Shown here: positions 1 to 64,000 of the stretch, piece after piece
Layout of the letters: the number at the start of each line of letters is the position of its first letter
How positions within the stretch are numbered: position 1 is the first letter of the stretch
Assembly (NCBI GenBank): GCA_964402035.1
Contig: CAYOAM010000001.1
Coordinates: 179,558-243,557 of the forward strand
Direction: 5' to 3'
Source of the DNA: an uncultured Candidatus Saccharibacteria bacterium
GTDB taxonomy: Bacteria > Patescibacteriota > Minisyncoccia > Phycocordibacterales > UBA918
DNA: 64,000 bases
Position numbers and translations under genes: made by a program
The notes under the pieces: model-generated
What the model saw: only the letters and a program-made list of their open reading frames with translations
Told to the model about the DNA's origin: nothing
Database searches by the model: none

Positions 1-857
1 AGGAGTGTGACGATGGCAACAATACCTCAAACGATTTTTGTGCAGCAGATTGTACGGTTGAAAATGCGGGCGGTGGCGGTGGTTCATCGAGTGGAGGAGG
101 AGGTGGATCTTCTGGCGGAAGCCCCGATGGACCAATGGGAGACACTCAGGTCAGTATTACCGGTAAGGCGTATCCTAATGCGACCGTAAATGTACTCTTG
201 GACGGTGACGTCATTGGTACGGTGCGCGCCAACAATCAGGCTGACTTTACATTTAGTACAGATATTGAACCTGGTACAAATTCCTTCGGTTTCTGGGCAA
301 AGGATTCAAACAGCATTAGATCTATTACCTTAAATACAACATTTGACGTGACGCAGGGTGCGGTGACCACTATTAGTGGCATTATGCTGCCTCCAACAAT
401 CGTTGCAACTCCAAGTCGTGTTGATAAAGGTAGCCCTATCACATTTTCTGGTAAAACAGTCCCAAACTTTACCGTGAAATCATATATTGACACGAGTGCA
501 TTCGTAGAATCCGCTGTGGCAAACAGTAGTGGGGAATGGCAGCTTGTCTTTGATACATCGCGCCTATCTGAAGCCACACATACGGTAAAACCAAAATTTG
601 AGCAATTGACTGGTGGGAAACTCACGGAGAGCAATTTTGGTCAAACACTTTCATTTTATGTAGGGGCTGGCCCTACCGGTGAGATTTCAAGTTCTGATCT
701 CAATAAAGATGGAAAGATAAACTTGATAGACTTTTCGATTTTGATATTTTGGTGGGGGACCAATGGAGGAAATTCAAGTCCTCGCGCAGACATAAATGCC
801 AATGGCAAAGTGGGCCTCGAAGATTTTTCTATATTGTTGTTTAACTGGACAGGCTAG
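1..857 (+). CDS. Dockerin-repeat protein, 5'-partial (reading frame is open to the window start)
   Basis: Frame 3 is open from nt 3. The C-terminus has two dockerin-type Ca-binding repeats (DLNKDGKINLIDFSILIFWWG and ADINANGKVGLEDFSILLFNW). The upstream part is a Gly/Ser linker. Confidence 0.6.
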   Translation, partial: ECDDGNNTSNDFCAADCTVENAGGGGGSSSGGGGGSSGGSPDGPMGDTQVSITGKAYPNATVNVLLDGDVIGTVRANNQADFTFSTDIEPGTNSFGFWAKDSNSIRSITLNTTFDVTQGAVTTISGIMLPPTIVATPSRVDKGSPITFSGKTVPNFTVKSYIDTSAFVESAVANSSGEWQLVFDTSRLSEATHTVKPKFEQLTGGKLTESNFGQTLSFYVGAGPTGEISSSDLNKDGKINLIDFSILIFWWGTNGGNSSPRADINANGKVGLEDFSILLFNWTG

Positions 858-930
858 ATATTATTTTTTTGTGTATAACTCACGCAATGCTTGTTGCTGT
901 GCGTGTACAATGTAAGTACGTTTGACACAG

Positions 931-972
931 AGCGTTGTCCCCATGAGTATCTATACGAGTGGGGACAACGCT
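931..972. repeat. 12-bp perfect inverted repeat (agcgttgtcccc / ggggacaacgct) with an 18-nt loop; no U-tract follows
   Basis: Seen directly in the sequence. It lies just upstream of the IS481-like HTH fragment and is not a canonical terminator. Confidence 0.4.
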
Positions 973-982
973 TGGCAAGAAC

Positions 983-1201
983 ATGCATCAGCAAACCAAA
1001 TTGACGCCAGTCCTTCGTAAAGAAATTTATGAGAAATGGCGCAAAGGTAAGGGGTCATGGTCATTGCGGGTACTTGCAGCCGAGTATCATGTAGACAAAC
1101 GGGTCATTAGTCGAATACTTGAACGCGGAAGCCGTGGAGACTTCAGTGTTCATAGCAGTGCTAATCTCCGATATCGAAAGAGCACGATATCGAAGCGCTG
1201 A
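983..1201 (+). pseudogene. IS481-family-like transposase N-terminal HTH fragment (remnant lacking the integrase catalytic domain)
   Basis: KLTPVLRKEIYEKW...GSWSLRVLAAEYHVDKRVISRILERGSRGDFSVHSS follows the IS481/IS3 N-terminal HTH pattern (LTP.GR...G.S...A..f.VS..TV.RW..R). The ORF is only about 72-80 aa with no rve domain downstream. Confidence 0.3.
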
Positions 1202-1245
1202 TTTTATAAGCGACTGTGGCAAGAAGATAACACAACAAAGAGCAT

Positions 1246-2361
1246 ATGAGTCACACGGAAGCGTCCGTGCGCATGCTCCGAGTAGTCGCGTGTGTTGTGG
1301 GAATTGCACTATTTTTTTGGAGTGTTAGTTTCCCAACACTCTTTAGGGCGGTAGAAGCAGCTTCAATCACGTCTGCGAGTGATACGCTGTCGGATTCTGA
1401 TCAAAATGTGGCTTCAAACCACGTTATCAGATTTACGACACCAAATGGTATCCTTCCAAACGAGACCATCCTCATCACATTTCCAGCAGGATTTGACCTG
1501 ACAGATAACACGCCGACAGGTCTAAATTTTGATGATTTGGATTTGACAGATGATGGAGTAGAGCAAACGTTAGCTGACTCAAACGGTGTCGCACAGTGGG
1601 GCGTTGCAACAACAACGACCACTATCCAACTTACGGCTCCGTCGGGTTCTACGGTAGGTTCTAGTTCGGTCTTAGTGATTGAAATTGGTAATAATGCAAC
1701 ATCAGGGTCAACGGGTGATACTCAAATCATCAATCCTGGGTTGGGTTCTTACACAATCGACATTGCTGGTAGCATGGAGGACTCAGGTTCACTCATGGTT
1801 GCTATCGTCGACAATGTTGTCGTGACTGCTAGTGTTGATACAAATTTTAGCTTTGCCGTTGCGGGGGTTGGGACGGGGCTTTCCGTAAATGGAACGACCA
1901 CCTCGACTACCTCAACAGCGACCGCTATACCATTTGAGACATTATCAAATGGGGTCATCAAAACGCTAGCTCAGGATCTTACCGTTACTACAAATGCCTC
2001 AAACGGCTTTGCAATAACGGTGTACCAGGATACCAATCTTATTTCATCGACAGGGGCTGACATTGATGGGTTCGCTGATGGGGCGTATACCGATACACCC
2101 TCACCATGGGCACATCCAACCGCTAGTCCTTCGAATGAAAAAACATGGGGTCACTGGGGACTAACGTCCACTGATGCAGATCTTTTTGGAAGCAACTTAT
2201 GGGTTTCTCCTAGTACCACACCGCGAACCGTGTTCTCACACACTTCAGTAGTGAATGCGAGCACAACACGTGTTGGATATCAGGCAGAAATCAGTACCCT
2301 CCAAGAGGCTGGTGATGATTACACGACGACACTAACGTACATCGCAACACCGACATTCTAA
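1246..2361 (+). CDS. Secreted Thr/Ser-rich surface protein with N-terminal signal/TM (possible WxL-like C-terminal region)
   Basis: Hydrophobic N-terminus (LRVVACVVGIALFFWSV), long Thr/Ser/Gly-rich beta-like repeats and a C-terminal W-x-L-like segment (KTWGHWGLTST...LWVSP). A terminator follows. Confidence 0.55.
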   Translation: MSHTEASVRMLRVVACVVGIALFFWSVSFPTLFRAVEAASITSASDTLSDSDQNVASNHVIRFTTPNGILPNETILITFPAGFDLTDNTPTGLNFDDLDLTDDGVEQTLADSNGVAQWGVATTTTTIQLTAPSGSTVGSSSVLVIEIGNNATSGSTGDTQIINPGLGSYTIDIAGSMEDSGSLMVAIVDNVVVTASVDTNFSFAVAGVGTGLSVNGTTTSTTSTATAIPFETLSNGVIKTLAQDLTVTTNASNGFAITVYQDTNLISSTGADIDGFADGAYTDTPSPWAHPTASPSNEKTWGHWGLTSTDADLFGSNLWVSPSTTPRTVFSHTSVVNASTTRVGYQAEISTLQEAGDDYTTTLTYIATPTF

Positions 2362-2395
2362 AGAAGCACGCTTTACTTTGTGGAGCCGAAAAACC

Positions 2396-2424
2396 CTATC
2401 TCCCACCACGAGTGGGGTTTTTTC
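2396..2424 (+). terminator. Rho-independent terminator (cccac-cacga-gtggg followed by TTTTTT)
   Basis: Hairpin plus U-tract located 35 nt after the stop of the 1246-2361 gene. Confidence 0.6.
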
Positions 2425-2479
2425 GTTCTCAACATTTCTCTACATGTTAGAAAAAAAACGAATCAACTTTTGCTATACT

Positions 2480-3523
2480 ATGGTTATGCAAGTACGCACT
2501 AAGCGATTTTTTTTCTCTATTGCGCTCTTTGTTTCTCTATATGCTGCTTTTCCTCATTCGGGTATGGCAGCCACATTGTATGTAAGTCCGTCGACTGCAG
2601 ATGTGCTGATGGGTGACTCAGTGAGTCTAGATGTGCGTATCGATACGGACGAAGGCGAGTGTATCAATACCGTAGATGCAGTCATTACCTATGGAGATGG
2701 TATTCAAGCAGTTGATGTATCGCGAGGGAGCTCAATTCTAACGTTGTGGGTCGAAGAGCCGCATATTGATGATGGTACGCAAACCATCACGTTTGCGGGC
2801 GGTATTCCAAATGGATATTGTGGACGCATACCCGGAGATCCAAGTCTGACTAATGTTATTGCAAAATTGGTATTTCGTGCGCCTGGATTTTCTGTTGGTG
2901 CATCACAAAGCAACACGGCGACCATCGCATTTGATAGTGCAACGCGCGTGCTTTTGAATGATGGATTCGGAACACCGGCGCAATTACAGACATTGGATGC
3001 AACGGTCCAATTGATAAAAAAGGTTGGCACTACGACGAGCGATATTTGGCGTGATGCAATTACTGATGATACACAGTCGCCGCAACCATTTAGTATAGAA
3101 TTAGTACACAACCCTGACGTGTTTAGTGGAAAATATTACATTGTATTTAACACAACAGACAAACAATCTGGTCTTGATCATTTTGAAATATTTGAGGAAT
3201 CAGCAAACGATCTATATTCATTTTCTTGGGGAAGTGCGGAAACACCATGGACAAAAGAAGAGAGCCCATACGTACTACATGATCAAGATCTACGGAGCAC
3301 CATACGGGTAAAAGCCGTCGACAAGGCGGGTAATGAACGTATTGCGACACTTATACCAGATGAAAGTTTACGGAGAATCCCAGTAATTGTGTATAGTATC
3401 GCCGCTTTTGTGAGTGTGGTAGGTATTATATTGTTGGGTCTTGCTGTGTGGTATTTTGTGCGCCGTCGCAAAAAAAAGGGTGCCGCTCTTACGCCGGAGT
3501 CTGATGTCGGAGACACTATCTGA
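2480..3523 (+). CDS. Cohesin-domain protein, signal peptide, C-terminal TM anchor
   Basis: Signal peptide MVMQVRTKRFFFSIALFVSLYAAF. Cohesin-like block (LYVSPSTADVLMGDSVSLDVRIDTDEGECINTVDAVITYGDGIQAVD...SILTLWVEEP). C-terminal TM helix followed by RRRKKKG. Confidence 0.6.
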   Translation: MVMQVRTKRFFFSIALFVSLYAAFPHSGMAATLYVSPSTADVLMGDSVSLDVRIDTDEGECINTVDAVITYGDGIQAVDVSRGSSILTLWVEEPHIDDGTQTITFAGGIPNGYCGRIPGDPSLTNVIAKLVFRAPGFSVGASQSNTATIAFDSATRVLLNDGFGTPAQLQTLDATVQLIKKVGTTTSDIWRDAITDDTQSPQPFSIELVHNPDVFSGKYYIVFNTTDKQSGLDHFEIFEESANDLYSFSWGSAETPWTKEESPYVLHDQDLRSTIRVKAVDKAGNERIATLIPDESLRRIPVIVYSIAAFVSVVGIILLGLAVWYFVRRRKKKGAALTPESDVGDTI

Positions 3524-3526
3524 TAT

Positions 3527-5263
3527 ATGTATAAAAATTTGTTTCCACTGTCAATGCCACTCGTGTACGTGCTTTTTGCTGTGTTACTTTTTTTTACGTA
3601 TGACGTTGCGAGCGTTGCTGCAGCTAATCTTCGGCTGTCACCAGAGACGGGCATATATACGACAGGGAATACATTTTCAGTACGTGTGCTCGTGAATACG
3701 CAAGGGCAACCCATCAACGCTGCTGAGGGAGAAATATCATTCAATCAAAGTGATCTCTCAGTTGTCAGTATTTCAAAAGTCGGGTCACTGTTTACGTTGT
3801 GGACTCGAGAACCAGAATTTTCAAATAGCACGGGAAAGATTTATTTTGGAGGCGGTTCCCCGAGTGGGTATACCGGTGCAGCAGGCACCATCATGACGAT
3901 CACCTTTAAGGCAAAATATGCTGGCAGCTCACAGGTCAGCTATTCTTCTGGCTCAATCCTAGCCGCTGATGGTCGCGGTACAAATATTCTTTCAACGATG
4001 CAGGGCGCAACCTATACACTCCAAGCTGCTTTGAGTGTGCCACCTCCAGAATATGTACCTCCTGCAAATACACCCGGTGCTCCCATGGTGACATCTACGA
4101 CTCATCCTAATCCTGCATCATGGTACAAGAGTACGTCGGCTCAGCTTGCGTGGGAATTACCCAATGGGATCACTGCCGTCCGTACCGCGCTCGATCAGAA
4201 AGAGTTGACCATCCCAACAAAAACCTACGAAGAGCCGATACGTGAAATCACGCTTTCTGATCTCAGTGAAGGTGTTTCCTATTTTCATATTCAGTTTAAA
4301 AACGCTGATGGTTGGGGTCGCGTTACGCATTATCGTATTGCAACTGATAGTGAAAAACCAGTGTCGTTTGCGCTATCGCTTGCAGATGGTAATGATCCAG
4401 GAAATCTTGAGCAGGCTATACGTTTTGACGTGGTGGATCAAGGGTCAGGTGTCTCGCATTATGAAATTCAATTGGATGGCGGAGAGCGCGTTCGTTTTGA
4501 AGATCCTGAGCATACGAAGACATATAAGACGGCACGCCTAACACCGGGGGATCATACGATTGTTGTTGAGGCATTTGATCACGCTTTAAATAGTATTGTT
4601 GGTTCACTGCATTTCAACATACAGACGTTTGATGCGCCTCTATTTACGGAATATCCGCACGAAGTGAGTAGTGACGTCATACCGGTACTTCGTGGTACCA
4701 CTCGAGGAAATGCACAAGTCACCATCGATCTTACAAAGATAGGGGCCCAGACGCAGACCTATGTCGTCACTTCGGACACAAACGGCGTCTTTACCTTTAT
4801 ACCGGAAGGCCGATTTACGGAAGGAGTCTACGAAGTCACCGCAATAGCGACGGATGCATTTGGGGCACAAAGTGAGTCCTCTGAAAAAATTCGCATCGCG
4901 GTCCAAAAACCTGGCTTGATTCGTCTCGGTGGCATTGTGATAAACTTTCTTTCAGTAATAGTACCACTACTTGCACTACTCGGCCTTTTGATACTTACGA
5001 GCTGGTACGGGCTGCATCGTATACAGCGCATGCGACGTCGTATACGTAAAGAAGTTGTCGAAGCGGAGCAGAGTCTCGCACGTGAATTCGCAAGCATTGT
5101 GGCTGCAGTAAAGCGAGATGTGGTGATGCTTCGTGATGTGCGTAAAGGAAAGCTCACCAAGCAAGAGGATGTGCTGATTGATGGATTGACCGAGAATCTT
5201 GCGGTAGCTGAAAAACGTATAAAGAAAGAAATCGAAGACATAGAGAAATTGGTGCGCCGCTAA
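3527..5263 (+). CDS. Cohesin-domain surface protein with Ig/FN3-like repeats, TM helix and coiled-coil cytoplasmic tail
   Basis: Signal peptide. Cohesin-like block (LRLSPETGIYTTGNTFSVRVLVNTQGQPINAAEGEISFNQSDLSVVSISKVGSLFTLWTREP). TM helix (VINFLSVIVPLLALLGLLILT) followed by a basic coiled-coil tail. Confidence 0.6.
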   Translation: MYKNLFPLSMPLVYVLFAVLLFFTYDVASVAAANLRLSPETGIYTTGNTFSVRVLVNTQGQPINAAEGEISFNQSDLSVVSISKVGSLFTLWTREPEFSNSTGKIYFGGGSPSGYTGAAGTIMTITFKAKYAGSSQVSYSSGSILAADGRGTNILSTMQGATYTLQAALSVPPPEYVPPANTPGAPMVTSTTHPNPASWYKSTSAQLAWELPNGITAVRTALDQKELTIPTKTYEEPIREITLSDLSEGVSYFHIQFKNADGWGRVTHYRIATDSEKPVSFALSLADGNDPGNLEQAIRFDVVDQGSGVSHYEIQLDGGERVRFEDPEHTKTYKTARLTPGDHTIVVEAFDHALNSIVGSLHFNIQTFDAPLFTEYPHEVSSDVIPVLRGTTRGNAQVTIDLTKIGAQTQTYVVTSDTNGVFTFIPEGRFTEGVYEVTAIATDAFGAQSESSEKIRIAVQKPGLIRLGGIVINFLSVIVPLLALLGLLILTSWYGLHRIQRMRRRIRKEVVEAEQSLAREFASIVAAVKRDVVMLRDVRKGKLTKQEDVLIDGLTENLAVAEKRIKKEIEDIEKLVRR

Positions 5264-5266
5264 CGT

Positions 5267-5947
5267 ATGTTTGTCACTTCACAAAAATATCTGTTCAGCT
5301 TGCTCTTTTTTCTCTTGCTCGGTGGCATAGTACTCGTCGTCCTCTCTACGGTACATGCACAAAAAAAGCGAGACGTACTGCATACCATAGAAGAACATAT
5401 CGATAGCGTTCGATCGGTGTTGGTTGTTGCGCTGCAAACGACCAGTAGCAATGATGTAGATCCAGATGTCAATGCACTAATAAAGGATTGTCAAAGACGA
5501 GACGCTTTTGACGCAGAACTTGGTAGGCTCAATACCTTGACCACTACAGAGTTGCGGACGCTTACTGGTCTTTTTGATGCGTGTGGCGATTACTTTTCGG
5601 TACGAAAAAAATTGATGGTCTATAAGATTGATTTTTTGATTGATGCAATGCATACCGATGTAGAGTACATCGCTCAGTATGCAGACGGTACGAAGTATAG
5701 TGCACTAGCGAAACTGTGGTCTGACATTGGTGCGCAAGAGCGACATCGTAGTGAACTTCTTGGTGAACAGGTGACATTGCAGGGTACGATCATTGAAAAA
5801 TTGTTAGCACGTGATCAGCCTTCACTCAAAACGCTTGTTGAACGAGCGCAAGATATTGGCCAACAACTACAAGTCTTGCAAGTTGAAATACAAAATTTGG
5901 TTGACCGTGAAGCTTCGCTCTGGAGTACGGTGGTTGAGCAGACATAG
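5267..5947 (+). CDS. Membrane-anchored coiled-coil hypothetical protein
   Basis: N-terminal TM helix (LFSLLFFLLLGGIVLVVL), the rest predicted helical. No recognisable catalytic motif. Confidence 0.45.
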   Translation: MFVTSQKYLFSLLFFLLLGGIVLVVLSTVHAQKKRDVLHTIEEHIDSVRSVLVVALQTTSSNDVDPDVNALIKDCQRRDAFDAELGRLNTLTTTELRTLTGLFDACGDYFSVRKKLMVYKIDFLIDAMHTDVEYIAQYADGTKYSALAKLWSDIGAQERHRSELLGEQVTLQGTIIEKLLARDQPSLKTLVERAQDIGQQLQVLQVEIQNLVDREASLWSTVVEQT

Positions 5948-5950
5948 AAT

Positions 5951-6700
5951 ATGAATACCTTCCGACGATTATATCGGACATGGCGAATGCGGCATCGACG
6001 CGAAAGAAGCATGACCGTCCGCTTTGCATTTCCTGCGGTGGTTGTTTTTTCTGCTTTTATGGGACTTGCGCTCACACTATCCTCAGAATCATCCTATGTG
6101 CGCATCGACACCACCCCAAAAGAAGTAGCTGCTGGTGAGACGTTTACTATCAATATATACGCTTCGGCACATGTGCCGACAAACGCCATTGATATAAAGG
6201 TAACCTATCCCGAACAGCAACTTGATATTTTAGGTGTTGATGTTGGAGAGTCGATTATTACTATTTGGACCGAGGAGCCTACAGCAAAAAATGGCGTCAT
6301 ACAGCTACGGGGCGGTGTGTACCGCAAGGGTTTTTTGGGTGAACATGTTATTGCGCACGTAAATGCACGTGCTGTAGATTCTGGTGTTGCACGAATACTC
6401 GCATCAGAAACAGTCTTTTTGGCAGGCGATGGTAGAGGTTCGCAGGTGCCGGTCACGAAACTGGGTGGAGAAAAAGCAGAGATTTCTATTGGAGAGCGTA
6501 GTCTCGAGGGTACACTTGAGAGCAAGGTTACGATCGGCATCGTTACTGATATCGATGGCGACGGGGATGTAGATCTTACCGATATAGAGCGTTTTCTATC
6601 CGATTGGAATGCGCGTCGATCACGGTACGACTTTAATGGAGACGGAAAGATGAGCTTTGTTGATTTTGCTATATTGCTTGCACAGTCATTTTTTAGATAA
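5951..6700 (+). CDS. Cohesin + dockerin dual-module protein (likely true start at ATG 6011)
   Basis: Cohesin-like block (VRIDTTPKEVAAGETFTINIYASAHVPTNAIDIKVTYPEQQLDILGVDVGESIITIWTEEP). C-terminal dockerin repeats (DIDGDGDVDLTDIERFLSDW and DFNGDGKMSFVDFAILLAQ). Signal peptide MTVRFAFPAVVVFSAFMGLALTLS. Confidence 0.6.
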   Translation: MNTFRRLYRTWRMRHRRERSMTVRFAFPAVVVFSAFMGLALTLSSESSYVRIDTTPKEVAAGETFTINIYASAHVPTNAIDIKVTYPEQQLDILGVDVGESIITIWTEEPTAKNGVIQLRGGVYRKGFLGEHVIAHVNARAVDSGVARILASETVFLAGDGRGSQVPVTKLGGEKAEISIGERSLEGTLESKVTIGIVTDIDGDGDVDLTDIERFLSDWNARRSRYDFNGDGKMSFVDFAILLAQSFFR

Positions 6701-6759
6701 TTTTCCAACATAGACCCCATGTTATACTAGCGACACTACACCCCAGTGATTCTTATACT

Positions 6760-7161
6760 ATGGCAAAAGATATAGAAGCTATTTCATTGCTTACGGAGTC
6801 TGAACAGGAGCACTATCTCTCATTGAAAGAAGCTGCGGAGCTTACGGACTACACGCCAGATTATATTGGTCAATTGATTCGCTCGGGTAAAATTGAAGGC
6901 CGTCAGGTGTATACCAATGTCTCTTGGGTGACCACGGAAAAAGCGGTACGTACGTACATGGAGACACGAGGAAAAGTTTTGACAGAACCATCTCTGTCCG
7001 TGACAAGAGATCCACGCCGTGTATTGCAGTATGCGCTCTATGGGATTATTGGCGCTTTAGGGTTTATACTGGTATTGATCGCATATATATTTTTTGTTGG
7101 TGTTGATCGAGCATTGACCGATGTTTCAACGAAAGCAAGTACTATTGAAGGATATGAATAA
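6760..7161 (+). CDS. HTH (excisionase/MerR-like) domain protein with C-terminal TM helix
   Basis: LSLKEAAELTDYTPDYIGQLIRSGKIEGRQV is an HTH_17-like motif. C-terminal TM helix GIIGALGFILVLIAYIFFV. Confidence 0.45.
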   Translation: MAKDIEAISLLTESEQEHYLSLKEAAELTDYTPDYIGQLIRSGKIEGRQVYTNVSWVTTEKAVRTYMETRGKVLTEPSLSVTRDPRRVLQYALYGIIGALGFILVLIAYIFFVGVDRALTDVSTKASTIEGYE

Positions 7162-8158
7162 CAAAGCAGCAGCACGAATTTTTTCTCTAGCATTGCTCTG
7201 TTGCGTGGGATTCTGTGCGATGCCTACAGCGCATGCTAATACCTATGTTGTTGCACCACGATTTATAGATCTCACCGTTGAACCGCGGGATATTATTGAG
7301 GAAAAAATACTCGTCACCAATGGGGGTGCACCCGTATCACTTTTTACGGTCGTTAATGAAGTGACGGTAGGGATTGAAGGCGGGCTCAAAGAGTTTGTGA
7401 CACCCTCTATGTCTGATCGTTCTTCGACACTGACGAGTTGGATTGAAATTAGTCGTGCCGGTTTTGATCTTGCTCCCGGTGCATCTCGTGAACTACCGCT
7501 CGTTATACGAGTGAATCCGTCTGCCGAACCCGGTGAATACCATGCCATGATTGCCTTTGCTCCGGGCACCACGATCGATGATGCCATGCAACGTGTCAAG
7601 CAGGGGGATGTACCCAGCGTGCTCATAAATGTCACCATAGAAAAGAAATCCAATGATTTTGTAAATCTTGCCCGTTTCAGTATAAAAAAGTTTGTAACAG
7701 CATTTCATGATGGCGACGTGCAGTATCGCGTTGATAATACGGGTGATACAGAACTCATTCCGAGCGGAGATATCATCATCTACAATCAACGTGGAGAAGA
7801 AGTGGCAACCGTACCGGTTAATGCAGATGCAAAATCCGTTCGACCGGGAGATACGGTAACATTTTCGGGAGGTGTACCTATTGAGGGTCTATTGGGGAAA
7901 TACAAAGCATTTCTTACACTAAGATATGGCAGTGAGCAGGCGGCTGTATATGACACCGTATATTTTTATGTATTTCCTTGGAAAAAAATCGGCATCATTT
8001 TTGTGATATTCGCCGTCCTTGCTATCGCATGTGCATTGTGGATACACCGGAGATATAGCCAAGACGAAGATGATGATGGAGCGCACGAATTGCCAGTACG
8101 GGTGCGCGAGTCAGCCTCTGTAGCGCACGAACGAGATGTAATCATGCGACCAAAATAA
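7154..8158 (+). CDS. Secreted Ig-like (DUF916-like) surface protein with C-terminal TM anchor, paralog A
   Basis: Signal peptide MNNKAAARIFSLALLCCVGFCAMPTAHA. Shares architecture and motifs with the next gene. C-terminal TM helix followed by a basic stretch. Confidence 0.5.
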   Translation: MNNKAAARIFSLALLCCVGFCAMPTAHANTYVVAPRFIDLTVEPRDIIEEKILVTNGGAPVSLFTVVNEVTVGIEGGLKEFVTPSMSDRSSTLTSWIEISRAGFDLAPGASRELPLVIRVNPSAEPGEYHAMIAFAPGTTIDDAMQRVKQGDVPSVLINVTIEKKSNDFVNLARFSIKKFVTAFHDGDVQYRVDNTGDTELIPSGDIIIYNQRGEEVATVPVNADAKSVRPGDTVTFSGGVPIEGLLGKYKAFLTLRYGSEQAAVYDTVYFYVFPWKKIGIIFVIFAVLAIACALWIHRRYSQDEDDDGAHELPVRVRESASVAHERDVIMRPK

Positions 8159-9819
8159 TGCGCTTTTTATCTATCCATATCATAGGTGCAGCAAGCTTTA
8201 TTGGGATGCTGTTTTTCTCTGTTCCCGTTCATGCACAAGAGTCGTTGTCCATCAGTATCACGCCTCCACTATTCCAGCTCAATGTCACGCCCGGCGAAAC
8301 CTTCAAGAGTTCGGTAAAGGTGATCAATACTAATCGATATCCACTCACGGTGTATGCGACCGTATTTGATTTTAAGCCAAAAGGAGAAGATGGACAGGGT
8401 GATTTCGCTCCTCGTGTGACGGAGGGGGATATGGTGGGTAAGACACTTGCGGATTGGATTTCCCTAGAGTTGGATACGCTGACCGTGCCGCCGGAACAGA
8501 GTACTGAAATCCCAATTACCGTATCGATACCAAACGATGCCACTCCGGGGGGACATTTTGCGGCGATTTTAGTAGGTACCCGTCCTCCGGATAAAGGAGA
8601 TGTGACAGTCGTGCGTACATCACAGGTCGTCACGTCGCTTTTCTTTTTGCGTGTAGCAGGTGACGTGCAAGAAGAAGGAAAGATTCGAGAGTTTTCGGTT
8701 GCACATTTGTTGCGCGAAAGCCCTGAAGCCGAATTTTCTGTCAGATTTGAAAATGTGGGGAACGTGCACTTGCAACCCCAAGGAGGTATTTCTATATACA
8801 ATATGTGGGGTAAAGAACGCGGATTTATACCGATTAATCAAAAATCACATTTTGGAAACGTTTTGCCACAAAGTATACGAAAATTTGATTTTTCATGGCG
8901 TGGAGAGGGATCTATAGCAGACATTGGTCGGTATATGGCTGAAGTAACGCTCGTATATGGACAAGATGGACGTACCACGGTAAACCGTATCTTATATTTT
9001 TGGGTGTTGCCAATTCGGGCTGCTTTGTTGACACTGTGCGGTATCGCAGCATTTGTCTATTTTGTTGTGTGGATGATTCGACGGTATATTCAGCGCACTA
9101 TATATCTTTCTGGGTATGAAGATGTTAGCGTACCGAAAAAACCAACGGTAGTAGAAAACGATGCTGTGACGTTGCGACCATCCTCAACAAAAACCAAGGT
9201 GCCTCGGACGCTTAGCATGCGCGATTATGCTGCACCTTTGCGCGAAGGAGTACTGGATCTAAGGCGACAGATTAATAGTGATGAGGTGATTGAGAGTACG
9301 TTATACGCGCGAATGTTATTGTATATACGAACCTACAAGGTATTCTTTTTGACTATTGGTATAGTGCTCATATTCGGGACGCTTGGTGGCTTGTACCTTG
9401 TGGATGTGCTGACCAAAAATAAATCCTACGAAGTCACTGTTGAGCGAGGGGATGTTAGTGTTGTGATGTCTTCAGAGGAAATAATTAAGGGCCAACTACC
9501 ACATACAGAGGCCACTGCTGCATTGACGCACGCACAAGATTTTACCCTGAACATTCTAAATGCCACAGCTGTACCAGGCTCAGCTGCTACTGTTGGCCAG
9601 CACTTGGAAACACTTGGATATCGCGTACACTCGGTAACCCAAGTTATAGATCGAGCTGATACGACCGAAATATTATACGACCCTGGTCTCAAGGAAGCTG
9701 CAGAGACACTACGTGCCACATTTAGCGATACGGAGGTTCTGATTCGTGAAAACCCTGACAATCAAATATCTACATCAACGATAACAATTATGGTGGGTAT
9801 GGACAATATAAAAGAGTGA
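8158..9819 (+). CDS. Ig-like surface protein, paralog B, with two TM helices and a C-terminal LytR_C (LytR/CpsA/Psr C-terminal) domain
   Basis: Signal peptide, N-terminal domain paralogous to 7154-8158. C-terminal segment matches LytR_C (TLNILNATAVPGSAATVGQHLETLGYRV...TEILYDPG...IMVGMD). Confidence 0.55.
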   Translation: MRFLSIHIIGAASFIGMLFFSVPVHAQESLSISITPPLFQLNVTPGETFKSSVKVINTNRYPLTVYATVFDFKPKGEDGQGDFAPRVTEGDMVGKTLADWISLELDTLTVPPEQSTEIPITVSIPNDATPGGHFAAILVGTRPPDKGDVTVVRTSQVVTSLFFLRVAGDVQEEGKIREFSVAHLLRESPEAEFSVRFENVGNVHLQPQGGISIYNMWGKERGFIPINQKSHFGNVLPQSIRKFDFSWRGEGSIADIGRYMAEVTLVYGQDGRTTVNRILYFWVLPIRAALLTLCGIAAFVYFVVWMIRRYIQRTIYLSGYEDVSVPKKPTVVENDAVTLRPSSTKTKVPRTLSMRDYAAPLREGVLDLRRQINSDEVIESTLYARMLLYIRTYKVFFLTIGIVLIFGTLGGLYLVDVLTKNKSYEVTVERGDVSVVMSSEEIIKGQLPHTEATAALTHAQDFTLNILNATAVPGSAATVGQHLETLGYRVHSVTQVIDRADTTEILYDPGLKEAAETLRATFSDTEVLIRENPDNQISTSTITIMVGMDNIKE

Positions 9820-9853
9820 TATACTAAGCCTATTATTTGTAGATATATACACT

Positions 9854-10345
9854 ATGGATAGACAAACAGTACTACTCATCGTTGCATTATTTGTCGCTAT
9901 CGTTGCGGGTATGTTTATTTTTTCATATATCAACAGAGCGGACACTGATACGGTCACTCCGCCTGTCACCGTTACACCTGAAGTGCCGGCACCAGTAGAC
10001 AATGGTCTTTTTGCTCGAATCGATGCAAAGCATTTTTACTCAGCATCGCTTGGGCTGCATACGGTAGCGGGAGAGCTCCCGATGCCAACGCCGTGTGATC
10101 TTCTTAATACCAATACGGTGTTGCTCGATGACGGTAAACGAGCAGTGATTTCGTTTGATGTGATCAATAACTCTGAAGGACTTTGTGCGCAAGTCATCAC
10201 TCCACAACGTTTCAAGGCAACATTTAAGGCATCAAAGGATATTAAAATAGAGGCTGTCCATCAAGGGAAACAGATCCCCCTCAATCTGATTGAGGCAGGG
10301 AAGGATGAAGATCCAGCGGATTTTGAATTGTTCCTGAAAGGATAG
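9854..10345 (+). CDS. Membrane-anchored hypothetical protein
   Basis: N-terminal TM helix (VLLIVALFVAIVAGMFIF). Followed by a strong terminator. Confidence 0.45.
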   Translation: MDRQTVLLIVALFVAIVAGMFIFSYINRADTDTVTPPVTVTPEVPAPVDNGLFARIDAKHFYSASLGLHTVAGELPMPTPCDLLNTNTVLLDDGKRAVISFDVINNSEGLCAQVITPQRFKATFKASKDIKIEAVHQGKQIPLNLIEAGKDEDPADFELFLKG

Positions 10346-10359
10346 GGCGCTTGTATAGA

Positions 10360-10404
10360 AACCGCCGCATAAAACCGCATAGCGGTTTTATGCGGCGGTT
10401 TTGT
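10360..10404 (+). terminator. Rho-independent terminator (19-bp perfect stem aaccgccgcataaaaccgc / gcggttttatgcggcggtt plus U-tract)
   Basis: Seen directly: long palindrome followed by TTTTG. Confidence 0.75.
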
Positions 10405-10970
10405 GTATTACAATACTCACTGTGGACACTACTTCAAAAATAACCGCTCTCGTGATCGTTGGTATTGCCCTTGGCATGTTTTCGGTTGCGGCGATTTTTC
10501 ACTATTGGTCACGTACACAAGAGCGCCTTGCGGCATCAGATTTTAGCAAAACATTGCAGGTGGTGGGTCAAAGCTCCTTACAAACGCTCGATGGAAAACC
10601 ATTTGACTTACGGGAGTATGCGGGAAGAGAGGTTGCAATATTTTTTTGGGCAAGCTGGTGTCCGTCATGTGGAGAAGAAATAGCTGCACTTTCACGGATT
10701 GTAGCAGAACATCCACATACGATCCCACTCATTGCTATAAACAGGAAAGAGACGCTCGATCTGGCAAAGGACTACTTACTGCATGTTGGAATTTCTAATG
10801 ACATCACGTACGTAGTAAGTGATAGTGATGACATCTATGCTTCGGTAGGTGGATTTGCGATGCCCGAACTAGTAATTTTTGGTACCGATGGTACGGTACA
10901 AGTACAGCGGCATGGTGTTTCAACCGAAGAGGAGTTACGTAGTCTGCTTGCACCATATCGCACACCATAA
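10401..10970 (+). CDS. TlpA/ResA-like thiol-disulfide oxidoreductase (thioredoxin fold), membrane-anchored; true start probably downstream (GTG 10422 or ATG 10476)
   Basis: WASWCPSCGEEIAAL is a CxxC redoxin motif, preceded by an N-terminal TM helix. The maximal ORF's TTG start overlaps the upstream terminator. Confidence 0.7.
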   Translation: MCITILTVDTTSKITALVIVGIALGMFSVAAIFHYWSRTQERLAASDFSKTLQVVGQSSLQTLDGKPFDLREYAGREVAIFFWASWCPSCGEEIAALSRIVAEHPHTIPLIAINRKETLDLAKDYLLHVGISNDITYVVSDSDDIYASVGGFAMPELVIFGTDGTVQVQRHGVSTEEELRSLLAPYRTP

Positions 10971-10985
10971 GCTAACAATATATAT

Positions 10986-12269
10986 ATGACACCTTTTGAA
11001 CAAATTCGCCTTCACATACAAGGAGCTGCTGAAGCAATTGGTATGTCGAGTGCTGAACGCACCATCTTTGAAACACCAGAACATAGCATTGAAAAAAAAT
11101 TGGTCGTTACGAAAAAAGATGGTACCGAGATGACGCTCGATGCGTATCGCGTGCAGTTTAACAATGCGCGCGGGCCGTACAAGGGGGGCATACGCTTTCA
11201 TCCAAAGGCTGATGTTGAAGAAGTGAAGGCTCTCGCTGCCGCGATGGCGGTGAAATGTGCTGTTGTTGGTATCCCGTTTGGTGGCGCCAAAGGCGGGGTT
11301 ACGTTTGACCCAAAGGCAGAAAATGCTGATACGATCGAGCGTGTAGCGCGCGCATATGCCCGCACATTTGCAGACCATATTGGTGTTGATACCGATATTC
11401 CAGCGCCCGACGTCTATACCAATCCCGAGATCATGGCGTATATGCTTGATGAGTATGAAAAAACCGTGGGGCATAGTGAGCCCGGTATGATTACGGGAAA
11501 ACCGATTATACTTGGAGGAAGTGCGGGGCGCGATATTGCAACAGCACAAGGTGGTGTCTATATTCTGGAAGAATTTTTAAAAACAAATGGTAAGGTTCCG
11601 AAAGATATTAGTATTGCAATCCAAGGGTTCGGCAATGCAGGAGCTACGATGGCGGAGCTTCTCTATGATCTTGGGTATACCATTGTGGCAGTGTCTGATA
11701 GTAAGGGGACATTATATGCTCCAAAAGGCTTAAATCCGCACACGGTACTTGCGGCAAAACATGCAGGCGATTCAGTTGTATCACTGTATTGCAAAGGTTC
11801 GGTATGTGATGATGCTGCACTTCTACGTGACGAGGTGTCGGTACTTGCGCCCGATGCCGTACTATCGTTGGCAGTTGATGTACTTATTCCTGCGGCACTT
11901 GATAATCAAATTCATAAAGATAACGTCGGTGCTGTGCATGCAACATGTATCCTTGAGCTAGCAAATAATCCGGTCACTCCTGAGGCTGACGCGCTACTCA
12001 AAGATAGAGGTGTAGTTGTTATTCCAGACGTGCTCGCAAATGCTGGTGGGGTTACCGTTTCGTATTTGGAATGGGTGCAAAATCGTCAAGGGTATTATTT
12101 TACAAAAGATGATGTACTAGAGCGGATGAAAAACATTATGGTTACTGCGTATCATGCAGTAGAGGGGGAAGTCGCAAAAAGTTCGACGAGTTTTAGAGAA
12201 GCAGCATACCGGATCGGCGTTGCCCGAATACATGAAGCAATGAGAGTACGGGGACGCTATCGGGTCTAG
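10986..12269 (+). CDS. gdhA: NAD(P)-specific glutamate dehydrogenase
   Basis: Glu/Leu/Phe/Val dehydrogenase signature GGIRFHPKADVEEVKALAAAMAVKCAVVGIPFGGAKGG, Rossmann GFGNAG, length 427 aa. Confidence 0.9.
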   Translation: MTPFEQIRLHIQGAAEAIGMSSAERTIFETPEHSIEKKLVVTKKDGTEMTLDAYRVQFNNARGPYKGGIRFHPKADVEEVKALAAAMAVKCAVVGIPFGGAKGGVTFDPKAENADTIERVARAYARTFADHIGVDTDIPAPDVYTNPEIMAYMLDEYEKTVGHSEPGMITGKPIILGGSAGRDIATAQGGVYILEEFLKTNGKVPKDISIAIQGFGNAGATMAELLYDLGYTIVAVSDSKGTLYAPKGLNPHTVLAAKHAGDSVVSLYCKGSVCDDAALLRDEVSVLAPDAVLSLAVDVLIPAALDNQIHKDNVGAVHATCILELANNPVTPEADALLKDRGVVVIPDVLANAGGVTVSYLEWVQNRQGYYFTKDDVLERMKNIMVTAYHAVEGEVAKSSTSFREAAYRIGVARIHEAMRVRGRYRV

Positions 12270-12449
12270 AGGGACTTCAACGGCCTAATAATGGCTCATT
12301 TGAGCCGATATTTGTGGCTTTTTGGCCATGTGGACAACTATCGTTGTATATGGTACAATACAAACAGACTAGTTAAGAAATTTTTGAGAAACCGGAAAAT
12401 ATCCAACTGTATCCTCGTCAGATACAGTCCGTTTCTCAACAATTTCTAT

Positions 12450-12611
12450 ATGCGTATAAATCGCGCAATTGGCTTGATCATTTTCTTGTTGATCGCCAAA
12501 GTACTTTTAGCGGATGTTTTTGTCGCTTTCTCCCGTTCTATCGTCGCTACGATGGGAACCGTTGAGACAGCGTCGCAGACGGCTACCGCTACGATGCTGG
12601 AGCATCGCTAA
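12450..12611 (+). CDS. Possible small hydrophobic protein (53 aa); weak call
   Basis: ATG-initiated ORF with one TM helix (GLIIFLLIAKVLLADVFVAF) in an otherwise unexplained 400-nt gap that ends in a terminator. No clear RBS. Confidence 0.2.
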   Translation: MRINRAIGLIIFLLIAKVLLADVFVAFSRSIVATMGTVETASQTATATMLEHR

Positions 12612-12631
12612 AACTCCACAAAGGGTTCAAG

Positions 12632-12658
12632 GGCCAAGCATTCGCTTGGCCTTTTGTT
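12632..12658 (+). terminator. Rho-independent terminator (ggccaagc-attc-gcttggcc plus TTTTGTTG)
   Basis: Seen directly. Confidence 0.6.
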
Positions 12659-12674
12659 GTAGTATACTAATAGT

Positions 12675-13712
12675 ATGAAAAACAGATATCCTGAATATAT
12701 TTTCTTTTTCGGACTATTTGCAATCGTGAGTTATGTCATGTGGCAGATCTTCACTCCTTTTATCAGCACATTTGCGCTGGCTGTTATCATTGCAACTGTG
12801 TGCTATCCGCTCTATGCGCGCTTACTTAAGATTGTTCCCCGCAACAGTCCAACCGGCGCAGCATTGCTTTCCGTATTGATTATTGCGGTGACTATTTTTG
12901 TACCACTTTTTATTGTGGGGTATATGCTTTTTACCGAAGCAGTTTCGTTTTATGAGACGGTCAATGTGGGTGGTAGTAGTGGTTTTTCAAGCCAGATCTT
13001 AGTGCTTGAAAAAATGCTTGGCACGCTGTTGCCGGGGTATTCTATTGATGTTGCTGATATTGTACGACAAGGTGCAGGTTGGGTTGCCTCTCATATGGGT
13101 TCGATTTTTGCAGGGACTGCGTCAACAATCTTTATGCTGTTTATGGTGTTGGTGTCCCTATTCTATCTTTTGCGCGACGGGGCAGAGTTTGCGCAAAAGC
13201 TGATCCGTCTCAGCCCGCTCCAAGACGTACACGATATCTATATTATTGAAAAGCTTGCCACAGCTATTCGCTCGGTCGTACTTGGTACGCTCGTGGTTGC
13301 GCTGATACAGGGGGTCTTAACATCGATCGGGTTTACTATTTTTGGCATAAACCAAGCGGTCTTGTGGGGTAGTGTTGCGGCGATTGGTGCGCTGATTCCT
13401 GGTGTGGGCACAAGCCTTGTCTTTATCGTTGTAGTCGCGTTTTCAGTCTTTAATGGTGCCTACCTAACTGCAGGTTTGCTTACAGCATGGGGGGTTTTTG
13501 CTGTCGGCCTCATAGACAATTTTCTTGGTCCATACCTTATGAGTCGCGGTGCAGCATTGCATCCGTTTGCTGTCCTAGTATCTGTCTTGGGCGGTATTGG
13601 AGTATTTGGACCAGCAGGATTTCTTATTGGACCCGTGATTTTGAGTTTCTTTATTGTGCTTTTGGAACTCTATACCACGCATATGCGTGATACCGAAAAA
13701 CATGCACGATAG
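12675..13712 (+). CDS. AI-2E family transporter (PerM/UPF0118)
   Basis: About 8 TM helices. Conserved C-terminal region (WGSVAAIGALIPGVGTSLVFIVV...GLIDNFLGPYLMSRGAALHPFAVLVSVLGG). Confidence 0.75.
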   Translation: MKNRYPEYIFFFGLFAIVSYVMWQIFTPFISTFALAVIIATVCYPLYARLLKIVPRNSPTGAALLSVLIIAVTIFVPLFIVGYMLFTEAVSFYETVNVGGSSGFSSQILVLEKMLGTLLPGYSIDVADIVRQGAGWVASHMGSIFAGTASTIFMLFMVLVSLFYLLRDGAEFAQKLIRLSPLQDVHDIYIIEKLATAIRSVVLGTLVVALIQGVLTSIGFTIFGINQAVLWGSVAAIGALIPGVGTSLVFIVVVAFSVFNGAYLTAGLLTAWGVFAVGLIDNFLGPYLMSRGAALHPFAVLVSVLGGIGVFGPAGFLIGPVILSFFIVLLELYTTHMRDTEKHAR

Positions 13713-14124
13713 AAATTCACTTTTAGCTTTTTTTCGAGTCAACGGTATTTCTGCGGATGTACCCAAAGACACTATTACTGAGTCACTCAGAAATATTGGA
13801 TGGAGCGAATCTGAAATAAACAATGCACACCAGGTACTTGGGGGAGCGGACGCACATCCGACCGTATCTACAGCCGATGTAGCTACTGCGTATGATCTAG
13901 GGCTCTCATATTCTTCGACACAAGTCTCGAGCCTCCTTGGTATTCATGTTCAGATTGATCCATCAGTGGTACGCTCCAATGAGGAACACCAGGCTGCTCG
14001 TGGAAATCATATCTATGCGTTCTTGGGTACCTGCGCAATAGTGATACTATCGCTCGCCATCGCTGTTGGTGCTGGTACCGCTGCAGCGTATGTGTTTGAG
14101 GTTGGGCCTTTTTTGGGGAAGTAA
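13702..14124 (+). CDS. Hypothetical protein with C-terminal TM helix
   Basis: ATG at 13702 overlaps the upstream stop by 11 nt. C-terminal TM helix (LGTCAIVILSLAIAVGAGTAAAY). Confidence 0.4.
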   Translation: MHDRNSLLAFFRVNGISADVPKDTITESLRNIGWSESEINNAHQVLGGADAHPTVSTADVATAYDLGLSYSSTQVSSLLGIHVQIDPSVVRSNEEHQAARGNHIYAFLGTCAIVILSLAIAVGAGTAAAYVFEVGPFLGK

Positions 14125-14163
14125 CTTGTTCTTTTTCTTCTCTCTGCGTATGATGCCTACCAC

Positions 14164-15219
14164 ATGATACGTCGTTTTGAATATGCTTTTTTACTATGTC
14201 TCTGTGCGACACTGTCTGCCGTTTTTTTTATGCGTACGATACCGTATGCGCCGCTACAGGTTGCTTCGTTTATTTCTTCGCAGCAAAAAATTGTCGAGTC
14301 AAAACCGATTCTTTTTACCGGTGATGTTATGTTGGCTCGACACGTAGAGGTACATATGGACGAAAAAGGTCGCGCATACCCATTTGCATTGATCCGTGAT
14401 TTTTTGGAAAAGTACCCGTACGTGGTGGGGAATTTTGAGGCTGCCATTGCAAAGGTGCATGTTGCGACACCCGATATGACGATGCGATTTTCAGTGGATG
14501 CTTTTTTGGCATCGATTTTACCTGATGTTGGCTTTACGCACATCACACTAGCAAACAATCATGCATATGATTTTGGCAAAAGTGGTCTTGCGGAAACAAA
14601 GAGGATTCTCTCGGATCTCGGGCTATCTGTCGGTGGTCATCCATCGACCATGAGTATTGACGATGTGCTGTATATAGACGCCGACGGACTCACGGTAGCT
14701 ATTGTGCCGATTCATGCGACTGTGGCAGCACCCGATCATGCCGTACTGGACGATATATTTGTCACCACAGCTTCTTCGTCCGATATGCAGATCGCATATA
14801 TACATTGGGGTGTTGAGTATCAAGAAAAACCGTCACCACACCAAGTAGACTTGGCTCATACACTGGTGGCGCTCGGTGCTGATGCTGTCATAGGACACCA
14901 TCCTCATGTAGTTCAAAGTATTGAGATGCATCACGGCGTTCCGATTTTTTATTCTCTGGGTAACTTTATTTTTGATCAATACTGGAATCGAGATGTACAA
15001 ACGGGACTTTTGATTTCCCTTGCACGAATTGGCGATACTATTCAATTTACATTGTTTCCCATCGAGAGTACCGATAGCGTGCCTTCACTTGCAGTGGATG
15101 AAGTCCGCTTGCGCGCTTTAGAAGATTTGTCTGTGATAAGTGATTCGTCACTAACAGCCTCAATCAAGAGTGGCGTCCTTACAATACCTATGTCTGTTCT
15201 TGCGTCTCGGCCGCAATAA
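14164..15219 (+). CDS. capA: CapA/PGA_cap family protein (poly-gamma-glutamate/capsule biosynthesis metallophosphatase-like)
   Basis: ILFTGDVMLARHV...GNFEAAI...HITLANNHAYDFG...AYIHWGVEYQEKPSPHQVDLAH..GADAVIGHHPHVVQ..YSLGNFIFDQ matches the CapA family pattern. Confidence 0.7.
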   Translation: MIRRFEYAFLLCLCATLSAVFFMRTIPYAPLQVASFISSQQKIVESKPILFTGDVMLARHVEVHMDEKGRAYPFALIRDFLEKYPYVVGNFEAAIAKVHVATPDMTMRFSVDAFLASILPDVGFTHITLANNHAYDFGKSGLAETKRILSDLGLSVGGHPSTMSIDDVLYIDADGLTVAIVPIHATVAAPDHAVLDDIFVTTASSSDMQIAYIHWGVEYQEKPSPHQVDLAHTLVALGADAVIGHHPHVVQSIEMHHGVPIFYSLGNFIFDQYWNRDVQTGLLISLARIGDTIQFTLFPIESTDSVPSLAVDEVRLRALEDLSVISDSSLTASIKSGVLTIPMSVLASRPQ

Positions 15220-15256
15220 TGCTTTTATAAGCTCTATTATTCTGTAGTCTTCACAT

Positions 15257-15790
15257 ATGGATTTCAAGCGGGATGAGTTGGTGGGCATATTTGTGAGCAT
15301 TGTCATAGCAACAGCAATTTTTGCTGTGTTACGGTTTGATATGTTCACAAAGCTTCAAACCTATATGGCCACTCCATCCGAAGTAGAAACAGTGGAGATT
15401 GATGCATCAGACGACCAGAGTGCACTCAAGGAACTTTTAACAGGAAGCTTCACGAAAAATGGAAAGATTACGAAGCTAATTATTCAAGATTCCAAGGTAG
15501 GGGATGGCGCAGTTGTGCACGAAGGGTCACGCGTTACTGTGCACTATATTGGCAAGTTGCAAGATGGAACAAAATTTGACAGTTCATACGATCGCAATGA
15601 GCCATACGTATTTACGGTAGGTGAAGGAAGTGTGATCAAAGGATGGGACACTGGTCTTTTGGGTATGAAGGTCGGAGGAGAACGCATTTTGGTTATTCCC
15701 GACAATCTTGCATATGGAAATCGCGAAGTCGGTACCATACCTCCTCGTTCGACGTTGCTATTTGCTATTGAGCTAATCAAGAGTGAGTAA
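15257..15790 (+). CDS. FKBP-type peptidyl-prolyl cis-trans isomerase, membrane-anchored
   Basis: VTVHYIGKLQDGTKFDSSYDRNEPYVFTVGEGSVIKGWDTGLLGMKVGGERILVIPDNLAYG...LLFAIELI is a classic FKBP domain. N-terminal TM helix. Confidence 0.85.
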   Translation: MDFKRDELVGIFVSIVIATAIFAVLRFDMFTKLQTYMATPSEVETVEIDASDDQSALKELLTGSFTKNGKITKLIIQDSKVGDGAVVHEGSRVTVHYIGKLQDGTKFDSSYDRNEPYVFTVGEGSVIKGWDTGLLGMKVGGERILVIPDNLAYGNREVGTIPPRSTLLFAIELIKSE

Positions 15791-17022
15791 TGTCTACACC
15801 CGTCTCGTTCAGCGTGCAAAAAAAACTCAAAAATACACTAGGACGTGTAGGCACTATTCACACGCCACATGGTGATATTGAAACACCGGCTTTTGTCGTT
15901 GTGGGTACCAAGGCTACTGTGAAGTCGGTGAAGACTGACGATCTTGTGGAATACATAGGTAATCAATCGGTACTCGCCAACACCTATCATCTCTATTTGC
16001 AGCCGGGTCATGAGCTCGTGAAGGAAGCAGGTGGTCTGCATACCTTTATGAATTGGAAAGGACCACTTTGGACGGACTCTGGCGGATTTCAAGTGTTTTC
16101 TCTCGGAGCCGCGTTTGGCAAAGGTGTCAGCAAATTTCAAGCTGCTGAAGTCGTGACTGAGAGCGATCAGCGACCTACCGTGTATAGTCAAGAAAACGCA
16201 ATGGAGCACGGAAAACTTTGTGTAATTGATGAGGAGGGAGTGACCTTCACCTCACATATCGATGGGTCACTTCATCGCTTCACGGCAGAACGTTCAATAG
16301 AAATCCAACATGCACTCGGTGCCGACCTTATCTTTGTTTTTGATGAATGTACGTCTCCAAGTGCCGAGTATGACTATCAAAAAGAGGCACTGGAGCGTAC
16401 GATGCGGTGGAGCAAGCGCTCAATACTTGCGCACAAGCGCAACTATGATGCACTTAAAAAGCAGGGACTATACGGTATCGTCCAAGGGGGACGCTATACA
16501 GATTTGCGACAACAAAGCGCAACAGAACTTTCAAAAATGGATTTTGATGGCTATGGCATCGGGGGATCCTTTTCAAAAGAAGATCTTGGTGAGTCACTGC
16601 GAGTCGTCAATGAGATTTTGCCCGAAGAAAAACCACGGCATCTTTTGGGTATTGGAGAGCCTGAAGATATGTTTGCGGGAGTAGAGCAGGGATGCGATAC
16701 GTTTGATTGTGTGTTGCCAACACGTTTGGGGAGAAATGGTACGCTCTATACGAGCGGTGGCAAGATCGCGATCACAAACGCAGCGTACCAGCGAGACTTT
16801 GGACCCATAGATGCAACATGCGGCTGTATGGTGTGCAAAAATTATTCTCGTGCATACCTTGCGCATTTGTTTAAATCACATGAAATGGTCGGCTCTCATT
16901 TGGGATCACTCCACAACATTTATTTCATCACCACCTTAGTGCGCAATATCCGCAATGCAATACTAGAAGATCGGTACGCCGTGTTCAAAGATACCTTTTT
17001 TGCGAGGTATAGAGTGAAATAA
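15790..17022 (+). CDS. tgt: Queuine tRNA-ribosyltransferase (tRNA-guanine transglycosylase)
   Basis: HTPHGDIETPAFVVVGT, GIGEPED, LPTRLGRNG and Zn-site C..CGC.VC..YSRAYLAHL motifs. 410 aa. Confidence 0.9.
   Translation: MSTPVSFSVQKKLKNTLGRVGTIHTPHGDIETPAFVVVGTKATVKSVKTDDLVEYIGNQSVLANTYHLYLQPGHELVKEAGGLHTFMNWKGPLWTDSGGFQVFSLGAAFGKGVSKFQAAEVVTESDQRPTVYSQENAMEHGKLCVIDEEGVTFTSHIDGSLHRFTAERSIEIQHALGADLIFVFDECTSPSAEYDYQKEALERTMRWSKRSILAHKRNYDALKKQGLYGIVQGGRYTDLRQQSATELSKMDFDGYGIGGSFSKEDLGESLRVVNEILPEEKPRHLLGIGEPEDMFAGVEQGCDTFDCVLPTRLGRNGTLYTSGGKIAITNAAYQRDFGPIDATCGCMVCKNYSRAYLAHLFKSHEMVGSHLGSLHNIYFITTLVRNIRNAILEDRYAVFKDTFFARYRVK
16995..17022. repeat. 28-bp direct repeat copy 1 (cttttttgcgaggtatagagtgaaataa) at the tgt 3' end; left boundary of the Rhs island
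   Basis: An identical 28-mer recurs at 31592-31619. Confidence 0.8.
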
Positions 17023-17039
17023 GTAATACTGTTTTTACT

Positions 17040-17230
17040 GGTGGACGCCAGAATGCCCCGATGCTTGCATCGGGGATGAATGCCGCCCCGATTCCGCGCC
17101 GCTCTAAGCGGCATGCGGATCGGAAGCGCGCCCGGTGGGCGCACACATCCAGCTAAACACCACGGTAGTTTTCCGCTAATACCACGTCAGCTCTGCTGCG
17201 GGGATCGACGGAAAACTTATTTTTACTTAG
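17040..17230 (+). other. GC-rich structured non-coding element (several perfect hairpins) between tgt and the rhs gene; function unknown
   Basis: Local GC is well above the window background. Hairpins ccccgatgc-ttg-catcgggg, gccgct-cta-agcggc and gcgccc-ggt-gggcgc. The overlapping ORFs (16920-17144 minus, 17080-17298 plus) look spurious. Confidence 0.3.
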
Positions 17231-17294
17231 CAGTGGCACAACTTTCTTTACTTCATATAAATAGTATATATACTGATACTATTACCCTCGACAT

Positions 17295-20200
17295 ATGAAT
17301 GGTAGTAGACAATGGTGTGTATCTATCGGACAGAGTTTTAATTCAGTGTATAGAAAAACCGTGAGCATCCTGCTCGCGGTTTTTTTGTTACTCGAACCGC
17401 TCACCCCACTCTTTGCGGCAGAAGAGGTGCCACAAACAACCGACGCTCCCGCAACCACTAGTGCTCCTGTTGATACAACGCCCGTCATCACAGTACCAAG
17501 AGGTACAGAACCACCACCAGAAACCAATACTTCACAGACAGAAGACGGCGTGGAATTTAGTGTTGATGGAAAAACACCAGAGATAAAACCTCCACCAAAA
17601 GTGGAACAACCATCCGAAGATACGAAAAAGCTCGAAGAGGTAGAGCCGGAAACAGAGTCTCTCATGGGGATGGGTGGAGCAACTCAAGGTAGTGATCGTG
17701 GTCAAGTACGCCTTAGCTCAAAGATCAATGAACAGGACGGCGCATTTACGTACGACTACCCCCTTATGGTGCCTCCAGGAAGAAATGGGAGAGAACCCAG
17801 CTTAGTTCTTTCATACAATAGCAGAGGGGGAGGCGATGATGATATCTTTGGATACGGCTGGAGTATCAACATCCCTTTTATCGAGCGGGTCAACAAGGTT
17901 GGCAGCGAACAGATATTCACCCAGAGTGTTTTTTATTCCTCCCTCGGAGGTGAACTCGTACAAATAGGAAGCACGACGCAGTATCGTCCCAAAGTAGAAA
18001 CAGGAGAATTTCTAAAATATGTCTTTGCAAATGACCTCTGGAAGATCACCGATAAAAGCGGTACAGTCTACACCTTTGGGTCCACCACCTCTTCGCGCGA
18101 GGATAATGCTGCAAGTTCAACTCAGATTGCGAAATGGATGCTCGACGAGGTACGTGATACGAATGACAACTATGTAAAGTACACGTACTACAAGGCAGAC
18201 AATCGCGCGTATCCTGCGACAATCGTGTATACAGGCAGTGGGGCGACAGATGGCCCATTTTCTATTTCTTTTGTGCGTAGTACGACTACCAGCAATTCTC
18301 CCCGGTACGAAAGCGGTTTTGCCGCTACAACCACGTACCGTATTTCAGAAATTAACACTGCGGTAAGTGGCAGTTGGGTGAGAAAATATGCGCTCGCGTA
18401 TGGGGTAGGGGACAACAGTGTGCGCACACTTCTTTCAGGTATCACTGAGAGTGCACGCACCGAAGGTAGTACAGCATCAACTACCATGCCGGCAACTACG
18501 TTTACATACGAAAACACGATGAGTCAGACATGGACCGCTTCTTCATGGGCGCTTCCAGAGCCATTTACACAAAATGGCATCGACATGGGTACGCGCGATG
18601 TGGATATAAACGGTGACGGCTTTCCTGACATCATTCGTTTTTATAGAGATGCGACAGGGACTACGATCAAACGAGTGTATCTTAACAACAAGGTTGACGG
18701 CTGGACCTTGCAGAGTTCATGGGACTGGACCTACTTCACCGTACCATTTTCAGAATATTATGCAGTGGGTGACAGCAATGCGCGGAATGACAATGGTGTA
18801 CGTTTTGCGGATGTGAATGGAGACGCCTTAACTGACGTGCTCATTGGTTATGATGGAAATGGCTCGAGTGACACACAAAAAATCTATATCAACTATGGCG
18901 CCGGATGGTCGTACGATTCTTCATGGGTACTGCCTGTGTACTTCACTCGTTACTATAGCTCGCGAGTGTGGGACAACGGTGTGCGCATCGCAGATATAAA
19001 TGGTGACGGTCTTCCCGATTTAGTTTCTGCACAGTGGAATGCGTCAAGTACGCTCTCAACAGTTTTTTTGAATACCGGGAGTGGTTGGAGCACGACCACT
19101 TCATGGGTTATGCCGCGTGCATTTACTGGAGCATATGATGGTGTCCACCAAGGCAAAGACCTTGGTACACAACTAGTCGATGTGAACGGAGATGGACTTA
19201 CTGACGTGGTGCATGGGCTCAAGAGTACAATATTTGGTAACTCAAAAAATACGTATCTCAATACCGGAAGTGGTTGGGCAACAAGTACGCTATGGGACCT
19301 CCCAGACTATCTCATCTGGGCAGACGAAGCGGTGTCCGATATAGGATATCGATTTGAGGACGTCAATGGCGATGGACTTGTAGATCTTTCTATCAATAAC
19401 ACATTCGGGGGTTCGATTCCGGATGATGATATCTATATTAATACGGGTGCTGGTTGGACCAATAGTATCGGTAATTTTCCACCCTACCAGTTTGTCACAA
19501 GTACAGGAGATACAGGGGCACGCTTTATGGATGTGAATGCCGACCGTTTACCAGACGAAGTGTACGGCAACACGTCAAGTTCGACAGGGCCCGTAAGTTC
19601 CGAAGAGACCTATTTGAATCGTCGTGAAGTCGGTGACCTTCTTATCAATGTCACCGAACCGAAAGGCGGGACACTTGCCATTACCTACCAAAGCTCACAT
19701 GAGTACAGGAGTGCTGGGAGCTCGACAAATCCCTCTCTCCCATTTCCGATCACCACTGTAGCCACTACGACAAAAGATGCTGGATTCGGCACCACCGAGA
19801 CACAAGCTTATCTCTATGAAGGTGGTGACTACTGGTTTGACGCCACTCTATTTCGTGATCGTAAGTTTGCTGGATTTAGTACCATGACAAAAACTGGTCC
19901 AACTCAGAAAGAGAGAATCTATTTTCACCAAGGGAATGAGACGAATGTCACATCTGGAGAATACGCCGATGACAGTACAAAAATTGGTTTCCCATACCGC
20001 AGTGAAGTGGCCGACCTTGCTAATCGTCCCTATAAAGTCTCAACAAGTGAGTGGGTGACAAGTGACCTTGGAAGTAGCGCTTCATTTGTGAAGGAGACAC
20101 AGACGATCGATCTTGCATACGATGGAGACAGTGACTACAAAGCGCGGGCGGTGACGTATGTATACGATGACACAAACGGTCTTCTCACTACCAAAACCGA

Positions 20201-23200
20201 ATGGGGTGAAGTGACACCTACTACAACAAACTCACAGGTGGTGAGTACTTCTTCTGCTTCTATCGACCTTGAGAGTGGAAGTAGCCAACTCTTAGGTATC
20301 ACTGATGCCGCACAGTCAACACTCGATATCTTGGGAAGTATGACTATTGAGGCGTGGGTGCGCCCCGAGAGCCAACCGAGTGTTGGTGGTATTAGCGTTA
20401 TCGCCTCAAAGTGGAGTGCAAGTGCTGACCAATCCTATGCTCTGTATTATGAAAATGATGCAGGAACAAAAAAGCTTGTCTTTCGTATGGATGACACAAC
20501 AACGAACCCATCAAAGATATGCTCGCTCTCGACTACCTTGAGTGACGCAACATGGTATCACGTGGCTGTCGCATATGACGCAGCAAATGCAAGTAGCACA
20601 CTCTATGTAAACGGTAGCAGTATTGGATATTGTACAGGTCTCTATACGAGCATACTCAATTCTACGACAGATTTCCGAGTAGGGGCGTGGCAGAATACTG
20701 CAACACATTTCTTTGATGGGCTTATCGACGAACTACGTGTCTGGAGCGGAGTTCGCACACAAGCACAGATCCAAGCATCGAAAGACGCAGAGCTTGCGGG
20801 AAACGAAAGTGGCCTCCAGGCGTATTGGCGCTTGAATAACTCTTCGCTCGATACCACAACAAACGACAATGATCTTACCCTCTATGGTGGGCCAGTCTAC
20901 AGTACTTCAACACCACTTGCGTCTGTGTACACCACAGCAGCGTCACGCTTTACCTTCACTGACGCGGGGGTCGATAAACGCACAACACAGTACACCTATG
21001 CCTCAAATACTGCGGCATACGTCACACTTCTTCAGAAAGAGACTCTGCTCGATAGGGCTTCAAGTACGATACGTGAAAACAGATTCTACTACGACACTCA
21101 GGCACTCGGCACGGTGACTGACGGAAATATGACGAAAGCAGAACGCCTCGTATCTGGTTCGTCTACATACATTGATGAAGAGTGGACGTACAACAGCTAC
21201 GGGCTTGTATCACAGAGCAAAGACCCACGCGATAAAGCAACGACCTATGTCTATGACTCATACAACCTCTATCCGGCGACGACTACCAACCCTGTCTCTC
21301 ACGTACTCCTTAAATCCTACGACTATTCAAGTGGTAAGGTTGCGACGACAACCGATCCAAACAGTCGTGTGTTCGTTACTGTATACGATGCATTTGATCG
21401 ACCTATTGAGGAGCAAATTCCTGATCCTGTATCAGGTTCGCCTGTCACAAAAGCAACATATAGTTATATCGACACAGCAGGGAGTAACCGTATAGCGACA
21501 ACACAAAATCTCAATAATAGTACATCGACAGAATCGTACGACTACTTCGACGGCTTTGGACGCAAGATCCAGTCGCGTGTAGAAAGTGAGGCATCAAACA
21601 CTTTTGCAGTTCGTGACTTTTATTACAACAGCAACGGACTCTTGGATCGTGAGTCGCTCCCATATTTTAACAACGGTTCCAGTCGCACAAGTTCCACAAC
21701 CGATGCAGAGCTGTATAGCATCTACACGTACGACCCTCTCGGCCGTATTGCCACCACGACGACTGCCGTAGGTACAACAGCAACTGTCTTTGACGACTGG
21801 ACGGAACGTGTCGTTGACGCGCTTGGCAACCCGAAAGGATTTGCGTATGACGCGTACGGAAGGCTCGCAACTACAACTGAATACAATGCCTCGACGACCT
21901 ACGCCACAGCCTACCTCTGGGACATGACCGATAAGCTTGCAACTATTACCGATGCCTTGGGCAACATCCGTGCGATCACGTACGACAAACTGGGGAGGAG
22001 GCTCACACTTCAGGATCTCCATGCTTCGGCGGACACCACATTTGGTACTTCAAGTTTTGCATACGATGCATCTGGAAATCTAGGAACGACCACTGATCCC
22101 AAGGGGCAAACGGTGGTACGTACGTACGATGACGTAAACCGCATCCTCACCGAAAACTACACAGGACTTGCGGGGACTGAGATCTCGTATACGTACGACA
22201 CCTGCACTAACGGCAAAGGTAAGCTGTGCCAGGCTATACGTGCAAGTTCTGCAACGACGACCTATGCGTACACACCACCGGGACTTCTGGATATCGCTAC
22301 CACGACCGTCGGTACGTCAACGTACACCGCAAATTACGACTACGATAGACAAGGCAACCAAACGCAGCTCACGTACCCAGACGCTTCGGTGGCAAGTTAT
22401 ACGTACAACACGGGAGGGCAACTCGAAAAGGTGCAGTACAAAGAGAGTGGGGGATCCTACTCTGATGTCGTGAGCGATTTCAACTATGGTCCCCACGGCA
22501 TGATCACCTACGAGCTCTACGGCAATGGTGTCTCGACAACAAAAGTCTACGACGAAGATCAGCTCTATAGACTTAAAACCATTATTACGGTCACCGCTAC
22601 AGGTACCGTGGGGTACGGAGGCGGGGGTGATGAGCTTCGCGAACTAGAAACCTCACTCACTCTTGGTACAGACGGCACACTTCTCTTTGCGGTAGAGGAA
22701 GAAATAGGTGCCATACCTGAAGAGGAGGCGATACTCGAAGAAGAAACTGCTACTCAAGAAGAGGTCCCAGATATAACACCACCACTTGATACGGAAGATG
22801 TGGGGGAGACTCTCGAAGAAGAGAGTCCTATAGGTACAAGTACAGACGACGGTGCAGTGGCAGCAACCTCTTCCACGCCAGAAACTGCGTTTTCTTCAAC
22901 TACAGAAGAAGTCGCTTCAAGCACACCTGAGGACACGTTCCTTGAGAGTACGAGTACCATTGATATGCTTCTCGTCGGGACGACCACAGCAACCACGACT
23001 GACCTTGCAACTTCCACGACACCAATACTCACCGGTATTATGGCACTTATCGAAGGGAAGACATATGAAGAGATTGCCCGTATAAAATCAGAAGAGATTG
23101 CAAAGATTGATATGCGCGGTCTCTATACAAAAGGAGATCTTGATATCGAGATACTCGATGTGGCACAGATAGATGGTGGCATACAAGTCTTTGCGCGCGC

Positions 23201-25586
23201 ATGGGAGAGTGGAGTACCTCTTGGTTTTGGGACGGAAGGTACGGTCGAGATCGAACGGTTTAGAATCTTTAATCCGCCCATTCTTGTGCCGGACAAAGAG
23301 GGGCTCGTGGTACGCACTTCAGTAAATCTTGACGGGGAAACAAAAGTACACACGTACAGAGAAGATCCTTTGGGAGCAGTACGTACGGTGATACAAGATA
23401 GTATAGAACGTGTAGGAAAACGCGGGACTCTTGTTGAAGTTTCCACAGTTGGCAACACCACCTCTATCTTCTATCCTGCTTCTGGTGCCACTTCGCCAGT
23501 TGACGGTCTTGCACGTCACTACCAGGCAACAAGTGACTGGAATACTGCACGTGACGCCACCGACGGTACTGCGGCTTCAGCAACGACTGGGGACGATCTT
23601 GCTGCAGCCTCACGCAAAGACTCTTCTGACCTCTATGGCATCTATCGTGGCTTTTTCCTTTTTGACACGGCGCCGATTACATCCGGTAACGAGGTCACAG
23701 CAGCAACACTTTCTCTCTATACCAACGCTGTTTCAAATGCTGACAATGACGGTGACGACTTTATCTCCATTGTTTCTACATCCACTCCCGCTTCAGATGC
23801 AAACATCACCACGGCTGACTACGACCAATGTGGCGCAACTGAAGCACATGATACGAGTGAGCGCAAAGACCTTACCGGTATGAGTGTGAGCGTATACAAA
23901 GACTGGTCGATGAATGCTACAGGTCGTAGCAGTATCAATGTCACCGGTATCTCAAAGTTCTGTGCGCGTGAAGGTCACGATCTTCTCGATACACCATACG
24001 CAGGGGGTCCCAATACCTCAAACTACTTCAACATCCTCTGGGCAGATACTGCAGGCACAACCCAAGATCCAACATTGACTGTGACCCACACCCCACTCCC
24101 ATCTCCAACAGGAGGCAACACCATCCAATACCGCTCATACACCTATGACGCAGTGGGAAACATCACCCAGATTGTAGAAAGTGGAAACACACTCGCCCGC
24201 GCCACCACCACATACACATACGACCCCCTCTATCGCCTCGTGAGTGCTTCGACCACTCAGGCAAGTAGCACCCCATACTCCGAAACATACGCATACAACG
24301 CCATCGGTAACCTCACCTATAAGTCAAACGTAGGTACGTACTCATATGGAGGGAGTAGTGGCTCTTCATACGCTAACCCACACGCTCCCACAAGCATCAA
24401 TGGCGTCACCTACGCATATGACAAGAATGGCAACCTAGCCTCCACCACCGACTCCAAGACCTATACCTGGGACTATGCCAATAGGTTAAGTAGCACTGTC
24501 ATAGGCAGTCTCACCACCACATACCAGTACAACCACGAAGGTCAACGAGTATACAAAACCAATGCCTCAGGTACGATAGCCTCACCCTATACCTTCTACG
24601 AAACCGACTCAGGAACAACCACCAAGCACATCTATACCCCTAGTGGTGATCTTCTTAGTACCATCGACAAGAGGGGTAGCACCACCACACGCTCCTATGC
24701 CCACACAGATCACTTGGGATCAACGGTCGCTATCACAAGCAATACCGGAGCAGTGTCACAAGTACTTGAATACTATCCGTATGGAGGAACACGTATAGAC
24801 CAGAAGTATGGCGCTACGAACCAACGCAATAGATACATAGGACAAGACAGTGACATAGAGAACTCGCTTATCTACCTCAATGCACGGTATTATGATGGAC
24901 AGAGAGGGCAGTTCTTGAGTCAGGATCCGGTGTTTAATGAGGTCGGACTCACGAAAGACGGGAAAGCAGTGATGAGGAATCCTCAAGCGATGAACAGCTA
25001 CTCGTATGCACAGAATAATCCTGTGGTGTATAAAGATCCGAGTGGGAGGATAGCGTTTGTACCACTTGTTCTTGGAATTGTGATGGCTTATGGTTATGTA
25101 CAAACGGCTGTTGACGTGTATCACTTTACCAATGTTTTAAGATACCCAGAAGCGTTCACAACCTCTGAAATGAATGAAGCTGGAGTCAAAGTGATACACG
25201 ACGCAGCAGGAATAGGTGCAGGACGACTTCTGGGGCCGGATGTTGGCTCAGGGATTGACACATTTGGAGCGATATATGACACAGTTAACTACGGAGTGAA
25301 AAAAATTGATGATTTATTCAAAAAAGTAAAAAATCTTTCAGTAGACGGAGGTCAAAATATACACCAAACTACACCAGCAATAGGAAACATTCCAAAACCA
25401 CAAGATAATAAAACATATATTAGTGCACCACCATCTACTACTCAACCAATACCAACGGCACAAAACTCTTCTAACTACAATTCAGCTACGAGTTATCTAA
25501 ACTCAGCACAGCGAGCACTAAATCGAGGTGATTTAAAATCAGCCGAAAGATTTATTGGCAAAGCAAGGAGATCTTTAGGTAATTAA
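17295..25586 (+). CDS. rhs: Giant Rhs/YD-repeat polymorphic toxin (Tc-toxin BC-like): signal peptide, SpvB domain, FG-GAP/integrin-like repeats, LamG/ConA-like lectin domain, YD repeats, RHS core and variable C-terminal toxin domain
   Basis: SpvB-like block (GAFTYDYPLMVPPGRNGREPSLVLSYNSRGG..GYGWSINIPFIERV). Six DxNGDGxxD propeller repeats (DVDINGDGFPDII, ADVNGDALTDVL, ADINGDGLPDLV, VDVNGDGLTDVV, EDVNGDGLVDLS, MDVNADRLPDEV). LamG block (IEAWVRPESQ...LIDELRVWSGVRTQAQIQ). YD repeats (YTYDAVGNITQI and others). Core end HTDHLGSTVAITS..YYPYGGTR...NARYYDGQRGQFLSQDPVF, then a unique 215-aa C-terminal domain. Confidence 0.9.
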   Translation: MNGSRQWCVSIGQSFNSVYRKTVSILLAVFLLLEPLTPLFAAEEVPQTTDAPATTSAPVDTTPVITVPRGTEPPPETNTSQTEDGVEFSVDGKTPEIKPPPKVEQPSEDTKKLEEVEPETESLMGMGGATQGSDRGQVRLSSKINEQDGAFTYDYPLMVPPGRNGREPSLVLSYNSRGGGDDDIFGYGWSINIPFIERVNKVGSEQIFTQSVFYSSLGGELVQIGSTTQYRPKVETGEFLKYVFANDLWKITDKSGTVYTFGSTTSSREDNAASSTQIAKWMLDEVRDTNDNYVKYTYYKADNRAYPATIVYTGSGATDGPFSISFVRSTTTSNSPRYESGFAATTTYRISEINTAVSGSWVRKYALAYGVGDNSVRTLLSGITESARTEGSTASTTMPATTFTYENTMSQTWTASSWALPEPFTQNGIDMGTRDVDINGDGFPDIIRFYRDATGTTIKRVYLNNKVDGWTLQSSWDWTYFTVPFSEYYAVGDSNARNDNGVRFADVNGDALTDVLIGYDGNGSSDTQKIYINYGAGWSYDSSWVLPVYFTRYYSSRVWDNGVRIADINGDGLPDLVSAQWNASSTLSTVFLNTGSGWSTTTSWVMPRAFTGAYDGVHQGKDLGTQLVDVNGDGLTDVVHGLKSTIFGNSKNTYLNTGSGWATSTLWDLPDYLIWADEAVSDIGYRFEDVNGDGLVDLSINNTFGGSIPDDDIYINTGAGWTNSIGNFPPYQFVTSTGDTGARFMDVNADRLPDEVYGNTSSSTGPVSSEETYLNRREVGDLLINVTEPKGGTLAITYQSSHEYRSAGSSTNPSLPFPITTVATTTKDAGFGTTETQAYLYEGGDYWFDATLFRDRKFAGFSTMTKTGPTQKERIYFHQGNETNVTSGEYADDSTKIGFPYRSEVADLANRPYKVSTSEWVTSDLGSSASFVKETQTIDLAYDGDSDYKARAVTYVYDDTNGLLTTKTEWGEVTPTTTNSQVVSTSSASIDLESGSSQLLGITDAAQSTLDILGSMTIEAWVRPESQPSVGGISVIASKWSASADQSYALYYENDAGTKKLVFRMDDTTTNPSKICSLSTTLSDATWYHVAVAYDAANASSTLYVNGSSIGYCTGLYTSILNSTTDFRVGAWQNTATHFFDGLIDELRVWSGVRTQAQIQASKDAELAGNESGLQAYWRLNNSSLDTTTNDNDLTLYGGPVYSTSTPLASVYTTAASRFTFTDAGVDKRTTQYTYASNTAAYVTLLQKETLLDRASSTIRENRFYYDTQALGTVTDGNMTKAERLVSGSSTYIDEEWTYNSYGLVSQSKDPRDKATTYVYDSYNLYPATTTNPVSHVLLKSYDYSSGKVATTTDPNSRVFVTVYDAFDRPIEEQIPDPVSGSPVTKATYSYIDTAGSNRIATTQNLNNSTSTESYDYFDGFGRKIQSRVESEASNTFAVRDFYYNSNGLLDRESLPYFNNGSSRTSSTTDAELYSIYTYDPLGRIATTTTAVGTTATVFDDWTERVVDALGNPKGFAYDAYGRLATTTEYNASTTYATAYLWDMTDKLATITDALGNIRAITYDKLGRRLTLQDLHASADTTFGTSSFAYDASGNLGTTTDPKGQTVVRTYDDVNRILTENYTGLAGTEISYTYDTCTNGKGKLCQAIRASSATTTYAYTPPGLLDIATTTVGTSTYTANYDYDRQGNQTQLTYPDASVASYTYNTGGQLEKVQYKESGGSYSDVVSDFNYGPHGMITYELYGNGVSTTKVYDEDQLYRLKTIITVTATGTVGYGGGGDELRELETSLTLGTDGTLLFAVEEEIGAIPEEEAILEEETATQEEVPDITPPLDTEDVGETLEEESPIGTSTDDGAVAATSSTPETAFSSTTEEVASSTPEDTFLESTSTIDMLLVGTTTATTTDLATSTTPILTGIMALIEGKTYEEIARIKSEEIAKIDMRGLYTKGDLDIEILDVAQIDGGIQVFARAWESGVPLGFGTEGTVEIERFRIFNPPILVPDKEGLVVRTSVNLDGETKVHTYREDPLGAVRTVIQDSIERVGKRGTLVEVSTVGNTTSIFYPASGATSPVDGLARHYQATSDWNTARDATDGTAASATTGDDLAAASRKDSSDLYGIYRGFFLFDTAPITSGNEVTAATLSLYTNAVSNADNDGDDFISIVSTSTPASDANITTADYDQCGATEAHDTSERKDLTGMSVSVYKDWSMNATGRSSINVTGISKFCAREGHDLLDTPYAGGPNTSNYFNILWADTAGTTQDPTLTVTHTPLPSPTGGNTIQYRSYTYDAVGNITQIVESGNTLARATTTYTYDPLYRLVSASTTQASSTPYSETYAYNAIGNLTYKSNVGTYSYGGSSGSSYANPHAPTSINGVTYAYDKNGNLASTTDSKTYTWDYANRLSSTVIGSLTTTYQYNHEGQRVYKTNASGTIASPYTFYETDSGTTTKHIYTPSGDLLSTIDKRGSTTTRSYAHTDHLGSTVAITSNTGAVSQVLEYYPYGGTRIDQKYGATNQRNRYIGQDSDIENSLIYLNARYYDGQRGQFLSQDPVFNEVGLTKDGKAVMRNPQAMNSYSYAQNNPVVYKDPSGRIAFVPLVLGIVMAYGYVQTAVDVYHFTNVLRYPEAFTTSEMNEAGVKVIHDAAGIGAGRLLGPDVGSGIDTFGAIYDTVNYGVKKIDDLFKKVKNLSVDGGQNIHQTTPAIGNIPKPQDNKTYISAPPSTTQPIPTAQNSSNYNSATSYLNSAQRALNRGDLKSAERFIGKARRSLGN

Positions 25587-25591
25587 GTAGT

Positions 25592-25852
25592 ATGAAATTA
25601 CAAGATTTAATTATTAATAATTATGAAATACTCCTTCTCGTCGCAGGATTGTTACTCACATTTCTTGGAATTATGCCTATAATCTCAAGAAATTACTATG
25701 AAAACAATTTAAGATCAGATTGGAGTAGAAACCTCTGGCTATTTTCAGAGAAAGACAGATATATATATAATAGATATGTTAGACCACTTTATCCATTGTT
25801 GGCTGGTATTACTATGATTGGTGTAGCAATCTATAAGTTTTTATATCCTTAA
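25592..25852 (+). CDS. Candidate immunity protein for the Rhs C-terminal toxin (86 aa, 2 TM helices)
   Basis: Starts 6 nt after the rhs stop. AT-rich, two hydrophobic helices (LLLVAGLLLTFLGIMPII and LLAGITMIGVAIYKFLY). Confidence 0.45.
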   Translation: MKLQDLIINNYEILLLVAGLLLTFLGIMPIISRNYYENNLRSDWSRNLWLFSEKDRYIYNRYVRPLYPLLAGITMIGVAIYKFLYP

Positions 25853-25857
25853 TACGT

Positions 25858-27021
25858 GTGACCATCTCCTCCAAAACATACACCTGGGACTATGCCAACA
25901 GACTCAGTAGCACCGTCATAGGATCCTTAAGTACCTCATACCTCTATAACCACGAAGGTCAACGAGTATACAAAACCAATGCTTCAGGTACGATAGCTTC
26001 ACCGTATACCTTCTATGAGACAGACTCAAGTACCACCACCAAGCACATCTATACCCCCAGTGGTGATCTTCTTAGTACCATCGACAAGAGGGGTAGCACC
26101 ACCACACGCTCCTATGCCCACACAGATCACTTGGGATCAACGGTCGCTATCACAAGCAATACCGGAGCAGTGTCACAAGTACTTGAATACTATCCGTATG
26201 GAGGAACACGTATAGACCAGAAGTATGGCGCTACGAACCAACGCAATAGATACATAGGACAAGACAGTGACATAGAGAACTCGCTTATCTACCTCAATGC
26301 ACGGTATTATGATGGACAGAGAGGGCAGTTCCTTTCACAGGATCCGGTGTTTCTTGGGGATGCAGAAGCTCAGGACTTGAAATATCCTCAGAATCTAAAT
26401 AGTTATTCATACTGGACGAACAATCCTATTATTAATAAAGATCCAAGCGGAAAAGCGACATACGTTGATGTTAACGGGAAAAGAATTATAGGTTCAGACA
26501 CAAATGACCCGAATACCTACTATGAGCAAGATGACATCAATATGCTCAACACAAATGCCAACCAAATGGAAAACAACAAGCTCAATGCTGTGGAGTTCTA
26601 TAATAAAGTTAACTATGGTGGTGAATGGGACTACAAAGAAGGAGGGAGGGAGTATTATTTCTTTGAAGGGGAACTGGTCGATAAGGAAACCTATGGGAAT
26701 CGTCATTATGGCTATACGGGCAGCGCAGGAGCTTTCCCGGGCGTTGTATTGAAGGCGGGTGCAGGGGCCGCTTCAGTACGACATAATAAGGGGTTTGTTA
26801 AAAATTCTTCAATGTATCTTGATGAGCAAAAAGATACCAGAAACATTCAGATGGGTATTGATGCATATCAAAGTAAAAATAGCAAAAACACAGTCAGCCT
26901 TTCTACAAAACTAAAGAATGCTAATACATCGCTCAATTATGCCCTTGAACAAGCCAAAAAAGGGAACACATATGCTGCCACTCGAGCTATAAAGAGAGCT
27001 TTCAATCAATTGAACAATTGA
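25858..27021 (+). CDS. Orphan rhs-CT cassette 2: duplicated Rhs core 3' end (about 160 aa) fused to a distinct C-terminal toxin domain; GTG start only
   Basis: Nt 26041-26333 are more than 99% identical to 24623-24915 of the main rhs gene, with divergence starting exactly after QDPVF. No ATG start is present. Confidence 0.7.
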   Translation: MTISSKTYTWDYANRLSSTVIGSLSTSYLYNHEGQRVYKTNASGTIASPYTFYETDSSTTTKHIYTPSGDLLSTIDKRGSTTTRSYAHTDHLGSTVAITSNTGAVSQVLEYYPYGGTRIDQKYGATNQRNRYIGQDSDIENSLIYLNARYYDGQRGQFLSQDPVFLGDAEAQDLKYPQNLNSYSYWTNNPIINKDPSGKATYVDVNGKRIIGSDTNDPNTYYEQDDINMLNTNANQMENNKLNAVEFYNKVNYGGEWDYKEGGREYYFFEGELVDKETYGNRHYGYTGSAGAFPGVVLKAGAGAASVRHNKGFVKNSSMYLDEQKDTRNIQMGIDAYQSKNSKNTVSLSTKLKNANTSLNYALEQAKKGNTYAATRAIKRAFNQLNN

Positions 27022-27028
27022 ATTTAAG

Positions 27029-27700
27029 ATGAAAATTATACATAAAATTGCAAGCCGTATCCGACATCATTACGTTTTGTCAGCATTGTTGGTTAATTTG
27101 ATTCTCAGTATTCTACTGACTTGTATTTTACTTTTCGGTATACGTCTAACTCATGTGCTTTACCAAGCAGCCCTGTTAAATTTTGTTTTCTTGGAGTGCT
27201 TTATAAATTTTGTATTTATCACTTGGTATTTGTTTGGACGTGTATCAAAAATACTAAAATCAGGGCTTCTTTCGCTCATTATCCAATCCCTTAAATATGC
27301 TCTCTTATTTTTTATTGGGATTTGGAGTTTCTTTTTTATTTTTCTTTCACTCGTAGATTTTCATCGCCTCCTTAAGGATGGATATGACGGAAGTTACCTG
27401 CCCGTCCAAACTGTTACTATTGATGAAAATCAGAATATAGTCGTCTATCGAACAAACGGAGGTGCCACAACAGATTTTGGCGTTGAGATTCGAAGAGAGA
27501 AATACTTATCCCTTGGATTCAAATGGGTTAAAACACTTAGAGAGTATTATCATGTGAGCGATATTAAACTAAGTACTTTAAATACTTCTCAGGTCATGAT
27601 AGAAGAGGTAAAAGGTACCAGCCATGTGTATACCTCAAGCGAGGAAAAATGGTACGGCCCTCTCCCCGTGAGAGGTGAGGTAATTGATATTTTTCGTTGA
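27029..27700 (+). CDS. Candidate immunity protein for orphan CT2 (223 aa, multi-TM N-terminal half)
   Basis: Starts 8 nt after the CT2 stop. 5-6 TM helices in the first 110 aa, then a soluble domain. Confidence 0.45.
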   Translation: MKIIHKIASRIRHHYVLSALLVNLILSILLTCILLFGIRLTHVLYQAALLNFVFLECFINFVFITWYLFGRVSKILKSGLLSLIIQSLKYALLFFIGIWSFFFIFLSLVDFHRLLKDGYDGSYLPVQTVTIDENQNIVVYRTNGGATTDFGVEIRREKYLSLGFKWVKTLREYYHVSDIKLSTLNTSQVMIEEVKGTSHVYTSSEEKWYGPLPVRGEVIDIFR

Positions 27701-27737
27701 AACTAGACTAGAAACGGTAGAATGTAGAGAAATGGTG

Positions 27738-27756
27738 GAAATGGGGACAGGTACTT
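27738..27756. repeat. Degenerate REP-like copy (ggaaatggggacaggtac)
   Basis: Shares the ggaaatggggacagg core with the REP arrays flanking the RAYT gene. Confidence 0.4.
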
Positions 27757-28073
27757 TTTTAAAGAGACACAAGCGAGTGTTTCTTAGCAATAATATTTTT
27801 TGTAAAATCTGCTCAAATAGCCTAGCAAGCTAACCCATCGACAAGAAAGGCAGCACTACCACGAGATCCTATGCCCACACAGATCACTTAGGAAGTACGG
27901 TCGCTATCACCTCAAACACTGGAGCAGTCTCTCAAATACTTGAATACTACCCATATGGAGGTACCCGTATAGACCAGAAGTATGGAGCTACAAACCAACG
28001 CAATAGGTACGTTGGGCAGGACTATGACCAAGAAACGAATCTCAATTACCTGCAACAGAGATATCAAAATTCA

Positions 28074-28754
28074 GTGAATGGGCAGTTTATTTCTCAAGAC
28101 CCGGTGTTCCTAGACATAGGACTTAATACCAACGAGGGGAAGGTAGTGATGAGGAATCCGCAAGCAATGAACTCGTATAGTTATGCACAAAATAGTCCTT
28201 TGGTATTGAAAGATCCGAGTGGAAGGAGCGCTGCAGCCATAGGAGGCTTAGAAGGCCTAGCTGCGTTATCCGCACTTGTTGCTCCGGAAGTTGTTGTTCC
28301 GGTAGTGGCAGCAGTTGCAATTGTTACGACGGGGATTGTATTATATGAAAACGGAAAGCAGATTTGGATGGGACCAGTCCAAACTATCAATTTACCCCCA
28401 CCACCGATAGATCCTCTTGACCCGGGAGGTCCACCAAATTTCAAAGGACCAAAGTGGAAACAAGCAATTATTTGGACGACTATCGGAATTGGTGGTTTAG
28501 AGGGGGTACTTGAAAACTATCCAAAGGGAGGCAATTCGAATTCTACTAAACAATCAAACACTACAAATTCAACCAACTCAACTGCCAAATCTCCAACTTA
28601 TAATCAACCTTCTCCATACCAAAATAATCATCCCACTAATAATGACGCGGCATACAGTTTAATAAAGCAAGCTGAAAAAGCCATTGCTAATAAGGATTAT
28701 GGTGCTGCAAAAAAATACCTAAAGAACGCATCGAAAGCCTTAAATGGGAAGTAA
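28074..28754 (+). CDS. Orphan rhs-CT cassette 3 (start-less): an in-frame Rhs-core remnant begins at 27837 immediately after a TAA stop; third distinct C-terminal toxin domain
   Basis: Frame is open from 27837 (IDKKGSTTTRSYAHTDHLGSTVAITSNTGAVSQILEYYPYGGTRIDQ...QDPVFLD), about 80% nt identity to the main core. Only a GTG at 28074 is available as a start. The C-terminal domain is Gly/Pro/Asn-rich with a hydrophobic helix. Confidence 0.55.
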   Translation: MNGQFISQDPVFLDIGLNTNEGKVVMRNPQAMNSYSYAQNSPLVLKDPSGRSAAAIGGLEGLAALSALVAPEVVVPVVAAVAIVTTGIVLYENGKQIWMGPVQTINLPPPPIDPLDPGGPPNFKGPKWKQAIIWTTIGIGGLEGVLENYPKGGNSNSTKQSNTTNSTNSTAKSPTYNQPSPYQNNHPTNNDAAYSLIKQAEKAIANKDYGAAKKYLKNASKALNGK

Positions 28755-28803
28755 AATGTTTCTAAAAAAGCTCAGTAATAAATTAAACTTTAGGTAATAA
28801 TAT

Positions 28804-29067
28804 ATGGCTATATTCATGTTTTTCTTTTGGATCTCGCTGACCTTAATTTGTCTGTTTCTATCCAGAAAATATAAAGGGGGGCATTATAGAGAAGCATCAT
28901 ATTTTACAAGTGCAGCCTTACTATTTTATGTGTTTAAATATTTTGTTAATAACACAACTATTTTCTCACCCGAAACACTATCTCTTATTGAAAAAATAAA
29001 TTTTATATTTTGGATTATATGGGCGTCTTTATTTTTATATTTTGTGATAAAAAAGAAAATTTGGTAG
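28804..29067 (+). CDS. Small membrane protein (87 aa), immunity candidate
   Basis: Very AT-rich. 2-3 TM helices. Confidence 0.4.
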   Translation: MAIFMFFFWISLTLICLFLSRKYKGGHYREASYFTSAALLFYVFKYFVNNTTIFSPETLSLIEKINFIFWIIWASLFLYFVIKKKIW

Positions 29068-29111
29068 TTATCCATTTTTAATAAAGGACCATACAGGATA
29101 ATCTAAAAAGT

Positions 29112-29387
29112 ATGTCCGTACCCCTTGTATCTTTGCTTGCCTATCCAGTTCTTATCTTATTTGGAATTTATTACTGGAAAAAATATAACGATCCTTCAAT
29201 TCCTTGGTATTTGTTTCCCGTAATAGGACTTTTAGTATTGACCGTATCTCAATGGTTTTTAGGTACGAATTTTAACTTAAGTGAGGATGATCAAGCAATT
29301 GAATTTTTAATATTTACTGCTCTTAGGGTCTTAATGGGAGGGACACTTTTAATTGTATTCTTAATAAATTTTTTCAAGAAGAAATGA
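29112..29387 (+). CDS. Small membrane protein (91 aa), immunity candidate
   Basis: AT-rich. 3 TM helices. Ends in KKK. Confidence 0.4.
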   Translation: MSVPLVSLLAYPVLILFGIYYWKKYNDPSIPWYLFPVIGLLVLTVSQWFLGTNFNLSEDDQAIEFLIFTALRVLMGGTLLIVFLINFFKKK

Positions 29388-29405
29388 TTTTCGAAATCTT
29401 AAACC

Positions 29406-29768
29406 CTAGTTAATTTTAGTTTTAATTTGAAAAGTAATTTTGTCCATCTCTACATTTGATTGAGAATCGTGACTAGCCCTTAATCTTATTGGTACTGAAC
29501 CAGTGAGGATCACCTTGCCGTGGTCATAGCTGATGCTTTCTACAAAATCTATAAGGAACTTCCTTTTTGCTTTAAGGTCGATACTCCTTTCAAATCTTGC
29601 TCGTGTAGTCTCACAAAATATCCTTAAGTTCGCATCGATTATATCCTCATCGTGCAGGGTGGGTATTTGTTTGAGAAGTTCCTTTAAATCAAGGAAATGG
29701 ATCAGAAATGGGGACAGGGACAATACTTTAAACAAAGGAAATGGGGACAGGGACAATACTTTAAACAA
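29406..29768 (-). CDS. Hypothetical ORF whose N-terminal 30 codons are encoded by the REP repeats; probably a disrupted gene remnant
   Basis: The N-terminus MFKVLSLSPFPLFKVLSLSPF is the translation of the tandem REP units. No internal ATG except near the C-terminus. Confidence 0.2.
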   Translation of the reverse strand: MFKVLSLSPFPLFKVLSLSPFLIHFLDLKELLKQIPTLHDEDIIDANLRIFCETTRARFERSIDLKAKRKFLIDFVESISYDHGKVILTGSVPIRLRASHDSQSNVEMDKITFQIKTKIN

Positions 29769-29770
29769 AA
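29691..29770. repeat. Left REP-like array: 2.3 tandem copies of ggaaatggggacagggacaatactttaaacaaa (33-nt period)
   Basis: Seen directly. Inverted relative to the array at 30480-30554. Confidence 0.8.
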
Positions 29771-29788
29771 GTATTGCATAATATTGTC

Positions 29789-30457
29789 ATGCCTCGCCAA
29801 GCACGTGTTGCGGTGAAAGATGTGGTGTACCATGTCATCAATCGTTCCAATGGTCGAGCGAGGATATTCGAGAAAGACAGTGACTATCAGCATTTTGAGT
29901 CACCGCTCACCGAAGCCCGGGAACTAACAGATATGCGTATCCTTGCATACTGTATTATGCCCAACCATTGGCATCTTATACTCCATCCACGTTCAGACAC
30001 CAACCTTGCTGAATTTATGAGTTGGCTCACCACGACTCATGTCCGCCAGTATCGCACTCGCACGCAAAGTATTGGCTATGGTCACCTCTATCAAGATCGA
30101 TACAAATCATTTCCCGTTGAGACCAATGACTATTGCGCAACACTGATCCGCTACATTGAACAGAACCCATTGCGCGCTCGACTCATTCAAAGAGCCGAAG
30201 ACTGGCAATGGTCAAGTCTCTGGAGACGAGAGCAGGGAAGCGATGCACAGAAGAGGCTGCTTGCGGAGTTACCCACTGACCTTCCTGCAAACTATCTGCA
30301 GTCTGTGAATGAGATACTTAAACCTAAAATAATAGAAAATATTCGTTACTCGGTGAACAAAGGAAAACCATATGGCTCAGAAAGGTGGGTGAGTACCATG
30401 GTGGGTGACTTTGCATTAAGGTATACGCTTCGTGGTCCAGGTCGTCCGAAGAAATAG
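29789..30457 (+). CDS. REP-associated tyrosine transposase (RAYT, IS200/Y1 HUH family)
   Basis: HUH motif HWHLILH and catalytic Tyr region (YIEQNPLRARL..EDWQWSS). Aligns by eye with the E. coli RAYT YafM pattern. Maximal ORF from TTG 29774. Confidence 0.85.
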   Translation: MPRQARVAVKDVVYHVINRSNGRARIFEKDSDYQHFESPLTEARELTDMRILAYCIMPNHWHLILHPRSDTNLAEFMSWLTTTHVRQYRTRTQSIGYGHLYQDRYKSFPVETNDYCATLIRYIEQNPLRARLIQRAEDWQWSSLWRREQGSDAQKRLLAELPTDLPANYLQSVNEILKPKIIENIRYSVNKGKPYGSERWVSTMVGDFALRYTLRGPGRPKK

Positions 30458-31010
30458 AAAATATTACACAATGAAAAGTGGAAAAATATTGTCCCTGTCC
30501 CCAATTTCCTGGAAAAATATTGTCCCTGTCCCCAATTTCCTCCCCAATTTCCTGAATCCAGTAGGTTCACTGATTGATTCCGTTACGGCTGCAAAAGATA
30601 AACTGGTGGAATTCCAAAACAGCAGTGACCCAGAGCGAGATGCCATGCTTGCTGATGGAATTATCACTTTTGCAGAGATGGTCGTGTTGCGAAATCGTGG
30701 GAATGTGGGGGATGACGTTATTAGAGAGACTCTTAGCGGAAGTGGGGACATTCGAAGAGTACACAGATTGTCATCAACTGATGCACTCACAACAGGTGAA
30801 CAATTCCTCGGTCCTGGTTATAAACAACTAGGTAAGCCAAATTCAGGTGTGTTTAGAAGCGCTGATGGACTGAGGCAATTTAAGATTGATGGGGGATCAC
30901 TTATCCATCCACAAGGAGCACACGTCAGTTTTGAAGCGTTTAATGTAAGTCAGTCTACTAACCCGTATGCAGAACCGTATGTAAACAATCACGTCTTTTT
31001 AACAAATTAA
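30432..31010 (+). CDS. Putative orphan toxin C-terminal domain (5' part overlaps the RAYT 3' end and REP array; the real module probably starts near 30556)
   Basis: Location in the cassette array with a small gene immediately 3'. No recognisable Rhs core upstream, consistent with displacement by the REPIN-RAYT insertion. Domain family not recognised. Confidence 0.3.
   Translation: MVQVVRRNRKYYTMKSGKILSLSPISWKNIVPVPNFLPNFLNPVGSLIDSVTAAKDKLVEFQNSSDPERDAMLADGIITFAEMVVLRNRGNVGDDVIRETLSGSGDIRRVHRLSSTDALTTGEQFLGPGYKQLGKPNSGVFRSADGLRQFKIDGGSLIHPQGAHVSFEAFNVSQSTNPYAEPYVNNHVFLTN
30480..30554. repeat. Right REP-like array: 2.4 tandem copies of ggaaaaatattgtccctgtccccaatttcc (reverse complement of the left units)
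   Basis: Seen directly. Together with 29691-29770 it forms inverted REP doublets around the RAYT gene (REPIN-like). Confidence 0.8.
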
Positions 31011-31013
31011 AAT

Positions 31014-31331
31014 ATGCAAGAAATTTACTTTAACAGAATAGGCATCCTGCGAAAAAGTATACATCCAAAAGAAATTGGTTGGTATATTACGATTCAAGAT
31101 GATACTCAAATCAGTGGAGGGTGCAAAGTTTTTACTTCAAATAATATTGATTTTGAGTCTGATGCAAGTGACGCAGCAAAAATTGTCTTTGATCATTGGT
31201 ATGAAACAGAACTTCACGTATCTAAAGGCATTGAAGCATGGGGTCGAGAGATTGAGTGGACTAACAATTATATCACCATTGAGTGGGCAGATGATATGAA
31301 ATCATGGAAGTGGAAGAAAATGGATAAATAG
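31014..31331 (+). CDS. Candidate immunity protein (105 aa, soluble, Trp-rich)
   Basis: Starts 4 nt after the preceding stop. No TM helices. Confidence 0.35.
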   Translation: MQEIYFNRIGILRKSIHPKEIGWYITIQDDTQISGGCKVFTSNNIDFESDASDAAKIVFDHWYETELHVSKGIEAWGREIEWTNNYITIEWADDMKSWKWKKMDK

Positions 31332-31359
31332 TAATGTAAATAAGGTATCAACTACCTTT

Positions 31360-31533
31360 ATGCCCAAAACTTCAGTAGCCCCATACTCCAAAACATACAC
31401 CTGGGACTATGCAAATAGACTCACAGGTACCACCATAGGCTCTCTCAGTACCACCTATCAATACAACCACGAAGGTCAGCGTGTATACAAAACCAATGCC
31501 TCAGGCACCACGACGATATACATATTAGTATAA
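31360..31533 (+). pseudogene. Truncated Rhs core remnant (57 codons, MPKTSVAPYSKTYTWDYANRLTGTTIGSLSTTYQYNHEGQRVYKTNASG...)
   Basis: Homologous to main-gene region 24440-24570 (SKTYTWDYANRLSSTVIGSLTTTYQYNHEGQRVYKTNASG). Ends in a stop after 8 unrelated codons. Confidence 0.5.
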
Positions 31534-31591
31534 ATTCTATATGAAACGGTTTCTGGAATGAATCGGAAAATAGTGACTGTCCTCAATTTCA

Positions 31592-31619
31592 CTTTTTTGC
31601 GAGGTATAGAGTGAAATAA
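31592..31619. repeat. 28-bp direct repeat copy 2 (identical to 16995-17022); right boundary of the Rhs island
   Basis: Seen directly. Perfect match to the tgt 3' end. Confidence 0.8.
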
Positions 31620-31652
31620 AAAATACCGATTTTGCCAGTGTGGCAGAATCGG
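31612..31652 (-). terminator. Rho-independent terminator for the minus-strand gene 31679-32023
   Basis: Hairpin ccgattttgcca / tggcagaatcgg followed on the minus strand by a TATTTTTTATTT tract. Confidence 0.5.
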
Positions 31653-31678
31653 CATTTGAGCGATACACCGTCATGTGG

Positions 31679-32023
31679 TCATGGAATCAGTCTTTCGGCA
31701 CATACCTTTGCGGTCGCGCCGCTATATTTGTCGGCGATCGGAAGTCCAACCTTAAGCCATTTCTCCACCTCGGCTGGGCGTTGCCAGTTTGATACTGTTT
31801 TGAGGCTCTGCAACACAATCTCGACATCGGGTCGTTTCTTGAATTGAACAACGCAGATGGCGCCTAAGGCGTCAGCGACTGCTGCGTTCGCTGCTGTCTG
31901 TGCCGAGTCTCTGGCTGTTCCGCTAGTAACCCAGCCGCCCCACCAGAAGCCGACGATAGTTGCAGCAATTACCCCTGCGACCGCACCCTTTACTGCATAC
32001 CAAAACTTGTCAGGAATCTTCAT
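31679..32023 (-). CDS. Small membrane-anchored hypothetical protein (114 aa)
   Basis: TM helix (VAGVIAATIVGFWWGGWV). Terminator downstream. Confidence 0.5.
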   Translation of the reverse strand: MKIPDKFWYAVKGAVAGVIAATIVGFWWGGWVTSGTARDSAQTAANAAVADALGAICVVQFKKRPDVEIVLQSLKTVSNWQRPAEVEKWLKVGLPIADKYSGATAKVCAERLIP

Positions 32024-32110
32024 GATGTATTCCTTTCATTCGTTCGTAGAGAAGGGGATCTGCTCTGCCGTATCTATAAGAACAGTAGCATACAATCGGA
32101 TTCTCAGATA

Positions 32111-32145
32111 CAAAATAAAAATAGCCGATACTCGAAGGTATCGGC
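32111..32145 (-). terminator. Rho-independent terminator on the minus strand (gccgatac-tcgaag-gtatcggc plus TATTTTTATTTTG)
   Basis: Seen directly. Terminates a minus-strand transcript coming from the GC-rich region 32146-32395. Confidence 0.6.
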
Positions 32146-32395
32146 AGAAAATCGTAAGCTGTTGGAGGGGCGACTAGGACAGTGGACGTCACACAGCCTA
32201 ATCTTTATATTTGAGTATGGGGCATTTCGTAGCGCAGGGAGGTGCGGAGCACCCCCGAGGGAGGAGAGCCTTTCAGCTCCCGGCTCAGGTTTATCCGTCC
32301 TGCGTGAACATGTACCGCCACCAACTCCTGGAGTCTTGGCACCCTCACAGGTGACAAGCCTGCCACCTCACTTTCGCAAGGAACAGCTAAAAACA
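32146..32395 (-). ncRNA. Candidate structured ncRNA (about 250-285 nt), possibly a reduced RNase P RNA (rnpB)
   Basis: GC-rich island with no credible ORF. Putative promoter TTGACT-N16-TATGCT at about 32432-32404 on the minus strand. Terminal helix agcuguu / aacagcu (P1-like). Segments GAAAGU, GGGUGCCAAG...CCAGGAG and CUGAAAGGCUC resemble conserved RNase P RNA blocks. Intrinsic terminator at the 3' end. Confidence 0.3.
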
Positions 32396-32456
32396 AGCAT
32401 ATACCATAGAGTTAGAAAGTCAATAAAATAAAATATTTGCTATACTCTGTGAGCAT

Positions 32457-34499
32457 ATGGATAAATTTGTACTCAAAACTGACCACAGGCCGGCCGGGGA
32501 TCAACCCGCGGCCATTAAAAGCCTGATCGCTGGTGTCCATGAGGGCATGAAGCATCAGACTCTTTTGGGTGTGACGGGGTCTGGAAAGACGTTTACGGCA
32601 GCGAATGTGATAGAAGCAATTGGAAAGCCAACGCTAGTGATTGCGCACAACAAGACCCTCGCTGCACAGCTTGCGCAAGAATACCGTGATTTTTTCCCAG
32701 AAAATGCCGTCCACTATTTCGTCTCATACTACGACTATTATCAGCCGGAAGCGTATATGCCGGTCTCGGATACCTATATTGAGAAAGAAGCACAAATCAA
32801 TGAAGAAATCGAACGCCTTCGTCACGCCTCAACACAAGCGCTGCTCACACGTAAAGACGTAATTATTGTTGCATCGGTTTCGTGCATTTATGGATTGGGG
32901 TCACCTATTGAGTATGAGAAGGTGCATAAAAAAATAGCGCGTGGTTTTGCTACATCGCGCACTGAGATGATCCGCTTTCTCATTGGCATGTATTTTGAAC
33001 GTACAAATGCCGACCTCACGCCGGGACATTTTCGGGCGGTAGGAAATCATATTGAAATCATGCCGACCAATGAGCGATCGATATACAGGCTATCGTTTGA
33101 TAAGGATGGAGTATCGATGATCACCAAAATCGATGCCATCACGAGATCTATCATGGTTGAATCTGTCGATACCTTCTTCCTATTTCCTGCAAAACACTTT
33201 GTGACACCGGAGGGGGAGCGTGCACGAGCTATCAAAGATATACAAGAAGAACTCGATGTGCAGCTTAAGAAATTCGCCGATGCGGGGAAATTGCTTGAGG
33301 CGGAGCGTCTAAAGCGACGTACGACATACGACCTCGCGCTTATCCGTGAAGTAGGCTATTGCAATGGGATTGAAAATTATTCACGCCATTTTGATGGTCG
33401 CAACGCTGGAGAAGCTCCGTACACACTCCTCTCCTATTTTCCCCACAAAGAAGATGGGACTCCAGATTTCCTCACTATCATCGACGAATCACATGTCACG
33501 ATTCCGCAGCTTGCGGGTATGTATGCGGGTGATCGATCACGCAAGGTGACGCTGGTCGATTTCGGTTTTCGTCTACCGAGCGCGATTGATAATCGTCCGC
33601 TCAACTTTGACGAGGTAGAGGAGCGTCTTGGGCAACGTATCTACACATCGGCAACACCAGGTACCTACGAATACACGCATTCAGTGCCGAAGGATGGGCA
33701 GATAGTGGAGCAGATTATTCGTCCTACTGGACTCATTGACCCCTTGATCGAGATACGTCCTATTGTTGAGCATGATACGTATCCAGGTCAGGTGCGTGAC
33801 TTTATAGCGCATGCCGAACGTGTGATCGCTGAAGGTGGTCGAGTACTCGTAACAACACTTACCAAAAAAATGGCCGAAGATCTTTCGGAATTTTTAAAAG
33901 AGCGAAACATAAAAGCAGAATATATTCATAGTGATATTAAGACTATCGACCGCATCATCATACTTACTAACTTTAGAAAAGGTGTGTTTGATTGCTTGGT
34001 GGGAGTCAATCTTTTGCGTGAAGGGCTTGATCTCCCCGAAGTCGAGCTCGTGTCTATTTTTGATGCAGATAAAGAAGGTTTTTTGCGTTCTGAAACATCA
34101 CTTATCCAGACAATCGGTCGCGCTGCTCGCAATGTCAAAGGGAAGGTGGTGCTGTATGCAGATCAGATCACCGAGTCAATGCGGAAATCGATACGTGAGA
34201 CGGATCGTCGTCGAGCACTGCAAGTCACGTACAACGAAAAACATGGCATTACTCCGCGAACGATCATCAAAGCGATCCACGATATTACAGAAGCGATGCA
34301 CACTGAGCATGAAAAGACGCTGGGTACACTGATGGCGATCGACGCAGAACTATATACTGCAAATCCTAAAGCATTTATCAAAGAAAAAAAAGAGCAAATG
34401 CAGGAGGCGGTCAAGATACTTGATTTTGAAACGGCAGCAATACTGCGCGATGAGATTGCGCTACTTGAAGACAAGCCAAAGAAAAAGAAACGCTCATAG
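32457..34499 (+). CDS. uvrB: Excinuclease ABC subunit B
   Basis: Walker A GVTGSGKTF. YFVSYYDYYQPEAY. C-terminal UVR domain (ETAAILRDEIALLE). Confidence 0.95.
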   Translation: MDKFVLKTDHRPAGDQPAAIKSLIAGVHEGMKHQTLLGVTGSGKTFTAANVIEAIGKPTLVIAHNKTLAAQLAQEYRDFFPENAVHYFVSYYDYYQPEAYMPVSDTYIEKEAQINEEIERLRHASTQALLTRKDVIIVASVSCIYGLGSPIEYEKVHKKIARGFATSRTEMIRFLIGMYFERTNADLTPGHFRAVGNHIEIMPTNERSIYRLSFDKDGVSMITKIDAITRSIMVESVDTFFLFPAKHFVTPEGERARAIKDIQEELDVQLKKFADAGKLLEAERLKRRTTYDLALIREVGYCNGIENYSRHFDGRNAGEAPYTLLSYFPHKEDGTPDFLTIIDESHVTIPQLAGMYAGDRSRKVTLVDFGFRLPSAIDNRPLNFDEVEERLGQRIYTSATPGTYEYTHSVPKDGQIVEQIIRPTGLIDPLIEIRPIVEHDTYPGQVRDFIAHAERVIAEGGRVLVTTLTKKMAEDLSEFLKERNIKAEYIHSDIKTIDRIIILTNFRKGVFDCLVGVNLLREGLDLPEVELVSIFDADKEGFLRSETSLIQTIGRAARNVKGKVVLYADQITESMRKSIRETDRRRALQVTYNEKHGITPRTIIKAIHDITEAMHTEHEKTLGTLMAIDAELYTANPKAFIKEKKEQMQEAVKILDFETAAILRDEIALLEDKPKKKKRS

Positions 34500-34553
34500 C
34501 TTCTCTACAGTTCCTAGTTTTATAAAGAGCCAACGGGCCATATACTAAGAGAT

Positions 34554-36686
34554 ATGAAGCGCGCACTTATGCGAATACCTATTGCTGATGCTACCAAAGC
34601 GGCTGTTGGTAAAAAAAAGCGGAGGGCACGCCCAATTGCAGAAGCCCCAACCTTTAGCGTTGGTATTGTGGATGGACGCATAAAACCATTGGCAGAACAT
34701 GAAGAAGTGACAAGTGTTGAGTCTGTAGTGGAAAAAAAAGTGGAAGAAAGAAAGAAAAAAACCGTTACGAAAAAAAAAGAAGAGCAGCTTGCAGTTTTGC
34801 CCCCACTCGAAACAACACCCATTGAGCAGGTGGTACCAGAACGCGTGGTCACCGTGCGTGCAGAAGGACGACCTTTTTTGGCTTCGCCAGGAACATTTTG
34901 GTCAGTACGCGTTGCTTGGTATACAGGACTTTTGTATGTACTTATTGGCGTGTCCGCTGCTATCCATGGCCTTGGTGGTATATATGTAGACTCATTATAT
35001 ACCGAGACAATGACCGTGGTGGGGCGTAGCGCTACCGCCTTAGTGCTTGAGCATGACATGGAGCGTCTGACTACACCGACTACGAGTGATCTAAACACGG
35101 AGCTCTCGTACACAACAGCACTTGCGCCTGAGGCAAGCGAACTCACACATCCAGTTACACTACACATAGAGTCGGTCCAAGGTGTGGTAGAGGGGATTGT
35201 ACAAAGCACGGTGAGCGTACTCGATGCACAACGTGTGGATCTATACCTGATACCCACCTCGAGTTTGACGCCATTGTTTTTAGGAACAGCAGAGCGCACG
35301 GCAGATACGCTCTGGTCCATAGATTGGTCTTCATTTGATGTTCCGAATGGTGCCTATACTTTACGCGCACGCATTACCAACGTGTATGGTACGTACGACG
35401 GAGCGACGAAGGAGGTGGTGGTACGCAATCGCTACGACAGTACTCCAACAGATGTAACCGCTGCGCTTGCATCAGAACAAATCGCAGGTATAAAAGAGCA
35501 GATTGCAGTCGTCGATGCTGAATTGCAAAAAGAAAATCCTGCACCAAGTCTCCGTACCGCACTCAGACCTTTTTTGGATACGACACAACCAGTCGTAGTT
35601 GCAGAGGAGGTTGGAACATCGACCGAGGAAATGAATCCACTACAAGAACTTTCGATGATGTATGAAGATACGTCGGCGATTTTTGTTGAGGCGACAACGT
35701 CTTCGTCGTCTATCGACATTGGGCAAGCAGAAGCGTTTGAAAAACTATTTGATACGTTGCTGGTACGATTGGCGGCATTTGTTCGTGCGGATAATAAGAG
35801 GGGTATGGATCGCACAAAGGAGGATATTGATACACTGGTCTTTACTACGCTTGAGAATCCGGCATTTGCAAATGCTACATCAACCGATCTCGAGGGACTC
35901 CGTAACGCGGTGCGTGATACGACGACGGCATTAACAGCACGTGTTATTGCTCGAGAGACGTTGGTCCGTGAACGTGTCGGGCCCGTGGTCTTGAGTGATA
36001 CTGATCGTGATGGTCTTACGGGATATGACGAAGTCACTAATTATGGCACGGATCCCTATATTGCCGACAGTGATCTCGATGGTTTTATCGATGGGTCTGA
36101 AATAGCTCTTGGCTATAATCCAAACAATGCAGAGAGTGAATCGACACTAAAATTTAGTGATCCAAGAACTTTTGCGGGGGCGCGCGATGCTCTTGTTTCG
36201 ATTACGATACCTGAAACAGCAGGTGAGGTCGCGACAACATCATCTACGCTCAAGATTTCTGGTACTGGGCTACCACATAGTTTTGTGACACTGCATATCT
36301 ACAGTGATCAACTCGTGGTCTCTGCGCGCACCAATAGTGATGGTGTCTGGAGTGTTGATAAAGATCTACCGTTGCAATATGGTAGCCATACTATTTATGC
36401 CACATTTTCAGACAATCATGGGGATTTGATTGCGGTTAGTGCACCGCAGAGTGTCACGCGAACCGCCGCAGGGTATTCATTTGCAGGTCGGACAACAAAA
36501 GCATCGGAACTATTTTCTGTGTATGTACCGATGGTACTATCTGCGAATACATTTTTACTCGTCAGTGCGCTTCTGGTGATTATTTGTGGGTTACTCTTAC
36601 TTATGATCAGTGTCTTTATCTCGCGTAAACAACAGGAGAGTGAGTCTGTCCCCGTGACATCGCTCGTCGCCACGCTATCCAGCTGA
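34554..36686 (+). CDS. Surface protein with basic cytoplasmic N-terminus, TM helix, acidic Ca-binding (thrombospondin-type-3/dockerin-like) repeats, Ig-like domain and C-terminal TM anchor
   Basis: KKKRR-rich N-terminus, TM helix (WYTGLLYVLIGVSAAIHGL). DTDRDGLTGYDEVTNYGTDPYIADSDLDGFIDGSE repeats. Big/Ig-like segment. C-terminal TM helix LLVSALLVIICGLLLLMISVFI. Confidence 0.55.
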   Translation: MKRALMRIPIADATKAAVGKKKRRARPIAEAPTFSVGIVDGRIKPLAEHEEVTSVESVVEKKVEERKKKTVTKKKEEQLAVLPPLETTPIEQVVPERVVTVRAEGRPFLASPGTFWSVRVAWYTGLLYVLIGVSAAIHGLGGIYVDSLYTETMTVVGRSATALVLEHDMERLTTPTTSDLNTELSYTTALAPEASELTHPVTLHIESVQGVVEGIVQSTVSVLDAQRVDLYLIPTSSLTPLFLGTAERTADTLWSIDWSSFDVPNGAYTLRARITNVYGTYDGATKEVVVRNRYDSTPTDVTAALASEQIAGIKEQIAVVDAELQKENPAPSLRTALRPFLDTTQPVVVAEEVGTSTEEMNPLQELSMMYEDTSAIFVEATTSSSSIDIGQAEAFEKLFDTLLVRLAAFVRADNKRGMDRTKEDIDTLVFTTLENPAFANATSTDLEGLRNAVRDTTTALTARVIARETLVRERVGPVVLSDTDRDGLTGYDEVTNYGTDPYIADSDLDGFIDGSEIALGYNPNNAESESTLKFSDPRTFAGARDALVSITIPETAGEVATTSSTLKISGTGLPHSFVTLHIYSDQLVVSARTNSDGVWSVDKDLPLQYGSHTIYATFSDNHGDLIAVSAPQSVTRTAAGYSFAGRTTKASELFSVYVPMVLSANTFLLVSALLVIICGLLLLMISVFISRKQQESESVPVTSLVATLSS

Positions 36687-36740
36687 TTTGCGAGTAATCG
36701 TATAACTCGTATACTATGAGGTTCGTGTCAGTCCTTTCTT

Positions 36741-39350
36741 ATGTCAGCCAAAAAACCCATTCATCACGATAAGATCATCATCCGAGGCGCTCGGACACAT
36801 AATCTCAAGAACATCTCGCTTGAAATGCCACGGAATGCCATGGTGGTTTTTACCGGTCTCTCTGGATCGGGCAAATCCTCGCTCGCTTTTGATACCATTT
36901 TTGCAGAAGGTCAGCGACGCTATGTGGAGTCTCTCTCTGCCTATGCGCGACAATTTTTGCGACAAATGCAGAAGCCTGATGTCGATGAGATATTGGGACT
37001 TTCTCCAGCGATATCGATCGACCAAAAGAGTAGGTCAAATAATCCACGATCCACGGTAGCTACGATCACTGAAATCTACGACTATCTTCGTATCCTGTAC
37101 GCGAGAGTCGGTCAGCCGTACTGTATCGATGTTGATATGCCGATCCAAAAATTGTCTCAAGATGAGATACTTTCTATTATTCTTTCTTCTATTGAGTCAC
37201 GCGATCTGGGTACTAAAGATGCGGAAGTGATGGGTGTGCCCATATCCAAGGCGCAGATCCGCGTGTATTCGCCGGTTGTGGTGGGTAGAAAAGGGGAATA
37301 CTACCAGCTTTTGTATGATCTATTGGGCAGGGGGTATGAAGAAGTGAAGATAGACGGCGAGATCAAGAAACTTCGCGAGCGTATAGTACTTCAAAAAACA
37401 AAACGTCACAGTATTGATGTGCTTGTTGATTCTATTTTTGTGAGCGAATTTGAGCACAATAAAAAAGATGCACATGAGAGACTGAGTGAGGCCGTCGAGC
37501 GAGCGCTTGCTGAATCTGGTGGCTTAGTAAAAATTGAAAATCCGTACGGGGAAGAGCGTACGCTTTCGGCAAAATTTATTTGCCCAGCAGATGGAACTTC
37601 TTTTCCTGAAGTTGAACCTCGACTCTTTTCGTTCAACTCTCCGTATGGTGCCTGTCCTGAATGCAACGGTCTTGGTATGGTGGGAATTTTTAATAATGAC
37701 GAATGTCCGGTTTGCCATGGTGCACGGTTGCGTAAAGAAGCCCTGCGCGTGTACCTCAAGAGTAAGAGTGACAAAGGTCTTGGTAAAAATATTGTCGATT
37801 TCACGAATATGACTATCCGTGAGGCGTATGATTTTATTGATGGACTCTCTCTCACCAAACAGCAGCACGATATTGCGTGGCCTGCACTTCGCGAGATTAT
37901 CGACCGCCTCGATTTTATGCTCAACGTAGGTATTGAGTACCTCACGCTCAATCGTCGTGCCAACACTCTTTCGGGTGGAGAAGCGCAGCGCATCCGTCTC
38001 GCCTCCCAGCTCGGTAGCGGGCTAGTGGGAGCACTCTATGTGCTTGATGAACCAACGATTGGACTTCATCAACGTGACAATGACCGCCTGATTAAAACGC
38101 TGACGCATCTCCGTGATCTGGGGAATACTATTCTGGTTGTTGAACACGACGAAGATACAATCTTTGCCTCGGACTATTTGGTTGATATCGGGCCGGGAGC
38201 TGGTATCCATGGAGGAGAAGTGGTGGTGTCTGGATATCTCAAAGATCTTCTGTCTGCGAAGAAAAATACTTCAGGTTCCTTGACTCTTTCGTACTTGCGC
38301 AATGAAAAGCGTATCGAAATACCCGATGAGCGCCGCTCGAGTGAAAAAGGTTCGATTAAAATCCGTGGCGGTAGCGCATTCAATATCAAAAACATGCACG
38401 TTGATATTCCGCTTGGACGCTTGATCGCACTTACGGGAGTATCAGGTTCGGGGAAGTCGACCTTTATGTACGAGATTTTGTACAAAAACCTTCAATCGCG
38501 CCTTGAGAAAAAGCATCGTACACCGCACACCTACAATGCATCCAGCTTTACTGGTTCCGAGTATCTCGGGCGCACGGTGCTCATTGATCAAAGTCCTATT
38601 GGTCGCACACCTCGATCAAACCCGGCAACGTATACGGGTACCTTCACCCATATTCGTGACATGTTTGCGACGTCTATTGAAGCAAAAGCGCGCGGGTGGA
38701 AAGCCGGACGCTTTTCTTTTAATGTGAAGGGCGGACGCTGTGAAGCATGCCAAGGGAATGGGATGATAGCGGTCGAGATGCATTTTCTTCCAACGGTATA
38801 TGTTGAGTGTGATGTCTGCGAGGGCAAGCGATTTACCAAAGAAACTCTTGAGGTGAAATACAAAGGCAAAAATATCAACGAAGTCTTGCATATGACGATC
38901 GAGGAAGCGGCCAATTTTTTTGCGGATATTCCAGCTATTCAAGAGCGCCTGCAATCATTGCAGGAGGTAGGGCTAGGATATTTGCAGCTTGGTCAAAGTG
39001 CAACGACACTCTCTGGTGGTGAGGCGCAACGTGTCAAAATAGCATCGGAGCTGTATCGACCACATACACAGAAAACAATCTACCTTCTCGATGAACCAAC
39101 GATCGGTCTTCATTATGCTGACGTACAAAAATTGATTGATATTTTGCAAGCACTTGTTGATAAAGGAAATACCGTACTCGTCATCGAGCACAACTTGGAC
39201 CTCATCAAGTGTGCGGATCACGTCCTCGACATTGGACCAGAAGGCGGGGTGGGTGGGGGACAGCTCGTGGCTAAAGGCACACCTGAAGAAGTCGCGAAGA
39301 CGAAAGGTTCTCATACCGGACACTACCTAAAAAAGGTCTTACGTGGATAG
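36741..39350 (+). CDS. uvrA: Excinuclease ABC subunit A
   Basis: [35 protein letters not shown]. Two ABC ATPase modules and Zn-finger Cys pairs. 869 aa, a compact form. Confidence 0.95.
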
Positions 39351-39352
39351 AA

Positions 39353-39380
39353 AAAGGAACGGTGTTACCGTCCCCAAGTA
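39353..39380. terminator. Bidirectional hairpin (ggaacgg-tgtta-ccgtccc); the U-tract lies on the minus strand, so it mainly terminates 39365-39619
   Basis: Seen directly. Confidence 0.45.
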
Positions 39381-39619
39381 TCGTATCTTTTTCTCTCTAC
39401 GTCGTGTAGCAAGGTGAGACCGCGTCGCTCATGGAGTAGATCATCCCATAATGGATCCGAATGAGACGCGGGGTATCTTCCATACGTTTCAAAAAACACA
39501 CGCTTCCAAAACGGTGAGCAGTAGGCTTCCGACCCACCATGCGGAGGGAAGCACCGAGGGATCAAAGAGAGAATCACTTCGAGTGGAGTTATAACAGGCG
39601 TGCTTAGTCCCGTGTCCAT
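39365..39619 (-). CDS. Small Cys/His-containing hypothetical protein (84 aa)
   Basis: Strong RBS AAAGGAGG 5 nt upstream of the ATG on the minus strand, with a terminator downstream. Confidence 0.45.
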   Translation of the reverse strand: MDTGLSTPVITPLEVILSLIPRCFPPHGGSEAYCSPFWKRVFFETYGRYPASHSDPLWDDLLHERRGLTLLHDVERKRYDTWGR

Positions 39620-39712
39620 CCTGACCTCCTTTTAGGAGCATTCTAGAAGATCATTATACACCATAGCGAATGTGTGTGGTGATGATAAGGTGTTGGAGGT
39701 ATACGCGTGCAT

Positions 39713-39741
39713 GTTGACATGCTTCATGTATTAATGTATGG
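39713..39741 (+). promoter_or_regulatory. Sigma70-like promoter TTGACA-N17-TATGGT upstream of the sigma4/alpha-CTD gene
   Basis: Seen directly. An AGGAGG RBS follows at about 39768. Confidence 0.4.
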
Positions 39742-39780
39742 TCTCATTCGGAACAAGTGAACCAAGCCAGGAGGCAAACA

Positions 39781-40458
39781 ATGTGTGAAAGACATTTTGA
39801 GCTTACCACAACAATCTTCAGCGATCTTAGTGACTCAGAGGATCCTGAACGGACTCAAGAGAAGTTGCGTAGAATTTTTGAGTCACCACGGACTCAAAGG
39901 ACTGTATTCAGCTGTATTGAGTCCGCACTGGATCAACTCCCCTTGAGAGATTCGCAACTACTTCGATTGAAATACGGACTCGGGTGCGATCCACATTCGT
40001 ACTGTGCGGTGGGCCTTAAGCTGAGTCCACCCATCACGGGTAGTAGAGTGGGGGACGCTGTTAAAGAAGTTTTGTTCAAGCTTGTCAATACGGATCCAGC
40101 CAGTGAACTGTTTCAGTATTTCAGCAGTGAGGGTGCTTTTTCTCATCTGTCTCAAGTTGACACAAAAATCTGGGTAGACCGCATTAGGATGCGTGAACTC
40201 CTCAAGCGGTATAGAGATAATGCTGGGTTGGTTCCTCTTACTGATGATGAACTTGAACAGATTAACGTAGAGACATTGCCTGTTGGTACGAGATCCAGAA
40301 ATGTATTCAAATCTGAACGGGTTTGGACTATTCTGGATCTGATTTCCTTGCCTTATGGCTCCATCAGGGGACAGCTTCTGCGTATGCCAAACTTTGGGAC
40401 AAAGTCTCTTGTCGAACTTGAACTTGTCGTTTCTAGATTCGGTGTGCGCCTCACGTAG
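39781..40458 (+). CDS. Sigma-70 region 4-like HTH fused to an RNA polymerase alpha-subunit C-terminal-domain-like (alpha-CTD) module; no sigma2 or alpha-NTD
   Basis: LDQLPLRDSQLLRLKYGLG...VGLKLSPPITGSRVGDAVKEVLFKL resembles sigma region 4 (LD.L..RE..VL.LRFGL...TLEEVG..F.VTRERIRQIE..AL.KL). LPVGTRSRNVFKSERVWTILDLISLPYGSIRGQLLRMPNFGTKSLVELELVVSRFGV resembles RpoA alpha-CTD (LSVRSANCLK.E.I..IGDL......ELLK.PNLGKKSL.EIK.VL...GL). RBS AGGAGG before ATG 39781. The maximal ORF starts at GTG 39757. Confidence 0.55.
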   Translation: MCERHFELTTTIFSDLSDSEDPERTQEKLRRIFESPRTQRTVFSCIESALDQLPLRDSQLLRLKYGLGCDPHSYCAVGLKLSPPITGSRVGDAVKEVLFKLVNTDPASELFQYFSSEGAFSHLSQVDTKIWVDRIRMRELLKRYRDNAGLVPLTDDELEQINVETLPVGTRSRNVFKSERVWTILDLISLPYGSIRGQLLRMPNFGTKSLVELELVVSRFGVRLT

Positions 40459-40545
40459 CTTTTTGCTCTATGGATAAGTCGTTGTGAGATCACTCGCAAC
40501 GACCCTTTTTGTATAAAAAATAGAAGTATGTTTCTATAGACCTGT

Positions 40546-41781
40546 ATGGACAAATCCTATCTCGATAAAAAACAGATTCCCGATAGTCCTGGGGTGTATT
40601 TTTTTCTGGGGCCTCGTAAGGAGATCCTCTATATCGGCAAAGCGACCACACTTTCGTCTCGTGTGCGTAGTTATTTTGCGTCCGATATTGAAGAGAAGCG
40701 AAGCCCACTCATCAGAGACTTACTCGATGCAGCAAAAACGATTGAGTGGACCGTTACCGACTCGGTGCTCGAGGCCCTTATCCTTGAAGCAAATCTTATA
40801 CGGACGCACAAACCAAAACACAATTCTCGCGCAAAGGATGATAAAAGCTTTAACCATCTATTGATCACCAATGAGGAGTATCCGCGTGTGCTTGTGGTAC
40901 GTGGAAAGGATATTGCGCAAAAGTATACTGCAGAACAGATACGTTCAGTTTTCGGTCCTTTTACAAGCGGAGGTTTACTTCGCGAAGCTCTGAAGATTGT
41001 TCGCAAGATTTTCAAATTCTATGACACCGAAAAGCCAGTTGGTACATCTCATTCCAAGATGGAGAAAGGAAAGATAGATTTCAATCGTCAAATTGGTATA
41101 TATCCAAAGGATGAAGATAAAGCAACATATCAGAAAACGATTTCACAGATTGAGTTACTATTTCAAGGAAAAAAGAAAAAATTGCTGACTGAACTTGAGC
41201 GAGAGATGAAGCAGCTCGCAAAAGCAGAACGATTCGAGGAAGCGAATATAGTCAAAATGAAAATATTTGCCCTAACACACATCCAAGATGTCGCGCTGAT
41301 TAAAGCGCGGGATCTCTCGCACAGAGACGATCGTTCGGTGCGTTTTGAGGCATATGATGTTGCGCATATTAGTGGAAAGGCTATGGTGGGAGTCATGACG
41401 GTTGTTGAGCGAGGTGAGATGCAGAAGGATTCGTATCGCAAATTTAAGTTAAAGACGGTAGATAGTTCAAATGATCCTGCCGCTTTGGCTGAAATATTGG
41501 AACGGAGATTGGCGCACGATGAGTGGCCATTGCCTGCATGTATCGTGGTCGATGGTGGTTTGATTCAAAAGCGCAGGGCAGAGACAGTACTTCGATCACA
41601 CGAAGTACATATTCCGGTTGTAGCTGTGGTAAAGGATGAATACCATCGACCAAAGAAGATACTTGGACCAGACTCTCTGGTAGCGCTCTATGAACGCGAT
41701 ATCTTACTTGCCAATGCTGAAGCGCATCGCTTTTCTGTAGGGTATCACCGCAACCTCCGTGATCGCATAAAGCCTCAGTGA
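40546..41781 (+). CDS. uvrC: Excinuclease ABC subunit C, short form lacking the C-terminal HhH domain
   Basis: GIY-YIG domain (GVYFFLGPRKEILYIGKATTLSSRVRSY). UVR domain (LTELEREMKQLAKAERFEEANIVKMKI). RNase-H-like endonuclease domain (FEAYDVAHISGKAMVGVMTVV..RKFKLKTV). Confidence 0.85.
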   Translation: MDKSYLDKKQIPDSPGVYFFLGPRKEILYIGKATTLSSRVRSYFASDIEEKRSPLIRDLLDAAKTIEWTVTDSVLEALILEANLIRTHKPKHNSRAKDDKSFNHLLITNEEYPRVLVVRGKDIAQKYTAEQIRSVFGPFTSGGLLREALKIVRKIFKFYDTEKPVGTSHSKMEKGKIDFNRQIGIYPKDEDKATYQKTISQIELLFQGKKKKLLTELEREMKQLAKAERFEEANIVKMKIFALTHIQDVALIKARDLSHRDDRSVRFEAYDVAHISGKAMVGVMTVVERGEMQKDSYRKFKLKTVDSSNDPAALAEILERRLAHDEWPLPACIVVDGGLIQKRRAETVLRSHEVHIPVVAVVKDEYHRPKKILGPDSLVALYERDILLANAEAHRFSVGYHRNLRDRIKPQ

Positions 41782-41814
41782 GACATTTTTACTGACTTCT
41801 AAGTTCTATAGAGT

Positions 41815-42630
41815 ATGGAAAAACGTACGATAGCAATCATTGGGCACGGATATGTAGGTCAAGCGATCGAAGCATACTTCAAAGAAAAATTTACTATTGT
41901 AATCTACGATCCAGCCAAAGGTCAGAGTGATTGCGAGGCTGTGCAGAAAGCCCAACTGGCAGTCGTGTGTGTACCCACCAATATGCGCGAGGATGGTTCT
42001 GTAGACTTGAGCCTTATTGAGGAAACATTCGCATGGCTCAAGACTGAGAGCATCGTTATAAAAAGCACTGTACCGCCCGGTACTACGGCACTCCTTGCTC
42101 AAAAATTTGATCTTGAAGATTGTCTGGTTTTTTCACCGGAATATATTGGAGAAGGAGGATACCCAATGCCGTACTGGGAAGATGTACCGCACCCTACCGA
42201 TATGAAGCAGCACACCTATTTTATATTTGGAGGTTCAGCCCGTGCTCGTGAAAAGGTCATTCCTTTCTTTGAGCGTGTCTCAGGCCCGTATGCAAAGTAT
42301 ATCCAGACAGATAGCACGACCGCGGAGCTTGTAAAGTACACAGCGAATACGTGGATTGCGACAAAGGTCACGTTTTGTAATGAACTCTTTGACATAGCAA
42401 AAACATTTGGTGTCGATTATAGAATCTTGCGTGAACTATGGTTGCTCGATGGGCGGTCAACGCCCGCCCACACGCTCGTATACGGTGAGAGTCGTGGCTT
42501 TGGTGGAAAATGTATACCAAAAGATACTGCCGGACTAGTGAAGGCAGCAGAACAAAAAGGATATGATGCACAACTATTGAAGTCAGTCCTTGCTACTAAT
42601 GCAGCTTTTAGAAAACAACCAAAGGACTAA
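41815..42630 (+). CDS. Nucleotide-sugar (UDP-glucose/GDP-mannose) dehydrogenase family protein, short form (271 aa)
   Basis: N-terminal Rossmann fold IAIIGHGYVG. FSPEYIGEGGY and TANTWIATKVTFCNELFDIA blocks match the family's central domain. The C-terminal UDP-binding domain is absent. Confidence 0.5.
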   Translation: MEKRTIAIIGHGYVGQAIEAYFKEKFTIVIYDPAKGQSDCEAVQKAQLAVVCVPTNMREDGSVDLSLIEETFAWLKTESIVIKSTVPPGTTALLAQKFDLEDCLVFSPEYIGEGGYPMPYWEDVPHPTDMKQHTYFIFGGSARAREKVIPFFERVSGPYAKYIQTDSTTAELVKYTANTWIATKVTFCNELFDIAKTFGVDYRILRELWLLDGRSTPAHTLVYGESRGFGGKCIPKDTAGLVKAAEQKGYDAQLLKSVLATNAAFRKQPKD

Positions 42631-42650
42631 TGTGATACCATTTAGCTACT

Positions 42651-43616
42651 ATGCAAAGAACTAAAGTAGCAGTGTTGCGCGGTGGACCAAGTGAGGAGTA
42701 CGAAGTTTCTCTGAAGACAGGAGAGAGCGTTATGCGTGCCATCAATAAAGATCAGTACGATGTTCTCGATATCGTGATAACTAAAAAAGGTGATTGGCTC
42801 TTGCGTGGTGCGGTACGTGATCCGCGCGATATTTTTCATCAAACCGATATTGTTTTTGTGGCGCTGCACGGCGCATATGGTGAAGATGGTTCGGTGCAGC
42901 GACTTATGGATAGTACTGGTGTTCGCTATACCGGTAGTCGTTCGTACCCATCGGCGATTGCTATGAATAAAGCGATTACCAAGGATCATCTCCGCGCTAA
43001 AGACATAAAGATGGCGCGACATATGGTCGTGGGTAAAAGTGCACTCGCAAATATAGCAGGAGCTGCAGCTTCGATCGTCGCGCTTTTTGGACCTCGATAC
43101 ATTATTAAGCCTATTGCGAGTGGTTCTTCGGTGGGTGTCATGTTTGCCGAAAGTCCCCTCATGCTCGAACGCGCACTACAGACATCACTGCAAGTCTACG
43201 ACCAAGTCATTGTCGAAGAGTATATTGCTGGCAAAGAAGCGACGTGTGGGGTCGTCGAGAATTTTCGGGACAAAAAGCACTATGCACTGCCACCGATTGA
43301 GATTGTGCGACCATCTGCCGTGTTTGACTATGTCTCAAAGTATAGCGGCGAGACCGAAGAGATTTGCCCTGGCCGCTTCACGTATGAAGAGAAACAAGAA
43401 ATAGAACGTCTTGCGCTCTTGGTGCACCAGGAATTAGGGCTCTCGCATTACTCACGCTCTGACTTCATTGTGTCGCCGGAGGGTATCTATTTTCTTGAAG
43501 TCAACACGTTGCCGGGACTTACCAGTACTTCACTGTTGCCAAAGGCTCTGGATGCTGTTGGCTGTAACTATGAGCAGTTTATAGAGCATTTGTTGACACT
43601 TGCACACCGCTCATAA
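42651..43616 (+). CDS. ddl: D-alanine--D-alanine ligase
   Basis: KVAVLRGGPSEEYEVSL, VFVALHGAYGEDGSVQRLMDSTGVRYTGS, IIKPIASGSSVGV and EVNTLPGLTSTSLLPKA motifs. Confidence 0.9.
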   Translation: MQRTKVAVLRGGPSEEYEVSLKTGESVMRAINKDQYDVLDIVITKKGDWLLRGAVRDPRDIFHQTDIVFVALHGAYGEDGSVQRLMDSTGVRYTGSRSYPSAIAMNKAITKDHLRAKDIKMARHMVVGKSALANIAGAAASIVALFGPRYIIKPIASGSSVGVMFAESPLMLERALQTSLQVYDQVIVEEYIAGKEATCGVVENFRDKKHYALPPIEIVRPSAVFDYVSKYSGETEEICPGRFTYEEKQEIERLALLVHQELGLSHYSRSDFIVSPEGIYFLEVNTLPGLTSTSLLPKALDAVGCNYEQFIEHLLTLAHRS

Positions 43617-43647
43617 GGTGTAGACTCTGCTATGATAAACCATATAC

Positions 43648-43959
43648 ATGAAAAAAAGGGCGTATAGTCAAAAGGAGGTTGAGAAGCGGCTCAAAGATGT
43701 GCCGGAATGGAAGACGAATACAAAGTGTACGTCACTTGCGCGTTCGTTTAAGACTTCGAATTTTGTTGCAGGGCTTGCGCTCGTTGCAAAGATTACGGTG
43801 CATGCTGAAGTTATGGATCATCACCCTACGGTAGAACTATCATACGGTATGGTAAAAATAACTCTGTCGACGCATGATGTCGATGGGCTCACTAAAAAAG
43901 ACTTTGAGCTTGCAGAGCGTATTGATCGCTTGCAGCATACGAAGAGCCGTACCGCATGA
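43648..43959 (+). CDS. Pterin-4-alpha-carbinolamine dehydratase (PCD/DCoH)
   Basis: FVAGLALVAKITVHAEVMDHHPTVELSYGMVKITLSTHDVDGLTKKDFELAERID follows the PCD pattern. Confidence 0.75.
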   Translation: MKKRAYSQKEVEKRLKDVPEWKTNTKCTSLARSFKTSNFVAGLALVAKITVHAEVMDHHPTVELSYGMVKITLSTHDVDGLTKKDFELAERIDRLQHTKSRTA

Positions 43960-44978
43960 ACAAAAAAGCGCAACAATTGTATACCATTGGGGCGCTGGCC
44001 ATTGCCCTCATACTCTGGATCATGTATGACATTGATCTCTTCATATTAATCCTGATGACGCTTGGACTTTTAGGGCTAATTCCAAAATTAAAAAATTTTA
44101 AAAATAATTCTTCCGCAGATATGGACACAACAACCACCATGGAATCAATTAAAAGTGGAACACGAAAAACAGTACTGTACGGATTGGGGATATTAGTGGT
44201 GGTCATTTTTGTTATGCGTATGGTTGTGGTCATTGGGGCGGGGGAGATTGGTGTACAAGTCTTTTGGGGAAAAGTAGCACCAGAACCACTTTACTCTGGT
44301 ATTCACATCATTAACCCACTTGCGCATGTCATCACGTTTGACGCACGTACACGTCAGTACTATATGGGTATAGCAGCAGACAATGCGAGCCAAAATGATG
44401 TCGATGACCCCATCCGTGTGTTGACGGCAGAAGGTCTCTCTATCGATTTAGATATTTCCACACTGTATCGTGTTCAACCAGAGCGCATAACTGAGATCTA
44501 TAAGAATGTAGGAGTCGGCTATGAAGAACTGATTATTCGCCCCGAGATCCGCAGTATCATCCGCGACACCATCGCGCACTACAGCGCAAAAGATATTTAC
44601 TCAGAAAAACGCCAGGAGATCGTCACGACAATCACGGACAGCCTCCATAAGAAACTCGAGGCACGCGGTATCTTGCTTGAAGATGTCTTGCTCCGCAATG
44701 TGACCTTGCCGCCAGATCTTGTCCTTGCTATTCAGGAAAAACTTCGTACTGAGCAAGAGTCTCAAAAATATGACTTTGTCTTGGAAAAGGAGGTAAAGGA
44801 AGCAGAGCGAAAGAGGATTGAGGCTGAAGGTCAACGTGCGTACCAGCGGATCATCTCAGAAAGTCTCTCAAAGGAGTTTCTGTACTATCAGTACATAAAC
44901 CAACTCAAGGATCGCCAAGGTACGATCTATGTCCCTACAAACCCAGCGACAGGACTGCCACAGTTTAATGGGATTTAG
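43956..44978 (+). CDS. SPFH/band-7 (prohibitin-like) membrane protein
   Basis: Two N-terminal TM helices, SPFH core and a coiled-coil EAERKRIEAEGQRAYQRII. Confidence 0.75.
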   Translation: MNKKAQQLYTIGALAIALILWIMYDIDLFILILMTLGLLGLIPKLKNFKNNSSADMDTTTTMESIKSGTRKTVLYGLGILVVVIFVMRMVVVIGAGEIGVQVFWGKVAPEPLYSGIHIINPLAHVITFDARTRQYYMGIAADNASQNDVDDPIRVLTAEGLSIDLDISTLYRVQPERITEIYKNVGVGYEELIIRPEIRSIIRDTIAHYSAKDIYSEKRQEIVTTITDSLHKKLEARGILLEDVLLRNVTLPPDLVLAIQEKLRTEQESQKYDFVLEKEVKEAERKRIEAEGQRAYQRIISESLSKEFLYYQYINQLKDRQGTIYVPTNPATGLPQFNGI

Positions 44979-44998
44979 TCAGAATTAGAGTGGACGCG

Positions 44999-45027
44999 TT
45001 GACTTTAGGGCTTGAAATACGTATTAT
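44999..45027 (+). promoter_or_regulatory. Near-consensus sigma70 promoter TTGACT-N17-TATTAT upstream of tRNA-Ala
   Basis: Seen directly. Confidence 0.5.
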
Positions 45028-45103
45028 AGTCAAGCCCAAACGTCAATATCCCGGGCCATGAATAGTGTAGAAAAATAGATTTTTCCACGTATTCTCGCTT
45101 TCG

Positions 45104-45176
45104 GGCCCGTAGCTCAGTTGGCTAGAGCGCCTGTTTTGCACTCAGGAGGTCGCAGGTTCAATTCCTGTCGGGTCCA
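45104..45176 (+). tRNA. tRNA-Ala (anticodon UGC), CCA not encoded
   Basis: Cloverleaf by hand: acceptor GGGCCCG/CGGGTCC with a G3:U70 wobble (the Ala identity element), D-arm GCTC-AGTTGGCTA-GAGC, anticodon loop TTTGCAC, T-arm GCAGG-TTCAATT-CCTGT. Confidence 0.85.
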
Positions 45177-45222
45177 CAAAAGACAAAAGATCTGCCCTTC
45201 GGCAGGTCTTTTGCTTTTGTGG
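45174..45222 (+). terminator. Palindromic terminator module copy A (ccacaaaagacaaaagatctgccc-ttc-ggcaggtcttttgcttttgtgg) directly after tRNA-Ala
   Basis: Roughly 22-bp imperfect stem with U-tracts. Confidence 0.6.
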
Positions 45223-45429
45223 AAAGCGCAGGTATAGTTTTGTTTTGCGAAGCAAAGGCAAAAATACCGAGCTGGGATCGCGAAATTTTTCCGTCAGGAA
45301 AAATATTTGTGATCACAAAAGAAATACCGGCCATGTGCCGGTTTTTATGTGTCTGGTTGGGTGACAACGGAATTGAAAAGGTTGCCAGCTATTTTAAAAA
45401 ATAGCGACAACCTCTACCGAACATGTAAT

Positions 45430-45496
45430 GTTCAATTCCTGTCGGGTCCACAAAAGACAAAAGATCTGCCCTGCGGCAGGTCTTTTGCTTTTGTGG
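45430..45496 (+). repeat. Duplicate of the tRNA-Ala 3' end (22 nt, gttcaattcctgtcgggtccac) plus palindromic module copy B
   Basis: Identical to 45155-45222 except for 2 nt in the hairpin loop. Confidence 0.75.
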
Positions 45497-45589
45497 AAGC
45501 CGCAGACATATCGCTTGCGATGTCGAGGCAGGGTCGTGAGCACTTAGTATTTTCTGAATACTTGGAAGAAAATTCTTAGTGACTCCTGA

Positions 45590-45632
45590 CCACACGAAGA
45601 TCTGCCCTGCGGCAGGTCTTTTGCTTTTGTGG
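45590..45632 (+). repeat. Palindromic module copy C (ccacacgaagatctgccctgcggcaggtcttttgcttttgtgg)
   Basis: Copies B and C also share downstream blocks gaagccgcag...gggtcgtgagcayttagta, giving a tandem module of roughly 160 nt. Confidence 0.7.
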
Positions 45633-45861
45633 AAGCCGCAGCGTTGTCGCCTTGCGACCGCGGAGAAACAGTGGATAGCCACTGTTTCTCGGGTCGTGAG
45701 CATTTAGTAATGCGTCCACTCCATAAGCAATCTAGTGAGTATTTGCTAACATAGGAGATATGCCACTCAGCGATATGCCGAGAGGAGTGATAATTGCCAC
45801 CTACAAGCGAGACGGAGAAATCAAGATAGGAACCGTTGAAAATTAAAAGTATCATAGAAGT

Positions 45862-46284
45862 ATGCAGAATAATAAACAAATATATATTAATTTGATTGTA
45901 AAAGATCTAGAAAAGTCCACAAAGTTTTATGAATCTTTGGGTTTTATTAAAAATCCGCAATTTTCCAACTATGATGCCTCTGGTCTATCTTGGTCGGAGA
46001 ATATTATGGTCATGCTTTTGACGGAAGATTTTGCGAGAAATTTTACGGATGGAAAGCACATTGCTGATAGTAAAAAAACCGTCGCAGCTATCTTTGCGAT
46101 TTCTTTTGAGAGTAAAGCTGCAGTAGATGACTTTGCTACAAAAGCAAGAGCCGCAGGAGCAAAAGTGTATCGAAACAAATACAATGATCAGTATGATTTT
46201 ATGTATGGAGTCGAGGTAGAAGATTTGGATGGATATATTTGGGAGCCAACGTATATGGATATGTCCAAATTTCCACAAAATTAA
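45862..46284 (+). CDS. VOC/glyoxalase-bleomycin-resistance family protein
   Basis: 140 aa with the paired beta-alpha-beta-beta-beta pattern (YINLIVKDLEKSTKFYESLGF...YGVEVEDLDGYIWE). Confidence 0.65.
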   Translation: MQNNKQIYINLIVKDLEKSTKFYESLGFIKNPQFSNYDASGLSWSENIMVMLLTEDFARNFTDGKHIADSKKTVAAIFAISFESKAAVDDFATKARAAGAKVYRNKYNDQYDFMYGVEVEDLDGYIWEPTYMDMSKFPQN

Positions 46285-46360
46285 TACAGTACATAGATGT
46301 CAAAGGAATAACTCTTGATTTTGAGCTGATGCTAAATTCCTTTAGGGCTAAGACACAATT

Positions 46361-46398
46361 AAATAAAAAATCCGGCAATTACTACTAGTAACTGCCGG
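46361..46398 (-). terminator. Rho-independent terminator for minus-strand gene 46405-46695
   Basis: Hairpin ccggca...tgccgg followed on the minus strand by TTTTTTATTT. Confidence 0.55.
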
Positions 46399-46404
46399 AT
46401 ACAC

Positions 46405-46695
46405 TCACACACCCACGGTCAGCTTTGAATTAGGCTGAAAGGGGTGTGTGGGGTCAAGAACGTTGGTCAGTAAAAGTAGCTCGAAGGTGGGGCACCGTTC
46501 GCCAAATGCATTCCTTGGAAAGTACTCATTCAGAGCATTTTCTGTGGGATCAATCTGTAGTGCATGCAGTACAATGAGCGCATCTTTTTCATCCTTGAGT
46601 TTGCACTCTTGAATGAGATGCACCCACCGTCCTTGTATGTTGCGACTTATTGCCCAATATGCACCCTCCGTCTTCTTGAAATAATACTGACTCAC
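46405..46695 (-). CDS. Hypothetical protein (96 aa)
   Basis: Strong RBS AAGGAGG 5 nt before a GTG start on the minus strand. Terminator downstream. Confidence 0.5.
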   Translation of the reverse strand: MSQYYFKKTEGAYWAISRNIQGRWVHLIQECKLKDEKDALIVLHALQIDPTENALNEYFPRNAFGERCPTFELLLLTNVLDPTHPFQPNSKLTVGV

Positions 46696-46725
46696 TTTTT
46701 CCTCCTTCTCGATTTAAGAACGAAA

Positions 46726-46762
46726 AGAGCCCGCGGAGGCGGGCTCTGGTCTGGATTTTTTT
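46726..46762. terminator. GC hairpin agagcccgc-gga-ggcgggctct with flanking T-tracts (terminator-like, strand ambiguous)
   Basis: Seen directly. Confidence 0.4.
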
Positions 46763-46936
46763 GCTAGAAACTATCCAAAACACAACCCACCTCTCGGGCT
46801 TGTAAGGAGAATGACGACGGTGTTTTGGCGTATGGACATATATCTATTGTGTATCATATCTCTGTTTTTTTGCAAGGGATAGCATTTTGTGGAAAGCGTG
46901 GGTTTTGCACAAAAATGGTTGTATACTAGTATCATC

Positions 46937-47701
46937 ATGTCAACAATCATCTGGCTTGTCCTTGGGGTTATTGTATTTATTATTCTCGTTGGGTTACGTA
47001 TCGTTGACCAATTTGAACGTGGAGTCGTCCTCACCCTTGGAAAATATTCAGGCATACGTGAGCCAGGACTCACGTGGATATTCATTGGTATCCAGCACAT
47101 GACAAAGGTGGACTTGCGCATCACGACTACTGACATACCACAGCAGGAAGTTATTACCAAAGACAATGTGCCGGTTGGGATCAATGCGGTCGTGTATTTT
47201 CAAGTACAATCTGCAGAGAAAGCGATTCTTAATATCAAAGACTATACTCTAGCGGTCTCACAATACGCACAAGCAGCGCTTCGTGATGTGATTGGAGGCA
47301 TTGAGCTTGATCCGCTCCTCTCTGAACGTGAGCAGATTTCAGAAGAAATCCAAAAGATAGTCGTTCAGGCGACTGAATCATGGGGTATTTCAGTTACTGA
47401 CATCAAAATCCAAGACATTGAGCTTCCTGCGGATATGAAACGAGTCATGGCAAAACAGGCAGAGTCAGAGCGTGAACGTCGTGCGATCGTTATCCGTGCG
47501 CAAGGAGAATTTGAAGCGTCTGAGCGCCTTGCCCAAGCGGCAGGTATCCTCACGAGCACACCCGGAGGTATTTCGATGCGCACACTCCAGACGATTGAGA
47601 AAATCAATCCAGACCCTTCCAAAACCGTTATTTTTGCGTTGCCTGTGGAATTTATGGAGGGGATCAAGAGTCTCTCACAGTTTATGAGTGAAAAGAAATA
47701 G
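46937..47701 (+). CDS. SPFH/stomatin-like protein (maximal ORF from GTG 46889)
   Basis: N-terminal TM helix, then the band-7 core (GINAVVYFQV...AQAALRDVIGGIELDPLLSEREQISEEIQK). Confidence 0.7.
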   Translation: MSTIIWLVLGVIVFIILVGLRIVDQFERGVVLTLGKYSGIREPGLTWIFIGIQHMTKVDLRITTTDIPQQEVITKDNVPVGINAVVYFQVQSAEKAILNIKDYTLAVSQYAQAALRDVIGGIELDPLLSEREQISEEIQKIVVQATESWGISVTDIKIQDIELPADMKRVMAKQAESERERRAIVIRAQGEFEASERLAQAAGILTSTPGGISMRTLQTIEKINPDPSKTVIFALPVEFMEGIKSLSQFMSEKK

Positions 47702-47716
47702 ATGGTACCTAATGTG

Positions 47717-48502
47717 CTATTTAACTTCTTTTAGGAATTTTTCTATGAGAGCGGCAGTCTCTTCTGTCTTTTGAAAAACGGATTTCCACACTACAACGAT
47801 ATCGGCGTCATTGAAAATAGAGCGTTGTACTTCGCGAGGAGTGTCACCTCCTGCAATCGAGATCATGACATTGTTGTAGTTGCCTTTGATGCGACGGATC
47901 TCATGGAGGGGTATCTCTTTTTCGTGGTTGAACTTTTCTTCGTCTACCCCACGATGGATGATGACGACAGCAGGAGCTTTCCTGAGTGCTCGTAGTGTGG
48001 CAAGAGGAAATTCGACGTGCATCATGTCGATCATGGCATCAAGTCCAAACGTGTCACAGCTTGCGATAAATGAATTTAACGTCTCGATGGGTGCCGTGCC
48101 GAGCGCGATAGCGGCACTAGCGCCACCTCTCCAGGCAATCTCTACTTCTGTCTCACCTCTGTCCATAGTCTTTAAATCGGCGACAACATAGGGGTAGATG
48201 GGTGTGCTTATTTTTTGGCCAGTCTCACTGTTTGCAGTCAACGATCGAGTCAGTAACTCTGAAAAAAAAGAATTCGGCGCTGCCGGTATCGTCGGTAGAC
48301 CGGTGAGATGTGCCTCATACCAGTCTCGGATTTGTCGAATGCCGTATTCGCCGTAGCGCTTGATGAGTGGTGTACCTGCTTCAACGATGATCCTATCACT
48401 TTTTGGCAGGCTCATAATGACCGCATACGCATCTTCAAGTGTGTTATTCAATGCCACTTGAAGATATCGCTTCTTAGGATTAAGTCTCATGATGAAATTC
48501 AA
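47717..48502 (-). CDS. 3-hexulose-6-phosphate synthase-like protein (orotidine-5'-phosphate decarboxylase/KGPDC family)
   Basis: YLQVALN...IIVEAGTPLIKRYGEYGI, ADLKTMDRGETE and ISIAGGDTP blocks match the HPS pattern (LQVAID..ELGTPLIK..D.KTMD.G..E...AGG). Confidence 0.55.
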   Translation of the reverse strand: MNFIMRLNPKKRYLQVALNNTLEDAYAVIMSLPKSDRIIVEAGTPLIKRYGEYGIRQIRDWYEAHLTGLPTIPAAPNSFFSELLTRSLTANSETGQKISTPIYPYVVADLKTMDRGETEVEIAWRGGASAAIALGTAPIETLNSFIASCDTFGLDAMIDMMHVEFPLATLRALRKAPAVVIIHRGVDEEKFNHEKEIPLHEIRRIKGNYNNVMISIAGGDTPREVQRSIFNDADIVVVWKSVFQKTEETAALIEKFLKEVK

Positions 48503-48542
48503 TATGATCCTATTGTAGTGGCTTTCAATATATTTTGCTACG

Positions 48543-49598
48543 CTACTTTCCGCGCCCGTAGACTTCTTTAAGTCCCTTCACATGATCAGCGTACGTCACC
48601 GAGCAGTGAAAACCACCTTCAGGATCATGGAAATAGAACATGCAGTCAGTCTTGCGCGGATTAAGGGCCGCAAGTACCGCATCAAGTGATGCATTTGATA
48701 TGGGTCCCGGCGGTAGTCCTTTGTTTTTGTAGGTGTTGTACGGCGAGGCGATATATTTGTCACTTGGCACTACCCGTGGCCACCACGAAGCGCTTTTTGC
48801 CGCTTTTGCATACTGCAGAGTGGCATCAATTTGCAGATTCATGCCAATGAAGAGACGATTCCAAATAATACCGGATATGTCACGCATATCAGTAAAGTCA
48901 TATGCTTCTCGCTCGAGAAGAGAAGCTATTGTCAGTGCGTCCTTGAGCGGTACCACTTTTTCTATTTCGTACCCGTACCGTGCTTTTATTTGGGTATCAA
49001 AACGGTCATGGAGCAGTGTGGTCACATCTTCTGGTTCTGCATCACGTGCAACGACGTAGGTCCATGGGACAAACTTCCCATCTGAAATATTAAGATCTAC
49101 ATCAATCACTTGTGCCAGGAATTTGCTCTTTTGTGCGGCATTCCAGTTTAAGGTTCTTGCAAAGTGATTTGCTATTTCTTCTTTGCGTTCACCGGACTGA
49201 ATGACTAAGACGCGGCCGGTCGGTGATGCTAAGTTTTGATACCAAGCTTGCTGCGCGAGTTTTGCAAACGTATACCCAAACCATCCTGAACGCGAACTTA
49301 ATAATTTTGACTTTGTAGCAATATGTTCTTGAAAATAACTGTCAACGACGGGGTTTTCGGTAATCGTCTTTGAGCTTGGATCAACGCCAATCGGAAACGA
49401 TGCAAGTGGTACCGGTTTCCGCGCAAGCTCGGCGGCACGTTCTGCCTCGTACGCAATTTCTCGCGCTGTCGTTACCATATATGCGAAAACGCTTATGGCA
49501 GGAATCGCTATCAAAAGAAGACTTGCTGCTATAAAAAGCCGCAGTGTGAGATCATATTTCTTTGGTGGTATTATCGGCGGCAGCTTCTGCTTCTTCAT
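48543..49598 (-). CDS. mltG: Endolytic murein transglycosylase MltG (YceG family)
   Basis: N-terminal TM helix. Conserved C-terminal block YNTYKNKGLPPGPISNASLDAVLAALNPRKTDCMFYF..GGFHCSVTYADH. Confidence 0.8.
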   Translation of the reverse strand: MKKQKLPPIIPPKKYDLTLRLFIAASLLLIAIPAISVFAYMVTTAREIAYEAERAAELARKPVPLASFPIGVDPSSKTITENPVVDSYFQEHIATKSKLLSSRSGWFGYTFAKLAQQAWYQNLASPTGRVLVIQSGERKEEIANHFARTLNWNAAQKSKFLAQVIDVDLNISDGKFVPWTYVVARDAEPEDVTTLLHDRFDTQIKARYGYEIEKVVPLKDALTIASLLEREAYDFTDMRDISGIIWNRLFIGMNLQIDATLQYAKAAKSASWWPRVVPSDKYIASPYNTYKNKGLPPGPISNASLDAVLAALNPRKTDCMFYFHDPEGGFHCSVTYADHVKGLKEVYGRGK

Positions 49599-49669
49599 AT
49601 ATTGCTCGATTATCGCACATATGCGCTATTACGCGAACCATTTGGCACTGGTAGCGAGGGTGATACACT

Positions 49670-50908
49670 ATGCTGCGTATGAGTATATTTGTACAAGGCT
49701 ATTGTGCTGAATGTGGAGAAGTACCCATTCCGCATCGTATGGAAATCATTTCCCAGACGGCGGATATGTATTTACGGAAATTCTTCCTCACGCGATTTCT
49801 ATTTAATACGATTGAGCCACTGTTGTTTTCTGCGGGTCGTGGTGTACCTTTGGGTGTGTGGGAGTCCTTGCTTAATACTATGGCAAAGATGCGCATGGTG
49901 CGGACCTATGCAAGTGTGCAGCCTTTTCACGATACGCGCATGCAGGCACTGTACGAAGGTGCGGTAGCGACGGGGGTAACATTGACGCAGTACGCTATCG
50001 GCACGAATCACCTCTGTTTTATTGCGAAAAAAGAAATCGCAGGTACTGTAGAGAGTATTCTATTTCGTATCATCCCACGACCACACGGACACGCCTCTCC
50101 ATCACTGGCGTGGATGGATGATAAGGGTATTTTGAAACAAAAAATGAAAGCTGCTGATTTTCCGCATGCGGATGGGGGAGCCGCGCGCACGCGTTCGGAA
50201 GCACTTGCGATTTTTAGGAGGCTTGGTGTTGCAGTCATTGTGAAGCCGCATCAGGGGAGTCGTGGACGACACACGACACTTGATGTACGAACTGAAGATG
50301 AGCTACTCAAAGCATTTGATATTGCACGAGAGATTAGCACACATGCGGTGATAGAGCGGTATCTTCACGGGTCTGTGCATCGGGTTACTTTGGTCGGAAA
50401 GAAACCGGTTGCAATTGCACGACGTGAATATCCGCATGTTATCGGTGATGGGGTACACACGGTTGATGAACTTATTGATATTGAAAACGCTAAACCGCTC
50501 CGCCATAGTACTCACTTTCGACCCTTGGATAAAGAATATCGTGTTGCCGAAGCATTAAAAAAGCAAAATCTCACGCATGGGAGTGTTCCAAAATTCGGCG
50601 CGATGGTCATCATCAGTGACAAAAACAGCCGTTTTCATGGGACGATCACGGAAGATGTGACTGACACCGTGCATCCGGATAACATTGTGCTTTTTGAGCG
50701 TTTCGGTGCGTTTTTGGGCGACCCAATTGTCGGAGTCGATTTTATGATAGAAGATATGGCGCGTTCATGGAAAGAGCAGCCAGACGCAGGTGTGATTGAG
50801 TGCAACGCCATGCCGTTTATCGATGTCCACCACCAAGTAGCGAGCGGCCGCACCATAAACGTCGCGGCACATTTGTGGGATGTGGTGTTAAATAATTCTA
50901 GCAAATAA
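49670..50908 (+). CDS. ATP-grasp domain protein (cyanophycin-synthetase/RimK-like N-terminal type)
   Basis: ATP-grasp C-terminal signature GVDFMIEDMARSWKEQPDAGVIECNAMPFIDVHH preceded by VIVKPHQGSRGRH. Confidence 0.55.
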   Translation: MLRMSIFVQGYCAECGEVPIPHRMEIISQTADMYLRKFFLTRFLFNTIEPLLFSAGRGVPLGVWESLLNTMAKMRMVRTYASVQPFHDTRMQALYEGAVATGVTLTQYAIGTNHLCFIAKKEIAGTVESILFRIIPRPHGHASPSLAWMDDKGILKQKMKAADFPHADGGAARTRSEALAIFRRLGVAVIVKPHQGSRGRHTTLDVRTEDELLKAFDIAREISTHAVIERYLHGSVHRVTLVGKKPVAIARREYPHVIGDGVHTVDELIDIENAKPLRHSTHFRPLDKEYRVAEALKKQNLTHGSVPKFGAMVIISDKNSRFHGTITEDVTDTVHPDNIVLFERFGAFLGDPIVGVDFMIEDMARSWKEQPDAGVIECNAMPFIDVHHQVASGRTINVAAHLWDVVLNNSSK

Positions 50909-50964
50909 AATAGAAATCCCGCCCTTGTGGAAGGGGCGGGAGTAAGAGTTGCTTATTGTGAGGT

Positions 50965-51921
50965 TCAGCGTGCGGCTGCAGTGACGCCGCGTACCTGCTG
51001 ATCGACGTTCATGAACGGCATGACGTTCGACAGCATACTGGTAGGCAATTTGCCATCCCAACGTTCTGCCTTGCGCAGTTCGATGAGAGACAGATTTGAA
51101 GCCAAGGCTTCGGCTTGGGCACGAATAGCAAGTGCTTGCGCCTCACCTTGTATGCGGATTGCCTCAGCCTCTGCTCTGGCTGCAAGCAGGCGTGCATTGG
51201 CTGCACCGCGTGCTGATTCTTCAGCTGCATTGGCAGCACCAGCAGCATCGATTCGAGCACGGTCGGCTGTGATGACAGCACGACGACGTTCGTTGTCAGC
51301 CTGCTCTACGCCAGCTTTTGCTTTCGAAGCTTCGTTGTTTGCTTCACGAAACGTTTTGTTGAAGTCGACGTTCGTGATTTGGAAATCGACGATTTCCAGC
51401 TGAAACAGTGCGTTCGCATTCTCCTTGAAGACCTTGAATATGCGATCACGCACTTCTCCACGCTTTGAAGCGATTTCGCTCACATTGACGCGTCCGACTT
51501 CCGCCTTGAACCGATCGATTGCGAGAGATATCAGGCGCTGTTCGTAGTCAGGAACACGCTTGAACACATTCTCCACACTGTCGTTCGGAATGCGGTAGTT
51601 GACGGTGAAGAGCGCGTCGAGCTCTTGGTTGTCGACGGTATAGGTATTCACCTTATCAACTTGAAATGCTCGAATGTTTACAGGAAAGTCCACCACACCT
51701 TGGACGAATGGGATCTTGAAGTGGAGCCCTGGTCCTTTGACTGCGACAAATTGCCCGAACTGGGTCAATACCGCCCGCTCCGTCTCACGGACCGTGTAAT
51801 ATGATCCGAAGAAGGCCATGAGAAACGCCACGAACAGAACGCCCATGATAAGCCAGCGTGGCCTCACCGGTCTCATCATAAGACTTGTACGCCCGCTAAC
51901 CCCTTGTCCGTCTATCGTCAT
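50965..51921 (-). CDS. SPFH/band-7 protein, HflC/HflK-like (maximal ORF extends to 51996)
   Basis: RBS GAGG before ATG 51921. TM helix. SPFH core and an Ala-rich coiled coil (AANARLLAARAEAEAIRIQGEAQALAIRAQAEALA). Confidence 0.7.
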   Translation of the reverse strand: MTIDGQGVSGRTSLMMRPVRPRWLIMGVLFVAFLMAFFGSYYTVRETERAVLTQFGQFVAVKGPGLHFKIPFVQGVVDFPVNIRAFQVDKVNTYTVDNQELDALFTVNYRIPNDSVENVFKRVPDYEQRLISLAIDRFKAEVGRVNVSEIASKRGEVRDRIFKVFKENANALFQLEIVDFQITNVDFNKTFREANNEASKAKAGVEQADNERRRAVITADRARIDAAGAANAAEESARGAANARLLAARAEAEAIRIQGEAQALAIRAQAEALASNLSLIELRKAERWDGKLPTSMLSNVMPFMNVDQQVRGVTAAAR

Positions 51922-52122
51922 TTCAGCCTCGCATATATTAAGAACACCACGAAACCCACGTGGCATGGGGTACGTACTCACGGTGTATTCTAACATTAAG
52001 AATATATTGTGTCAAGCTTTCTGTGAAAGTTCATAAGCTAGCGAACTTTTACGTTACCCTTAAACAAGAATTTATTATTTGTTATAGTGAACAAAGATCC
52101 ACTCAACCTCAGGGGTGTCCCT

Positions 52123-52311
52123 ATGCGCAAAGGTATTTGGTTGTTCTTTCTCTCAATCGGATGGATGTTCGTCCCATCTTTCTACGGCACCAATCGAAAA
52201 CGTCGCAGACGTAAAAAACCTCGATCGTGGGCCGCACTCGGAGCCGATGCACGCAAGCAGGAGGAAGATAGAAGGCGTAAAGAACGAGATTTCCTCAATC
52301 TGTTGACCTAA
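52123..52311 (+). CDS. Small secreted/membrane protein with a highly basic C-terminal tail (62 aa; maximal ORF from 52087)
   Basis: RBS AGGGG 9 nt before the ATG. A canonical terminator starts 2 nt after the stop. Confidence 0.35.
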   Translation: MRKGIWLFFLSIGWMFVPSFYGTNRKRRRRKKPRSWAALGADARKQEEDRRRKERDFLNLLT

Positions 52312-52312
52312 A

Positions 52313-52339
52313 GCCCTGTATTCCACAGGGCATTTTTTG
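52313..52339 (+). terminator. Rho-independent terminator (gccctgt-attcc-acagggc plus ATTTTTTG)
   Basis: Seen directly. Confidence 0.7.
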
Positions 52340-52440
52340 TATGATGAGTCAACATTTTACCGGCTCCTATGAGGATAAGATACCTGACGCCCTATTTGAA
52401 CCTTATTCCTGCAGTCTAATCGACTTATTTCACTCCTTCT

Positions 52441-52483
52441 TCGATAAATTGAAAGAGACCCCTTGATGTTATCGCAGGGTCTC
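52441..52483 (-). terminator. Minus-strand terminator (gagaccc...gggtctc hairpin plus T-rich tract) downstream of 52505-52750
   Basis: Seen directly. Confidence 0.4.
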
Positions 52484-52504
52484 GCGTCGATCGTATTTTT
52501 GGTT

Positions 52505-52750
52505 TCAGGATGCTGCAGTAGCGATCTGGGCGGCAACTGCCTGAGGATCAATCGCTGCTATAGCGACGGAATGATTCACCCATCCTTTGTCAACCGGATA
52601 GAGGGAGAGACACAACGTCATACCTTCATAGCTAGCTTCGACAGCCGTGATCGGTCGTGTGTATGTTTTTAGTGTTGCGGAGTGCGTCAGACCCCTACCC
52701 CCGACACGTAGAGCTAGGAGTGAAAATACGTAACCGTGCGAAGTGGACAT
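52505..52750 (-). CDS. Small hypothetical protein (81 aa)
   Basis: RBS AAAGGAG 8 nt before the ATG on the minus strand. Terminator downstream. Composition close to the genome average. Confidence 0.4.
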   Translation of the reverse strand: MSTSHGYVFSLLALRVGGRGLTHSATLKTYTRPITAVEASYEGMTLCLSLYPVDKGWVNHSVAIAAIDPQAVAAQIATAAS

Positions 52751-52996
52751 AGGGCATTCTCCTTTGTTGCTGACTCTTTTCTAATGGTAACATATTAGCG
52801 TGGATATGTCAAGTATAACGCTGAGTTGCATAACGCGTCTAAAATGCGGATAGATATGAGTAAACCAAAAAATGTGCCAGATACTTTTTTTTGACATCTT
52901 TTCTCTTCTTCCTTGGAAGTGACTGCATATGTCCCAAATGCTTGAATATGGTGAACAGTAAGATTGATGGTGGCATGCAAATGGAACCTTACTACA

Positions 52997-53034
52997 AAAC
53001 CCCTTGAACCAATGTAGGTTCAAGGGGTTTTAAG
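52997..53034. terminator. Bidirectional terminator (aaaaccccttgaacc-aatgta-ggttcaaggggtttt)
   Basis: Perfect 15-bp stem flanked by A and T tracts on both sides. Confidence 0.7.
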
Positions 53035-53047
53035 TTTGTAGAATTAA

Positions 53048-53422
53048 CTACAGAGGAATGTGCTTTGCGAAAGCGCCGATGAAGGGGAGCTCTTGCTGCT
53101 TGTTTTGGACTACGTTCACAATTCCGATGATTGAGAATACAAGTGTGGCAATGTTGACGAGTGAAATAACCATGTAACCGAGGCCGTAGTATGCCATTGA
53201 TCCAAGAACCATTGCGGCGATTTCAATCACAAATAGTACTGCTCCTTGGCGTACGTGAAAAAGTACAAAAGGATCATCTTTTCCCATCATATAAGCGACG
53301 ACGACAAGAATACTTAAATACGACATGACACCAAACAATACATTCTTTTGCTTTGGATCAAGGGGTGTACCTTGCGTTGGTGTTGCGGATGTTTGTTCTG
53401 GTCCTTTTGCTTGCTCGTCCAT
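53048..53422 (-). CDS. DUF4870-like small membrane protein
   Basis: NVLFGVMSYLSILVVVAYMMGKDDPFVLFHVRQGAVLFVIEIAAMVL follows the DUF4870 pattern. 3 TM helices. Confidence 0.55.
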   Translation of the reverse strand: MDEQAKGPEQTSATPTQGTPLDPKQKNVLFGVMSYLSILVVVAYMMGKDDPFVLFHVRQGAVLFVIEIAAMVLGSMAYYGLGYMVISLVNIATLVFSIIGIVNVVQNKQQELPFIGAFAKHIPL

Positions 53423-53433
53423 AACGGTTATGA

Positions 53434-53453
53434 ATCATTATCTAGATAATGAT
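53434..53453. promoter_or_regulatory. Perfect 20-bp palindrome ATCATTATCTAGATAATGAT in the divergent promoter region; candidate operator
   Basis: Seen directly. Sits 12 nt from the start of the DUF4870 gene and 135 nt upstream of the copper/redox locus. Confidence 0.4.
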
Positions 53454-53588
53454 TTCAGTATACTATAATTAATTTTGAAACGTTTGGCATGTTGGGATTA
53501 TCTGTTGTACCCAGTTTTGTATTCGGACGGCTCAATGCTGCACGCATCTGGTGTAAAATATAACTACGTATATTTTTAATTTTTTTCT

Positions 53589-53855
53589 ATGCAGACTATT
53601 GTACTTGAAGAACTATCATCACCCGGGTGTCATAATTGCGCTGCATTTAAAGAGTTTTGGGAGACCATAAAAGGGGAGTGGCCCAATGTTGAGTTTAAAG
53701 AGATGAGCATTCTTGATCCACAGGGGCAGGAACTAGTCCAAAAACACCAGATTTTTGCCTCTCCAGGGATTATTCTCAATGGGGAGCTTTTTTCTACGGG
53801 AGGCGTCAACAAAGAAGATTTTGTTAAAAAATTAAAAGAATTATCAGGTTCATAA
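53589..53855 (+). CDS. Small thioredoxin/glutaredoxin-like protein (CxxC)
   Basis: SPGCHNCAAF CxxC motif in an 88-aa thioredoxin-fold-sized protein. Adjacent to a CcdA-like domain. Confidence 0.65.
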   Translation: MQTIVLEELSSPGCHNCAAFKEFWETIKGEWPNVEFKEMSILDPQGQELVQKHQIFASPGIILNGELFSTGGVNKEDFVKKLKELSGS

Positions 53856-53859
53856 ATAT

Positions 53860-56800
53860 ATGGCGGAACATCAACCCGTAGAAGCAACTGCGTCAGTCGA
53901 AATGCCCGCAAACCGCGCTCGCACGCTCCTCATCTTTGGTGCAATTAGTGTGTTTGCAGCCATGGTGTTTGGACTGCTGTACCTCTTTGTTATTGCACCG
54001 GCTGCACCTGGTAGTAGTCTCGGTTGGTTCCTGTTCTCATTTGCAACGGGTATTACGATGATCATCATGCCCTGCACTCTGCCGTTGGCATTTGTGATTG
54101 TGCCGCTATCGATGGGTAAGGGGCTTGTGAAGGGGATCTCGATGGCACTAGCTTTTGGGCTCGGTATCACGATCACGCAGAGTCTCTACGGTGTTGCAGC
54201 TGCTGTTTTGGGAAAGCTCGCTATCGGAGCGTTGGGTGCGGATCTTGAAGTCGTCAAAAACTGGGTGTATTTGGTTGCGGGTATCTTTGCGCTCGTTTTT
54301 GCTTTGAGTGAAATTGGTCTCATGAAGTTCCGCATGCCGACCTATACGGGTGCTGCACCAGCTTTTATTCAGCAACGCCGTGATGCTTTTAAAGCATTTT
54401 TGTTGGGGCTTTTCTTAGGAAACATTGGTATTGGTTGTCCACATCCTGCTACACCGTTATTGCTCATAGAAGCAGCATCAAGTGGCGATGTGCTGTATGG
54501 GTGGCTTTTGTTCCTCGTACATGCAAGTGGCCGTGTCTTGCCGCTCTTGTTGTTGGCATTTCTTGCTATTTTGGGAGTCAACGGTCTTAATTTCTTGGTT
54601 ACAAAAAAAGACGCTGTCGAACGAGCGACTGGTTGGGCGATGGTGTTTGTAGCAGGATTTATCCTTACTTTAGGTCTATTCACGCACGCATGGTGGGTTA
54701 ACTCAGGAATTCACACGATGTTGGAAAAAGTGACGCAGGAAAGTTACTTCAACGCACGATTTAACGACATGCTCAATTCGGCTGTTGCTCATAATCATGG
54801 TCTTGAGACAGGTACAGCAATGTTTGGCTTGCCGTTGTGGCTTGGAAACTGGTTCTTGGTTTCGGTATGGATACTACCTATCTGGTGGTGGTGGTTTAGA
54901 AAGCGTAAGTCATTGATGCAGAGTCCTGTTTTTCGTATCCAGGCACTTGAAGGAAGAATCGATGAACTTGAGAAAGAACGCCGACAGGTGGAGTCTATGG
55001 TAGCGCTTGATGAGGCTGAAGTTTCTTTTGATCTCAAAGTACACGAGGCCGAGATTGATCGATTGGAACAAATTCGACGAGCTGAGGAGGAGAAGGTGCA
55101 CTATTCAGAGAAGGGAGTATTGCAAAGCCCCATTGCTCAAACATATGAGATGAAGATGCTCTATACCGTCCGTAATTATCTCTTTGTTCTTTCAGTATTT
55201 ATTGTACTTGTCTTCGCGTACTTTTTGCCGACCAACTTCTATCTTGCGTCTATTTCTGGTATGGGTGGCCACGCTCATACACCAGTGGCTGTCTCAACAA
55301 GTACTACTCAGGCACTCATCCCGTTTTCGACTGATACTGCAAATCTTCCCGATGCGACATTGACACAAACAATCACCCTACAAGACGGTGGTACCTACAA
55401 GGTCAGTGCGGGGTATGTGAAAAGACAGTTAGGAAATCGTGTGCTGCGTATGATGGCGTACAACGGTTCGGTTCCGGGACCATTTATCCATGCTCCAGAA
55501 GGATCGACCGTGAACATTGAGTTCACCAATAACACCGACATCGATCAGACGATACATTCACACGGTGTGCGTGTTGACAATCTTTCAGATGGAGTCCCTG
55601 GGGTGACACAAGTGGCCGTTAAGCCCGGTGAGACGTACACCTACACTATTAACTTTAAGGATGTTGGAGTCTATTGGTTCCACCCGCATACGCGCGATGA
55701 TTATGGGCAAGAGTTAGGATTGTATGGAAATTATATTGTTGAGCCTTCTGATGAAAAATATTATTCACCTGTCAATCGAGAAATTCCACTCGTCATCGAT
55801 GACATATTGATTGAGAACGAGCGTATTGCTCCTTTCTATAAAGAATATACCGATCACGCGCTCTTGGGACGATTTGGAAATGAATTTTTGGTGAATGGCG
55901 CTGAAAACTTCACGACCAATGTAAAGATGGGTGAGGTAGTGCGCTTTATGGTGACGAACGTATCCAATGCTCGCACCTACAACCTCTCAATTCCTGGTCT
56001 CAAGATCAAACTTGTCGGGTCTGATGCAGGAAAATATGAGCGTGAGACATCTGTAGATTCTTTGCTACTCTCACCGGCAGAACGCGCGATTGTTGAAGTA
56101 TATTTTGAAAAGCCAGGTGTATTCACGCTGACGCACACAGATCCTTCAAACTCCGTAAAGCTTGCAACTTTTGGTGTATCGAGTGAAGAACGGGCAGACG
56201 TATCGTATGCAAAGGAATTTGCAGTCATGCGAACTGATACTTCAGCGACCACAACATATGCAGCAATACGCGCTATGCTTCCTGCTCTCCCACAAAAGAA
56301 TGTATTGATGACGGTGGATCTTGGTATGAATGCGGCAGCAATGAACCATGGTGCGCACGCACACGCCATGCCAGGTATGATGACCAGTGCAAGTACGAGC
56401 AATCCGTCAGGCATTCAGTGGGATGATGTAGGAAACACTGACACCATCAATACGACACAAAATGTGACGTGGAAATTGGTAGATTTGGAAAATAATCTCG
56501 TCAATGATGCCATCAACTGGAAGTTCAAGGTAGGGGAATTCGTGAAAGTGCGCTTCACGAATGACAAAATGGCGATGCATGTGATGCAGCATCCCATACA
56601 CTTCCACGGACAACGCTTTGTCGTACTGGCAAGGAATGGAGTACCCAATGACAACCTTGTCTGGAAAGATACAGCTTTGGTATTACCTGGCGAGACTGTC
56701 GATCTTGTTGTTGATATGAGCAATCCAGGTCTCTGGATGGCGCATTGTCATATCGTAGAGCACCTTCACGGCGGCATGATGCTGAACTTCCGCGTTGAAG

Positions 56801-57591
56801 ATCCAACGGGGTATGCAACAGGAGATGAATTTCGTGCGACCCTACCAAAAGTTGTGCCGATACCAAAATCTACAAACGGAATGTCGGGTATGGCAGGTAT
56901 GCCGGGAATGGGTGGCATGATGGGTACTGGGTTGTCGTTTGGTATGAGCACGTCGAGTATTTCATTTGCCATGGTCCTGCCTGAGAACAATTACACCGCT
57001 ATCCCTGAACGTGTATTTGTTCAAATGGGTAAAAAGCAAAATGTCGCCTTTGAGCTTGTGGATCGCAGCAATACGCCGATTCAATTGAGTAAAGATGTGC
57101 CACGCGCACTCTCAGTAACATTTGTAAAAAGCGATGATAGGGTAAAACTTGAAACGTACATCGGCAACACTGCATTTGATACGGTTGCAGCTCCTGCTGC
57201 TATGCCCATGGTCCCAAATGGTGCGCCGTTTGATGAATCTATGCCACACAGTCACCCAACCTCAATGTTCCCCTCACTCATACCTGTTGCCTCTGCGCAT
57301 GGGACAGTGAATGACGGACATGCGGGAGTCGCACCACTCACATACACCTACGCAGTGCCTGTAGTGTTCCCAGAAAAAGGAGTGTACCGAGCATTCGTCC
57401 AGTTTTTGCCGGTTGGTGGAAGCGAGATTCGTACTGTGTCTTTCAACATGGAAGTGGGCGCATCTGGATGGTCAGTAGACAATTACGGTTGGTCAAAAAC
57501 AAAGAAATGGTGGACATTATTGATCATCTCACTCATTACAATGTTGCCGCTGATTTACGGCGTGCGACGCTATATCGGTAACGAAAAATAA
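53860..57591 (+). CDS. Fusion protein: CcdA/DsbD-like thiol-disulfide transmembrane domain + coiled coil + multicopper oxidase (three cupredoxin motifs, Met-rich segment) + C-terminal TM anchor
   Basis: CcdA-like domain with Cys in two TM helices (IIMPCTLPLAF and GIGCPHPATP). MCO motifs HSHG, WFHPH, HPIHFHGQRF and HCHIVEHLHGGMM. Met-rich MSGMAGMPGMGGMMG segment. C-terminal TM helix WWTLLIISLITMLPLIY. Confidence 0.75.
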   Translation: MAEHQPVEATASVEMPANRARTLLIFGAISVFAAMVFGLLYLFVIAPAAPGSSLGWFLFSFATGITMIIMPCTLPLAFVIVPLSMGKGLVKGISMALAFGLGITITQSLYGVAAAVLGKLAIGALGADLEVVKNWVYLVAGIFALVFALSEIGLMKFRMPTYTGAAPAFIQQRRDAFKAFLLGLFLGNIGIGCPHPATPLLLIEAASSGDVLYGWLLFLVHASGRVLPLLLLAFLAILGVNGLNFLVTKKDAVERATGWAMVFVAGFILTLGLFTHAWWVNSGIHTMLEKVTQESYFNARFNDMLNSAVAHNHGLETGTAMFGLPLWLGNWFLVSVWILPIWWWWFRKRKSLMQSPVFRIQALEGRIDELEKERRQVESMVALDEAEVSFDLKVHEAEIDRLEQIRRAEEEKVHYSEKGVLQSPIAQTYEMKMLYTVRNYLFVLSVFIVLVFAYFLPTNFYLASISGMGGHAHTPVAVSTSTTQALIPFSTDTANLPDATLTQTITLQDGGTYKVSAGYVKRQLGNRVLRMMAYNGSVPGPFIHAPEGSTVNIEFTNNTDIDQTIHSHGVRVDNLSDGVPGVTQVAVKPGETYTYTINFKDVGVYWFHPHTRDDYGQELGLYGNYIVEPSDEKYYSPVNREIPLVIDDILIENERIAPFYKEYTDHALLGRFGNEFLVNGAENFTTNVKMGEVVRFMVTNVSNARTYNLSIPGLKIKLVGSDAGKYERETSVDSLLLSPAERAIVEVYFEKPGVFTLTHTDPSNSVKLATFGVSSEERADVSYAKEFAVMRTDTSATTTYAAIRAMLPALPQKNVLMTVDLGMNAAAMNHGAHAHAMPGMMTSASTSNPSGIQWDDVGNTDTINTTQNVTWKLVDLENNLVNDAINWKFKVGEFVKVRFTNDKMAMHVMQHPIHFHGQRFVVLARNGVPNDNLVWKDTALVLPGETVDLVVDMSNPGLWMAHCHIVEHLHGGMMLNFRVEDPTGYATGDEFRATLPKVVPIPKSTNGMSGMAGMPGMGGMMGTGLSFGMSTSSISFAMVLPENNYTAIPERVFVQMGKKQNVAFELVDRSNTPIQLSKDVPRALSVTFVKSDDRVKLETYIGNTAFDTVAAPAAMPMVPNGAPFDESMPHSHPTSMFPSLIPVASAHGTVNDGHAGVAPLTYTYAVPVVFPEKGVYRAFVQFLPVGGSEIRTVSFNMEVGASGWSVDNYGWSKTKKWWTLLIISLITMLPLIYGVRRYIGNEK

Positions 57592-57592
57592 T

Positions 57593-58075
57593 ATGAACAA
57601 ATATTTAGTCTTAGGTATTGTACTCATCGCGATCGTGGTAGGCGGTATTGTTTGGAAACAGTACGGTGCATCGGATGTAAATAAGGCGATGGACACCGGT
57701 GTCGTGCGTGAGATTACGGTGATATCAAAAAAGCTTGAATGGCGTTTTGATCCTGCAGTCATTGCGGTTGAGCAGGGTGATCGAGTCAAATTGAAAGTAA
57801 TCAATGAAGATGATTTTGATCACGGTGTTGCTATTGATGCGTTTGGTGTATCGCAACGTCTACCGGCGAATGCCACTATCGATATTGAATTCGTAGCGAC
57901 AAAATCAGGTGAGTTTCCATTCTATTGCTCAGTCTCGTGTAGTGACAGTAAATCAACTGGAAATCTTCCCGGAGGAGTTGTGCAAACAGGACCGTTTGCC
58001 GGTACCGTCCAAGGACACTTCGATCAAATCGGCAAATTTGTCGTATCGCTCGCAAAAACGGTGACGGGACAATAA
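57593..58075 (+). CDS. Cupredoxin-like copper-binding protein, membrane-anchored
   Basis: N-terminal TM helix. FDHGVAIDAFGV...GEFPFYCSVSC matches the cupredoxin_1 pattern (GEYEFHC..C). Confidence 0.5.
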   Translation: MNKYLVLGIVLIAIVVGGIVWKQYGASDVNKAMDTGVVREITVISKKLEWRFDPAVIAVEQGDRVKLKVINEDDFDHGVAIDAFGVSQRLPANATIDIEFVATKSGEFPFYCSVSCSDSKSTGNLPGGVVQTGPFAGTVQGHFDQIGKFVVSLAKTVTGQ

Positions 58076-58099
58076 TATCAATATTAATAACGGAGCTAT

Positions 58100-60433
58100 A
58101 TGACAAAAATTGTTTTGAAGGTGAAGGGAATGCATTGCGCATCGTGTGCGATTCTCATAGACAAATTGCTTTCAAAACAGGCGGGTGTTGTGAAATCTTC
58201 AACGAGCTATGGTGCGCAGAAGGTAGCACTGGAATTTGATGAAGCAAAAATCACGCTTCCAAAGATCGATGAGTTCGTAAACAAGCTTGGATACGATGTT
58301 GTTCGTCCCGAAGAAGAAACCGGCTCAATAGAAGATGAAGAAGCGGTTGAACAAAAGCAACTCACGCTTGCGCGTCGCCGTGTGATCGCATCCTTTGCAA
58401 TTGCGGCTCCTATCATCGCCTACTACATGGGTGTGCACATGTTCAATTTGCCGCATGTGCATGCAATCTTTGGTATTGACCTCAACTACATCTACTGGAT
58501 ACTCTCGACTCCGATCCAGTTTGTGATTGCGTGGCCGTTTTATCGCAATGCATATTCAGCGATACGTATTGGGGCGGCGAACATGGATGTACTTGTGGTC
58601 TTGGGTACAACTGCAGCGTACCTCTACAGTATGATCGGTTTTCTTTTCTTCAACATCGATCATCCATTCTGGGAAAGTTCAGCGGCATTGATTTCATTTA
58701 TCCTCATGGGTCGCTATGTTGAGGTTGTTGCAAAAGGCAAGGCTTCAAGTGCCATCAAAGAGCTTTTGAAACTCGAAGCAAAAGAGGCGCATGTTGAGCG
58801 TGATGGAAAAGAAGTCACGATACCACTCCAAGAACTTGTTGAGGGGGACGTCGTAATTGTAAAACCAGGCGAGAAGATCCCCGTTGATGGACAGATTGTG
58901 TTTGGAGAGTCACATATTGATGAGAAAGTGGTGACGGGTGAATCGTTCCCAGTCAAACGCGTCATTGGCGATCAGGTTATTGGTGCAACCGTAAATCTTG
59001 AAGGGCGTTTCAAGTTTAAAGCGCTCAAGGTTGGAAAAGATACCCTCCTCAATCAGATTGTACGCATGGTTGAAGAGGCGCAAGCGACACGTGCTCCTGT
59101 ACAAGACTTAGTTGATAAAGTGAGTGAGTACTTTGTGCCTGCTGTCGTCATACTTTCAGTACTTACCTTTGTTGGTTGGGTTTTTGTGGCAGATCTGCCG
59201 GTTCGAGCAGGACTCATGCGCATGATCGCTGTACTCGTGATCTCATGTCCATGTGCCATGGGTCTTGCAACACCGACGGCACTCGTTGTAGGTATTGGTC
59301 AGGCTGCGCGATACGGCATCATCCTCAAAGGTGGAGAGGCGCTTGAGAAAGCATACAAAGTGACCTGTATCGCATTTGATAAAACGGGAACGCTTACGAT
59401 TGGAAAGCCGATTGTGACCGATATGATCATGATCTCAAAGACGGTGACCGAAAAAGACGCCGCAATCCTCGCTGCTTCAGCTGAGATGGGATCAGAGCAC
59501 CCACTTGCTCGTGCCGTCATTGAGAAGGGAAAATCTATGGGTGAAGTTATTGATCCAAAGAAATTTGATGCAATACAAGGTATGGGTATTCATGCAGTCA
59601 TACCGTACAACAAGAAAGATGTTGACGTTATCATCGGCAATCTTGCATACATGAAGAAGCTTGAGATTGACACGTCGGTGCATCAAAAAGAGCTTGAAAG
59701 ACTGCAAACAGAAGCAAAGACAACCGTATTTTTGCTAATAAACAACGAACCGGTTGCAATTATTGCGATGGCAGATGCACTCAAGCCATTTGCCGTTGAA
59801 GCAATCGCCGAACTCAAGCGCATGGGCAAGGAGATCATCATGATTACTGGCGACAACCAACGTACAGCTGACGCTATTGCAAAACTCGTTGGTATTGACC
59901 GTGCTCTGGCTGAAGTCTTACCACAAGACAAAGCAAATGTGGTGAAGAAACTTCAAGAAGAGGGCAAGGTTGTGGCGATGGTGGGAGATGGTATTAATGA
60001 TTCTCCTGCACTCGCCCAATCAAACCTCGGTATTGCCATAGGATCTGGAACCGATGTTGCTATTGAGACAGGAGAAGTCGTGTTGGTGAAAGACGACCTT
60101 CGAGATGTGGCCGTTGCTATCCAGCTTTCAAGTAAGACTATTAAGAAAGTATGGCAAAATCTTTTCTGGGCGTTTATCTACAATGTTCTTGCAATACCAG
60201 TCGCGGCGGGTGGACATCTGCTCCTCACACAAACATCATTTGGAATTGCTGCAGGATGGGTCGTGGCAATACAACAGAAGTTTGGTGGAGCAGGTCAGAT
60301 ATTCTTCAACCTCTCTCAAGCAACGTTGCGTCCAGAAATCGCCGGTTTTGCTATGGCATTTAGCTCAGTCTCGGTGGTGCTCAACTCTATGCTCTTGCGC
60401 CGCTACGTACCACCCGCAGAACGAAAGAAATAG
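58100..60433 (+). CDS. copA: Copper-translocating P1B-type ATPase
   Basis: HMA domain GMHCASCA. TM CPC motif SCPCAMGLATP. DKTGTLT. GDGINDSPAL. Confidence 0.9.
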   Translation: MTKIVLKVKGMHCASCAILIDKLLSKQAGVVKSSTSYGAQKVALEFDEAKITLPKIDEFVNKLGYDVVRPEEETGSIEDEEAVEQKQLTLARRRVIASFAIAAPIIAYYMGVHMFNLPHVHAIFGIDLNYIYWILSTPIQFVIAWPFYRNAYSAIRIGAANMDVLVVLGTTAAYLYSMIGFLFFNIDHPFWESSAALISFILMGRYVEVVAKGKASSAIKELLKLEAKEAHVERDGKEVTIPLQELVEGDVVIVKPGEKIPVDGQIVFGESHIDEKVVTGESFPVKRVIGDQVIGATVNLEGRFKFKALKVGKDTLLNQIVRMVEEAQATRAPVQDLVDKVSEYFVPAVVILSVLTFVGWVFVADLPVRAGLMRMIAVLVISCPCAMGLATPTALVVGIGQAARYGIILKGGEALEKAYKVTCIAFDKTGTLTIGKPIVTDMIMISKTVTEKDAAILAASAEMGSEHPLARAVIEKGKSMGEVIDPKKFDAIQGMGIHAVIPYNKKDVDVIIGNLAYMKKLEIDTSVHQKELERLQTEAKTTVFLLINNEPVAIIAMADALKPFAVEAIAELKRMGKEIIMITGDNQRTADAIAKLVGIDRALAEVLPQDKANVVKKLQEEGKVVAMVGDGINDSPALAQSNLGIAIGSGTDVAIETGEVVLVKDDLRDVAVAIQLSSKTIKKVWQNLFWAFIYNVLAIPVAAGGHLLLTQTSFGIAAGWVVAIQQKFGGAGQIFFNLSQATLRPEIAGFAMAFSSVSVVLNSMLLRRYVPPAERKK

Positions 60434-60493
60434 ATCCTTGAACTCACGTCAAAGTGGTTTATACTAAGATAGTAACGAAATAATATATACCGT

Positions 60494-60709
60494 ATGAGTA
60501 CACTAAAATTGGACATCGTAGGCATGCACTGTGGTGGATGCGCAACTGGGATTCAAATGTTGACCGAAGGGATGGATGGAGTTTCGTCATCGTTTGTCGA
60601 TTATGACGCAAAAAAGGGAACCATAGAATACGATGAAGCGAAGATTAAGCCAGATGCGATTATCAAAGAGATAGCGACGTTGGGATATACCGCGACCGCA
60701 GGCCAATAG
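60494..60709 (+). CDS. copZ: Copper chaperone (HMA domain)
   Basis: GMHCGGCA metal-binding motif. 71 aa. Confidence 0.8.
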   Translation: MSTLKLDIVGMHCGGCATGIQMLTEGMDGVSSSFVDYDAKKGTIEYDEAKIKPDAIIKEIATLGYTATAGQ

Positions 60710-60719
60710 AGCATACGCT

Positions 60720-61265
60720 ATGGACCTCTATGCACTACTTATAATTGGTCATATCATCGGCACTATTTTGGGTGTCGGTGGGGCCACCTATATTGAAATT
60801 CATCTCAATATGGCTCTTGCAGATGGCAAGATGGATGCGTATGAGAAAGGAGTTATGGCAAAAGATTTTCTCTTAACGCGCATCGGCCTTGTTCTTTGTT
60901 TCCTCACGGGTCTTGGATTTGTATGGATCTACTACTCACACAACCAACTTGGTCGTCTTGCAGACGGTGTGTTTTGGGCAAAGATGGCCATCATTTTGAT
61001 ATTGATCATTAATGCAGTACTTCTTCATAAGCACAAAATAGGCCTCTATTGGGGTAGTGCATTCTCTTTCATATCATGGTGGGGAGCGATGCTCTTGGGC
61101 ACCTTTTTGACACAAAACATAAAGATTTTGCCTGCAAACGACGTCCTTTCGTTTTTTGTCATCCTTGCTGTCTATGGGGTCATCGTCTGCATTGGAGCAT
61201 GGGTACTCCATAAAATACGAGAATTTACTAAACTACCAGTTCCACTCGTACCTCCAATAGCATAA
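60720..61265 (+). CDS. Integral membrane protein (about 6 TM helices) of unknown function, co-located with the copper genes
   Basis: Hydropathy only. Confidence 0.45.
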   Translation: MDLYALLIIGHIIGTILGVGGATYIEIHLNMALADGKMDAYEKGVMAKDFLLTRIGLVLCFLTGLGFVWIYYSHNQLGRLADGVFWAKMAIILILIINAVLLHKHKIGLYWGSAFSFISWWGAMLLGTFLTQNIKILPANDVLSFFVILAVYGVIVCIGAWVLHKIREFTKLPVPLVPPIA

Positions 61266-61313
61266 CAAATTCTAGGTACTTTTTTTGCACAAGTGACTAA
61301 AAAATGCTAGCAT

Positions 61314-62114
61314 TTGAGCGTCTTTTTTATGTTTAATACTGCACTTGCAGCCACCGAAGAAGTGGCAACAAAAGGGCTTTCAATACACCTCGCTCCGGAG
61401 GTTCTCTCAACTATTGGGGGGGTGCCGATAACGAATACCTTACTCACAGCGTGGGTAGTCGTTGTTGCGCTTATTGTGTTGACCTATCTATTTCGTTCGG
61501 CATATGCGCTCATACCTTCAAAAACACAGGTGCTTGTGGAAGCTGTAGTGGGCGGTGCATTTGAGTATGTAGCTGAGACTTTGGAAAGTAAGGAGCTCGC
61601 GCAGAAATTTTTTCCGGTCATCATGACCATGTTTATCTTCATTCTAGCACTCAATTGGGTCGGGTTACTGCCAGGGGTCGATAGTATCGGCTTTTATAAA
61701 GAACATAACGGACATGAAGTTTTTGCACCGTATTTGCATCCCGCAAATACTGATCTCAATGTGACCTTTGCATTTGCCATCATAGCGTTTGTAACTATTG
61801 AGGCTGCGGGTGTTATGCTTCTCGGATTCTTGAAGTATGGAGGTAAGTTTGTTACGTTTAAGTCGCCACTTGCATTCGTGATTGGCATTATTGAGCTCAT
61901 AGGCGAAATCGCCCGATTGATCTCATTTTCATTTCGGCTCTTTGGCAATATTTTTGCGGGAAAGACCTTGTTGTTGGTCGCAATGTTTTTCGTCCCATTT
62001 GTGGTACCGGTGCCTATTTTGGCATTTGAGGTGTTCGTGGGCTTTATACAAGCACTCGTCTTTTCAGTGCTTATATTATTCTTCATTAAGCTTGCGATTA
62101 GTGAGCCGCACTAG
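61314..62114 (+). CDS. atpB: F0F1 ATP synthase subunit a
   Basis: Conserved Arg in LISFSFRLFGNIFAGKTLL, C-terminal helices, position before the c subunit. Confidence 0.85.
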   Translation: MSVFFMFNTALAATEEVATKGLSIHLAPEVLSTIGGVPITNTLLTAWVVVVALIVLTYLFRSAYALIPSKTQVLVEAVVGGAFEYVAETLESKELAQKFFPVIMTMFIFILALNWVGLLPGVDSIGFYKEHNGHEVFAPYLHPANTDLNVTFAFAIIAFVTIEAAGVMLLGFLKYGGKFVTFKSPLAFVIGIIELIGEIARLISFSFRLFGNIFAGKTLLLVAMFFVPFVVPVPILAFEVFVGFIQALVFSVLILFFIKLAISEPH

Positions 62115-62127
62115 TGAATAGAGATGA

Positions 62128-62415
<288 letters not shown>

Positions 62416-62576
62416 ACAATCTCATTTGCATGATAACTTCGTTGCGAAGTGTCGATGATTTGGTCATCGTATACCACATACGCCTCCCAAACCATCTTCT
62501 TCGCGCCTCGTTCTCATGCAAATGATACTTGTTTAGGTAATATTCCTAGATCTAGAGGACACTTTACAAAAACACT

Positions 62577-63026
62577 ATGCAAGAAATAATAACTGCATTT
62601 GGTATCGACTGGCGACTAATCGCCATCCAGATATTTAATTTTGTCGTGCTACTTTTAGCACTTTGGTATTTCTTGTATACTCCGGTGCTTGCAATGATTG
62701 AAAGACGACGTTCTACCATAGAAGGTGGGGTGCGAGACGCAGAACTTGCTGCACAAAAATTGGCAGCAGCTCAATCGGAACATGCACAGGTACTCAAAGC
62801 TGCACATGCTGAAGCCGTAGAGGTTGCGCGCCGCGCAAAGGATCATGCTGATATAAAAGCAGCTGAACTCGTGCATGCTGCGGAAGAAAAGAGTAGACGC
62901 ACTATGGAAGAAGCGAAACGTGAAGGAGAGCTTTTGAAAGAACGACTCTACAACGAGAGTGAAGCACAGATTGCGCAGACGGCGTTGCTTGCAGCAGAAA
63001 AAATCCTAAAGGAACGCGCATCATAA
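62577..63026 (+). CDS. atpF: F0F1 ATP synthase subunit b
   Basis: N-terminal TM helix and a long Ala/Glu/Lys-rich helix. Position in the operon. Confidence 0.7.
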   Translation: MQEIITAFGIDWRLIAIQIFNFVVLLLALWYFLYTPVLAMIERRRSTIEGGVRDAELAAQKLAAAQSEHAQVLKAAHAEAVEVARRAKDHADIKAAELVHAAEEKSRRTMEEAKREGELLKERLYNESEAQIAQTALLAAEKILKERAS

Positions 63027-63033
63027 GATATAT

Positions 63034-63417
63034 ATGAAAGCGGAAGTTTACGGAGAGGCACTTTATCAAGTACTTAGTACTGATGGTGTTTTTGAGAGTA
63101 CGATCCAAAATCTCAAAGCAATCTTAAAAAAAAATGGGCACCGATCCCTCTATGGACAGATACTCCGTGATGTTGAGCGTCGCTTTTTGGAGCAACAAAG
63201 AATGGAGACCGCTTCAGTCATCGTTTCAAAAAAAGAAGACTACCAAGTGCACAAAAAAGAGATTACCGCACTACTAGCAGAATTCGCCGTAACGGAGATG
63301 ATGCTGGAGACAGACGAACAGATAGTAGGAGGGTTCATTGTTCGAGGCAAGGGAAAAGAGTATGATCGGAGTTACAAAAAGTCGCTCCTGTCTATCTATC
63401 GAGCATTAACAGCATAA
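63034..63417 (+). CDS. atpH: F0F1 ATP synthase subunit delta (short form)
   Basis: C-terminal IVGGFIVRGKGKEYDRSYKKSLLSIYRAL matches the delta/OSCP C-terminal motif. Position before atpA. Confidence 0.6.
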   Translation: MKAEVYGEALYQVLSTDGVFESTIQNLKAILKKNGHRSLYGQILRDVERRFLEQQRMETASVIVSKKEDYQVHKKEITALLAEFAVTEMMLETDEQIVGGFIVRGKGKEYDRSYKKSLLSIYRALTA

Positions 63418-63429
63418 TCACCTACATAT

Positions 63430-64000
63430 ATGAGTAACTCAATCATAGAACAAATAAAGAAAGAGATCGCTTCTCTTGACACCACCGCACATACCGAGGA
63501 GATTGGGCGAGTGATATCTGTGGGTGATGGTGTCGCAGAAATTGAAGGGCTCAAGAATGCACAAATGTCAGAGATGGTAATGTTTGATGTTGGCGAAAAG
63601 AAGAGCTTGCAAGAAAGCATGCAGCACGCGTCGGTACTTTTTGGGCTTGTGTTGAATCTCGAGGAGCATATGGTAAAAACGGTGGTGTTGGGTGATACCA
63701 ATCGTATTACCGAGGGGATGACGGTGCGACGCACAGGCACCTTGCTCAATATACCAGTCTCGGATGCGATTATTGGTCGTGTGGTAAATCCTTTGGGTGA
63801 GATGCTCGATGGAAAGGGAGCTATTAAGCCTGATCGACAGATGCCTATTGAGCGCATTGCGTACGGGGTGATGGACCGATCATCGGTAAATACACCAATA
63901 CATACGGGTATTAAAGCTATCGATGCCATGATACCAATCGGCCGCGGACAGCGTGAATTGATCATTGGTGATCGCGCAACCGGAAAGACCACTATAGCAA
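63430..64000 (+). CDS. atpA: F0F1 ATP synthase subunit alpha, 3'-partial (runs off the window)
   Basis: N-terminal beta-barrel (RVISVGDGVAEIEGL) and Walker A start GDRATGKTTIA at the window edge. The overlapping minus ORF 63396-63992 is spurious. Confidence 0.85.
   Translation, partial: MSNSIIEQIKKEIASLDTTAHTEEIGRVISVGDGVAEIEGLKNAQMSEMVMFDVGEKKSLQESMQHASVLFGLVLNLEEHMVKTVVLGDTNRITEGMTVRRTGTLLNIPVSDAIIGRVVNPLGEMLDGKGAIKPDRQMPIERIAYGVMDRSSVNTPIHTGIKAIDAMIPIGRGQRELIIGDRATGKTTIA

Follow-up and report, generated by a model that had tools for sequence, protein, structure and literature searches.

A candidate locus for a remote Pam-type pilus, coupled to a cohesin-dockerin module for anchoring or display, in an ultra-small CPR bacterium

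Positions 1-10,345 of the window, by which we mean the whole 64,000-nucleotide stretch of DNA that was analysed, hold the larger, downstream portion of a conserved surface-gene cluster from an ultra-small, Paceibacteria-type CPR bacterium. An initial annotation had taken these positions as the limits of the cluster; it reaches beyond them, being cut by the start of the window, and upstream lie a third WxLIP-like gene, g0 (286 bp away), and four more conserved genes. Downstream, a terminator-like hairpin with a strong 20-pair stem (10359..10401) probably marks the 3' end of the transcription unit. All features given here with coordinates are on the + strand.

The secreted dockerin protein g1 (3..857) has 379 aa, of which the window encodes the C-terminal 284 and lacks the first 95. 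Its full layout is a signal peptide, Cys-rich DUF4215 repeats (38.6 bits when the complete protein is taken from the identical contig L001), a Gly/Ser linker, two Ig-like domains (Big_6, 31.2 bits) and a type I dockerin (Dockerin_1, 29.8 bits; gathering score 22.9) whose two intact Ca-binding loops, DLNKDGKINLID and DINANGKVGLED, can be read from the sequence; orthologs keep the equivalent position in 34 loci. Two cohesin proteins are membrane-anchored. The first, g3 (2480..3523), has a signal peptide, a cohesin, an Ig-like domain, a C-terminal TM helix (aa 297-329) and a basic tail, with no LPXTG motif, and the second, g4 (3527..5263), has a cohesin, Ig-like domains (Big_13, 38.7 bits), a TM helix (aa 462-497) and a coiled-coil-like cytoplasmic tail of ~80 aa. 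Next comes g5 (5267..5947), an N-terminal TM segment followed by a helical domain with no Pfam or NCBIfam match, and then g6 (5951..6700), a secreted protein that carries both a cohesin and a dockerin and is a candidate adaptor. The g6 dockerin (24.9 bits against the same gathering score) likewise has two intact loops legible in the sequence, DIDGDGDVDLTD and DFNGDGKMSFVD, and the g6 architecture is kept in 34 loci. In the whole protein the g4 cohesin scores 23.7 bits, and as an isolated domain 28.7 bits (gathering score 24.1); those of g3 and g6 stay under threshold by themselves (13 and 15.6 bits, respectively) and are paralogous to it (E 2e-14 and 1e-8). Against HMMs of the local families, g3 matches the cohesin model at 6e-47, and g6 matches the cohesin and dockerin models at 2e-43 and 2e-25. 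Within the cohesin family, 32 of the 45 members match PF00963 (best 1.9e-11), and the family profile has nine PDB matches, every one a scaffoldin cohesin. By these comparisons all three cohesin modules hold up as genuine paralogs validated at family level, and the initial annotation was right to list three cohesin proteins, two of them TM-anchored and one with a dockerin as well, and a separate dockerin protein.

Could these modules form a minimal cellulosome-like system for degrading polysaccharide? Cohesin and type I dockerin modules are both present, and the closest solved cohesins do come from cellulosomal scaffoldins. However, Pfam finds no glycoside hydrolase domain in any ORF, as had been noted before, and no glycoside hydrolase, carbohydrate esterase or CBM rises above threshold in the window genes or the related cassettes examined, so the locus is not read as a cellulosome. 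Each protein has a single cohesin, no multi-cohesin scaffoldin is encoded, and the dockerin bearers are non-enzymatic (Ig/Cys-rich or pilin-like), all of which makes a cellulosome-like system extremely improbable.

Three further genes are less clearly part of the system. An ORF of 80 aa upstream of the pilin gene (959..1201) gives a weak, sub-threshold HTH-like signal (HTH_38, E 0.006) and has homologs at the equivalent position in only 3-4 related loci; it is possibly a regulator, of uncertain status. The lineage-specific g7 (6760..7161), present in only 1/80 related loci, is an HTH (excisionase/MerR-like) protein (HTH_17, 21.9 bits, sub-threshold) with a C-terminal TM segment (aa 87-122). 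The small TM-anchored g10 (9854..10345) has no assigned role, no Pfam or NCBIfam family match and no homolog among the 80 related loci, and its membership of the system is doubtful.

The candidate major pilin is g2 (1273..2361, alternative start 1246), a protein of 362 aa with a signal peptide, a beta-sandwich N-terminal domain (aa ~35-178), a conserved linker (aa ~180-191, NVVVTASVDT) and a C-terminal beta domain (aa ~192-362). Its AF2 model (pLDDT 89.5) has two beta domains, and confidence falls to 69 at aa 181-190, yet this linker is conserved, with V182, V184, A186 and T190 each at >=90%. A single family model recognises g2, CPR_Pam_pilin_C (NCBIfam NF058581), which is derived from the Pam pilus of Ca. 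Mycosynbacter amalyticus, a donor-strand-exchange fibre described by cryo-EM in 2026 (Troman et al., bioRxiv 10.64898/2026.03.03.709456). The g2 score is 22.9 bits, and every match of the g2 family to this model is far under the curated cut-off of 55 bits; the matches recur in 32 of the 55 close and 36 of the 47 distant homologs (best 1.5e-10) and are full-length and collinear. For example, the member P0328 aligns to model positions 3-148, and other members show matches to the N-terminal and C-terminal portions of the model in the correct order. A type B pilin paralog in the window's own genome (P0047) gives zero match to the model. The family is CPR-only and very large (>2500 clusters at 50% identity). 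The mature size of g2 (~35 kDa) and its signal peptide agree with PamB; in contrast to PamA/B, its mature part is without cysteines. Foldseek against a PDB copy without a solved Pam structure returned generic two-Ig adhesins only. Additionally, a terminator- or attenuator-like hairpin with a T-run lies directly 3' of the pilin gene (2401..2417). Among 75 pilin genes of related loci, 79% are followed by an equivalent hairpin with a T-tail (<= -8 kcal/mol); by the same criterion, the figure for other cassette genes is 6-16%. A terminator conserved after this gene alone is what is expected for a subunit made in excess. It is the two beta domains with their conserved linker, the repeated matches to the Pam pilin model and the conserved terminator that lead us to read g2 as a pilin.

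The genes g8 (7154..8158) and g9 (8158..9819) are tandem paralogs (E 4e-20), as initially annotated, and the pair is seen again beside pilin genes in three other loci (L008, L010 and L086). The first encodes a WxLIP/PapD-like protein with a signal peptide, two beta-sandwich domains and a C-terminal TM helix; the second adds another TM segment and a C-terminal LytR_C domain (47 bits), also recognised earlier. Their description as DUF916-like holds in part: g9 comes just under the gathering score of WxLIP_PGBD (DUF916; 26.6 against 27.3 bits), and g8 itself has no match to that model, but its best fold and profile matches are to WxLIP. The AF2 model of g8 (pLDDT 90.1) finds E. faecium WxLIP (9i25_C) best by Foldseek (1.4e-10), then RbmA (5.6e-10) and FimC, Caf1M, EcpB and CupB2 (~1e-7), and the g8 family profile places EfmWxLIP1 top among PDB sequences (E 0.012). 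We regard g8 as a candidate membrane-anchored pilus chaperone or anchor, and the g8/g9 architecture is that of the Pam membrane-anchored chaperones (PamC/D) and of PamR.

These matches also bear on whether the locus is a CPR version of the Firmicute WxL/Csc wall complex, i.e. a static surface complex with no fibre, in which g8 and g9 would hold g2, as a wall-binding protein of the WxL type, on peptidoglycan, with LytR_C also wall-binding. The best fold and sequence match of g8/g9 is indeed a TM-anchored DUF916+DUF3324-type protein (Hassan et al. 2023, PMC10599100; PDB 9i1y, 9i25); WxL clusters pair this WxLIP with secreted WxL proteins, and it is predicted to insert a strand that completes their C-terminal beta domain (PMC10599100). 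The g2 C-terminal domain contains 'HWGL' and ends in '...LTYIATPTF', which resemble two WxL motifs, and some relatives are of giant size and share no more than the C-terminal domain of pilin type, just as one C-terminal domain is common to small and 'large WxL proteins'. Nevertheless, the Pfam WxL model matches neither g2 nor a single one of 55 homologs at a cut-off as loose as E<=1, a PDB search with the profile of the g2 C-terminal domain does not recover the WxL chain of 9i25, no LPXTG CscD-like partner is present, and the Pam model alone recognises g2. Additionally, the LytR_C fusion and the cohesins and dockerins are CPR-specific additions, and WxL complexes are described as wall-bound rather than as fibres (PMC10599100). 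We therefore consider a static wall complex quite unlikely, and g2, which the initial annotation had called a Thr-rich, WxL-like protein, is better read as a candidate major subunit of a Pam-type pilus; the WxL and Pam readings need not be exclusive if the two domains share ancestry.

The likeness to Pam extends beyond the pilin. Both systems are CPR-restricted, have several pilin paralogs per genome and a Sec-exported pilin in which a conserved linker joins a beta-sandwich N-domain to a C-terminal Ig-like domain, and encode alongside it PamC/D/R-like proteins in which two Ig domains are followed by a C-terminal TM helix, and no usher, secretin or ATPase is encoded among the window's genes. 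Unlike Pam, the window locus has sub-threshold similarity, lacks cysteine pairs and a PamT-like tip pilin consisting of the C-terminal domain only, and belongs to a Paceibacteria/Parcubacteria lineage, whereas Pam pilins are reported from Saccharimonadia and Microgenomatia, not Paceibacteria; its cassettes also have fixed cohesin and dockerin genes, neither of which is mentioned in the Pam paper (bioRxiv 10.64898/2026.03.03.709456). A Pam-type reading of g2 and the chaperone-like architecture of g8/g9 therefore make it most likely that the cluster assembles a fibre and includes a docking module, rather than being a docking system alone. The initial annotation, which saw a non-cellulosomal surface docking set with WxLIP-like proteins, was sound in that respect and missed the fibre-assembly side.

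How are the two halves related? Across 80 related GTDB loci, pilin, WxLIP-like, cohesin and dockerin genes co-occur in two fixed cassettes, a conservation of gene order that, among related small genomes, may in part reflect common descent. Cassette A, which the window holds, runs WxLIP-dockerin-pilin-cohesinTM-cohesinTM-g5-cohesin/dockerin (34 species), with g5 between the g4 and g6 orthologs in 34/34 loci; cassette B, also found in the window's own genome (L084), runs pilin-WxLIP-...-[pilin NTD...dockerin]-Hsp20-cohesinTM (25 species). The association holds in at least 59 loci and in a distant Parcubacteria locus (L086) with two pilins, three WxLIP-like proteins (one with LytR_C), a dockerin-tailed pilin-NTD protein and a cohesin. 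Thus, the combination of cohesin-dockerin with DUF916/WxLIP-like proteins that had been flagged as unusual is real and conserved in dozens of species.

These cassettes bear on another explanation, a self-contained cohesin-dockerin display scaffold composed of membrane cohesins g3 and g4, adaptor g6 and cargo g1, in which g2 would be a non-polymerising secreted adhesin and the neighbouring Ig-like surface proteins unrelated or merely co-regulated. The modules themselves are verified, the CPR bacterium Southlakia has an essential dockerin protein (PMC10633639), and non-cellulosomal cohesin/dockerin pairs are known from many lineages (Peer et al. 2009, PMC3035643, cited in PMC10066038). The window resembles known systems in its type I dockerins with duplicated Ca-binding loops, its cohesin beta-sandwich and its logic of anchoring protein, adaptor (cohesin + dockerin) and cargo, and differs in anchoring by a TM helix rather than SLH or sortase, in having one cohesin per protein and no enzyme cargo, and in being embedded in a pilin/chaperone cassette. 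The cassette A dockerin proteins, g1 included, all lack a pilin-derived part, and a linker-like donor strand sought at the conserved g1 N-terminus gave a negative result; therefore, the pilus-cohesin link in cassette A rests on synteny. The cassette B dockerin protein, in contrast, begins with a pilin N-domain and proximal linker, its homology being significant with just one sequence as query (phmmer 7.8e-8 and 2e-7; BLASTP 2e-7). This protein, the shared fixed cassettes, the matches of the g2 family to the Pam model and the terminator conserved only at the g2 gene all argue against a stand-alone scaffold, which we judge unlikely. On balance we favour, with reasonable though limited confidence, the view that the locus encodes a remote Pam-type pilus together with a cohesin-dockerin module for anchoring or display.

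In the mechanism that we infer for this pilus locus, g2 would be exported by Sec and form, as its abundant structural subunit, a thin pilus distantly related to the Pam pili of Ca. Mycosynbacter, with the linker of one subunit completing the C-domain of its neighbour by donor-strand exchange. The proteins g8, g9 and g0 would hold subunits at the membrane and pass them on, as do PamC/PamD and Firmicute WxLIP, and one may serve as the cap or anchor of the fibre. Such a scheme recalls the chaperone-usher systems (Pap/Fim/Caf) in its two-domain Ig-like chaperone fold (FimC, Caf1M, EcpB and CupB2 being among the g8 matches), its proposed donor-strand complementation/exchange and its attenuator-like hairpin after the major-subunit gene; it differs in having no outer membrane or usher, membrane-tethered chaperones, and a two-domain subunit whose donor strand is internal (the linker) rather than N-terminal.

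The cohesin-dockerin proteins probably serve to tether surface proteins to the membrane. The membrane-seated cohesins of g3 and g4 would bind the Ca-dependent dockerins of g1, a Cys-rich head carried on an Ig stalk, and of g6, which could add a further layer through its own cohesin. The cassette B dockerin protein, with its pilin N-domain, without an acceptor C-domain and encoded near a membrane cohesin, suggests a fibre-end role in which it would terminate the fibre and plug it into the neighbouring membrane cohesin. If this is true, a cohesin-dockerin pair would take the place of the PamR TM helix or of the sortase anchoring used by other monoderm pili.

We think it probable, if not strongly so, that the genes at window positions 1–10,345 form a Pam-type pilus locus of Paceibacteria into which a cohesin–dockerin module for anchoring or display has been integrated. 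A 2026 preprint describes the Pam pilus, found in a single cultured parasite of the Saccharimonadia, as a donor-strand-exchange polymer built with the help of PamC/D, chaperones of the FimC/PapD type with a transmembrane (TM) helix at the C-terminus; its terminator, PamR, is RbmA-like and TM-anchored (bioRxiv 10.64898/2026.03.03.709456). The same preprint, from whose pilus the NCBIfam model NF058581 derives, states that an energy or export component is absent, and it is silent on Parcubacteria/Paceibacteria-type lineages, WxL, cohesin and dockerin. The present locus would work like the Pam pilus and is probably a remote relative of it, a likeness drawn from sequence and monomer models, with the candidate pilin scoring below NCBI's threshold.

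The locus comprises eleven ORFs, all on the + strand, followed by a strong terminator-like hairpin (10359–10401), and no further copies of its families were found elsewhere in the 64-kb window. Public metagenome contigs that agree with the window at 0 mismatches over 12,361 bases reach further upstream; in one of them, L001, which is the same contig, position 8729 corresponds to window position 1. Since L001 begins upstream of that point, the first gene, g1 (3–857), is truncated in the window, and its full-length product has 379 aa. The upstream part of the cassette (L001:1028–8443) encodes an fn3 protein (499 aa), an ABC ATPase, a MacB/FtsX-type permease, a 608-aa protein without any family match, and the WxLIP-like protein g0 (L001:7484–8443), the first gene of what we call cassette A, whose 3′ end lies 286 bp upstream of the window; these genes keep their positions in 25–34 related loci. 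A MacB-type ABC pair beside a surface-fibre locus might serve as an energy or export supply. Two small ORFs within the locus are HTH-like and possible local regulators, both under family thresholds: one (6760–7161) is HTH_17/excisionase-like and membrane-tethered by a C-terminal TM segment, and the other (959–1201, 80 aa) lies just upstream of the pilin gene and is kept in a few close relatives.

What, then, identifies g2 (1273–2361) as a candidate pilin? The sole family model that recognises it is NF058581 (CPR_Pam_pilin_C), at 22.9 bits against a curated cut-off of 55 bits. This match is weak but not accidental, because relatives match the same model repeatedly, again below threshold (32 of 55 close homologs and 36 of 47 more distant ones, the best at 1.5e-10), and do so collinearly: one distant relative aligns across model positions 3–148, and other family members match first its N-terminal and then its C-terminal portion, in the right order. 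Judged from sequence, the pattern indicates remote homology to Pam pilins, not family membership under NCBI's rule. The AF2 monomer model of g2 (pLDDT 89.5) predicts the domain layout of a Pam pilin, with a signal peptide, an N-domain of about 10 strands (aa 35–178), a linker (aa 181–190) and a beta C-domain (aa 192–362). The linker has a pLDDT of only 69 in the monomer, yet it is highly conserved across homologs, as would be expected of a strand that becomes ordered only inside a neighbouring subunit. The family is large, with 2,553 clusters at 50% identity, 485 of them at E<=1e-30, and its named members, going by homolog titles, are all Parcubacteria, Paceibacteria, Kaiserbacteria, Nomurabacteria or Falkowbacteria. 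Within the wider g2 superfamily, a single distant relative matches an NCBIfam model named 'TafC family fimbrial protein' (E 4e-11). TafC is a haloarchaeal Tat-fimbria family, and a related bundling pilus is assembled via strand donation (PMC11821415, PMC12337348); the match could hint at a wider superfamily of strand-exchange fibres.

The pilin gene also differs from its neighbours in how it ends. Directly 3′ of g2 lies a hairpin followed by a T-run (2401–2417), and in related loci 79% of 75 pilin genes have an equivalent hairpin (<= −8 kcal/mol) after them, as against only 6–16% of the genes for WxLIP-like, cohesin, dockerin or g5 proteins (g5, at 5267–5947, encodes a helical protein with an N-terminal TM segment). 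Such a hairpin, specific to pilin genes, fits a structural subunit that is produced in larger amounts than its assembly factors.

The initial annotation had instead seen a WxL-like C-terminal segment in g2, a label that we withdraw. Pfam WxL (PF13731) matches no protein of the window and, at E<=1, none of the 55 g2 homologs; neither g2 nor its C-terminal domain (CTD) alone finds anything below E 0.4 among solved structures, the WxL chain of 9i25 included, and a profile of the CTD recovers no WxL chain from the PDB. An 'HWGL' and a C-terminal '...LTYIATPTF' in the C-domain are reminiscent of the two WxL motifs. The Firmicute WxL/WxLIP clusters are recognised by a WxLIP protein (DUF916 + DUF3324 + TM helix) and at least two WxL-domain (PF13731) proteins; the locus resembles them in its TM-anchored two-Ig protein but is without a detectable WxL domain.

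This two-Ig protein type is represented by g8 (7154–8158), g9 (8158–9819) and the upstream g0. The AF2 model of g8 (pLDDT 90) consists of two beta-sandwiches and a TM helix, and Foldseek ranks its matches in the order Enterococcus faecium WxLIP (9i25_C, 9i1y), RbmA and chaperone-usher chaperones; the g8 family profile likewise places EfmWxLIP1 first among PDB sequences. Both g9 and g0 have the same architecture of two beta domains and a C-terminal TM helix, so that the models predict within the operon the membrane-anchored PapD/FimC-like chaperone type of the Pam pilus. With RbmA in third place among the fold matches of g8, a PamR-like role for one of the WxLIP-like proteins is inseparable from a chaperone role. 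The other Pam-related NCBIfam models match neither these proteins nor the type B pilin, the dockerin protein or the cohesin. The tandem pair that the initial annotation had called DUF916-like is indeed paralogous (E 4e-20), and one of its members, g9, does carry a LytR_C domain (47 bits). As to the DUF916 name itself, fold and profile ranking put WxLIP first, and PF06030 (DUF916/WxLIP_PGBD) comes just short of its gathering threshold (GA) of 27.3 in g9, at 26.6 bits, and has no match in g8, with weak matches in 16 of 55 g8 homologs. In structure, the closest relatives of the Pam-chaperone-like proteins at 7154–9819 are the Firmicute WxLIPs, ahead of FimC/PapD, and a shared origin of the Pam and WxL systems seems worth testing.

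Among the docking components, Dockerin_1 (PF00404) matches g1 at 29.8 bits and g6 (5951–6700) at 24.9 bits, above the GA of 22.9, each with two intact Ca-binding F-hand loops. For cohesin (PF00963, GA 24.1), the whole proteins g4 (3527–5263), g6 and g3 (2480–3523) give 23.7, 15.6 and 13.0 bits, and the isolated g4 module gives 28.7 bits; the N-terminal modules of all three are paralogous, which qualifies g3 and g6. Within the cohesin family 32 of 45 members match PF00963 (best 1.9e-11), and the family profile recovers nine PDB chains, all of them scaffoldin cohesins. Hydropathy places a C-terminal TM helix in g3 and g4. Re-scored in this way, the domain calls of the initial annotation (two dockerins, and three cohesin modules of which two sit on TM-anchored proteins) hold, the WxL-like label excepted. 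By their sequences, these are bona fide cohesins and dockerins, used outside any cellulosome.

We reject a cellulosome because neither a dockerin-borne enzyme nor a CBM was found: searches with Pfam and NCBIfam gave no GH, CE or CBM above threshold in the window genes or in the related cassettes examined, in agreement with the earlier view that no glycoside hydrolases are linked and that cellulose degradation is not involved, and each protein has one cohesin, not the several of a scaffoldin. The use of cohesin and dockerin outside cellulosomes has general precedent (Peer et al. 2009, as cited in PMC10066038), and in one CPR bacterium, Southlakia, a non-cellulosomal dockerin protein is essential by Tn-seq (PMC10633639). 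In the literature library that we searched, no paper tied cohesin or dockerin to CPR pili. The initial annotation, which proposed a modular docking system, was right about a non-cellulosomal cohesin–dockerin set and missed the organising element, the Pam-type pilin.

That the two sets of genes belong together is suggested by a context survey of 80 GTDB loci around g2 homologs, annotated with local profiles that were built iteratively for every domain of the locus. Cassette A, the type present in the window, occurs in 34 species and runs from a WxLIP-like protein (~320 aa, TM) through the g1-type dockerin protein, pilin, cohesin-TM, cohesin-Ig-TM and g5 to a cohesin+dockerin protein. Cassette B, whose full set occurs in 25 species, comprises pilin, WxLIP-like gene (a pilin gene lies directly 5′ of one in 36 cases), a variable stretch often with two FGE-sulfatase-domain proteins, a ~630-aa protein with a pilin N-domain (NTD) at its start and a dockerin at its end, Hsp20 and a TM-anchored cohesin; a copy (L084) lies elsewhere in the window's own genome, and in another, L008, the cohesin scores 37.7 and the dockerin 34.5 bits. 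The homology of the dockerin-protein head to the pilin N-domain is significant even with single sequences, and the alignment continues through the final strand of the N-domain to about the middle of the linker, where the two diverge. Its tail, of two Ig domains and dockerin, is common to g1 (E 1e-31), whose head is instead a Cys-rich DUF4215. We also considered the conserved mature N-terminus of g1 orthologs (xATTTLxLSICG) as a donor strand mimicking the pilin linker (DTxFTFTVxG), and rejected it: linker-segment HMMs ranked g1 orthologs no higher than background among ~7,400 ORFs. In a distant Parcubacteria locus (L086), two pilins, three WxLIP-like genes (the third with LytR_C, like g9), a dockerin-tailed pilin-NTD protein, Hsp20 and cohesin stand together, and in L008 and L010 a g8–g9 pair adjoins pilin genes after a ~2,000-aa protein ending in a pilin C-domain. 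Such giant proteins occur in L008, L010 and L030; no CTD-only protein resembling the tip pilin PamT was found within the window. As for accessory genes, cassette B (L084, L008, L086) regularly includes one or two FGE-sulfatase-domain proteins with a small protein of 126–133 aa, its Hsp20 is of cytoplasmic type and sits between the dockerin and cohesin genes, and L084 has, immediately upstream, genes for a sortase and for an SdrD_B/SpaA-like protein of 1000 aa.

Elsewhere in the window, a giant ORF of 2763 aa (17295–25586, + strand) is Rhs-family toxin-like (7q97 Rhs, 2e-11; Tse5, 3e-10) with an SpvB/YenB (Tc toxin B)-like N-terminal region, making it a polymorphic-toxin-type protein in a CPR genome. 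Just downstream, at ~26–30 kb, GC content is 37–40% against ~45–47% elsewhere; immunity genes or orphan toxin modules might be located there. In a 1243-aa protein (53860–57591, + strand), the first ~500 aa have no PDB match and residues ~510–990 make up a laccase/CueO-like multicopper oxidase of three domains (E down to 8e-43). Such an enzyme is unusual in a CPR bacterium with a minimal metabolism.

How might these parts work together? We infer the central steps from a case that is purely computational. The g2 pilin would polymerise, each linker being donated to the C-domain of the adjacent subunit; g0, g8 and g9 would be chaperones tethered to the membrane, or would cap the fibre, by analogy with PamC/D/R and with the AlphaFold-predicted WxLIP–WxL interaction (PMC10599100); and the dockerins of g1 and g6 would bind the cohesins of g3, g4 and g6. 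In cassette B, a subunit that donates but does not accept a strand would end the fibre, its dockerin held in a membrane cohesin. In the window's own cassette A, it is conserved synteny that suggests a connection of the docking module with the fibre. Our specific proposal, which we offer tentatively and would not be surprised to see fail, is that the Paceibacteria fibre is tied to the cell by a cohesin–dockerin joint, in which a terminator subunit (pilin N-domain and linker, no acceptor, dockerin end) plugs into the TM cohesin encoded nearby, while in cassette A the sockets g3 and g4 and the adaptor g6 hold g1, a Cys-rich adhesin, on the fibre or next to it.

The locus is not an ordinary one, because its combination of pilin/chaperone with cohesin/dockerin is tightly conserved, undescribed and sharply predictive, the pairings to examine being pilin with chaperone, dockerin with cohesin and the pilin-NTD–dockerin protein with pilin. 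It connects three literatures that do not cite one another, those on Pam pili, WxL/WxLIP clusters and non-cellulosomal cohesin–dockerin. If our proposal is true, a monoderm would be anchoring its pilus in a new way, and cohesin–dockerin would gain a new biological role; as a corollary, Pam chaperones and Firmicute WxLIPs would be one ancient family, and the same may hold for the C-domains of Pam pilins and WxL domains. The CPR/Patescibacteria account for a sizeable part of bacterial diversity, and they live attached to the cells of others. The locus suggests that the very large, unannotated g2 family stands for the same kind of fibre in a lineage from which it had not been reported, and that the fibre is genetically welded there to cohesin–dockerin modules, which may also explain why dockerin proteins can be essential in CPR bacteria.

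Follow-up and report, generated by a model that had tools for sequence, protein, structure and literature searches.

The window analyzed here is a 64-kb stretch of DNA from a tiny Patescibacteria (CPR) genome. In it, a 14.6-kb block lies between tgt and uvrB, and the 3' end of tgt is found at both ends of the block. The features of the locus are as follows.

15790..17022, + strand: tgt (queuine tRNA-ribosyltransferase), the target gene; Pfam TGT E=2.2e-136; the left repeat copy consists of its final 28 bases
16995..17043, + strand: left repeat, attL-like; 28 bases the same as the right copy, then 14/21 matches
17040..17230, + strand: GC-rich (64-70%) folded non-coding leader between the left repeat and the Rhs start
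17295..25586, + strand: main Rhs toxin gene, 2763 aa; SpvB, FG-GAP, LamG, YD shell and variable C-terminal toxin (Pfam; TEN_YD-shell)
25592..25852, + strand: candidate immunity gene 1, 86 aa, directly 3' of the toxin C-terminus; hydrophobic segments in the translation, no Pfam match
25858..27021, + strand: orphan Rhs module 1, a core fragment plus an Ntox44 domain (E=1.8e-11)
27029..27700, + strand: candidate immunity gene 2, 223 aa; hydrophobic segments in the translation, no significant Pfam match
27835..28754, + strand: orphan Rhs module 2, a degenerate core fragment plus a C-terminal domain; ORF from 28074
28804..29387, + strand: two small hydrophobic ORFs of 87 and 91 aa, candidate immunity genes; no Pfam match
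29409..29693, - strand: large serine recombinase gene stump, the last ~95 codons, in ORF 29406-29768 (-); catalytic, recombinase and zinc-ribbon parts gone
29705..30540, + strand: RAYT unit with a Y1 (IS200-like) transposase gene at 29774-30457; Y1_Tnp E=1.6e-19
30541..31331, + strand: ORF without Rhs core, to 31010, and a 105-aa candidate immunity ORF at 31014-31331; no family match
31360..31533, + strand: truncated orphan Rhs core fragment, starting at the core position of orphan module 1 and breaking off after YKTNASGT
31592..31640, + strand: right repeat, attR-like; the second, non-coding copy of the tgt 3' end
31625..31655: hairpin, 12-pair stem; folding z -4.6 (+) and -5.4 (-), followed on the minus strand by a U-tract
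31679..32023, - strand: 114-aa ORF separating the island from uvrB; GC content 54%, practically no relatives
32457..34499, + strand: uvrB (Pfam), 71-73% identical to the tgt-adjacent uvrB in two related loci (L002 and L003)

The contents of the block agree with the preliminary description, which listed an Rhs gene, orphan modules, candidate immunity ORFs and a RAYT gene with its repeats. The main gene has RHS_repeat and TEN_YD-shell matches, its homologs are common in Patescibacteria MAGs, and core homology stops before the divergent C-termini. The orphan modules, one with Ntox44, share core fragments through repeat families D1-D3 and D5. Families D1/D2 in orphan module 1 are 89-96% identical to 24444-24949, orphan module 2 contains a third D1 copy at 74% and D5 at 79%, and the D3 copies at 31386-31508 and 24452-24574 are 82% and 83% identical, respectively, to the reference copy at 25869-25991. 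From their translations, we infer that the small hydrophobic ORFs of the array may have an immunity role. The ORF ending at 31010 is possibly a toxin domain, judged solely by its position and sequence. The RAYT gene sits between two inverted doublets of a 31-33-base repeat (D7, D8, I1-I4), with 24-base arms that are 92% complementary; a search limited to the window detected one degenerate copy elsewhere (27738-27770, 67%). Enterobacterial rhs loci are polymorphic toxins with orphan toxin-immunity modules. Like these loci, the block has a gene for a large protein that combines a YD shell with a variable C-terminal toxin; a small candidate immunity gene comes next, and then an array of orphan modules whose start is a common core fragment. 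Unlike them, the N-terminal SpvB/FG-GAP/LamG region is typical of Patescibacteria relatives, the whole locus lies between att-like repeats, and the array contains a serine recombinase stump and a RAYT unit.

All close relatives, and many distant ones, keep tgt and uvrB next to each other. The closest relatives (tgt identity 73-75%) keep the gene order PGA_cap-FKBP-tgt-uvrB-Big_13. An empty site in related genomes had been proposed as a check on the insertion, and such sites were found: in about 40 related Paceibacteria-like loci, with tgt identity of only 55-75%, tgt lies directly before uvrB, with a gap of -1 to 2626 bp versus 15,435 bp here. Within the species, the searches gave no empty site, no circular junction and no copy bearing attP. 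Judged by the tgt-uvrB order of its relatives, the 14.6-kb block is a real insertion at the tgt 3' end. The target gene is intact; tgt is full length, the left repeat copy completes a gene of normal length, and the C-terminus FKDTFFARYRVK fits the family pattern of its relatives, FKxxFLxxYxx. The island is compositionally foreign. Its tetranucleotide signature correlates at 0.58-0.66 with that of the remaining window, versus 0.91-0.94 for core segments, a difference that the repetitive Rhs coding sequence may inflate. We know of no description of tgt as an integration target of islands.

The 28-mer CTTTTTTGCGAGGTATAGAGTGAAATAA occurs in two exact copies on the + strand, at 16995-17022 and 31592-31619, with zero mismatches, and no third copy is present in the 64-kb window even with 3 mismatches tolerated. 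A 28-mer match appeared in 0 of 100 shuffled sequences, and the chance expectation for exact 28-mer pairs in 64 kb is about 2.5e-7. The perfect 28-bp direct repeat reported earlier is real and limited to two copies in the window, but its content is slightly different from that reported: instead of seven tgt codons and the stop, it comprises one base of a Thr codon, eight full codons (FFARYRVK) and TAA. Similarity runs past the stop codon on the right side, where 14 of 21 bases match in register (empirical probability about 1e-4). The extended repeat (family D9), 16995-17043 versus 31592-31640, is 86% identical over 49 bases, and the two island ends thus carry direct repeats of the kind seen in integrative islands and CIMEs. 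The left flanks are without similarity (p about 0.75), which gives the repeat a sharp left edge. The lack of similarity on the left together with in-register matches on the right fits recombination between two pre-existing similar sites, not a fill-in duplication. Indeed, this asymmetry is the shape expected of attL and attR sites that would result from recombination of a chromosomal gene end with an element-borne copy of that end. The right copy lies outside any gene because an in-frame stop is present at 31542-31544, 48 bases upstream of the repeat. The strong hairpin after the right copy of the 28-mer is probably the original two-way terminator of tgt and the convergent 114-aa ORF; membership of this ORF in the island is uncertain.

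The repeat is not an assembly artefact, since its junctions recur across independent assemblies and in a variant strain. The right junction is present in four independent assemblies (L082-L085). The left junction is present in a locus that represents five contigs with exactly this tgt (L001; the other four were collapsed as similar places) and also in a strain that is 99.6% identical, with 6 SNPs (L179). The 28-mer was absent from IMG/VR and JGI metagenome contigs, no other relative surveyed carries the tgt-end duplication, and related Rhs loci do not as a rule have repeats at their flanks.

The preliminary description held that no integrase is present in the island. It is correct that an intact gene is absent: no island ORF has a recombinase domain, and none was detected when ORFs and called genes in the remainder of the 64-kb window were inspected, with ORFs of at least 120 aa taken at the two ends. 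However, a gene for a large serine recombinase survives in the island as a 3' stump. A profile of the tail gave 29409-29693 (-) as its sole match in the search (E=3.6e-34). A phmmer search with the stump gave 195 matches; those of 564-580 aa align at residues ~460-555 and carry Resolvase and Recombinase domains, and four of five also carry Zn_ribbon_recom. Family members matched the stump in tblastn with E values down to 3e-25. With 13 family members as queries, five of them full length, tblastn found the tail alone, without Resolvase, Recombinase or zinc ribbon, and no further recombinase remnants to the right of the stump. The stump is convergent with the Rhs array and is surrounded on both sides by toxin modules, and its edge coincides with the left start of the RAYT repeat unit. 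Full-length relatives of the recombinase adjoin Rhs modules in four loci on other metagenomic contigs (L174-L177), of which at least one belongs to a CPR genome. In one of these, from Cand. Falkowbacteria (L174), the recombinase is beside an Ntox44 array that matches orphan module 1 with E=2e-50. Downstream of the closest Rhs homolog (L092) lies an intact large serine recombinase gene in convergent orientation, in an element with a TrwB coupling protein.

The bracketing 28-bp repeat and the serine integrase stump lead us to read the island as a worn-out mobile element of a familiar kind. It is rather likely that the 14.6-kb block is a decayed CIME-like integrative island with Rhs toxin cargo and that the repeats are its attL and attR. 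The circular form of the element would have carried a short copy of the tgt 3' end, consisting of the 28 identical bases and a diverged downstream sequence, and would have recombined with the chromosomal tgt end. At attL, the last tgt codons and stop would now be supplied by the element; at attR, the displaced original tgt end and its terminator hairpin would lie 14.6 kb away, before uvrB. The integrase was probably the large serine recombinase whose stump points inward from the right end; when still intact, its gene would have had its end some 0.5 kb from attR. This gene may then have been wrecked as the RAYT repeat unit arrived and toxin modules were turned over, leaving an island that would be immobile by itself and CIME-like, with att sites and cargo and no working recombinase. 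We infer both that site-specific recombination made the repeat and that the recombinase of the stump was the agent. The earlier att-like reading of the repeats is supported in part, by the insertion at the tgt 3' end, the foreign composition and the attL/attR-like asymmetry, and among the alternatives it offered, a decayed or immobilized island is favored.

Some observations count against this reading. Among them are results given above: no empty site, circular junction or attP-bearing copy in the species, no 28-mer in IMG/VR or the JGI metagenome contigs, no tgt-end duplication in another relative, and no general flanking of related Rhs loci by repeats. The short dyads read around the reconstructed attB and attP differ in their centre. 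The truncated Rhs core fragment is only 84 bp from the right repeat, leaving little room for a classical attP arm. Since the stump lies amid toxin modules and no remnants are found to its right, it could stem from a second element unrelated to the tgt repeat. Moreover, sites of large serine recombinases usually share a short core alone, and 28 identical bases are long for that class. It is therefore equally possible that a tyrosine recombinase acting in trans made the tgt repeat.

Alternatively, the locus may have been replaced from a related donor that already had the island behind its tgt. A fragment with the donor tgt end, the sequence following it and the island would have entered through homologous recombination at its left end, either within tgt or before it, and through an illegitimate join at its right end, the latter leaving the last 28 bases of the recipient tgt and its terminator as a relic. 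Such a replacement requires no integrase and predicts the same asymmetry: the illegitimate join would form the sharp left edge, and the diverged similarity to the right would be orthologous non-coding DNA. At a distance of 84 bp from the repeat, the truncated Rhs fragment also resembles an arbitrary breakpoint. However, all of the about 9 sites capable of synonymous change would have remained unchanged (28/28) while the adjoining non-coding DNA diverged by a third (14/21 matches), for which a rough estimate gives p about 0.04-0.1. Replacement also leaves the recombinase stump unexplained and merely shifts the origin of the insertion to another lineage, yet no surveyed relative has more than 2.6 kb at this position. 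This route is considered unlikely.

A single crossover of the Campbell type by general recombination of the host, between tgt and a circle with 28-49 bp of tgt-end homology, would need no dedicated integrase and is judged improbable. It would account for the lack of an intact integrase in the island or the examined 64-kb window, and the block of identity with an imperfect extension recalls the microcin H47 island, which has "extensive and imperfect direct repeats" and takes its recombination functions from the host (PMC3191183). Yet such a crossover gives no reason for a foreign circle to bear precisely the final 28 bases of tgt without any sequence before them, and the recombinase stump is a more direct agent. 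A length of 28 bases is also near the lower limit for RecA-mediated exchange.

Two further explanations appear very improbable. Target-site duplication by RAYT/Y1 or another transposase, with cuts staggered by 28 bp, would agree with the perfect core repeat and the Y1 gene inside the block, but both edges should then be sharp, while the right one tapers off with 14 of 21 bases in register, and the inverted repeats of RAYT delimit a 0.8-kb unit rather than the island; known target duplications are far shorter than 28 bp and, to our knowledge, Y1/IS200-family enzymes make none. Integration by host XerC/D at a dif-like site suits the 28-bp length, which is that of dif sites, and IMEX elements have no integrase of their own and end up between two dif-like sites, but the 28-mer lacks a dif-like dyad (two 11-bp arms and a 6-bp centre), it is the coding end of tgt, and the positive GC skew on both sides of the locus, with no switch, indicates that the locus is not at the replication terminus.

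CIMEs (1.2-13 kb; PMC7563491) are an established class of decayed elements that have kept att sites and cargo and lack an integrase, and the tgt island would probably belong to this kind. In streptococci, CIMEs and decayed ICE/IME derivatives occupy the 3' ends of fda, rpsI or rpmG (PMC7563491). They share with the tgt island att direct repeats at the 3' end of a conserved housekeeping gene, cargo and the lack of a working recombination module, and they derive by decay from elements that bear an integrase (PMC7563491). The ~13-kb microcin H47 island of E. coli likewise contains antibacterial-toxin genes between imperfect direct repeats, and it excises and integrates through these repeats while encoding no recombinase (PMC3191183). 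In contrast, the att sites of the streptococcal elements, which have tyrosine integrases, were validated by excision, and the host-dependent excision and integration of H47 were demonstrated experimentally, whereas the only recombinase trace of the tgt island, a stump that points to former autonomy, is of the serine type, and the island differs from the streptococcal CIMEs in its CPR host and Rhs array cargo. SGI1 is located at the 3' end of trmE and SCCmec at that of rlmH, and other islands are specific to dusA (PMC2297512, PMC10581047, PMC4482086). As at tgt, the target is an RNA-modification gene, and short direct repeats bracket the island and preserve the gene. Unlike the tgt island, these islands have other target genes and hosts, repeats of 15-18 bp, and recombinases that are intact and characterized. 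A further parallel is that SCC elements rely on large serine recombinases (Ccr) and also occur as pseudo-SCC forms that lack a recombinase.

It may tentatively be proposed that CPR genomes harbor a family of mobile Rhs toxin cassettes that are moved by large serine recombinases, encoded distally in the array, and that insert as whole loci at the 3' ends of housekeeping genes such as tgt. If so, the recombinases could also bring in or exchange orphan toxin modules, and a stump would be the sign of an island that an incoming relative can still mobilize in trans.

Finally, two features of the island were absent from the preliminary description, the large-serine-recombinase stump and the GC-rich folded leader that precedes the Rhs gene. 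The leader has a fold z-score of -4.96, with 0 of 200 shuffles folding equally well, and its sequence is unique within the window. The search for RNA families gave just a sub-threshold match to cyano_tmRNA (16 bits). A promoter-like site is located at 17247-17274, upstream of the Rhs gene.

The results presented here confirm that the end of tgt is repeated in the window. As the preliminary description had stated, the 28-mer CTTTTTTGCGAGGTATAGAGTGAAATAA has two exact copies (16995-17022 and 31592-31619); each lies on the plus strand. By chance, a 64-kb sequence would contain about 2.5e-7 exact pairs of 28-mers, so the repeat is far above expectation. No third copy was found in the window at up to 3 mismatches, and 0 of 100 shuffles matched. 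The first copy forms the 3' end of tgt (15790-17022; Pfam TGT, E=2e-136) and contains one base of a Thr codon, eight codons (FFARYRVK) rather than the seven previously counted, and TAA. The second copy is non-coding, with an in-frame stop at 31542-31544, 48 bases upstream. Four independent assemblies span the right junction, from the island through the 28-mer to the uvrB side: a 453-kb ENA contig, two Logan contigs and a 3.5-kb ENA contig that begins 16 bases before the repeat. The left junction is found on L001, the representative of five contigs with the exact tgt protein (the other four were collapsed as similar places), and on L179, a contig from a third sample that matched 16330-17824 at 99.6% with 6 SNPs. 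The recovery of the junctions in several assemblies, together with the 6-SNP contig, indicates that the repeat structure is real and common to at least two strains. The exact 28-mer had no match in IMG/VR or JGI metagenome contigs.

The host is a member of the Patescibacteria (CPR) of the Paceibacteria type, and its closest tgt relatives are 69% identical in the species-representative genome collection and 75% identical in the large protein collection. The block between the repeats was very probably acquired, as an insertion that separates tgt from uvrB. Among the closest relatives the order PGA_cap, FKBP, tgt, uvrB, Big_13 is that of the window minus the block, and in the related loci L002 and L003, the latter on a complete 617-kb chromosome, the gene directly 3' of tgt is a uvrB that is 71-73% identical to that of the window. 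The tgt-uvrB distance ranges from -1 to 2626 bp in about 40 related loci, versus 15,435 bp in the window. The empty site suggested earlier is therefore seen in relatives, where tgt is followed by uvrB without the block, but no island-free contig of this species was found, nor any attP copy or junction of an excised circle. Among 80 related tgt loci there was no convincing case of a downstream copy of the locus's own tgt end. In tetranucleotide composition the Rhs gene (r 0.58) and the array (0.66) correlate less well with the remaining window than do five core segments (0.91-0.94), a contrast that may be inflated by repetitive Rhs coding sequence. In the tgt-uvrB gaps of relatives a search for a conserved non-coding RNA found none, and the gaps showed no DNA similarity. 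Downstream of the island, uvrB, a Big_13 surface protein gene, uvrA and uvrC cluster at 32457-41781; the uvrB-Big_13-uvrA order is common to the closest relatives, with one or two genes intervening in some loci. A 114-aa ORF (31679-32023, minus) between the island and uvrB has 54% GC, versus about 46% for the genome. It was considered as a conserved tgt neighbour and rejected as essentially without relatives, with a single distant one among 5.8 billion proteins. The ORF could be another relic of foreign DNA, lying beyond the repeats.

The shape of the repeat is informative about its origin. Left of the 28-mer the two copies are dissimilar, with 3-5 in-register matches per 20 bases and a local alignment p of about 0.75, whereas on the right 14 of the next 21 positions are identical in register (repeat family D9; empirical P about 1e-4). 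The right copy reaches a hairpin at 31625-31655 with a 12-pair stem, which folds far better than shuffles on both strands and has a U-tract 3' of it on the minus strand. This hairpin is probably the original two-way terminator of tgt and the convergent 114-aa ORF. A degenerate version of the same hairpin sequence lies downstream of the left copy. Fill-in duplication predicts two sharp edges; the asymmetric repeat is a better fit to recombination of two pre-existing similar sequences. The putative attB and attP junctions can be reconstructed as follows.

attB: ...GTGTTCAAAGATAC + 28-mer + AAAATACCGATTTTGCCAGTG...
attP: ...GACTGTCCTCAATTTCA + 28-mer + GTAATACTGTTTTTACTGG...

The most economical reading is that the island is a decayed integrative element with the Rhs locus as cargo. 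A circular form bearing a copy of the tgt end would have recombined with the chromosomal tgt end to give attL and attR, and the serine integrase of the element would have been destroyed later, after integration. It seems fairly likely that the repeat was made by recombination of such an element-borne tgt mimic with tgt. The interpretation of the copies as att-like duplications at a gene end thus finds partial support, in the insertion at tgt and in the recombination-like asymmetry of the repeat. Replacement by DNA of a donor locus, joined illegitimately on the right, would also bring in a block with unlike edges, but is unlikely. A RecA-type single crossover on the 28-49 bases of homology at the site is less likely still. 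A target duplication made by a transposase and Xer/dif integration are both very improbable, and were rejected in view of the repeat shape and GC skew.

The features between the repeats, in gene order, are as follows.

17040-17230, GC-rich (64-70%) folded non-coding leader (fold z=-4.96), between the left repeat and the Rhs start
main Rhs gene, 2763 aa, with SpvB, FG-GAP, LamG and YD shell
small hydrophobic ORF, directly 3' of the main Rhs gene
orphan module 1, with an Ntox44 toxin domain and a core fragment that shares 89-96% identity with the main Rhs gene
223-aa hydrophobic ORF, 3' of orphan module 1
orphan module 2, degenerate, then two small hydrophobic ORFs
29406-29768, minus, 120-aa ORF that includes a recombinase stump
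29705-30540, RAYT unit, a Y1 transposase gene with doublets of a 31-33-base repeat on either side, inverted relative to each other
30541-31010, ORF without Rhs core or family match, with a 105-aa partner ORF
31360-31533, truncated Rhs core fragment, ending 58 bp before the second 28-mer copy

The folded leader has no second copy in the window and no Rfam match above threshold. Its only hit, to cyano_tmRNA (16 bits versus a gathering score of 70), was regarded as spurious; ARAGORN finds nothing and the supposed tag frame is implausible. The stretch may be a leader RNA of the Rhs gene or what was once an attP arm. The core of orphan module 1 (25861-26366) is closer to the main Rhs gene (24444-24949) than are the other orphan modules, at only 74-83%, which suggests a recent duplication or gene conversion. 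Such near-identical cores are a substrate for recombinational toxin switching. In the RAYT unit the repeat forms tandem doublets on both sides of the gene; one more degenerate copy (27738-27770, 67%) lies 3' of the 223-aa ORF, and two Logan contigs break within the right doublet, at the second repeat copy. Core homology in the truncated Rhs fragment ends 84 bp short of the right repeat.

The preliminary description reported no integrase in the island. It is correct that the island ORFs encode no intact recombinase; in the remainder of the 64-kb window none was seen either among the called genes and ORFs analysed, with a minimum ORF length of 120 aa at the two ends. However, the stump of a serine recombinase gene is present (29409-29693, minus), and the decayed island, offered earlier as one alternative, becomes the favoured reading. 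Exhaustive phmmer with the 120-aa ORF gave 195 matches. The long matches (564-580 aa) have Resolvase and Recombinase domains, with Zn_ribbon_recom in 4 of 5, and align to the ORF by their residues ~460-555. In tblastn these recombinases hit the stump with E down to 3e-25 and no other convincing place in the window; weak matches at 31952-32035 and 45518-45673 are unsupported by the recombinase tail profile and were regarded as noise. The sole match of that profile in the window is the stump (E=3.6e-34). Together, these searches identify the ORF as the 3' remainder (~95 codons) of a large serine recombinase gene. The homology ends 11 bases before the left RAYT doublet (29705), and the first 22 residues of the ORF are translated RAYT repeat. 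By alignment with P0247, the best full-length relative, the intact gene would have spanned 29406 to about 31075, ~0.5 kb from the right repeat and reading inward, and the expected span of the lost part is now occupied by the RAYT unit and toxin modules. An integrase gene near the element end and reading inward is a common layout in integrase-bearing elements. That the recombinase of the stump itself made the repeat is a tentative proposal, somewhat short of an even chance; 28 identical bases is long for a serine recombinase site. The stump lies inside the array with toxin modules on both sides, and may therefore belong to a second element that landed there.

A link between large serine recombinases and Rhs modules is seen again in three other, mutually unrelated metagenomic contexts, of which at least one belongs to a CPR genome. 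P0247, annotated as 'recombinase family protein [Candidatus Falkowbacteria bacterium]', is found on L174 (region 8274-14848) as one of two tandem recombinases. Phage-like genes lie on one side of this pair and an Rhs array on the other, and modules of the array match orphan module 1 of the window (E=2e-50), Ntox44 included. On contigs L175-L177 (L175, 10001-16160) a second relative, P0314, adjoins an orphan Rhs core module (E about 1e-20), along with a TrwB-type coupling protein, DUF3768 and a Shedu defence gene. The same set is carried by an element on L092. Here, in the region 9436-19817, the gene for the closest homologue of the Rhs protein of the window (46% identity) has 3' of it an intact large serine recombinase gene, convergent with it and of another subfamily than the stump. 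A recombinase 3'-end fragment lies upstream of this Rhs gene and the tail of the intact recombinase downstream (9469-9585 and 18279-18395), so a recombinase tail stands on each side of the Rhs cassette, perhaps because elements accumulated in tandem. The 117-base repeat there is not an insertion duplication but the diverged second tail (77%). A third relative, on L178, has no Rhs neighbour, and no Rhs relatives were found in viral contigs. Bracketing of Rhs loci by repeats of the upstream gene end is not a rule, with two unrelated cases (L107, L161) in 40 loci.

It is textbook knowledge that genomic islands can be flanked by a duplicated gene end, and the tgt repeat itself is therefore unsurprising. 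Islands at the ends of other RNA-modification genes, trmE (SGI1), rlmH (SCC) and dusA, are well known. Read as a decayed element, the island corresponds to the established class of cis-mobilizable elements (CIMEs), decayed ICE/IME derivatives that retain att sites together with 1.2-13 kb of cargo and lack the recombination module (PMC7563491), and is like the integrase-less microcin H47 island (PMC3191183). Its value lies in the setting, a CPR host with an acquired interbacterial toxin arsenal that is large relative to the genome (about 3% of the 453-kb contig) and a recurrent recombinase-Rhs pairing. No paper joining Rhs, orphan and serine recombinase was found in the open-access library searched. 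The island appears to record its life history, with integration at tgt, growth of the orphan array and loss of the serine integrase where the RAYT unit sits. The pairing suggests a route of weapon exchange among reduced, episymbiotic CPR bacteria.

Finally, a smaller structure of similar kind is found at tRNA-Ala (45103-45177). The last 21 bases of the gene and its terminator hairpin recur at 45430-45510 (94%), with a partial third copy at 45566-45646 and ~193 bp without genes between the first two copies. MicroCIMEs are 130-220 bp in length (PMC7563491). The arrangement of the repeats at 45103-45646 resembles a microCIME, in which an att-flanked element at a tRNA gene has lost its contents.

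Follow-up and report, generated by a model that had tools for sequence, protein, structure and literature searches.

A class of polymorphic toxins known as TcdB/TcaC, in which a signal peptide, an SpvB domain, an integrin-like propeller and RHS repeats precede the toxin, has already been catalogued, and in its members the C-terminal toxin varies and has immunity genes linked to it (PMC3482391). The delivery route of this class has not been established experimentally. The BC cocoon of Tc toxins is a related assembly, exemplified by TcdB2-TccC3 of Photorhabdus (PDB 4O9X/6H6E) and YenB-YenC2 of Yersinia. TcC proteins are known to contain a PxxxxDxxG motif with a basic P-1 residue, 97.9% of their HVRs span 201–400 aa, and B-C fusions occur naturally (PMC7861908). 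Tc cargo exits C-terminus first via a negatively charged constriction (bioRxiv 10.1101/590430). Rhs shells can also surround small hydrophobic helical tips, as in the PAAR-like, T6SS-delivered Tse5 of Pseudomonas aeruginosa (PMC9637101, PMC10684867), which has a pore-forming tip and a small immunity protein, Tsi5, with two TM helices (PMC9637101).

The locus described here lies in a 64-kb stretch of DNA (the window), where a main gene heads a classic Rhs array of orphan core-plus-tip cassettes, membrane-protein genes and a RAYT transposase. Orphan rhs/wapA arrays, such as those of Rhs in E. coli and Salmonella and of WapA in Bacillus subtilis, comprise a main gene, an immunity gene and promoterless cassettes of core fragment, tip and immunity gene, and these cassettes share a recombinogenic core repeat, like the array here. 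WapA is a Sec-exported Rhs/YD toxin of a single-membrane bacterium and has cell-wall-binding repeats, without SpvB or propeller.

The main protein adds a previously unrecorded member to a known class, the Rhs polymorphic toxins of TcdB/TcaC type. We estimate a probability of about 0.85 that the locus as a whole is what we predict it to be, a horizontally acquired TcdB/TcaC-type Rhs polymorphic-toxin locus in a Paceibacteria-like CPR bacterium. Its domains follow the order of the catalogued class, with LamG and a phage-tail-cluster/CBM96-like insert in addition; the 2012 list of that class (PMC3482391) is without the present phylum, and the tip and immunity families found here are new. With the Tc BC cocoon the protein shares SpvB, propeller, midN and YD shell, as well as the aspartyl autoprotease and the PxxxxDxxG(R) motif. 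Unlike Tc BC, it combines a Sec signal and a 178-aa tip in one polypeptide chain, it is accompanied by a putative immunity gene and orphan cassettes, and midC is undetected. Tse5 likewise consists of an Rhs shell around a small tip with a two-TM partner, whereas the protein here starts with TcB-like domains and is predicted to leave the cell via Sec. The array differs from orphan rhs/wapA arrays in that it forms a separate island, has a RAYT inside and is flanked by a duplicated 3' end of tgt. Features and their positions are given in Table 1.

Table 1. Features of the Rhs locus, with nucleotide positions in the window
Feature	Position	Strand	Basis
Left direct repeat, ~48 nt	16996..17043	+	tgt 3' end (stop 17020-17022) plus 21 nt
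GC-rich, hairpin-rich leader, 196 nt, upstream of Rhs gene	17040..17235	+	RNA fold
Main Rhs gene	17295..25586	+	ATG start, 2763 aa ORF
Sec-type signal peptide (predicted), aa 1-41	17295..17417	+	hydrophobic aa 21-43; family consensus
Pro/Thr/Glu-rich low-complexity spacer, aa 42-146	17418..17732	+	direct reading; without Pfam match
SpvB/TcB N-terminal shell domain, aa 147-430	17733..18584	+	PF03534; SpvB and YenB PDB matches
Six-bladed FG-GAP (integrin-like) beta-propeller, aa 431-785	18585..19649	+	FG-GAP_3/FG-GAP, motifs, alignments
TcdB_toxin_midN-like shell segment, aa 786-999	19650..20291	+	PF12256
LamG/ConA-like lectin-fold domain in shell, aa 1000-1170	20292..20804	+	PF13385
YD/RHS-repeat shell, first part, aa 1171-1785	20805..22649	+	DUF6443, YD_repeat_2x, TEN_YD-shell
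Acidic, Ser/Thr-rich disordered linker, aa 1786-1924	22650..23066	+	direct reading
Inserted two-domain module, insA (aa 1925-2055) and insB (aa 2056-2275)	23067..24119	+	fold match
YD/RHS-repeat shell, second part, aa 2276-2492	24120..24770	+	PF05593, strongest at aa 2284-2321
Rhs-associated core with aspartyl autoprotease	24771..25049	+	TIGR03696; R2531, D2544, D2581
C-terminal toxin tip, aa 2586-2763	25050..25586	+	tip family; alignments
Putative cognate immunity protein, 86 aa, two TM helices	25592..25852	+	TM prediction, conserved pairing
Orphan cassette 1 (199 aa Rhs core, DPSGK, Ntox44 tip, similar tail)	25858..27021	+	repeat, TIGR03696, Ntox44
223-aa membrane protein, 3-4 TM helices and soluble C-terminal half	27029..27700	+	position, TM prediction
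Orphan cassette 2	27835..28754	+	repeats D1 (74%) and D4 (79%); partial TIGR03696 match
Two small membrane proteins, 87 and 91 aa	28804..29387	+	ORFs, TM predictions; without family match
RAYT (REP-associated tyrosine transposase) and flanking repeats	29705..30540	+	RAYT itself 29774-30457
ORFs of 192 aa (30432-31010) and 105 aa (31014-31331)	30432..31331	+	position in array only
Truncated Rhs core fragment, 57 aa, array right end	31360..31533	+	repeat D3
Right direct repeat, tgt 3' end copy	31593..31640	+	island right border

Domain architecture of the main protein

An earlier, sequence-only reading had described a single ORF encoding a TcB-TcC-fusion-like Rhs polymorphic toxin, and the frame is present exactly as described there. 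By our own estimate, which assumes ~47% GC and ~0.05 stops per codon, an open frame of 2763 codons has a chance of occurrence of ~e^-146. The domains that the reading had listed (SpvB, propeller, LamG, YD/RHS and Rhs core) were all recovered with curated models, and a Pfam/HMM scan matched SpvB, FG-GAP, TcdB_toxin_midN, Laminin_G_3, RHS_repeat and the Rhs core. Likeness to a TcB-TcC fusion is supported as well. When a 20-sequence family profile was compared with the PDB, the best solved structure was TcdB2-TccC3 (E 2e-60), followed by TcdB1 (E 1e-34, with propeller and midN covered) and YenB (E 2e-32); T6SS Rhs proteins and teneurin-like shells ranked behind all of these.

The signal peptide that had been claimed can be read at the N-terminus as a basic n-region, a hydrophobic stretch and the sequence LFA-AEE. 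Cleavage is probably between LFA and AEE, as predicted from the sequence; A41 reaches a conservation of at least 90% across the family, whose consensus is ...LLxPxxxVFAxE. Together with the spacer, this signal peptide makes up the N-terminus, and no PAAR, VgrG-binding or prePAAR region was matched by Pfam or NCBIfam models. We considered a T6SS or T7SS effector and rejected it: PAAR, VgrG, WXG and LXG are all absent.

The gate of Tc-type cocoons is a beta-propeller. Here, the propeller is matched by FG-GAP_3 (41 bits) and FG-GAP (32 bits), its six DxNGDGxxD repeats start at aa 437, 506, 567, 629, 689 and 746, and the family profile aligns with TcdB2 (profile 314–811, TcdB2 328–791) and TcdB1 (profile 315–811, TcdB1 335–797) across this region. 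In front of it, the SpvB model (PF03534) matches aa 147–306 with 63 bits. In this domain, residue E220 corresponds in the alignment to E102, one of four constriction residues of TcdB2. E220 is invariant in 20/20 family sequences, whereas the other three constriction positions are not invariant across the family. A sub-sequence scan placed TcdB_toxin_midN (PF12256) at aa 790–875 (E 8.4e-9; 35.4 bits, cut-off 24.8), while TcdB_toxin_midC (PF12255) gave no match at E ≤ 1 in the whole protein or in sub-sequences. The first part of the YD shell is matched by DUF6443 (27.8 bits) and YD_repeat_2x, carries TEN_YD-shell as a precomputed annotation, and shows sequence matches to Rhs and Tse5 entries of the PDB at aa 1476–1662. 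RHS_repeat (PF05593), strongest in the second part, scores 49.4 bits, and TIGR01643 matches the repeats of the shell with 31.5 bits.

Inserts in the shell

Two additions interrupt this shell. The LamG domain (Laminin_G_3, PF13385) spans aa 1008–1160 with 87.5 bits; it is missing from the majority consensus of the family at this position, and other members carry LamG elsewhere. Farther downstream, beyond a linker for which BLAST gave no homologue, lies an insert of 350 aa whose fold is predicted with confidence. The insB half is a predicted beta-sandwich that matches solved CBM96/DNRLRE modules, including the chondroitin-sulfate-binding 8WAB and the alginate-binding 7VBO (PDB), at a sequence identity of 10–16%. 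Against the curated CBM96/DNRLRE model NF033679 it scores 21.1 bits, under the cut-off of 34. CBM96 modules sit on a polysaccharide lyase, whereas insB is found inside an Rhs shell or in a phage protein and, unlike them, is preceded by the uncharacterised insA domain. As a standalone protein, insA+insB occurs in uncultured phage tail gene clusters on metagenomic contigs; no match to the module was found in cultured-phage GenBank records, PHROGs, Pfam or PDB sequences. The insA/insB insert is probably a determinant of the target surface.

Cleavage motif and toxin tip

Parts of the sequence-only reading that concerned the C-terminus need revision. The Rhs core extends beyond ...SQDPVF, where it had been proposed to end, as far as PVVYKDPSGR-IAF (the hyphen marks the cut), and the tip is therefore 178 aa long rather than the 215 aa given before. 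Nor is this domain unique, because it has relatives: an exhaustive HMMER search of 1.84 billion proteins with the tip profile returned a rare, Rhs-only family of ~90 clusters. The core model TIGR03696 covers aa 2493–2584 (56.8 bits, cut-off 32.5), and the cleavage motif is P2576-x4-D2581-x2-G2584-R2585. R2531, D2544, P2576, D2581, G2584 and R2585 are invariant in 20/20 family sequences.

Members of the tip family are found at the C-terminal ends of 2000–2900-aa proteins or in short orphan-like ORFs. Among the 38 best new family matches checked, 32 have DPxG directly in front of the tip. Among close homologues of the main protein, the C-terminal tips vary and the body is conserved. A homologue search with the tip sequence alone returned nothing, and the tip profile in HMMER was needed. 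No relative of the tip was detected in Pfam, PDB sequences or PADLOC, and no homology to characterised toxins could be detected; the tip profile gave a single chance-level match against all PDB sequences (E 0.3), with no homology to Tse5-CT, in keeping with the lack of sequence similarity between the two tips.

The tip opens with a hydrophobic helix, the first of a helical domain of ~95 aa; a Ser/Asn/Gln/Pro-rich linker and a TPR-like helical-hairpin tail with a basic end follow. A low-confidence AF2 model built from an 8-sequence alignment (pLDDT 51) shows three helices and a better-predicted tail hairpin. By analogy with Tse5, this small tip probably attacks membranes; since its first helix carries conserved Asp and Tyr residues, it could alternatively act as an enzyme or as a helical toxin in soluble form. 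Over the last 8 residues, 60% of 120 family members have a net charge of +2 or more, compared to 5% of background windows, and this family-wide basic C-terminus agrees with the C-terminus-first exit of Tc toxins. All three tips of the locus end in one TPR-like tail type, and elsewhere one and the same toxin domain occurs with three or more types of tail.

Candidate immunity genes and the orphan array

The 86-aa ORF begins 5 nt downstream of the main gene. It is 47% identical to an 86-aa ORF that follows a related tip (P0063; tips 39% identical), a pair that lies in an unrelated genomic context. A small two-TM ORF follows this tip family in 4/4 loci examined; among the four proteins, similarity is weak except for one pair. 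Position and co-conservation thus point to the small two-TM protein as probably the immunity protein.

Orphan cassette 1 shares a core DNA repeat with the main gene (24444–24949 versus 25861–26366, 89–96% identical), and its core matches TIGR03696 with 58.9 bits. Its tip is recognised by Ntox44 (PF15607; E 1.8e-11, 44.8 bits, cut-off 24), and the motif set of this domain, DxK, GNxxxG and DxxxD (PMC3482391), is present as WDYK, GNRHYG and DEQKD. The 223-aa membrane protein that follows is a candidate immunity protein by position. The ORF behind another Ntox44 tip (P0014; tip 49% identical) shows no resemblance to it, so the role proposed for the 223-aa protein is a positional one only. Orphan cassette 2 comprises a degraded core remnant (27835–28123) and an ORF (28074–28754) that encodes a core end, DPSGR, an Ala/Gly/Val-rich hydrophobic tip with a TM segment at aa 59–93, and a similar tail. 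The 87- and 91-aa membrane proteins are candidate immunity genes for this cassette.

The RAYT is matched by PF01797 (70.6 bits) and by NF047646 (70.1 bits, under the cut-off of 80). Tandem inverted repeats of 31–33 nt bracket it, with the core GGGGACAGGGACAATA present in 4 copies versus 0.06 expected. The 192-aa and 105-aa ORFs beyond it are possibly a truncated tip and immunity pair; neither has a match in Pfam, NCBIfam or PADLOC. The core fragment at the right end belongs to repeat D3, of which the copy here (31386–31508) is 82% and that in the main gene (24452–24574) 83% identical to the reference copy in orphan 1 (25869–25991).

The island and its host

The array forms an island of ~14.6 kb bordered by the duplicated 3' end of tgt, with 84% identity between the border repeats (D5; 17000–17043 versus 31597–31640). 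The gene order FKBP-tgt-uvrB-uvrA is kept in ~30 Paceibacteria loci, where the tgt-uvrB gap is ~0–2.6 kb and is without Rhs. Other members of the toxin family, at the four loci examined, have genomic contexts that differ from tgt-uvrB. No integrase marks the island. The leader ahead of the main gene is predicted to fold at –83.4 kcal/mol (z –3.26), a stability equalled by 0/200 shuffles. No second copy of 17040–17294 was found in the window or in the related loci compared, and a weak sigma-70-like site at 17247–17274 is no better than chance. Rfam gave no credible match in non-coding sequence within 31500–32500.

The flanking TGT, UvrB and UvrA are 66–80% identical to proteins of Paceibacterota, Kaiserbacteria and Adlerbacteria MAGs, with which gene order is shared. 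Identity and synteny place the organism in the Patescibacteria, in line with the CPR-like lifestyle group that the sequence-only reading had proposed. That reading had also held that such a weapon would be notable in a CPR-like organism. We found 695 homologues at E ≤ 1e-10, many of them named Paceibacteria, Parcubacteria or Patescibacteria; because such proteins are common in Patescibacteria MAGs, a CPR genome that encodes one does not stand out among database entries. The domain order of the homologues is identical, and their colinearity with the protein extends to as much as 84% of its length. The locus is nonetheless a large investment, as its ~15 kb amount to 3.4% of the 453-kb contig. 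Cells of CPR/Patescibacteria have genomes of ~0.6–1 Mb and live attached to other cells.

Proposed mechanism and alternatives

In the scheme that we propose, Sec would export the 2763-aa protein, and this would form a closed YD-repeat cocoon with SpvB and the propeller gating one end and the Rhs core plugging the other, by homology to TcdB2-TccC3. The aspartyl protease (D2544/D2581), whose residues are conserved, would cut after DPSGR2585 and the 178-aa tip would stay inside. LamG and the CBM96-like module may bind glycans on the surface of a neighbouring cell. More speculatively, the tip might pass out at the propeller end with its C-terminus leading, the order known from Tc toxins, and its basic tail might assist. 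Its hydrophobic helices would then insert in the cytoplasmic membrane of the target and dissipate the membrane potential, a step to which we assign roughly even odds. The 86-aa two-TM protein would protect sibling cells, as the conserved gene pair suggests, and the orphan core-plus-tip cassettes could replace the tip by homologous recombination over the 0.5-kb repeat. Components of TcA, T6SS or T7SS would not be involved.

The presence of immunity genes and orphan cassettes indicates bacteria-versus-bacteria antagonism, and the same features, hallmarks of interbacterial Rhs systems, argue against the protein being the BC part of a three-part Tc (ABC) toxin that injects its tip into eukaryotic cells with a TcA pentamer encoded elsewhere. 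The best solved relatives are TcdB2-TccC3, TcdB1 and YenB, SpvB, midN and propeller are all there, natural B-C fusions have precedent (PMC7861908), and the contig is at least 453 kb long, of which the window covers 64 kb; these points would suit such a toxin. However, the window has no other ORF of >1243 aa, and no TcA-like gene flanks the four family loci. Strictly speaking, the protein does not qualify as a Tc (ABC) toxin, as the 64-kb window encodes no TcA partner. It also carries an N-terminal signal peptide, which Tc subunits are not known to have, midC goes undetected, and the tip falls under the 201–400 aa range. We rejected the strict ABC assignment on the signal peptide and the missing TcA, and consider the wider idea of a distant TcA very improbable. 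A non-toxic, teneurin-like surface adhesin anchored in the membrane by a C-terminal hydrophobic helix would account for the lectin-type decorations on the shell and for a tip that opens with such a helix and has no recognisable toxin fold. It is highly unlikely, given the invariant protease residues and cleavage motif, the polymorphic tips on a conserved body, the catalogued toxin domain (Ntox44) in one orphan, and the co-variation of the tip with the small membrane protein downstream.

A repeat-rich locus in a metagenome assembly, flanked by a transposase, might also be an assembly chimera or a decaying pseudogene. The chance of this is practically negligible: the 8.3-kb frame is intact, every catalytic residue is kept, colinearity with homologues reaches 84% of the ORF, and housekeeping synteny extends on both sides within the contig of 452,957 bp. 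Possible, if somewhat unlikely, is that the target is the episymbiont's own host bacterium, killed or permeabilised for nutrients, rather than a rival CPR cell, and that immunity guards only against self-harm in export. The organism is a CPR bacterium, modules of the glycan-binding and phage-tail-cluster type suit the recognition of a foreign cell surface, and a membrane-acting tip would be effective on any bacterium; orphan-tip arrays with immunity-like genes of their own, on the other hand, signal discrimination of kin and competitors. Host and competitor as targets are not mutually exclusive.

Implications

The kind of weapon predicted here, a TcdB/TcaC-type Rhs toxin, is ordinary for bacteria, and what sets the locus apart is a shell module shared with phage tail gene clusters. 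Given that the toxin class is well known, the value of the locus lies in the organism and in the add-ons, not in a new principle. The confidently folded insert is a link between phage tail gene clusters and Rhs cocoons, and the tip and its two-TM partner constitute a small candidate toxin/immunity pair. One extension of the mechanism, which we regard as doubtful, is that this is a TcA-independent Tc cocoon of CPR: in the Sec-exported BC fusion, insA+insB, exchanged with phage tail clusters, and LamG would target the neighbour, binding would open the gate, and a lineage-specific basic tail, kept through toxin swaps, would lead the tip out. If true, such a cocoon would give single-membrane bacteria without T6SS or T7SS a new means of contact-dependent delivery. 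We found no paper on Rhs toxins of CPR/Patescibacteria in the literature searched.

Architecture of the Rhs protein and its relation to Tc cocoons

The Rhs gene is a single unbroken frame of 2763 codons. With ~0.05 stops per codon, our estimate for DNA of this composition, such a frame has a chance probability of ~e^-146; minus-strand ORFs within 17295–25586 reach at most 142 aa. An artefact is unlikely. The protein starts with a basic n-region and a hydrophobic core (aa 21–43) followed by LFA|AEE, a signal-type pattern retained in the family consensus. Curated models recover every domain that the sequence-only reading had named, i.e. SpvB, propeller, LamG, YD repeats and Rhs core.

With the main protein as single-sequence query, Rhs, Tse5, SpvB and YenB chains in the PDB were matched weakly. 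A profile built from 20 family members was far stronger against solved structures, matching TcdB2-TccC3 fusions (E 2e-60, three significant stretches), TcdB1 (E 1e-34, spanning the propeller and midN) and YenB (E 2e-32), followed by T6SS Rhs proteins (Tse15, RhsA), teneurin-like shells and integrin propellers. This ranking indicates that the front end is TcB-like and the back end TcC/Rhs-like, and the 2e-60 match bears out the earlier proposal of a protein resembling a TcB-TcC fusion.

The catalytic and cleavage residues of the core are conserved, with R2531, D2544, P2576, D2581 and G2584 invariant in the 20-sequence alignment. The cleavage-site sequence, NNPVVYKDPSGR|IAF, agrees with the rule known for TcC (PMC7861908), as it has the motif PxxxxDxxG and a basic residue at P-1; hence the encapsulated tip comprises aa 2586–2763. 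Its length is thus 178 aa, rather than the 215 aa previously counted from ...DPVF.

Features of the Rhs locus and related loci (window coordinates unless stated)
Feature	Location	Remarks
Rhs gene	17295–25586 (+)
SpvB	aa 147–306	curated model
FG-GAP_3 and FG-GAP		six DxNGDGxxD repeats; curated models and motifs
TcdB_toxin_midN	aa 790–875	curated model, on scanning the sub-sequence
Laminin_G_3	aa 1008–1160	curated model
RHS_repeat and DUF6443		main Rhs protein; curated models
YD_repeat_2x		main Rhs protein; curated model
Rhs_assc_core	aa 2493–2584	curated model
Tails of the three tips	25480–25583; 26920–27018; 28650–28751	TPR-like hairpin
Partner gene	25592–25852	86 aa, two TM helices
Cassette 1	25858–27021	0.5 kb of main-gene core at 89–96% identity, DPSGK, Ntox44 tip
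223-aa membrane protein	27029–27700	after cassette 1
Cassette 2	28074–28754	core end, DPSGR, Ala/Gly/Val-rich hydrophobic tip
Two small membrane proteins		after cassette 2
RAYT-type Y1 transposase	29705–30540 (with repeats)	bracketed by tandem inverted repeats, GGGGACAGGGACAATA
Two ORFs (192 and 105 aa)	30432–31331	between transposase and last core fragment; no family matches
Truncated core fragment	31360–31533	last element of array
Direct repeat, ~48 nt	16996–17043; 31593–31640	final 27 nt of tgt and the 21 nt that follow
Standalone insA+insB module	L085 10001–11104; L086 10001–11083; also L087–L162	loci on other contigs

The toxin tip and its partner

Pfam, NCBIfam and the PDB contain no relative of the tip. 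Its AF2 model, of low confidence, contains three helices and a helical hairpin. The domain opens with a hydrophobic helix immediately past the cut site, and a Gly/Ala-rich helix comes next. The domain had been described as unique, yet relatives exist. The homologue P0063 has a tip with 39% identity along the entire length, the first ~95 residues are common to six other family members, and a profile searched against 1.84 billion representatives returned 90 proteins, 46 of them at E≤1e-10. These matches are short ORFs or the C-terminal ends of 2000–2900-aa proteins. Among the best new matches checked, 32 of 38 carry a DPxG motif immediately upstream of the domain, which identifies it as a family of Rhs-specific tips.

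The tip and its two-TM partner, whose gene starts 5 nt downstream of the Rhs gene, are co-conserved. The ORF following the P0063 tip likewise encodes 86 aa, 47% identical to the window partner, in a different genomic context, and two further loci of the tip family have two-TM ORFs of 63–74 aa in this place. Tse5/Tsi5 is a precedent in which an immunity protein with two TM helices accompanies a small, hydrophobic Rhs tip (PMC9637101); the tip/immunity logic is alike, although the pairs share no sequence similarity.

C-terminal tails

Each of the three tips in the locus ends in a Ser/Asn/Gln-rich linker and a similar hairpin, with the pattern A..A...G(D/N)...A...(I/Y)..(K)A...L. Small tail modules, after a low-complexity linker, are common to otherwise unrelated toxin tips. 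Elsewhere, the same toxin domain is followed by tails of at least three kinds, namely LWVTPSGAVV..., QNGVTYVR... and an amphipathic helix with KKK. Over the last eight residues, the net charge is +2 or more in 60% of 120 family members versus 5% of background windows. Tc cargo exits C-terminus first, via a negatively charged constriction (bioRxiv 10.1101/590430). Of the TcdB2 constriction residues, E102 corresponds to E220, invariant in the family, while D34, N60 and D73 correspond to D148, N175 and S190, all variable. The constriction and charge data are consistent with, though no proof of, a leading-end role for the tail.

Shell decorations

At its window position LamG is missing from the majority consensus; other members carry it elsewhere. 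Residues 1925–2275, after an acidic Ser/Thr-rich linker, form a two-domain module, insA+insB, without Pfam or PDB sequence matches; the predicted fold is confident (pLDDT 89.4, pTM 0.90). InsA is present in 29 and insB in 78 of 119 homologues, at variable positions and in some cases in two copies. As a standalone protein of ~360–450 aa, the whole module occurs in >300 clusters, on 25–50-kb contigs that are genomes of uncultured phages, within tail gene clusters. One copy directly follows a collagen-like tail-fibre gene, with SU10 adaptor, M23 peptidase and ERF genes nearby; a second copy has capsid/portal genes on one side and large tail genes on the other. The module is found on 76 IMG/VR contigs (median ORF 381 aa among 43 complete full-module matches) and is absent from GenBank phages and PHROGs. 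The module appears to serve in surface recognition and to have passed between the tail gene clusters of phages and Rhs cocoons.

The orphan array and the island

The downstream region is a typical orphan array of the kind known from classical rhs/wapA orphan systems. The cassette 1 tip has the DxK, GNxxxG and DxxxD motifs of Ntox44 (PMC3482391). The 223-aa membrane protein is unrelated to the ORF (7772–8353) that follows a 49%-identical Ntox44 tip at L084, a locus in another genome; either Ntox44 immunity is not one family or the 223-aa protein is not the immunity protein. Two tandem 31–33-nt repeats flank each side of the transposase in inverted orientation; these four copies are the only ones in the window. 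The RAYT-like element probably disrupted an orphan cassette, and the 192- and 105-aa ORFs may be a truncated tip and immunity pair. Recombination between 24444–24949 and 25861–26366 would remove 1417 bp and join the Ntox44 tip to the main body.

Direct repeats of the tgt 3' end bracket the whole Rhs array. The order FKBP-tgt-uvrB-uvrA is conserved in ~30 Paceibacteria-type genomes, where the tgt-uvrB gap is ~0–2.6 kb and contains no Rhs gene; in the window it is 15.4 kb. Related Rhs genes elsewhere adjoin ligA/gatCA, rpsI or other genes, and GC drops to 37–40% across the orphan region. Together, these observations indicate that the locus was inserted; no integrase is left at the island.

A GC-rich, strongly structured stretch of 196 nt (17040–17235; z -3.26) lies just inside the island border, ahead of the Rhs start codon. 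It matches no Rfam family at gathering score, and the window has no second copy of it. Another ~400 nt of GC-rich non-coding DNA upstream of uvrB (32040–32456), whose sole Rfam match is at chance level (E 0.68), may be either a remnant or an RNA of unrecognised type. Predicted surface proteins with Big_13, cohesin-like, TSP3, WxL-interacting and LytR_C domains are encoded at 3527–5263, 8158–9819 and 34554–36686, one of them between uvrB and uvrA, as in the related locus L002. What looks like a copper-handling cluster (53860–60433) encodes a heavy-metal P-type ATPase with an HMA domain and, close by, an oxidase of 1243 aa that has three multicopper-oxidase domains and is large for a CPR genome.

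Proposed mode of action, and spread

Following Sec export, the Rhs protein would form a cocoon, cleave itself and adhere via glycans; the tip would attack membranes, the 86-aa protein would protect, and tips may be switched. More speculatively, the gate might open without TcA and the tip exit led by its tail. A non-toxic adhesin is an unlikely reading of a locus with a co-conserved tip/two-TM pair. A strict Tc ABC toxin shares the TcB-TcC-like body and is also unlikely: the protein has neither a TcA partner nor midC, both of which mark true Tc toxins, no TcA-sized ORF occurs in the window or near four relatives, the Rhs protein carries a signal peptide and a short tip, and the locus includes immunity genes and orphans. 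The target may be either the host or rival epibionts.

Our literature searches found no description of a shell module shared with phage tail gene clusters or of family-wide basic tails, and no paper that deals with Rhs toxins in CPR bacteria; one study has 'Rhs family' only as an entry in its list of horizontally transferred genes (PMC10031880). The assignment of the organism to CPR holds. TGT is 66–69% identical to homologues from Paceibacterota and Kaiserbacteria MAGs and one pipeline-labelled 'Saccharibacteria' MAG, and at the two best-matching loci (L002, L003) the identities are 71–73% for UvrB and 73–80% for UvrA; the complete chromosome of one relative is 617 kb. Many of 695 homologues are named Paceibacteria, Parcubacteria, Patescibacteria or Ryanbacteria, and a few come from other phyla or a 5.3-Mb contig; the protein type is therefore common in, and not restricted to, CPR. 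The main Rhs protein has the architecture of the 'TcdB/TcaC' class defined in 2012 (PMC3482391) and so belongs to an already known kind of toxin; new here are the tip/immunity family and, as far as our literature searches reached, the shell module and the basic tails.
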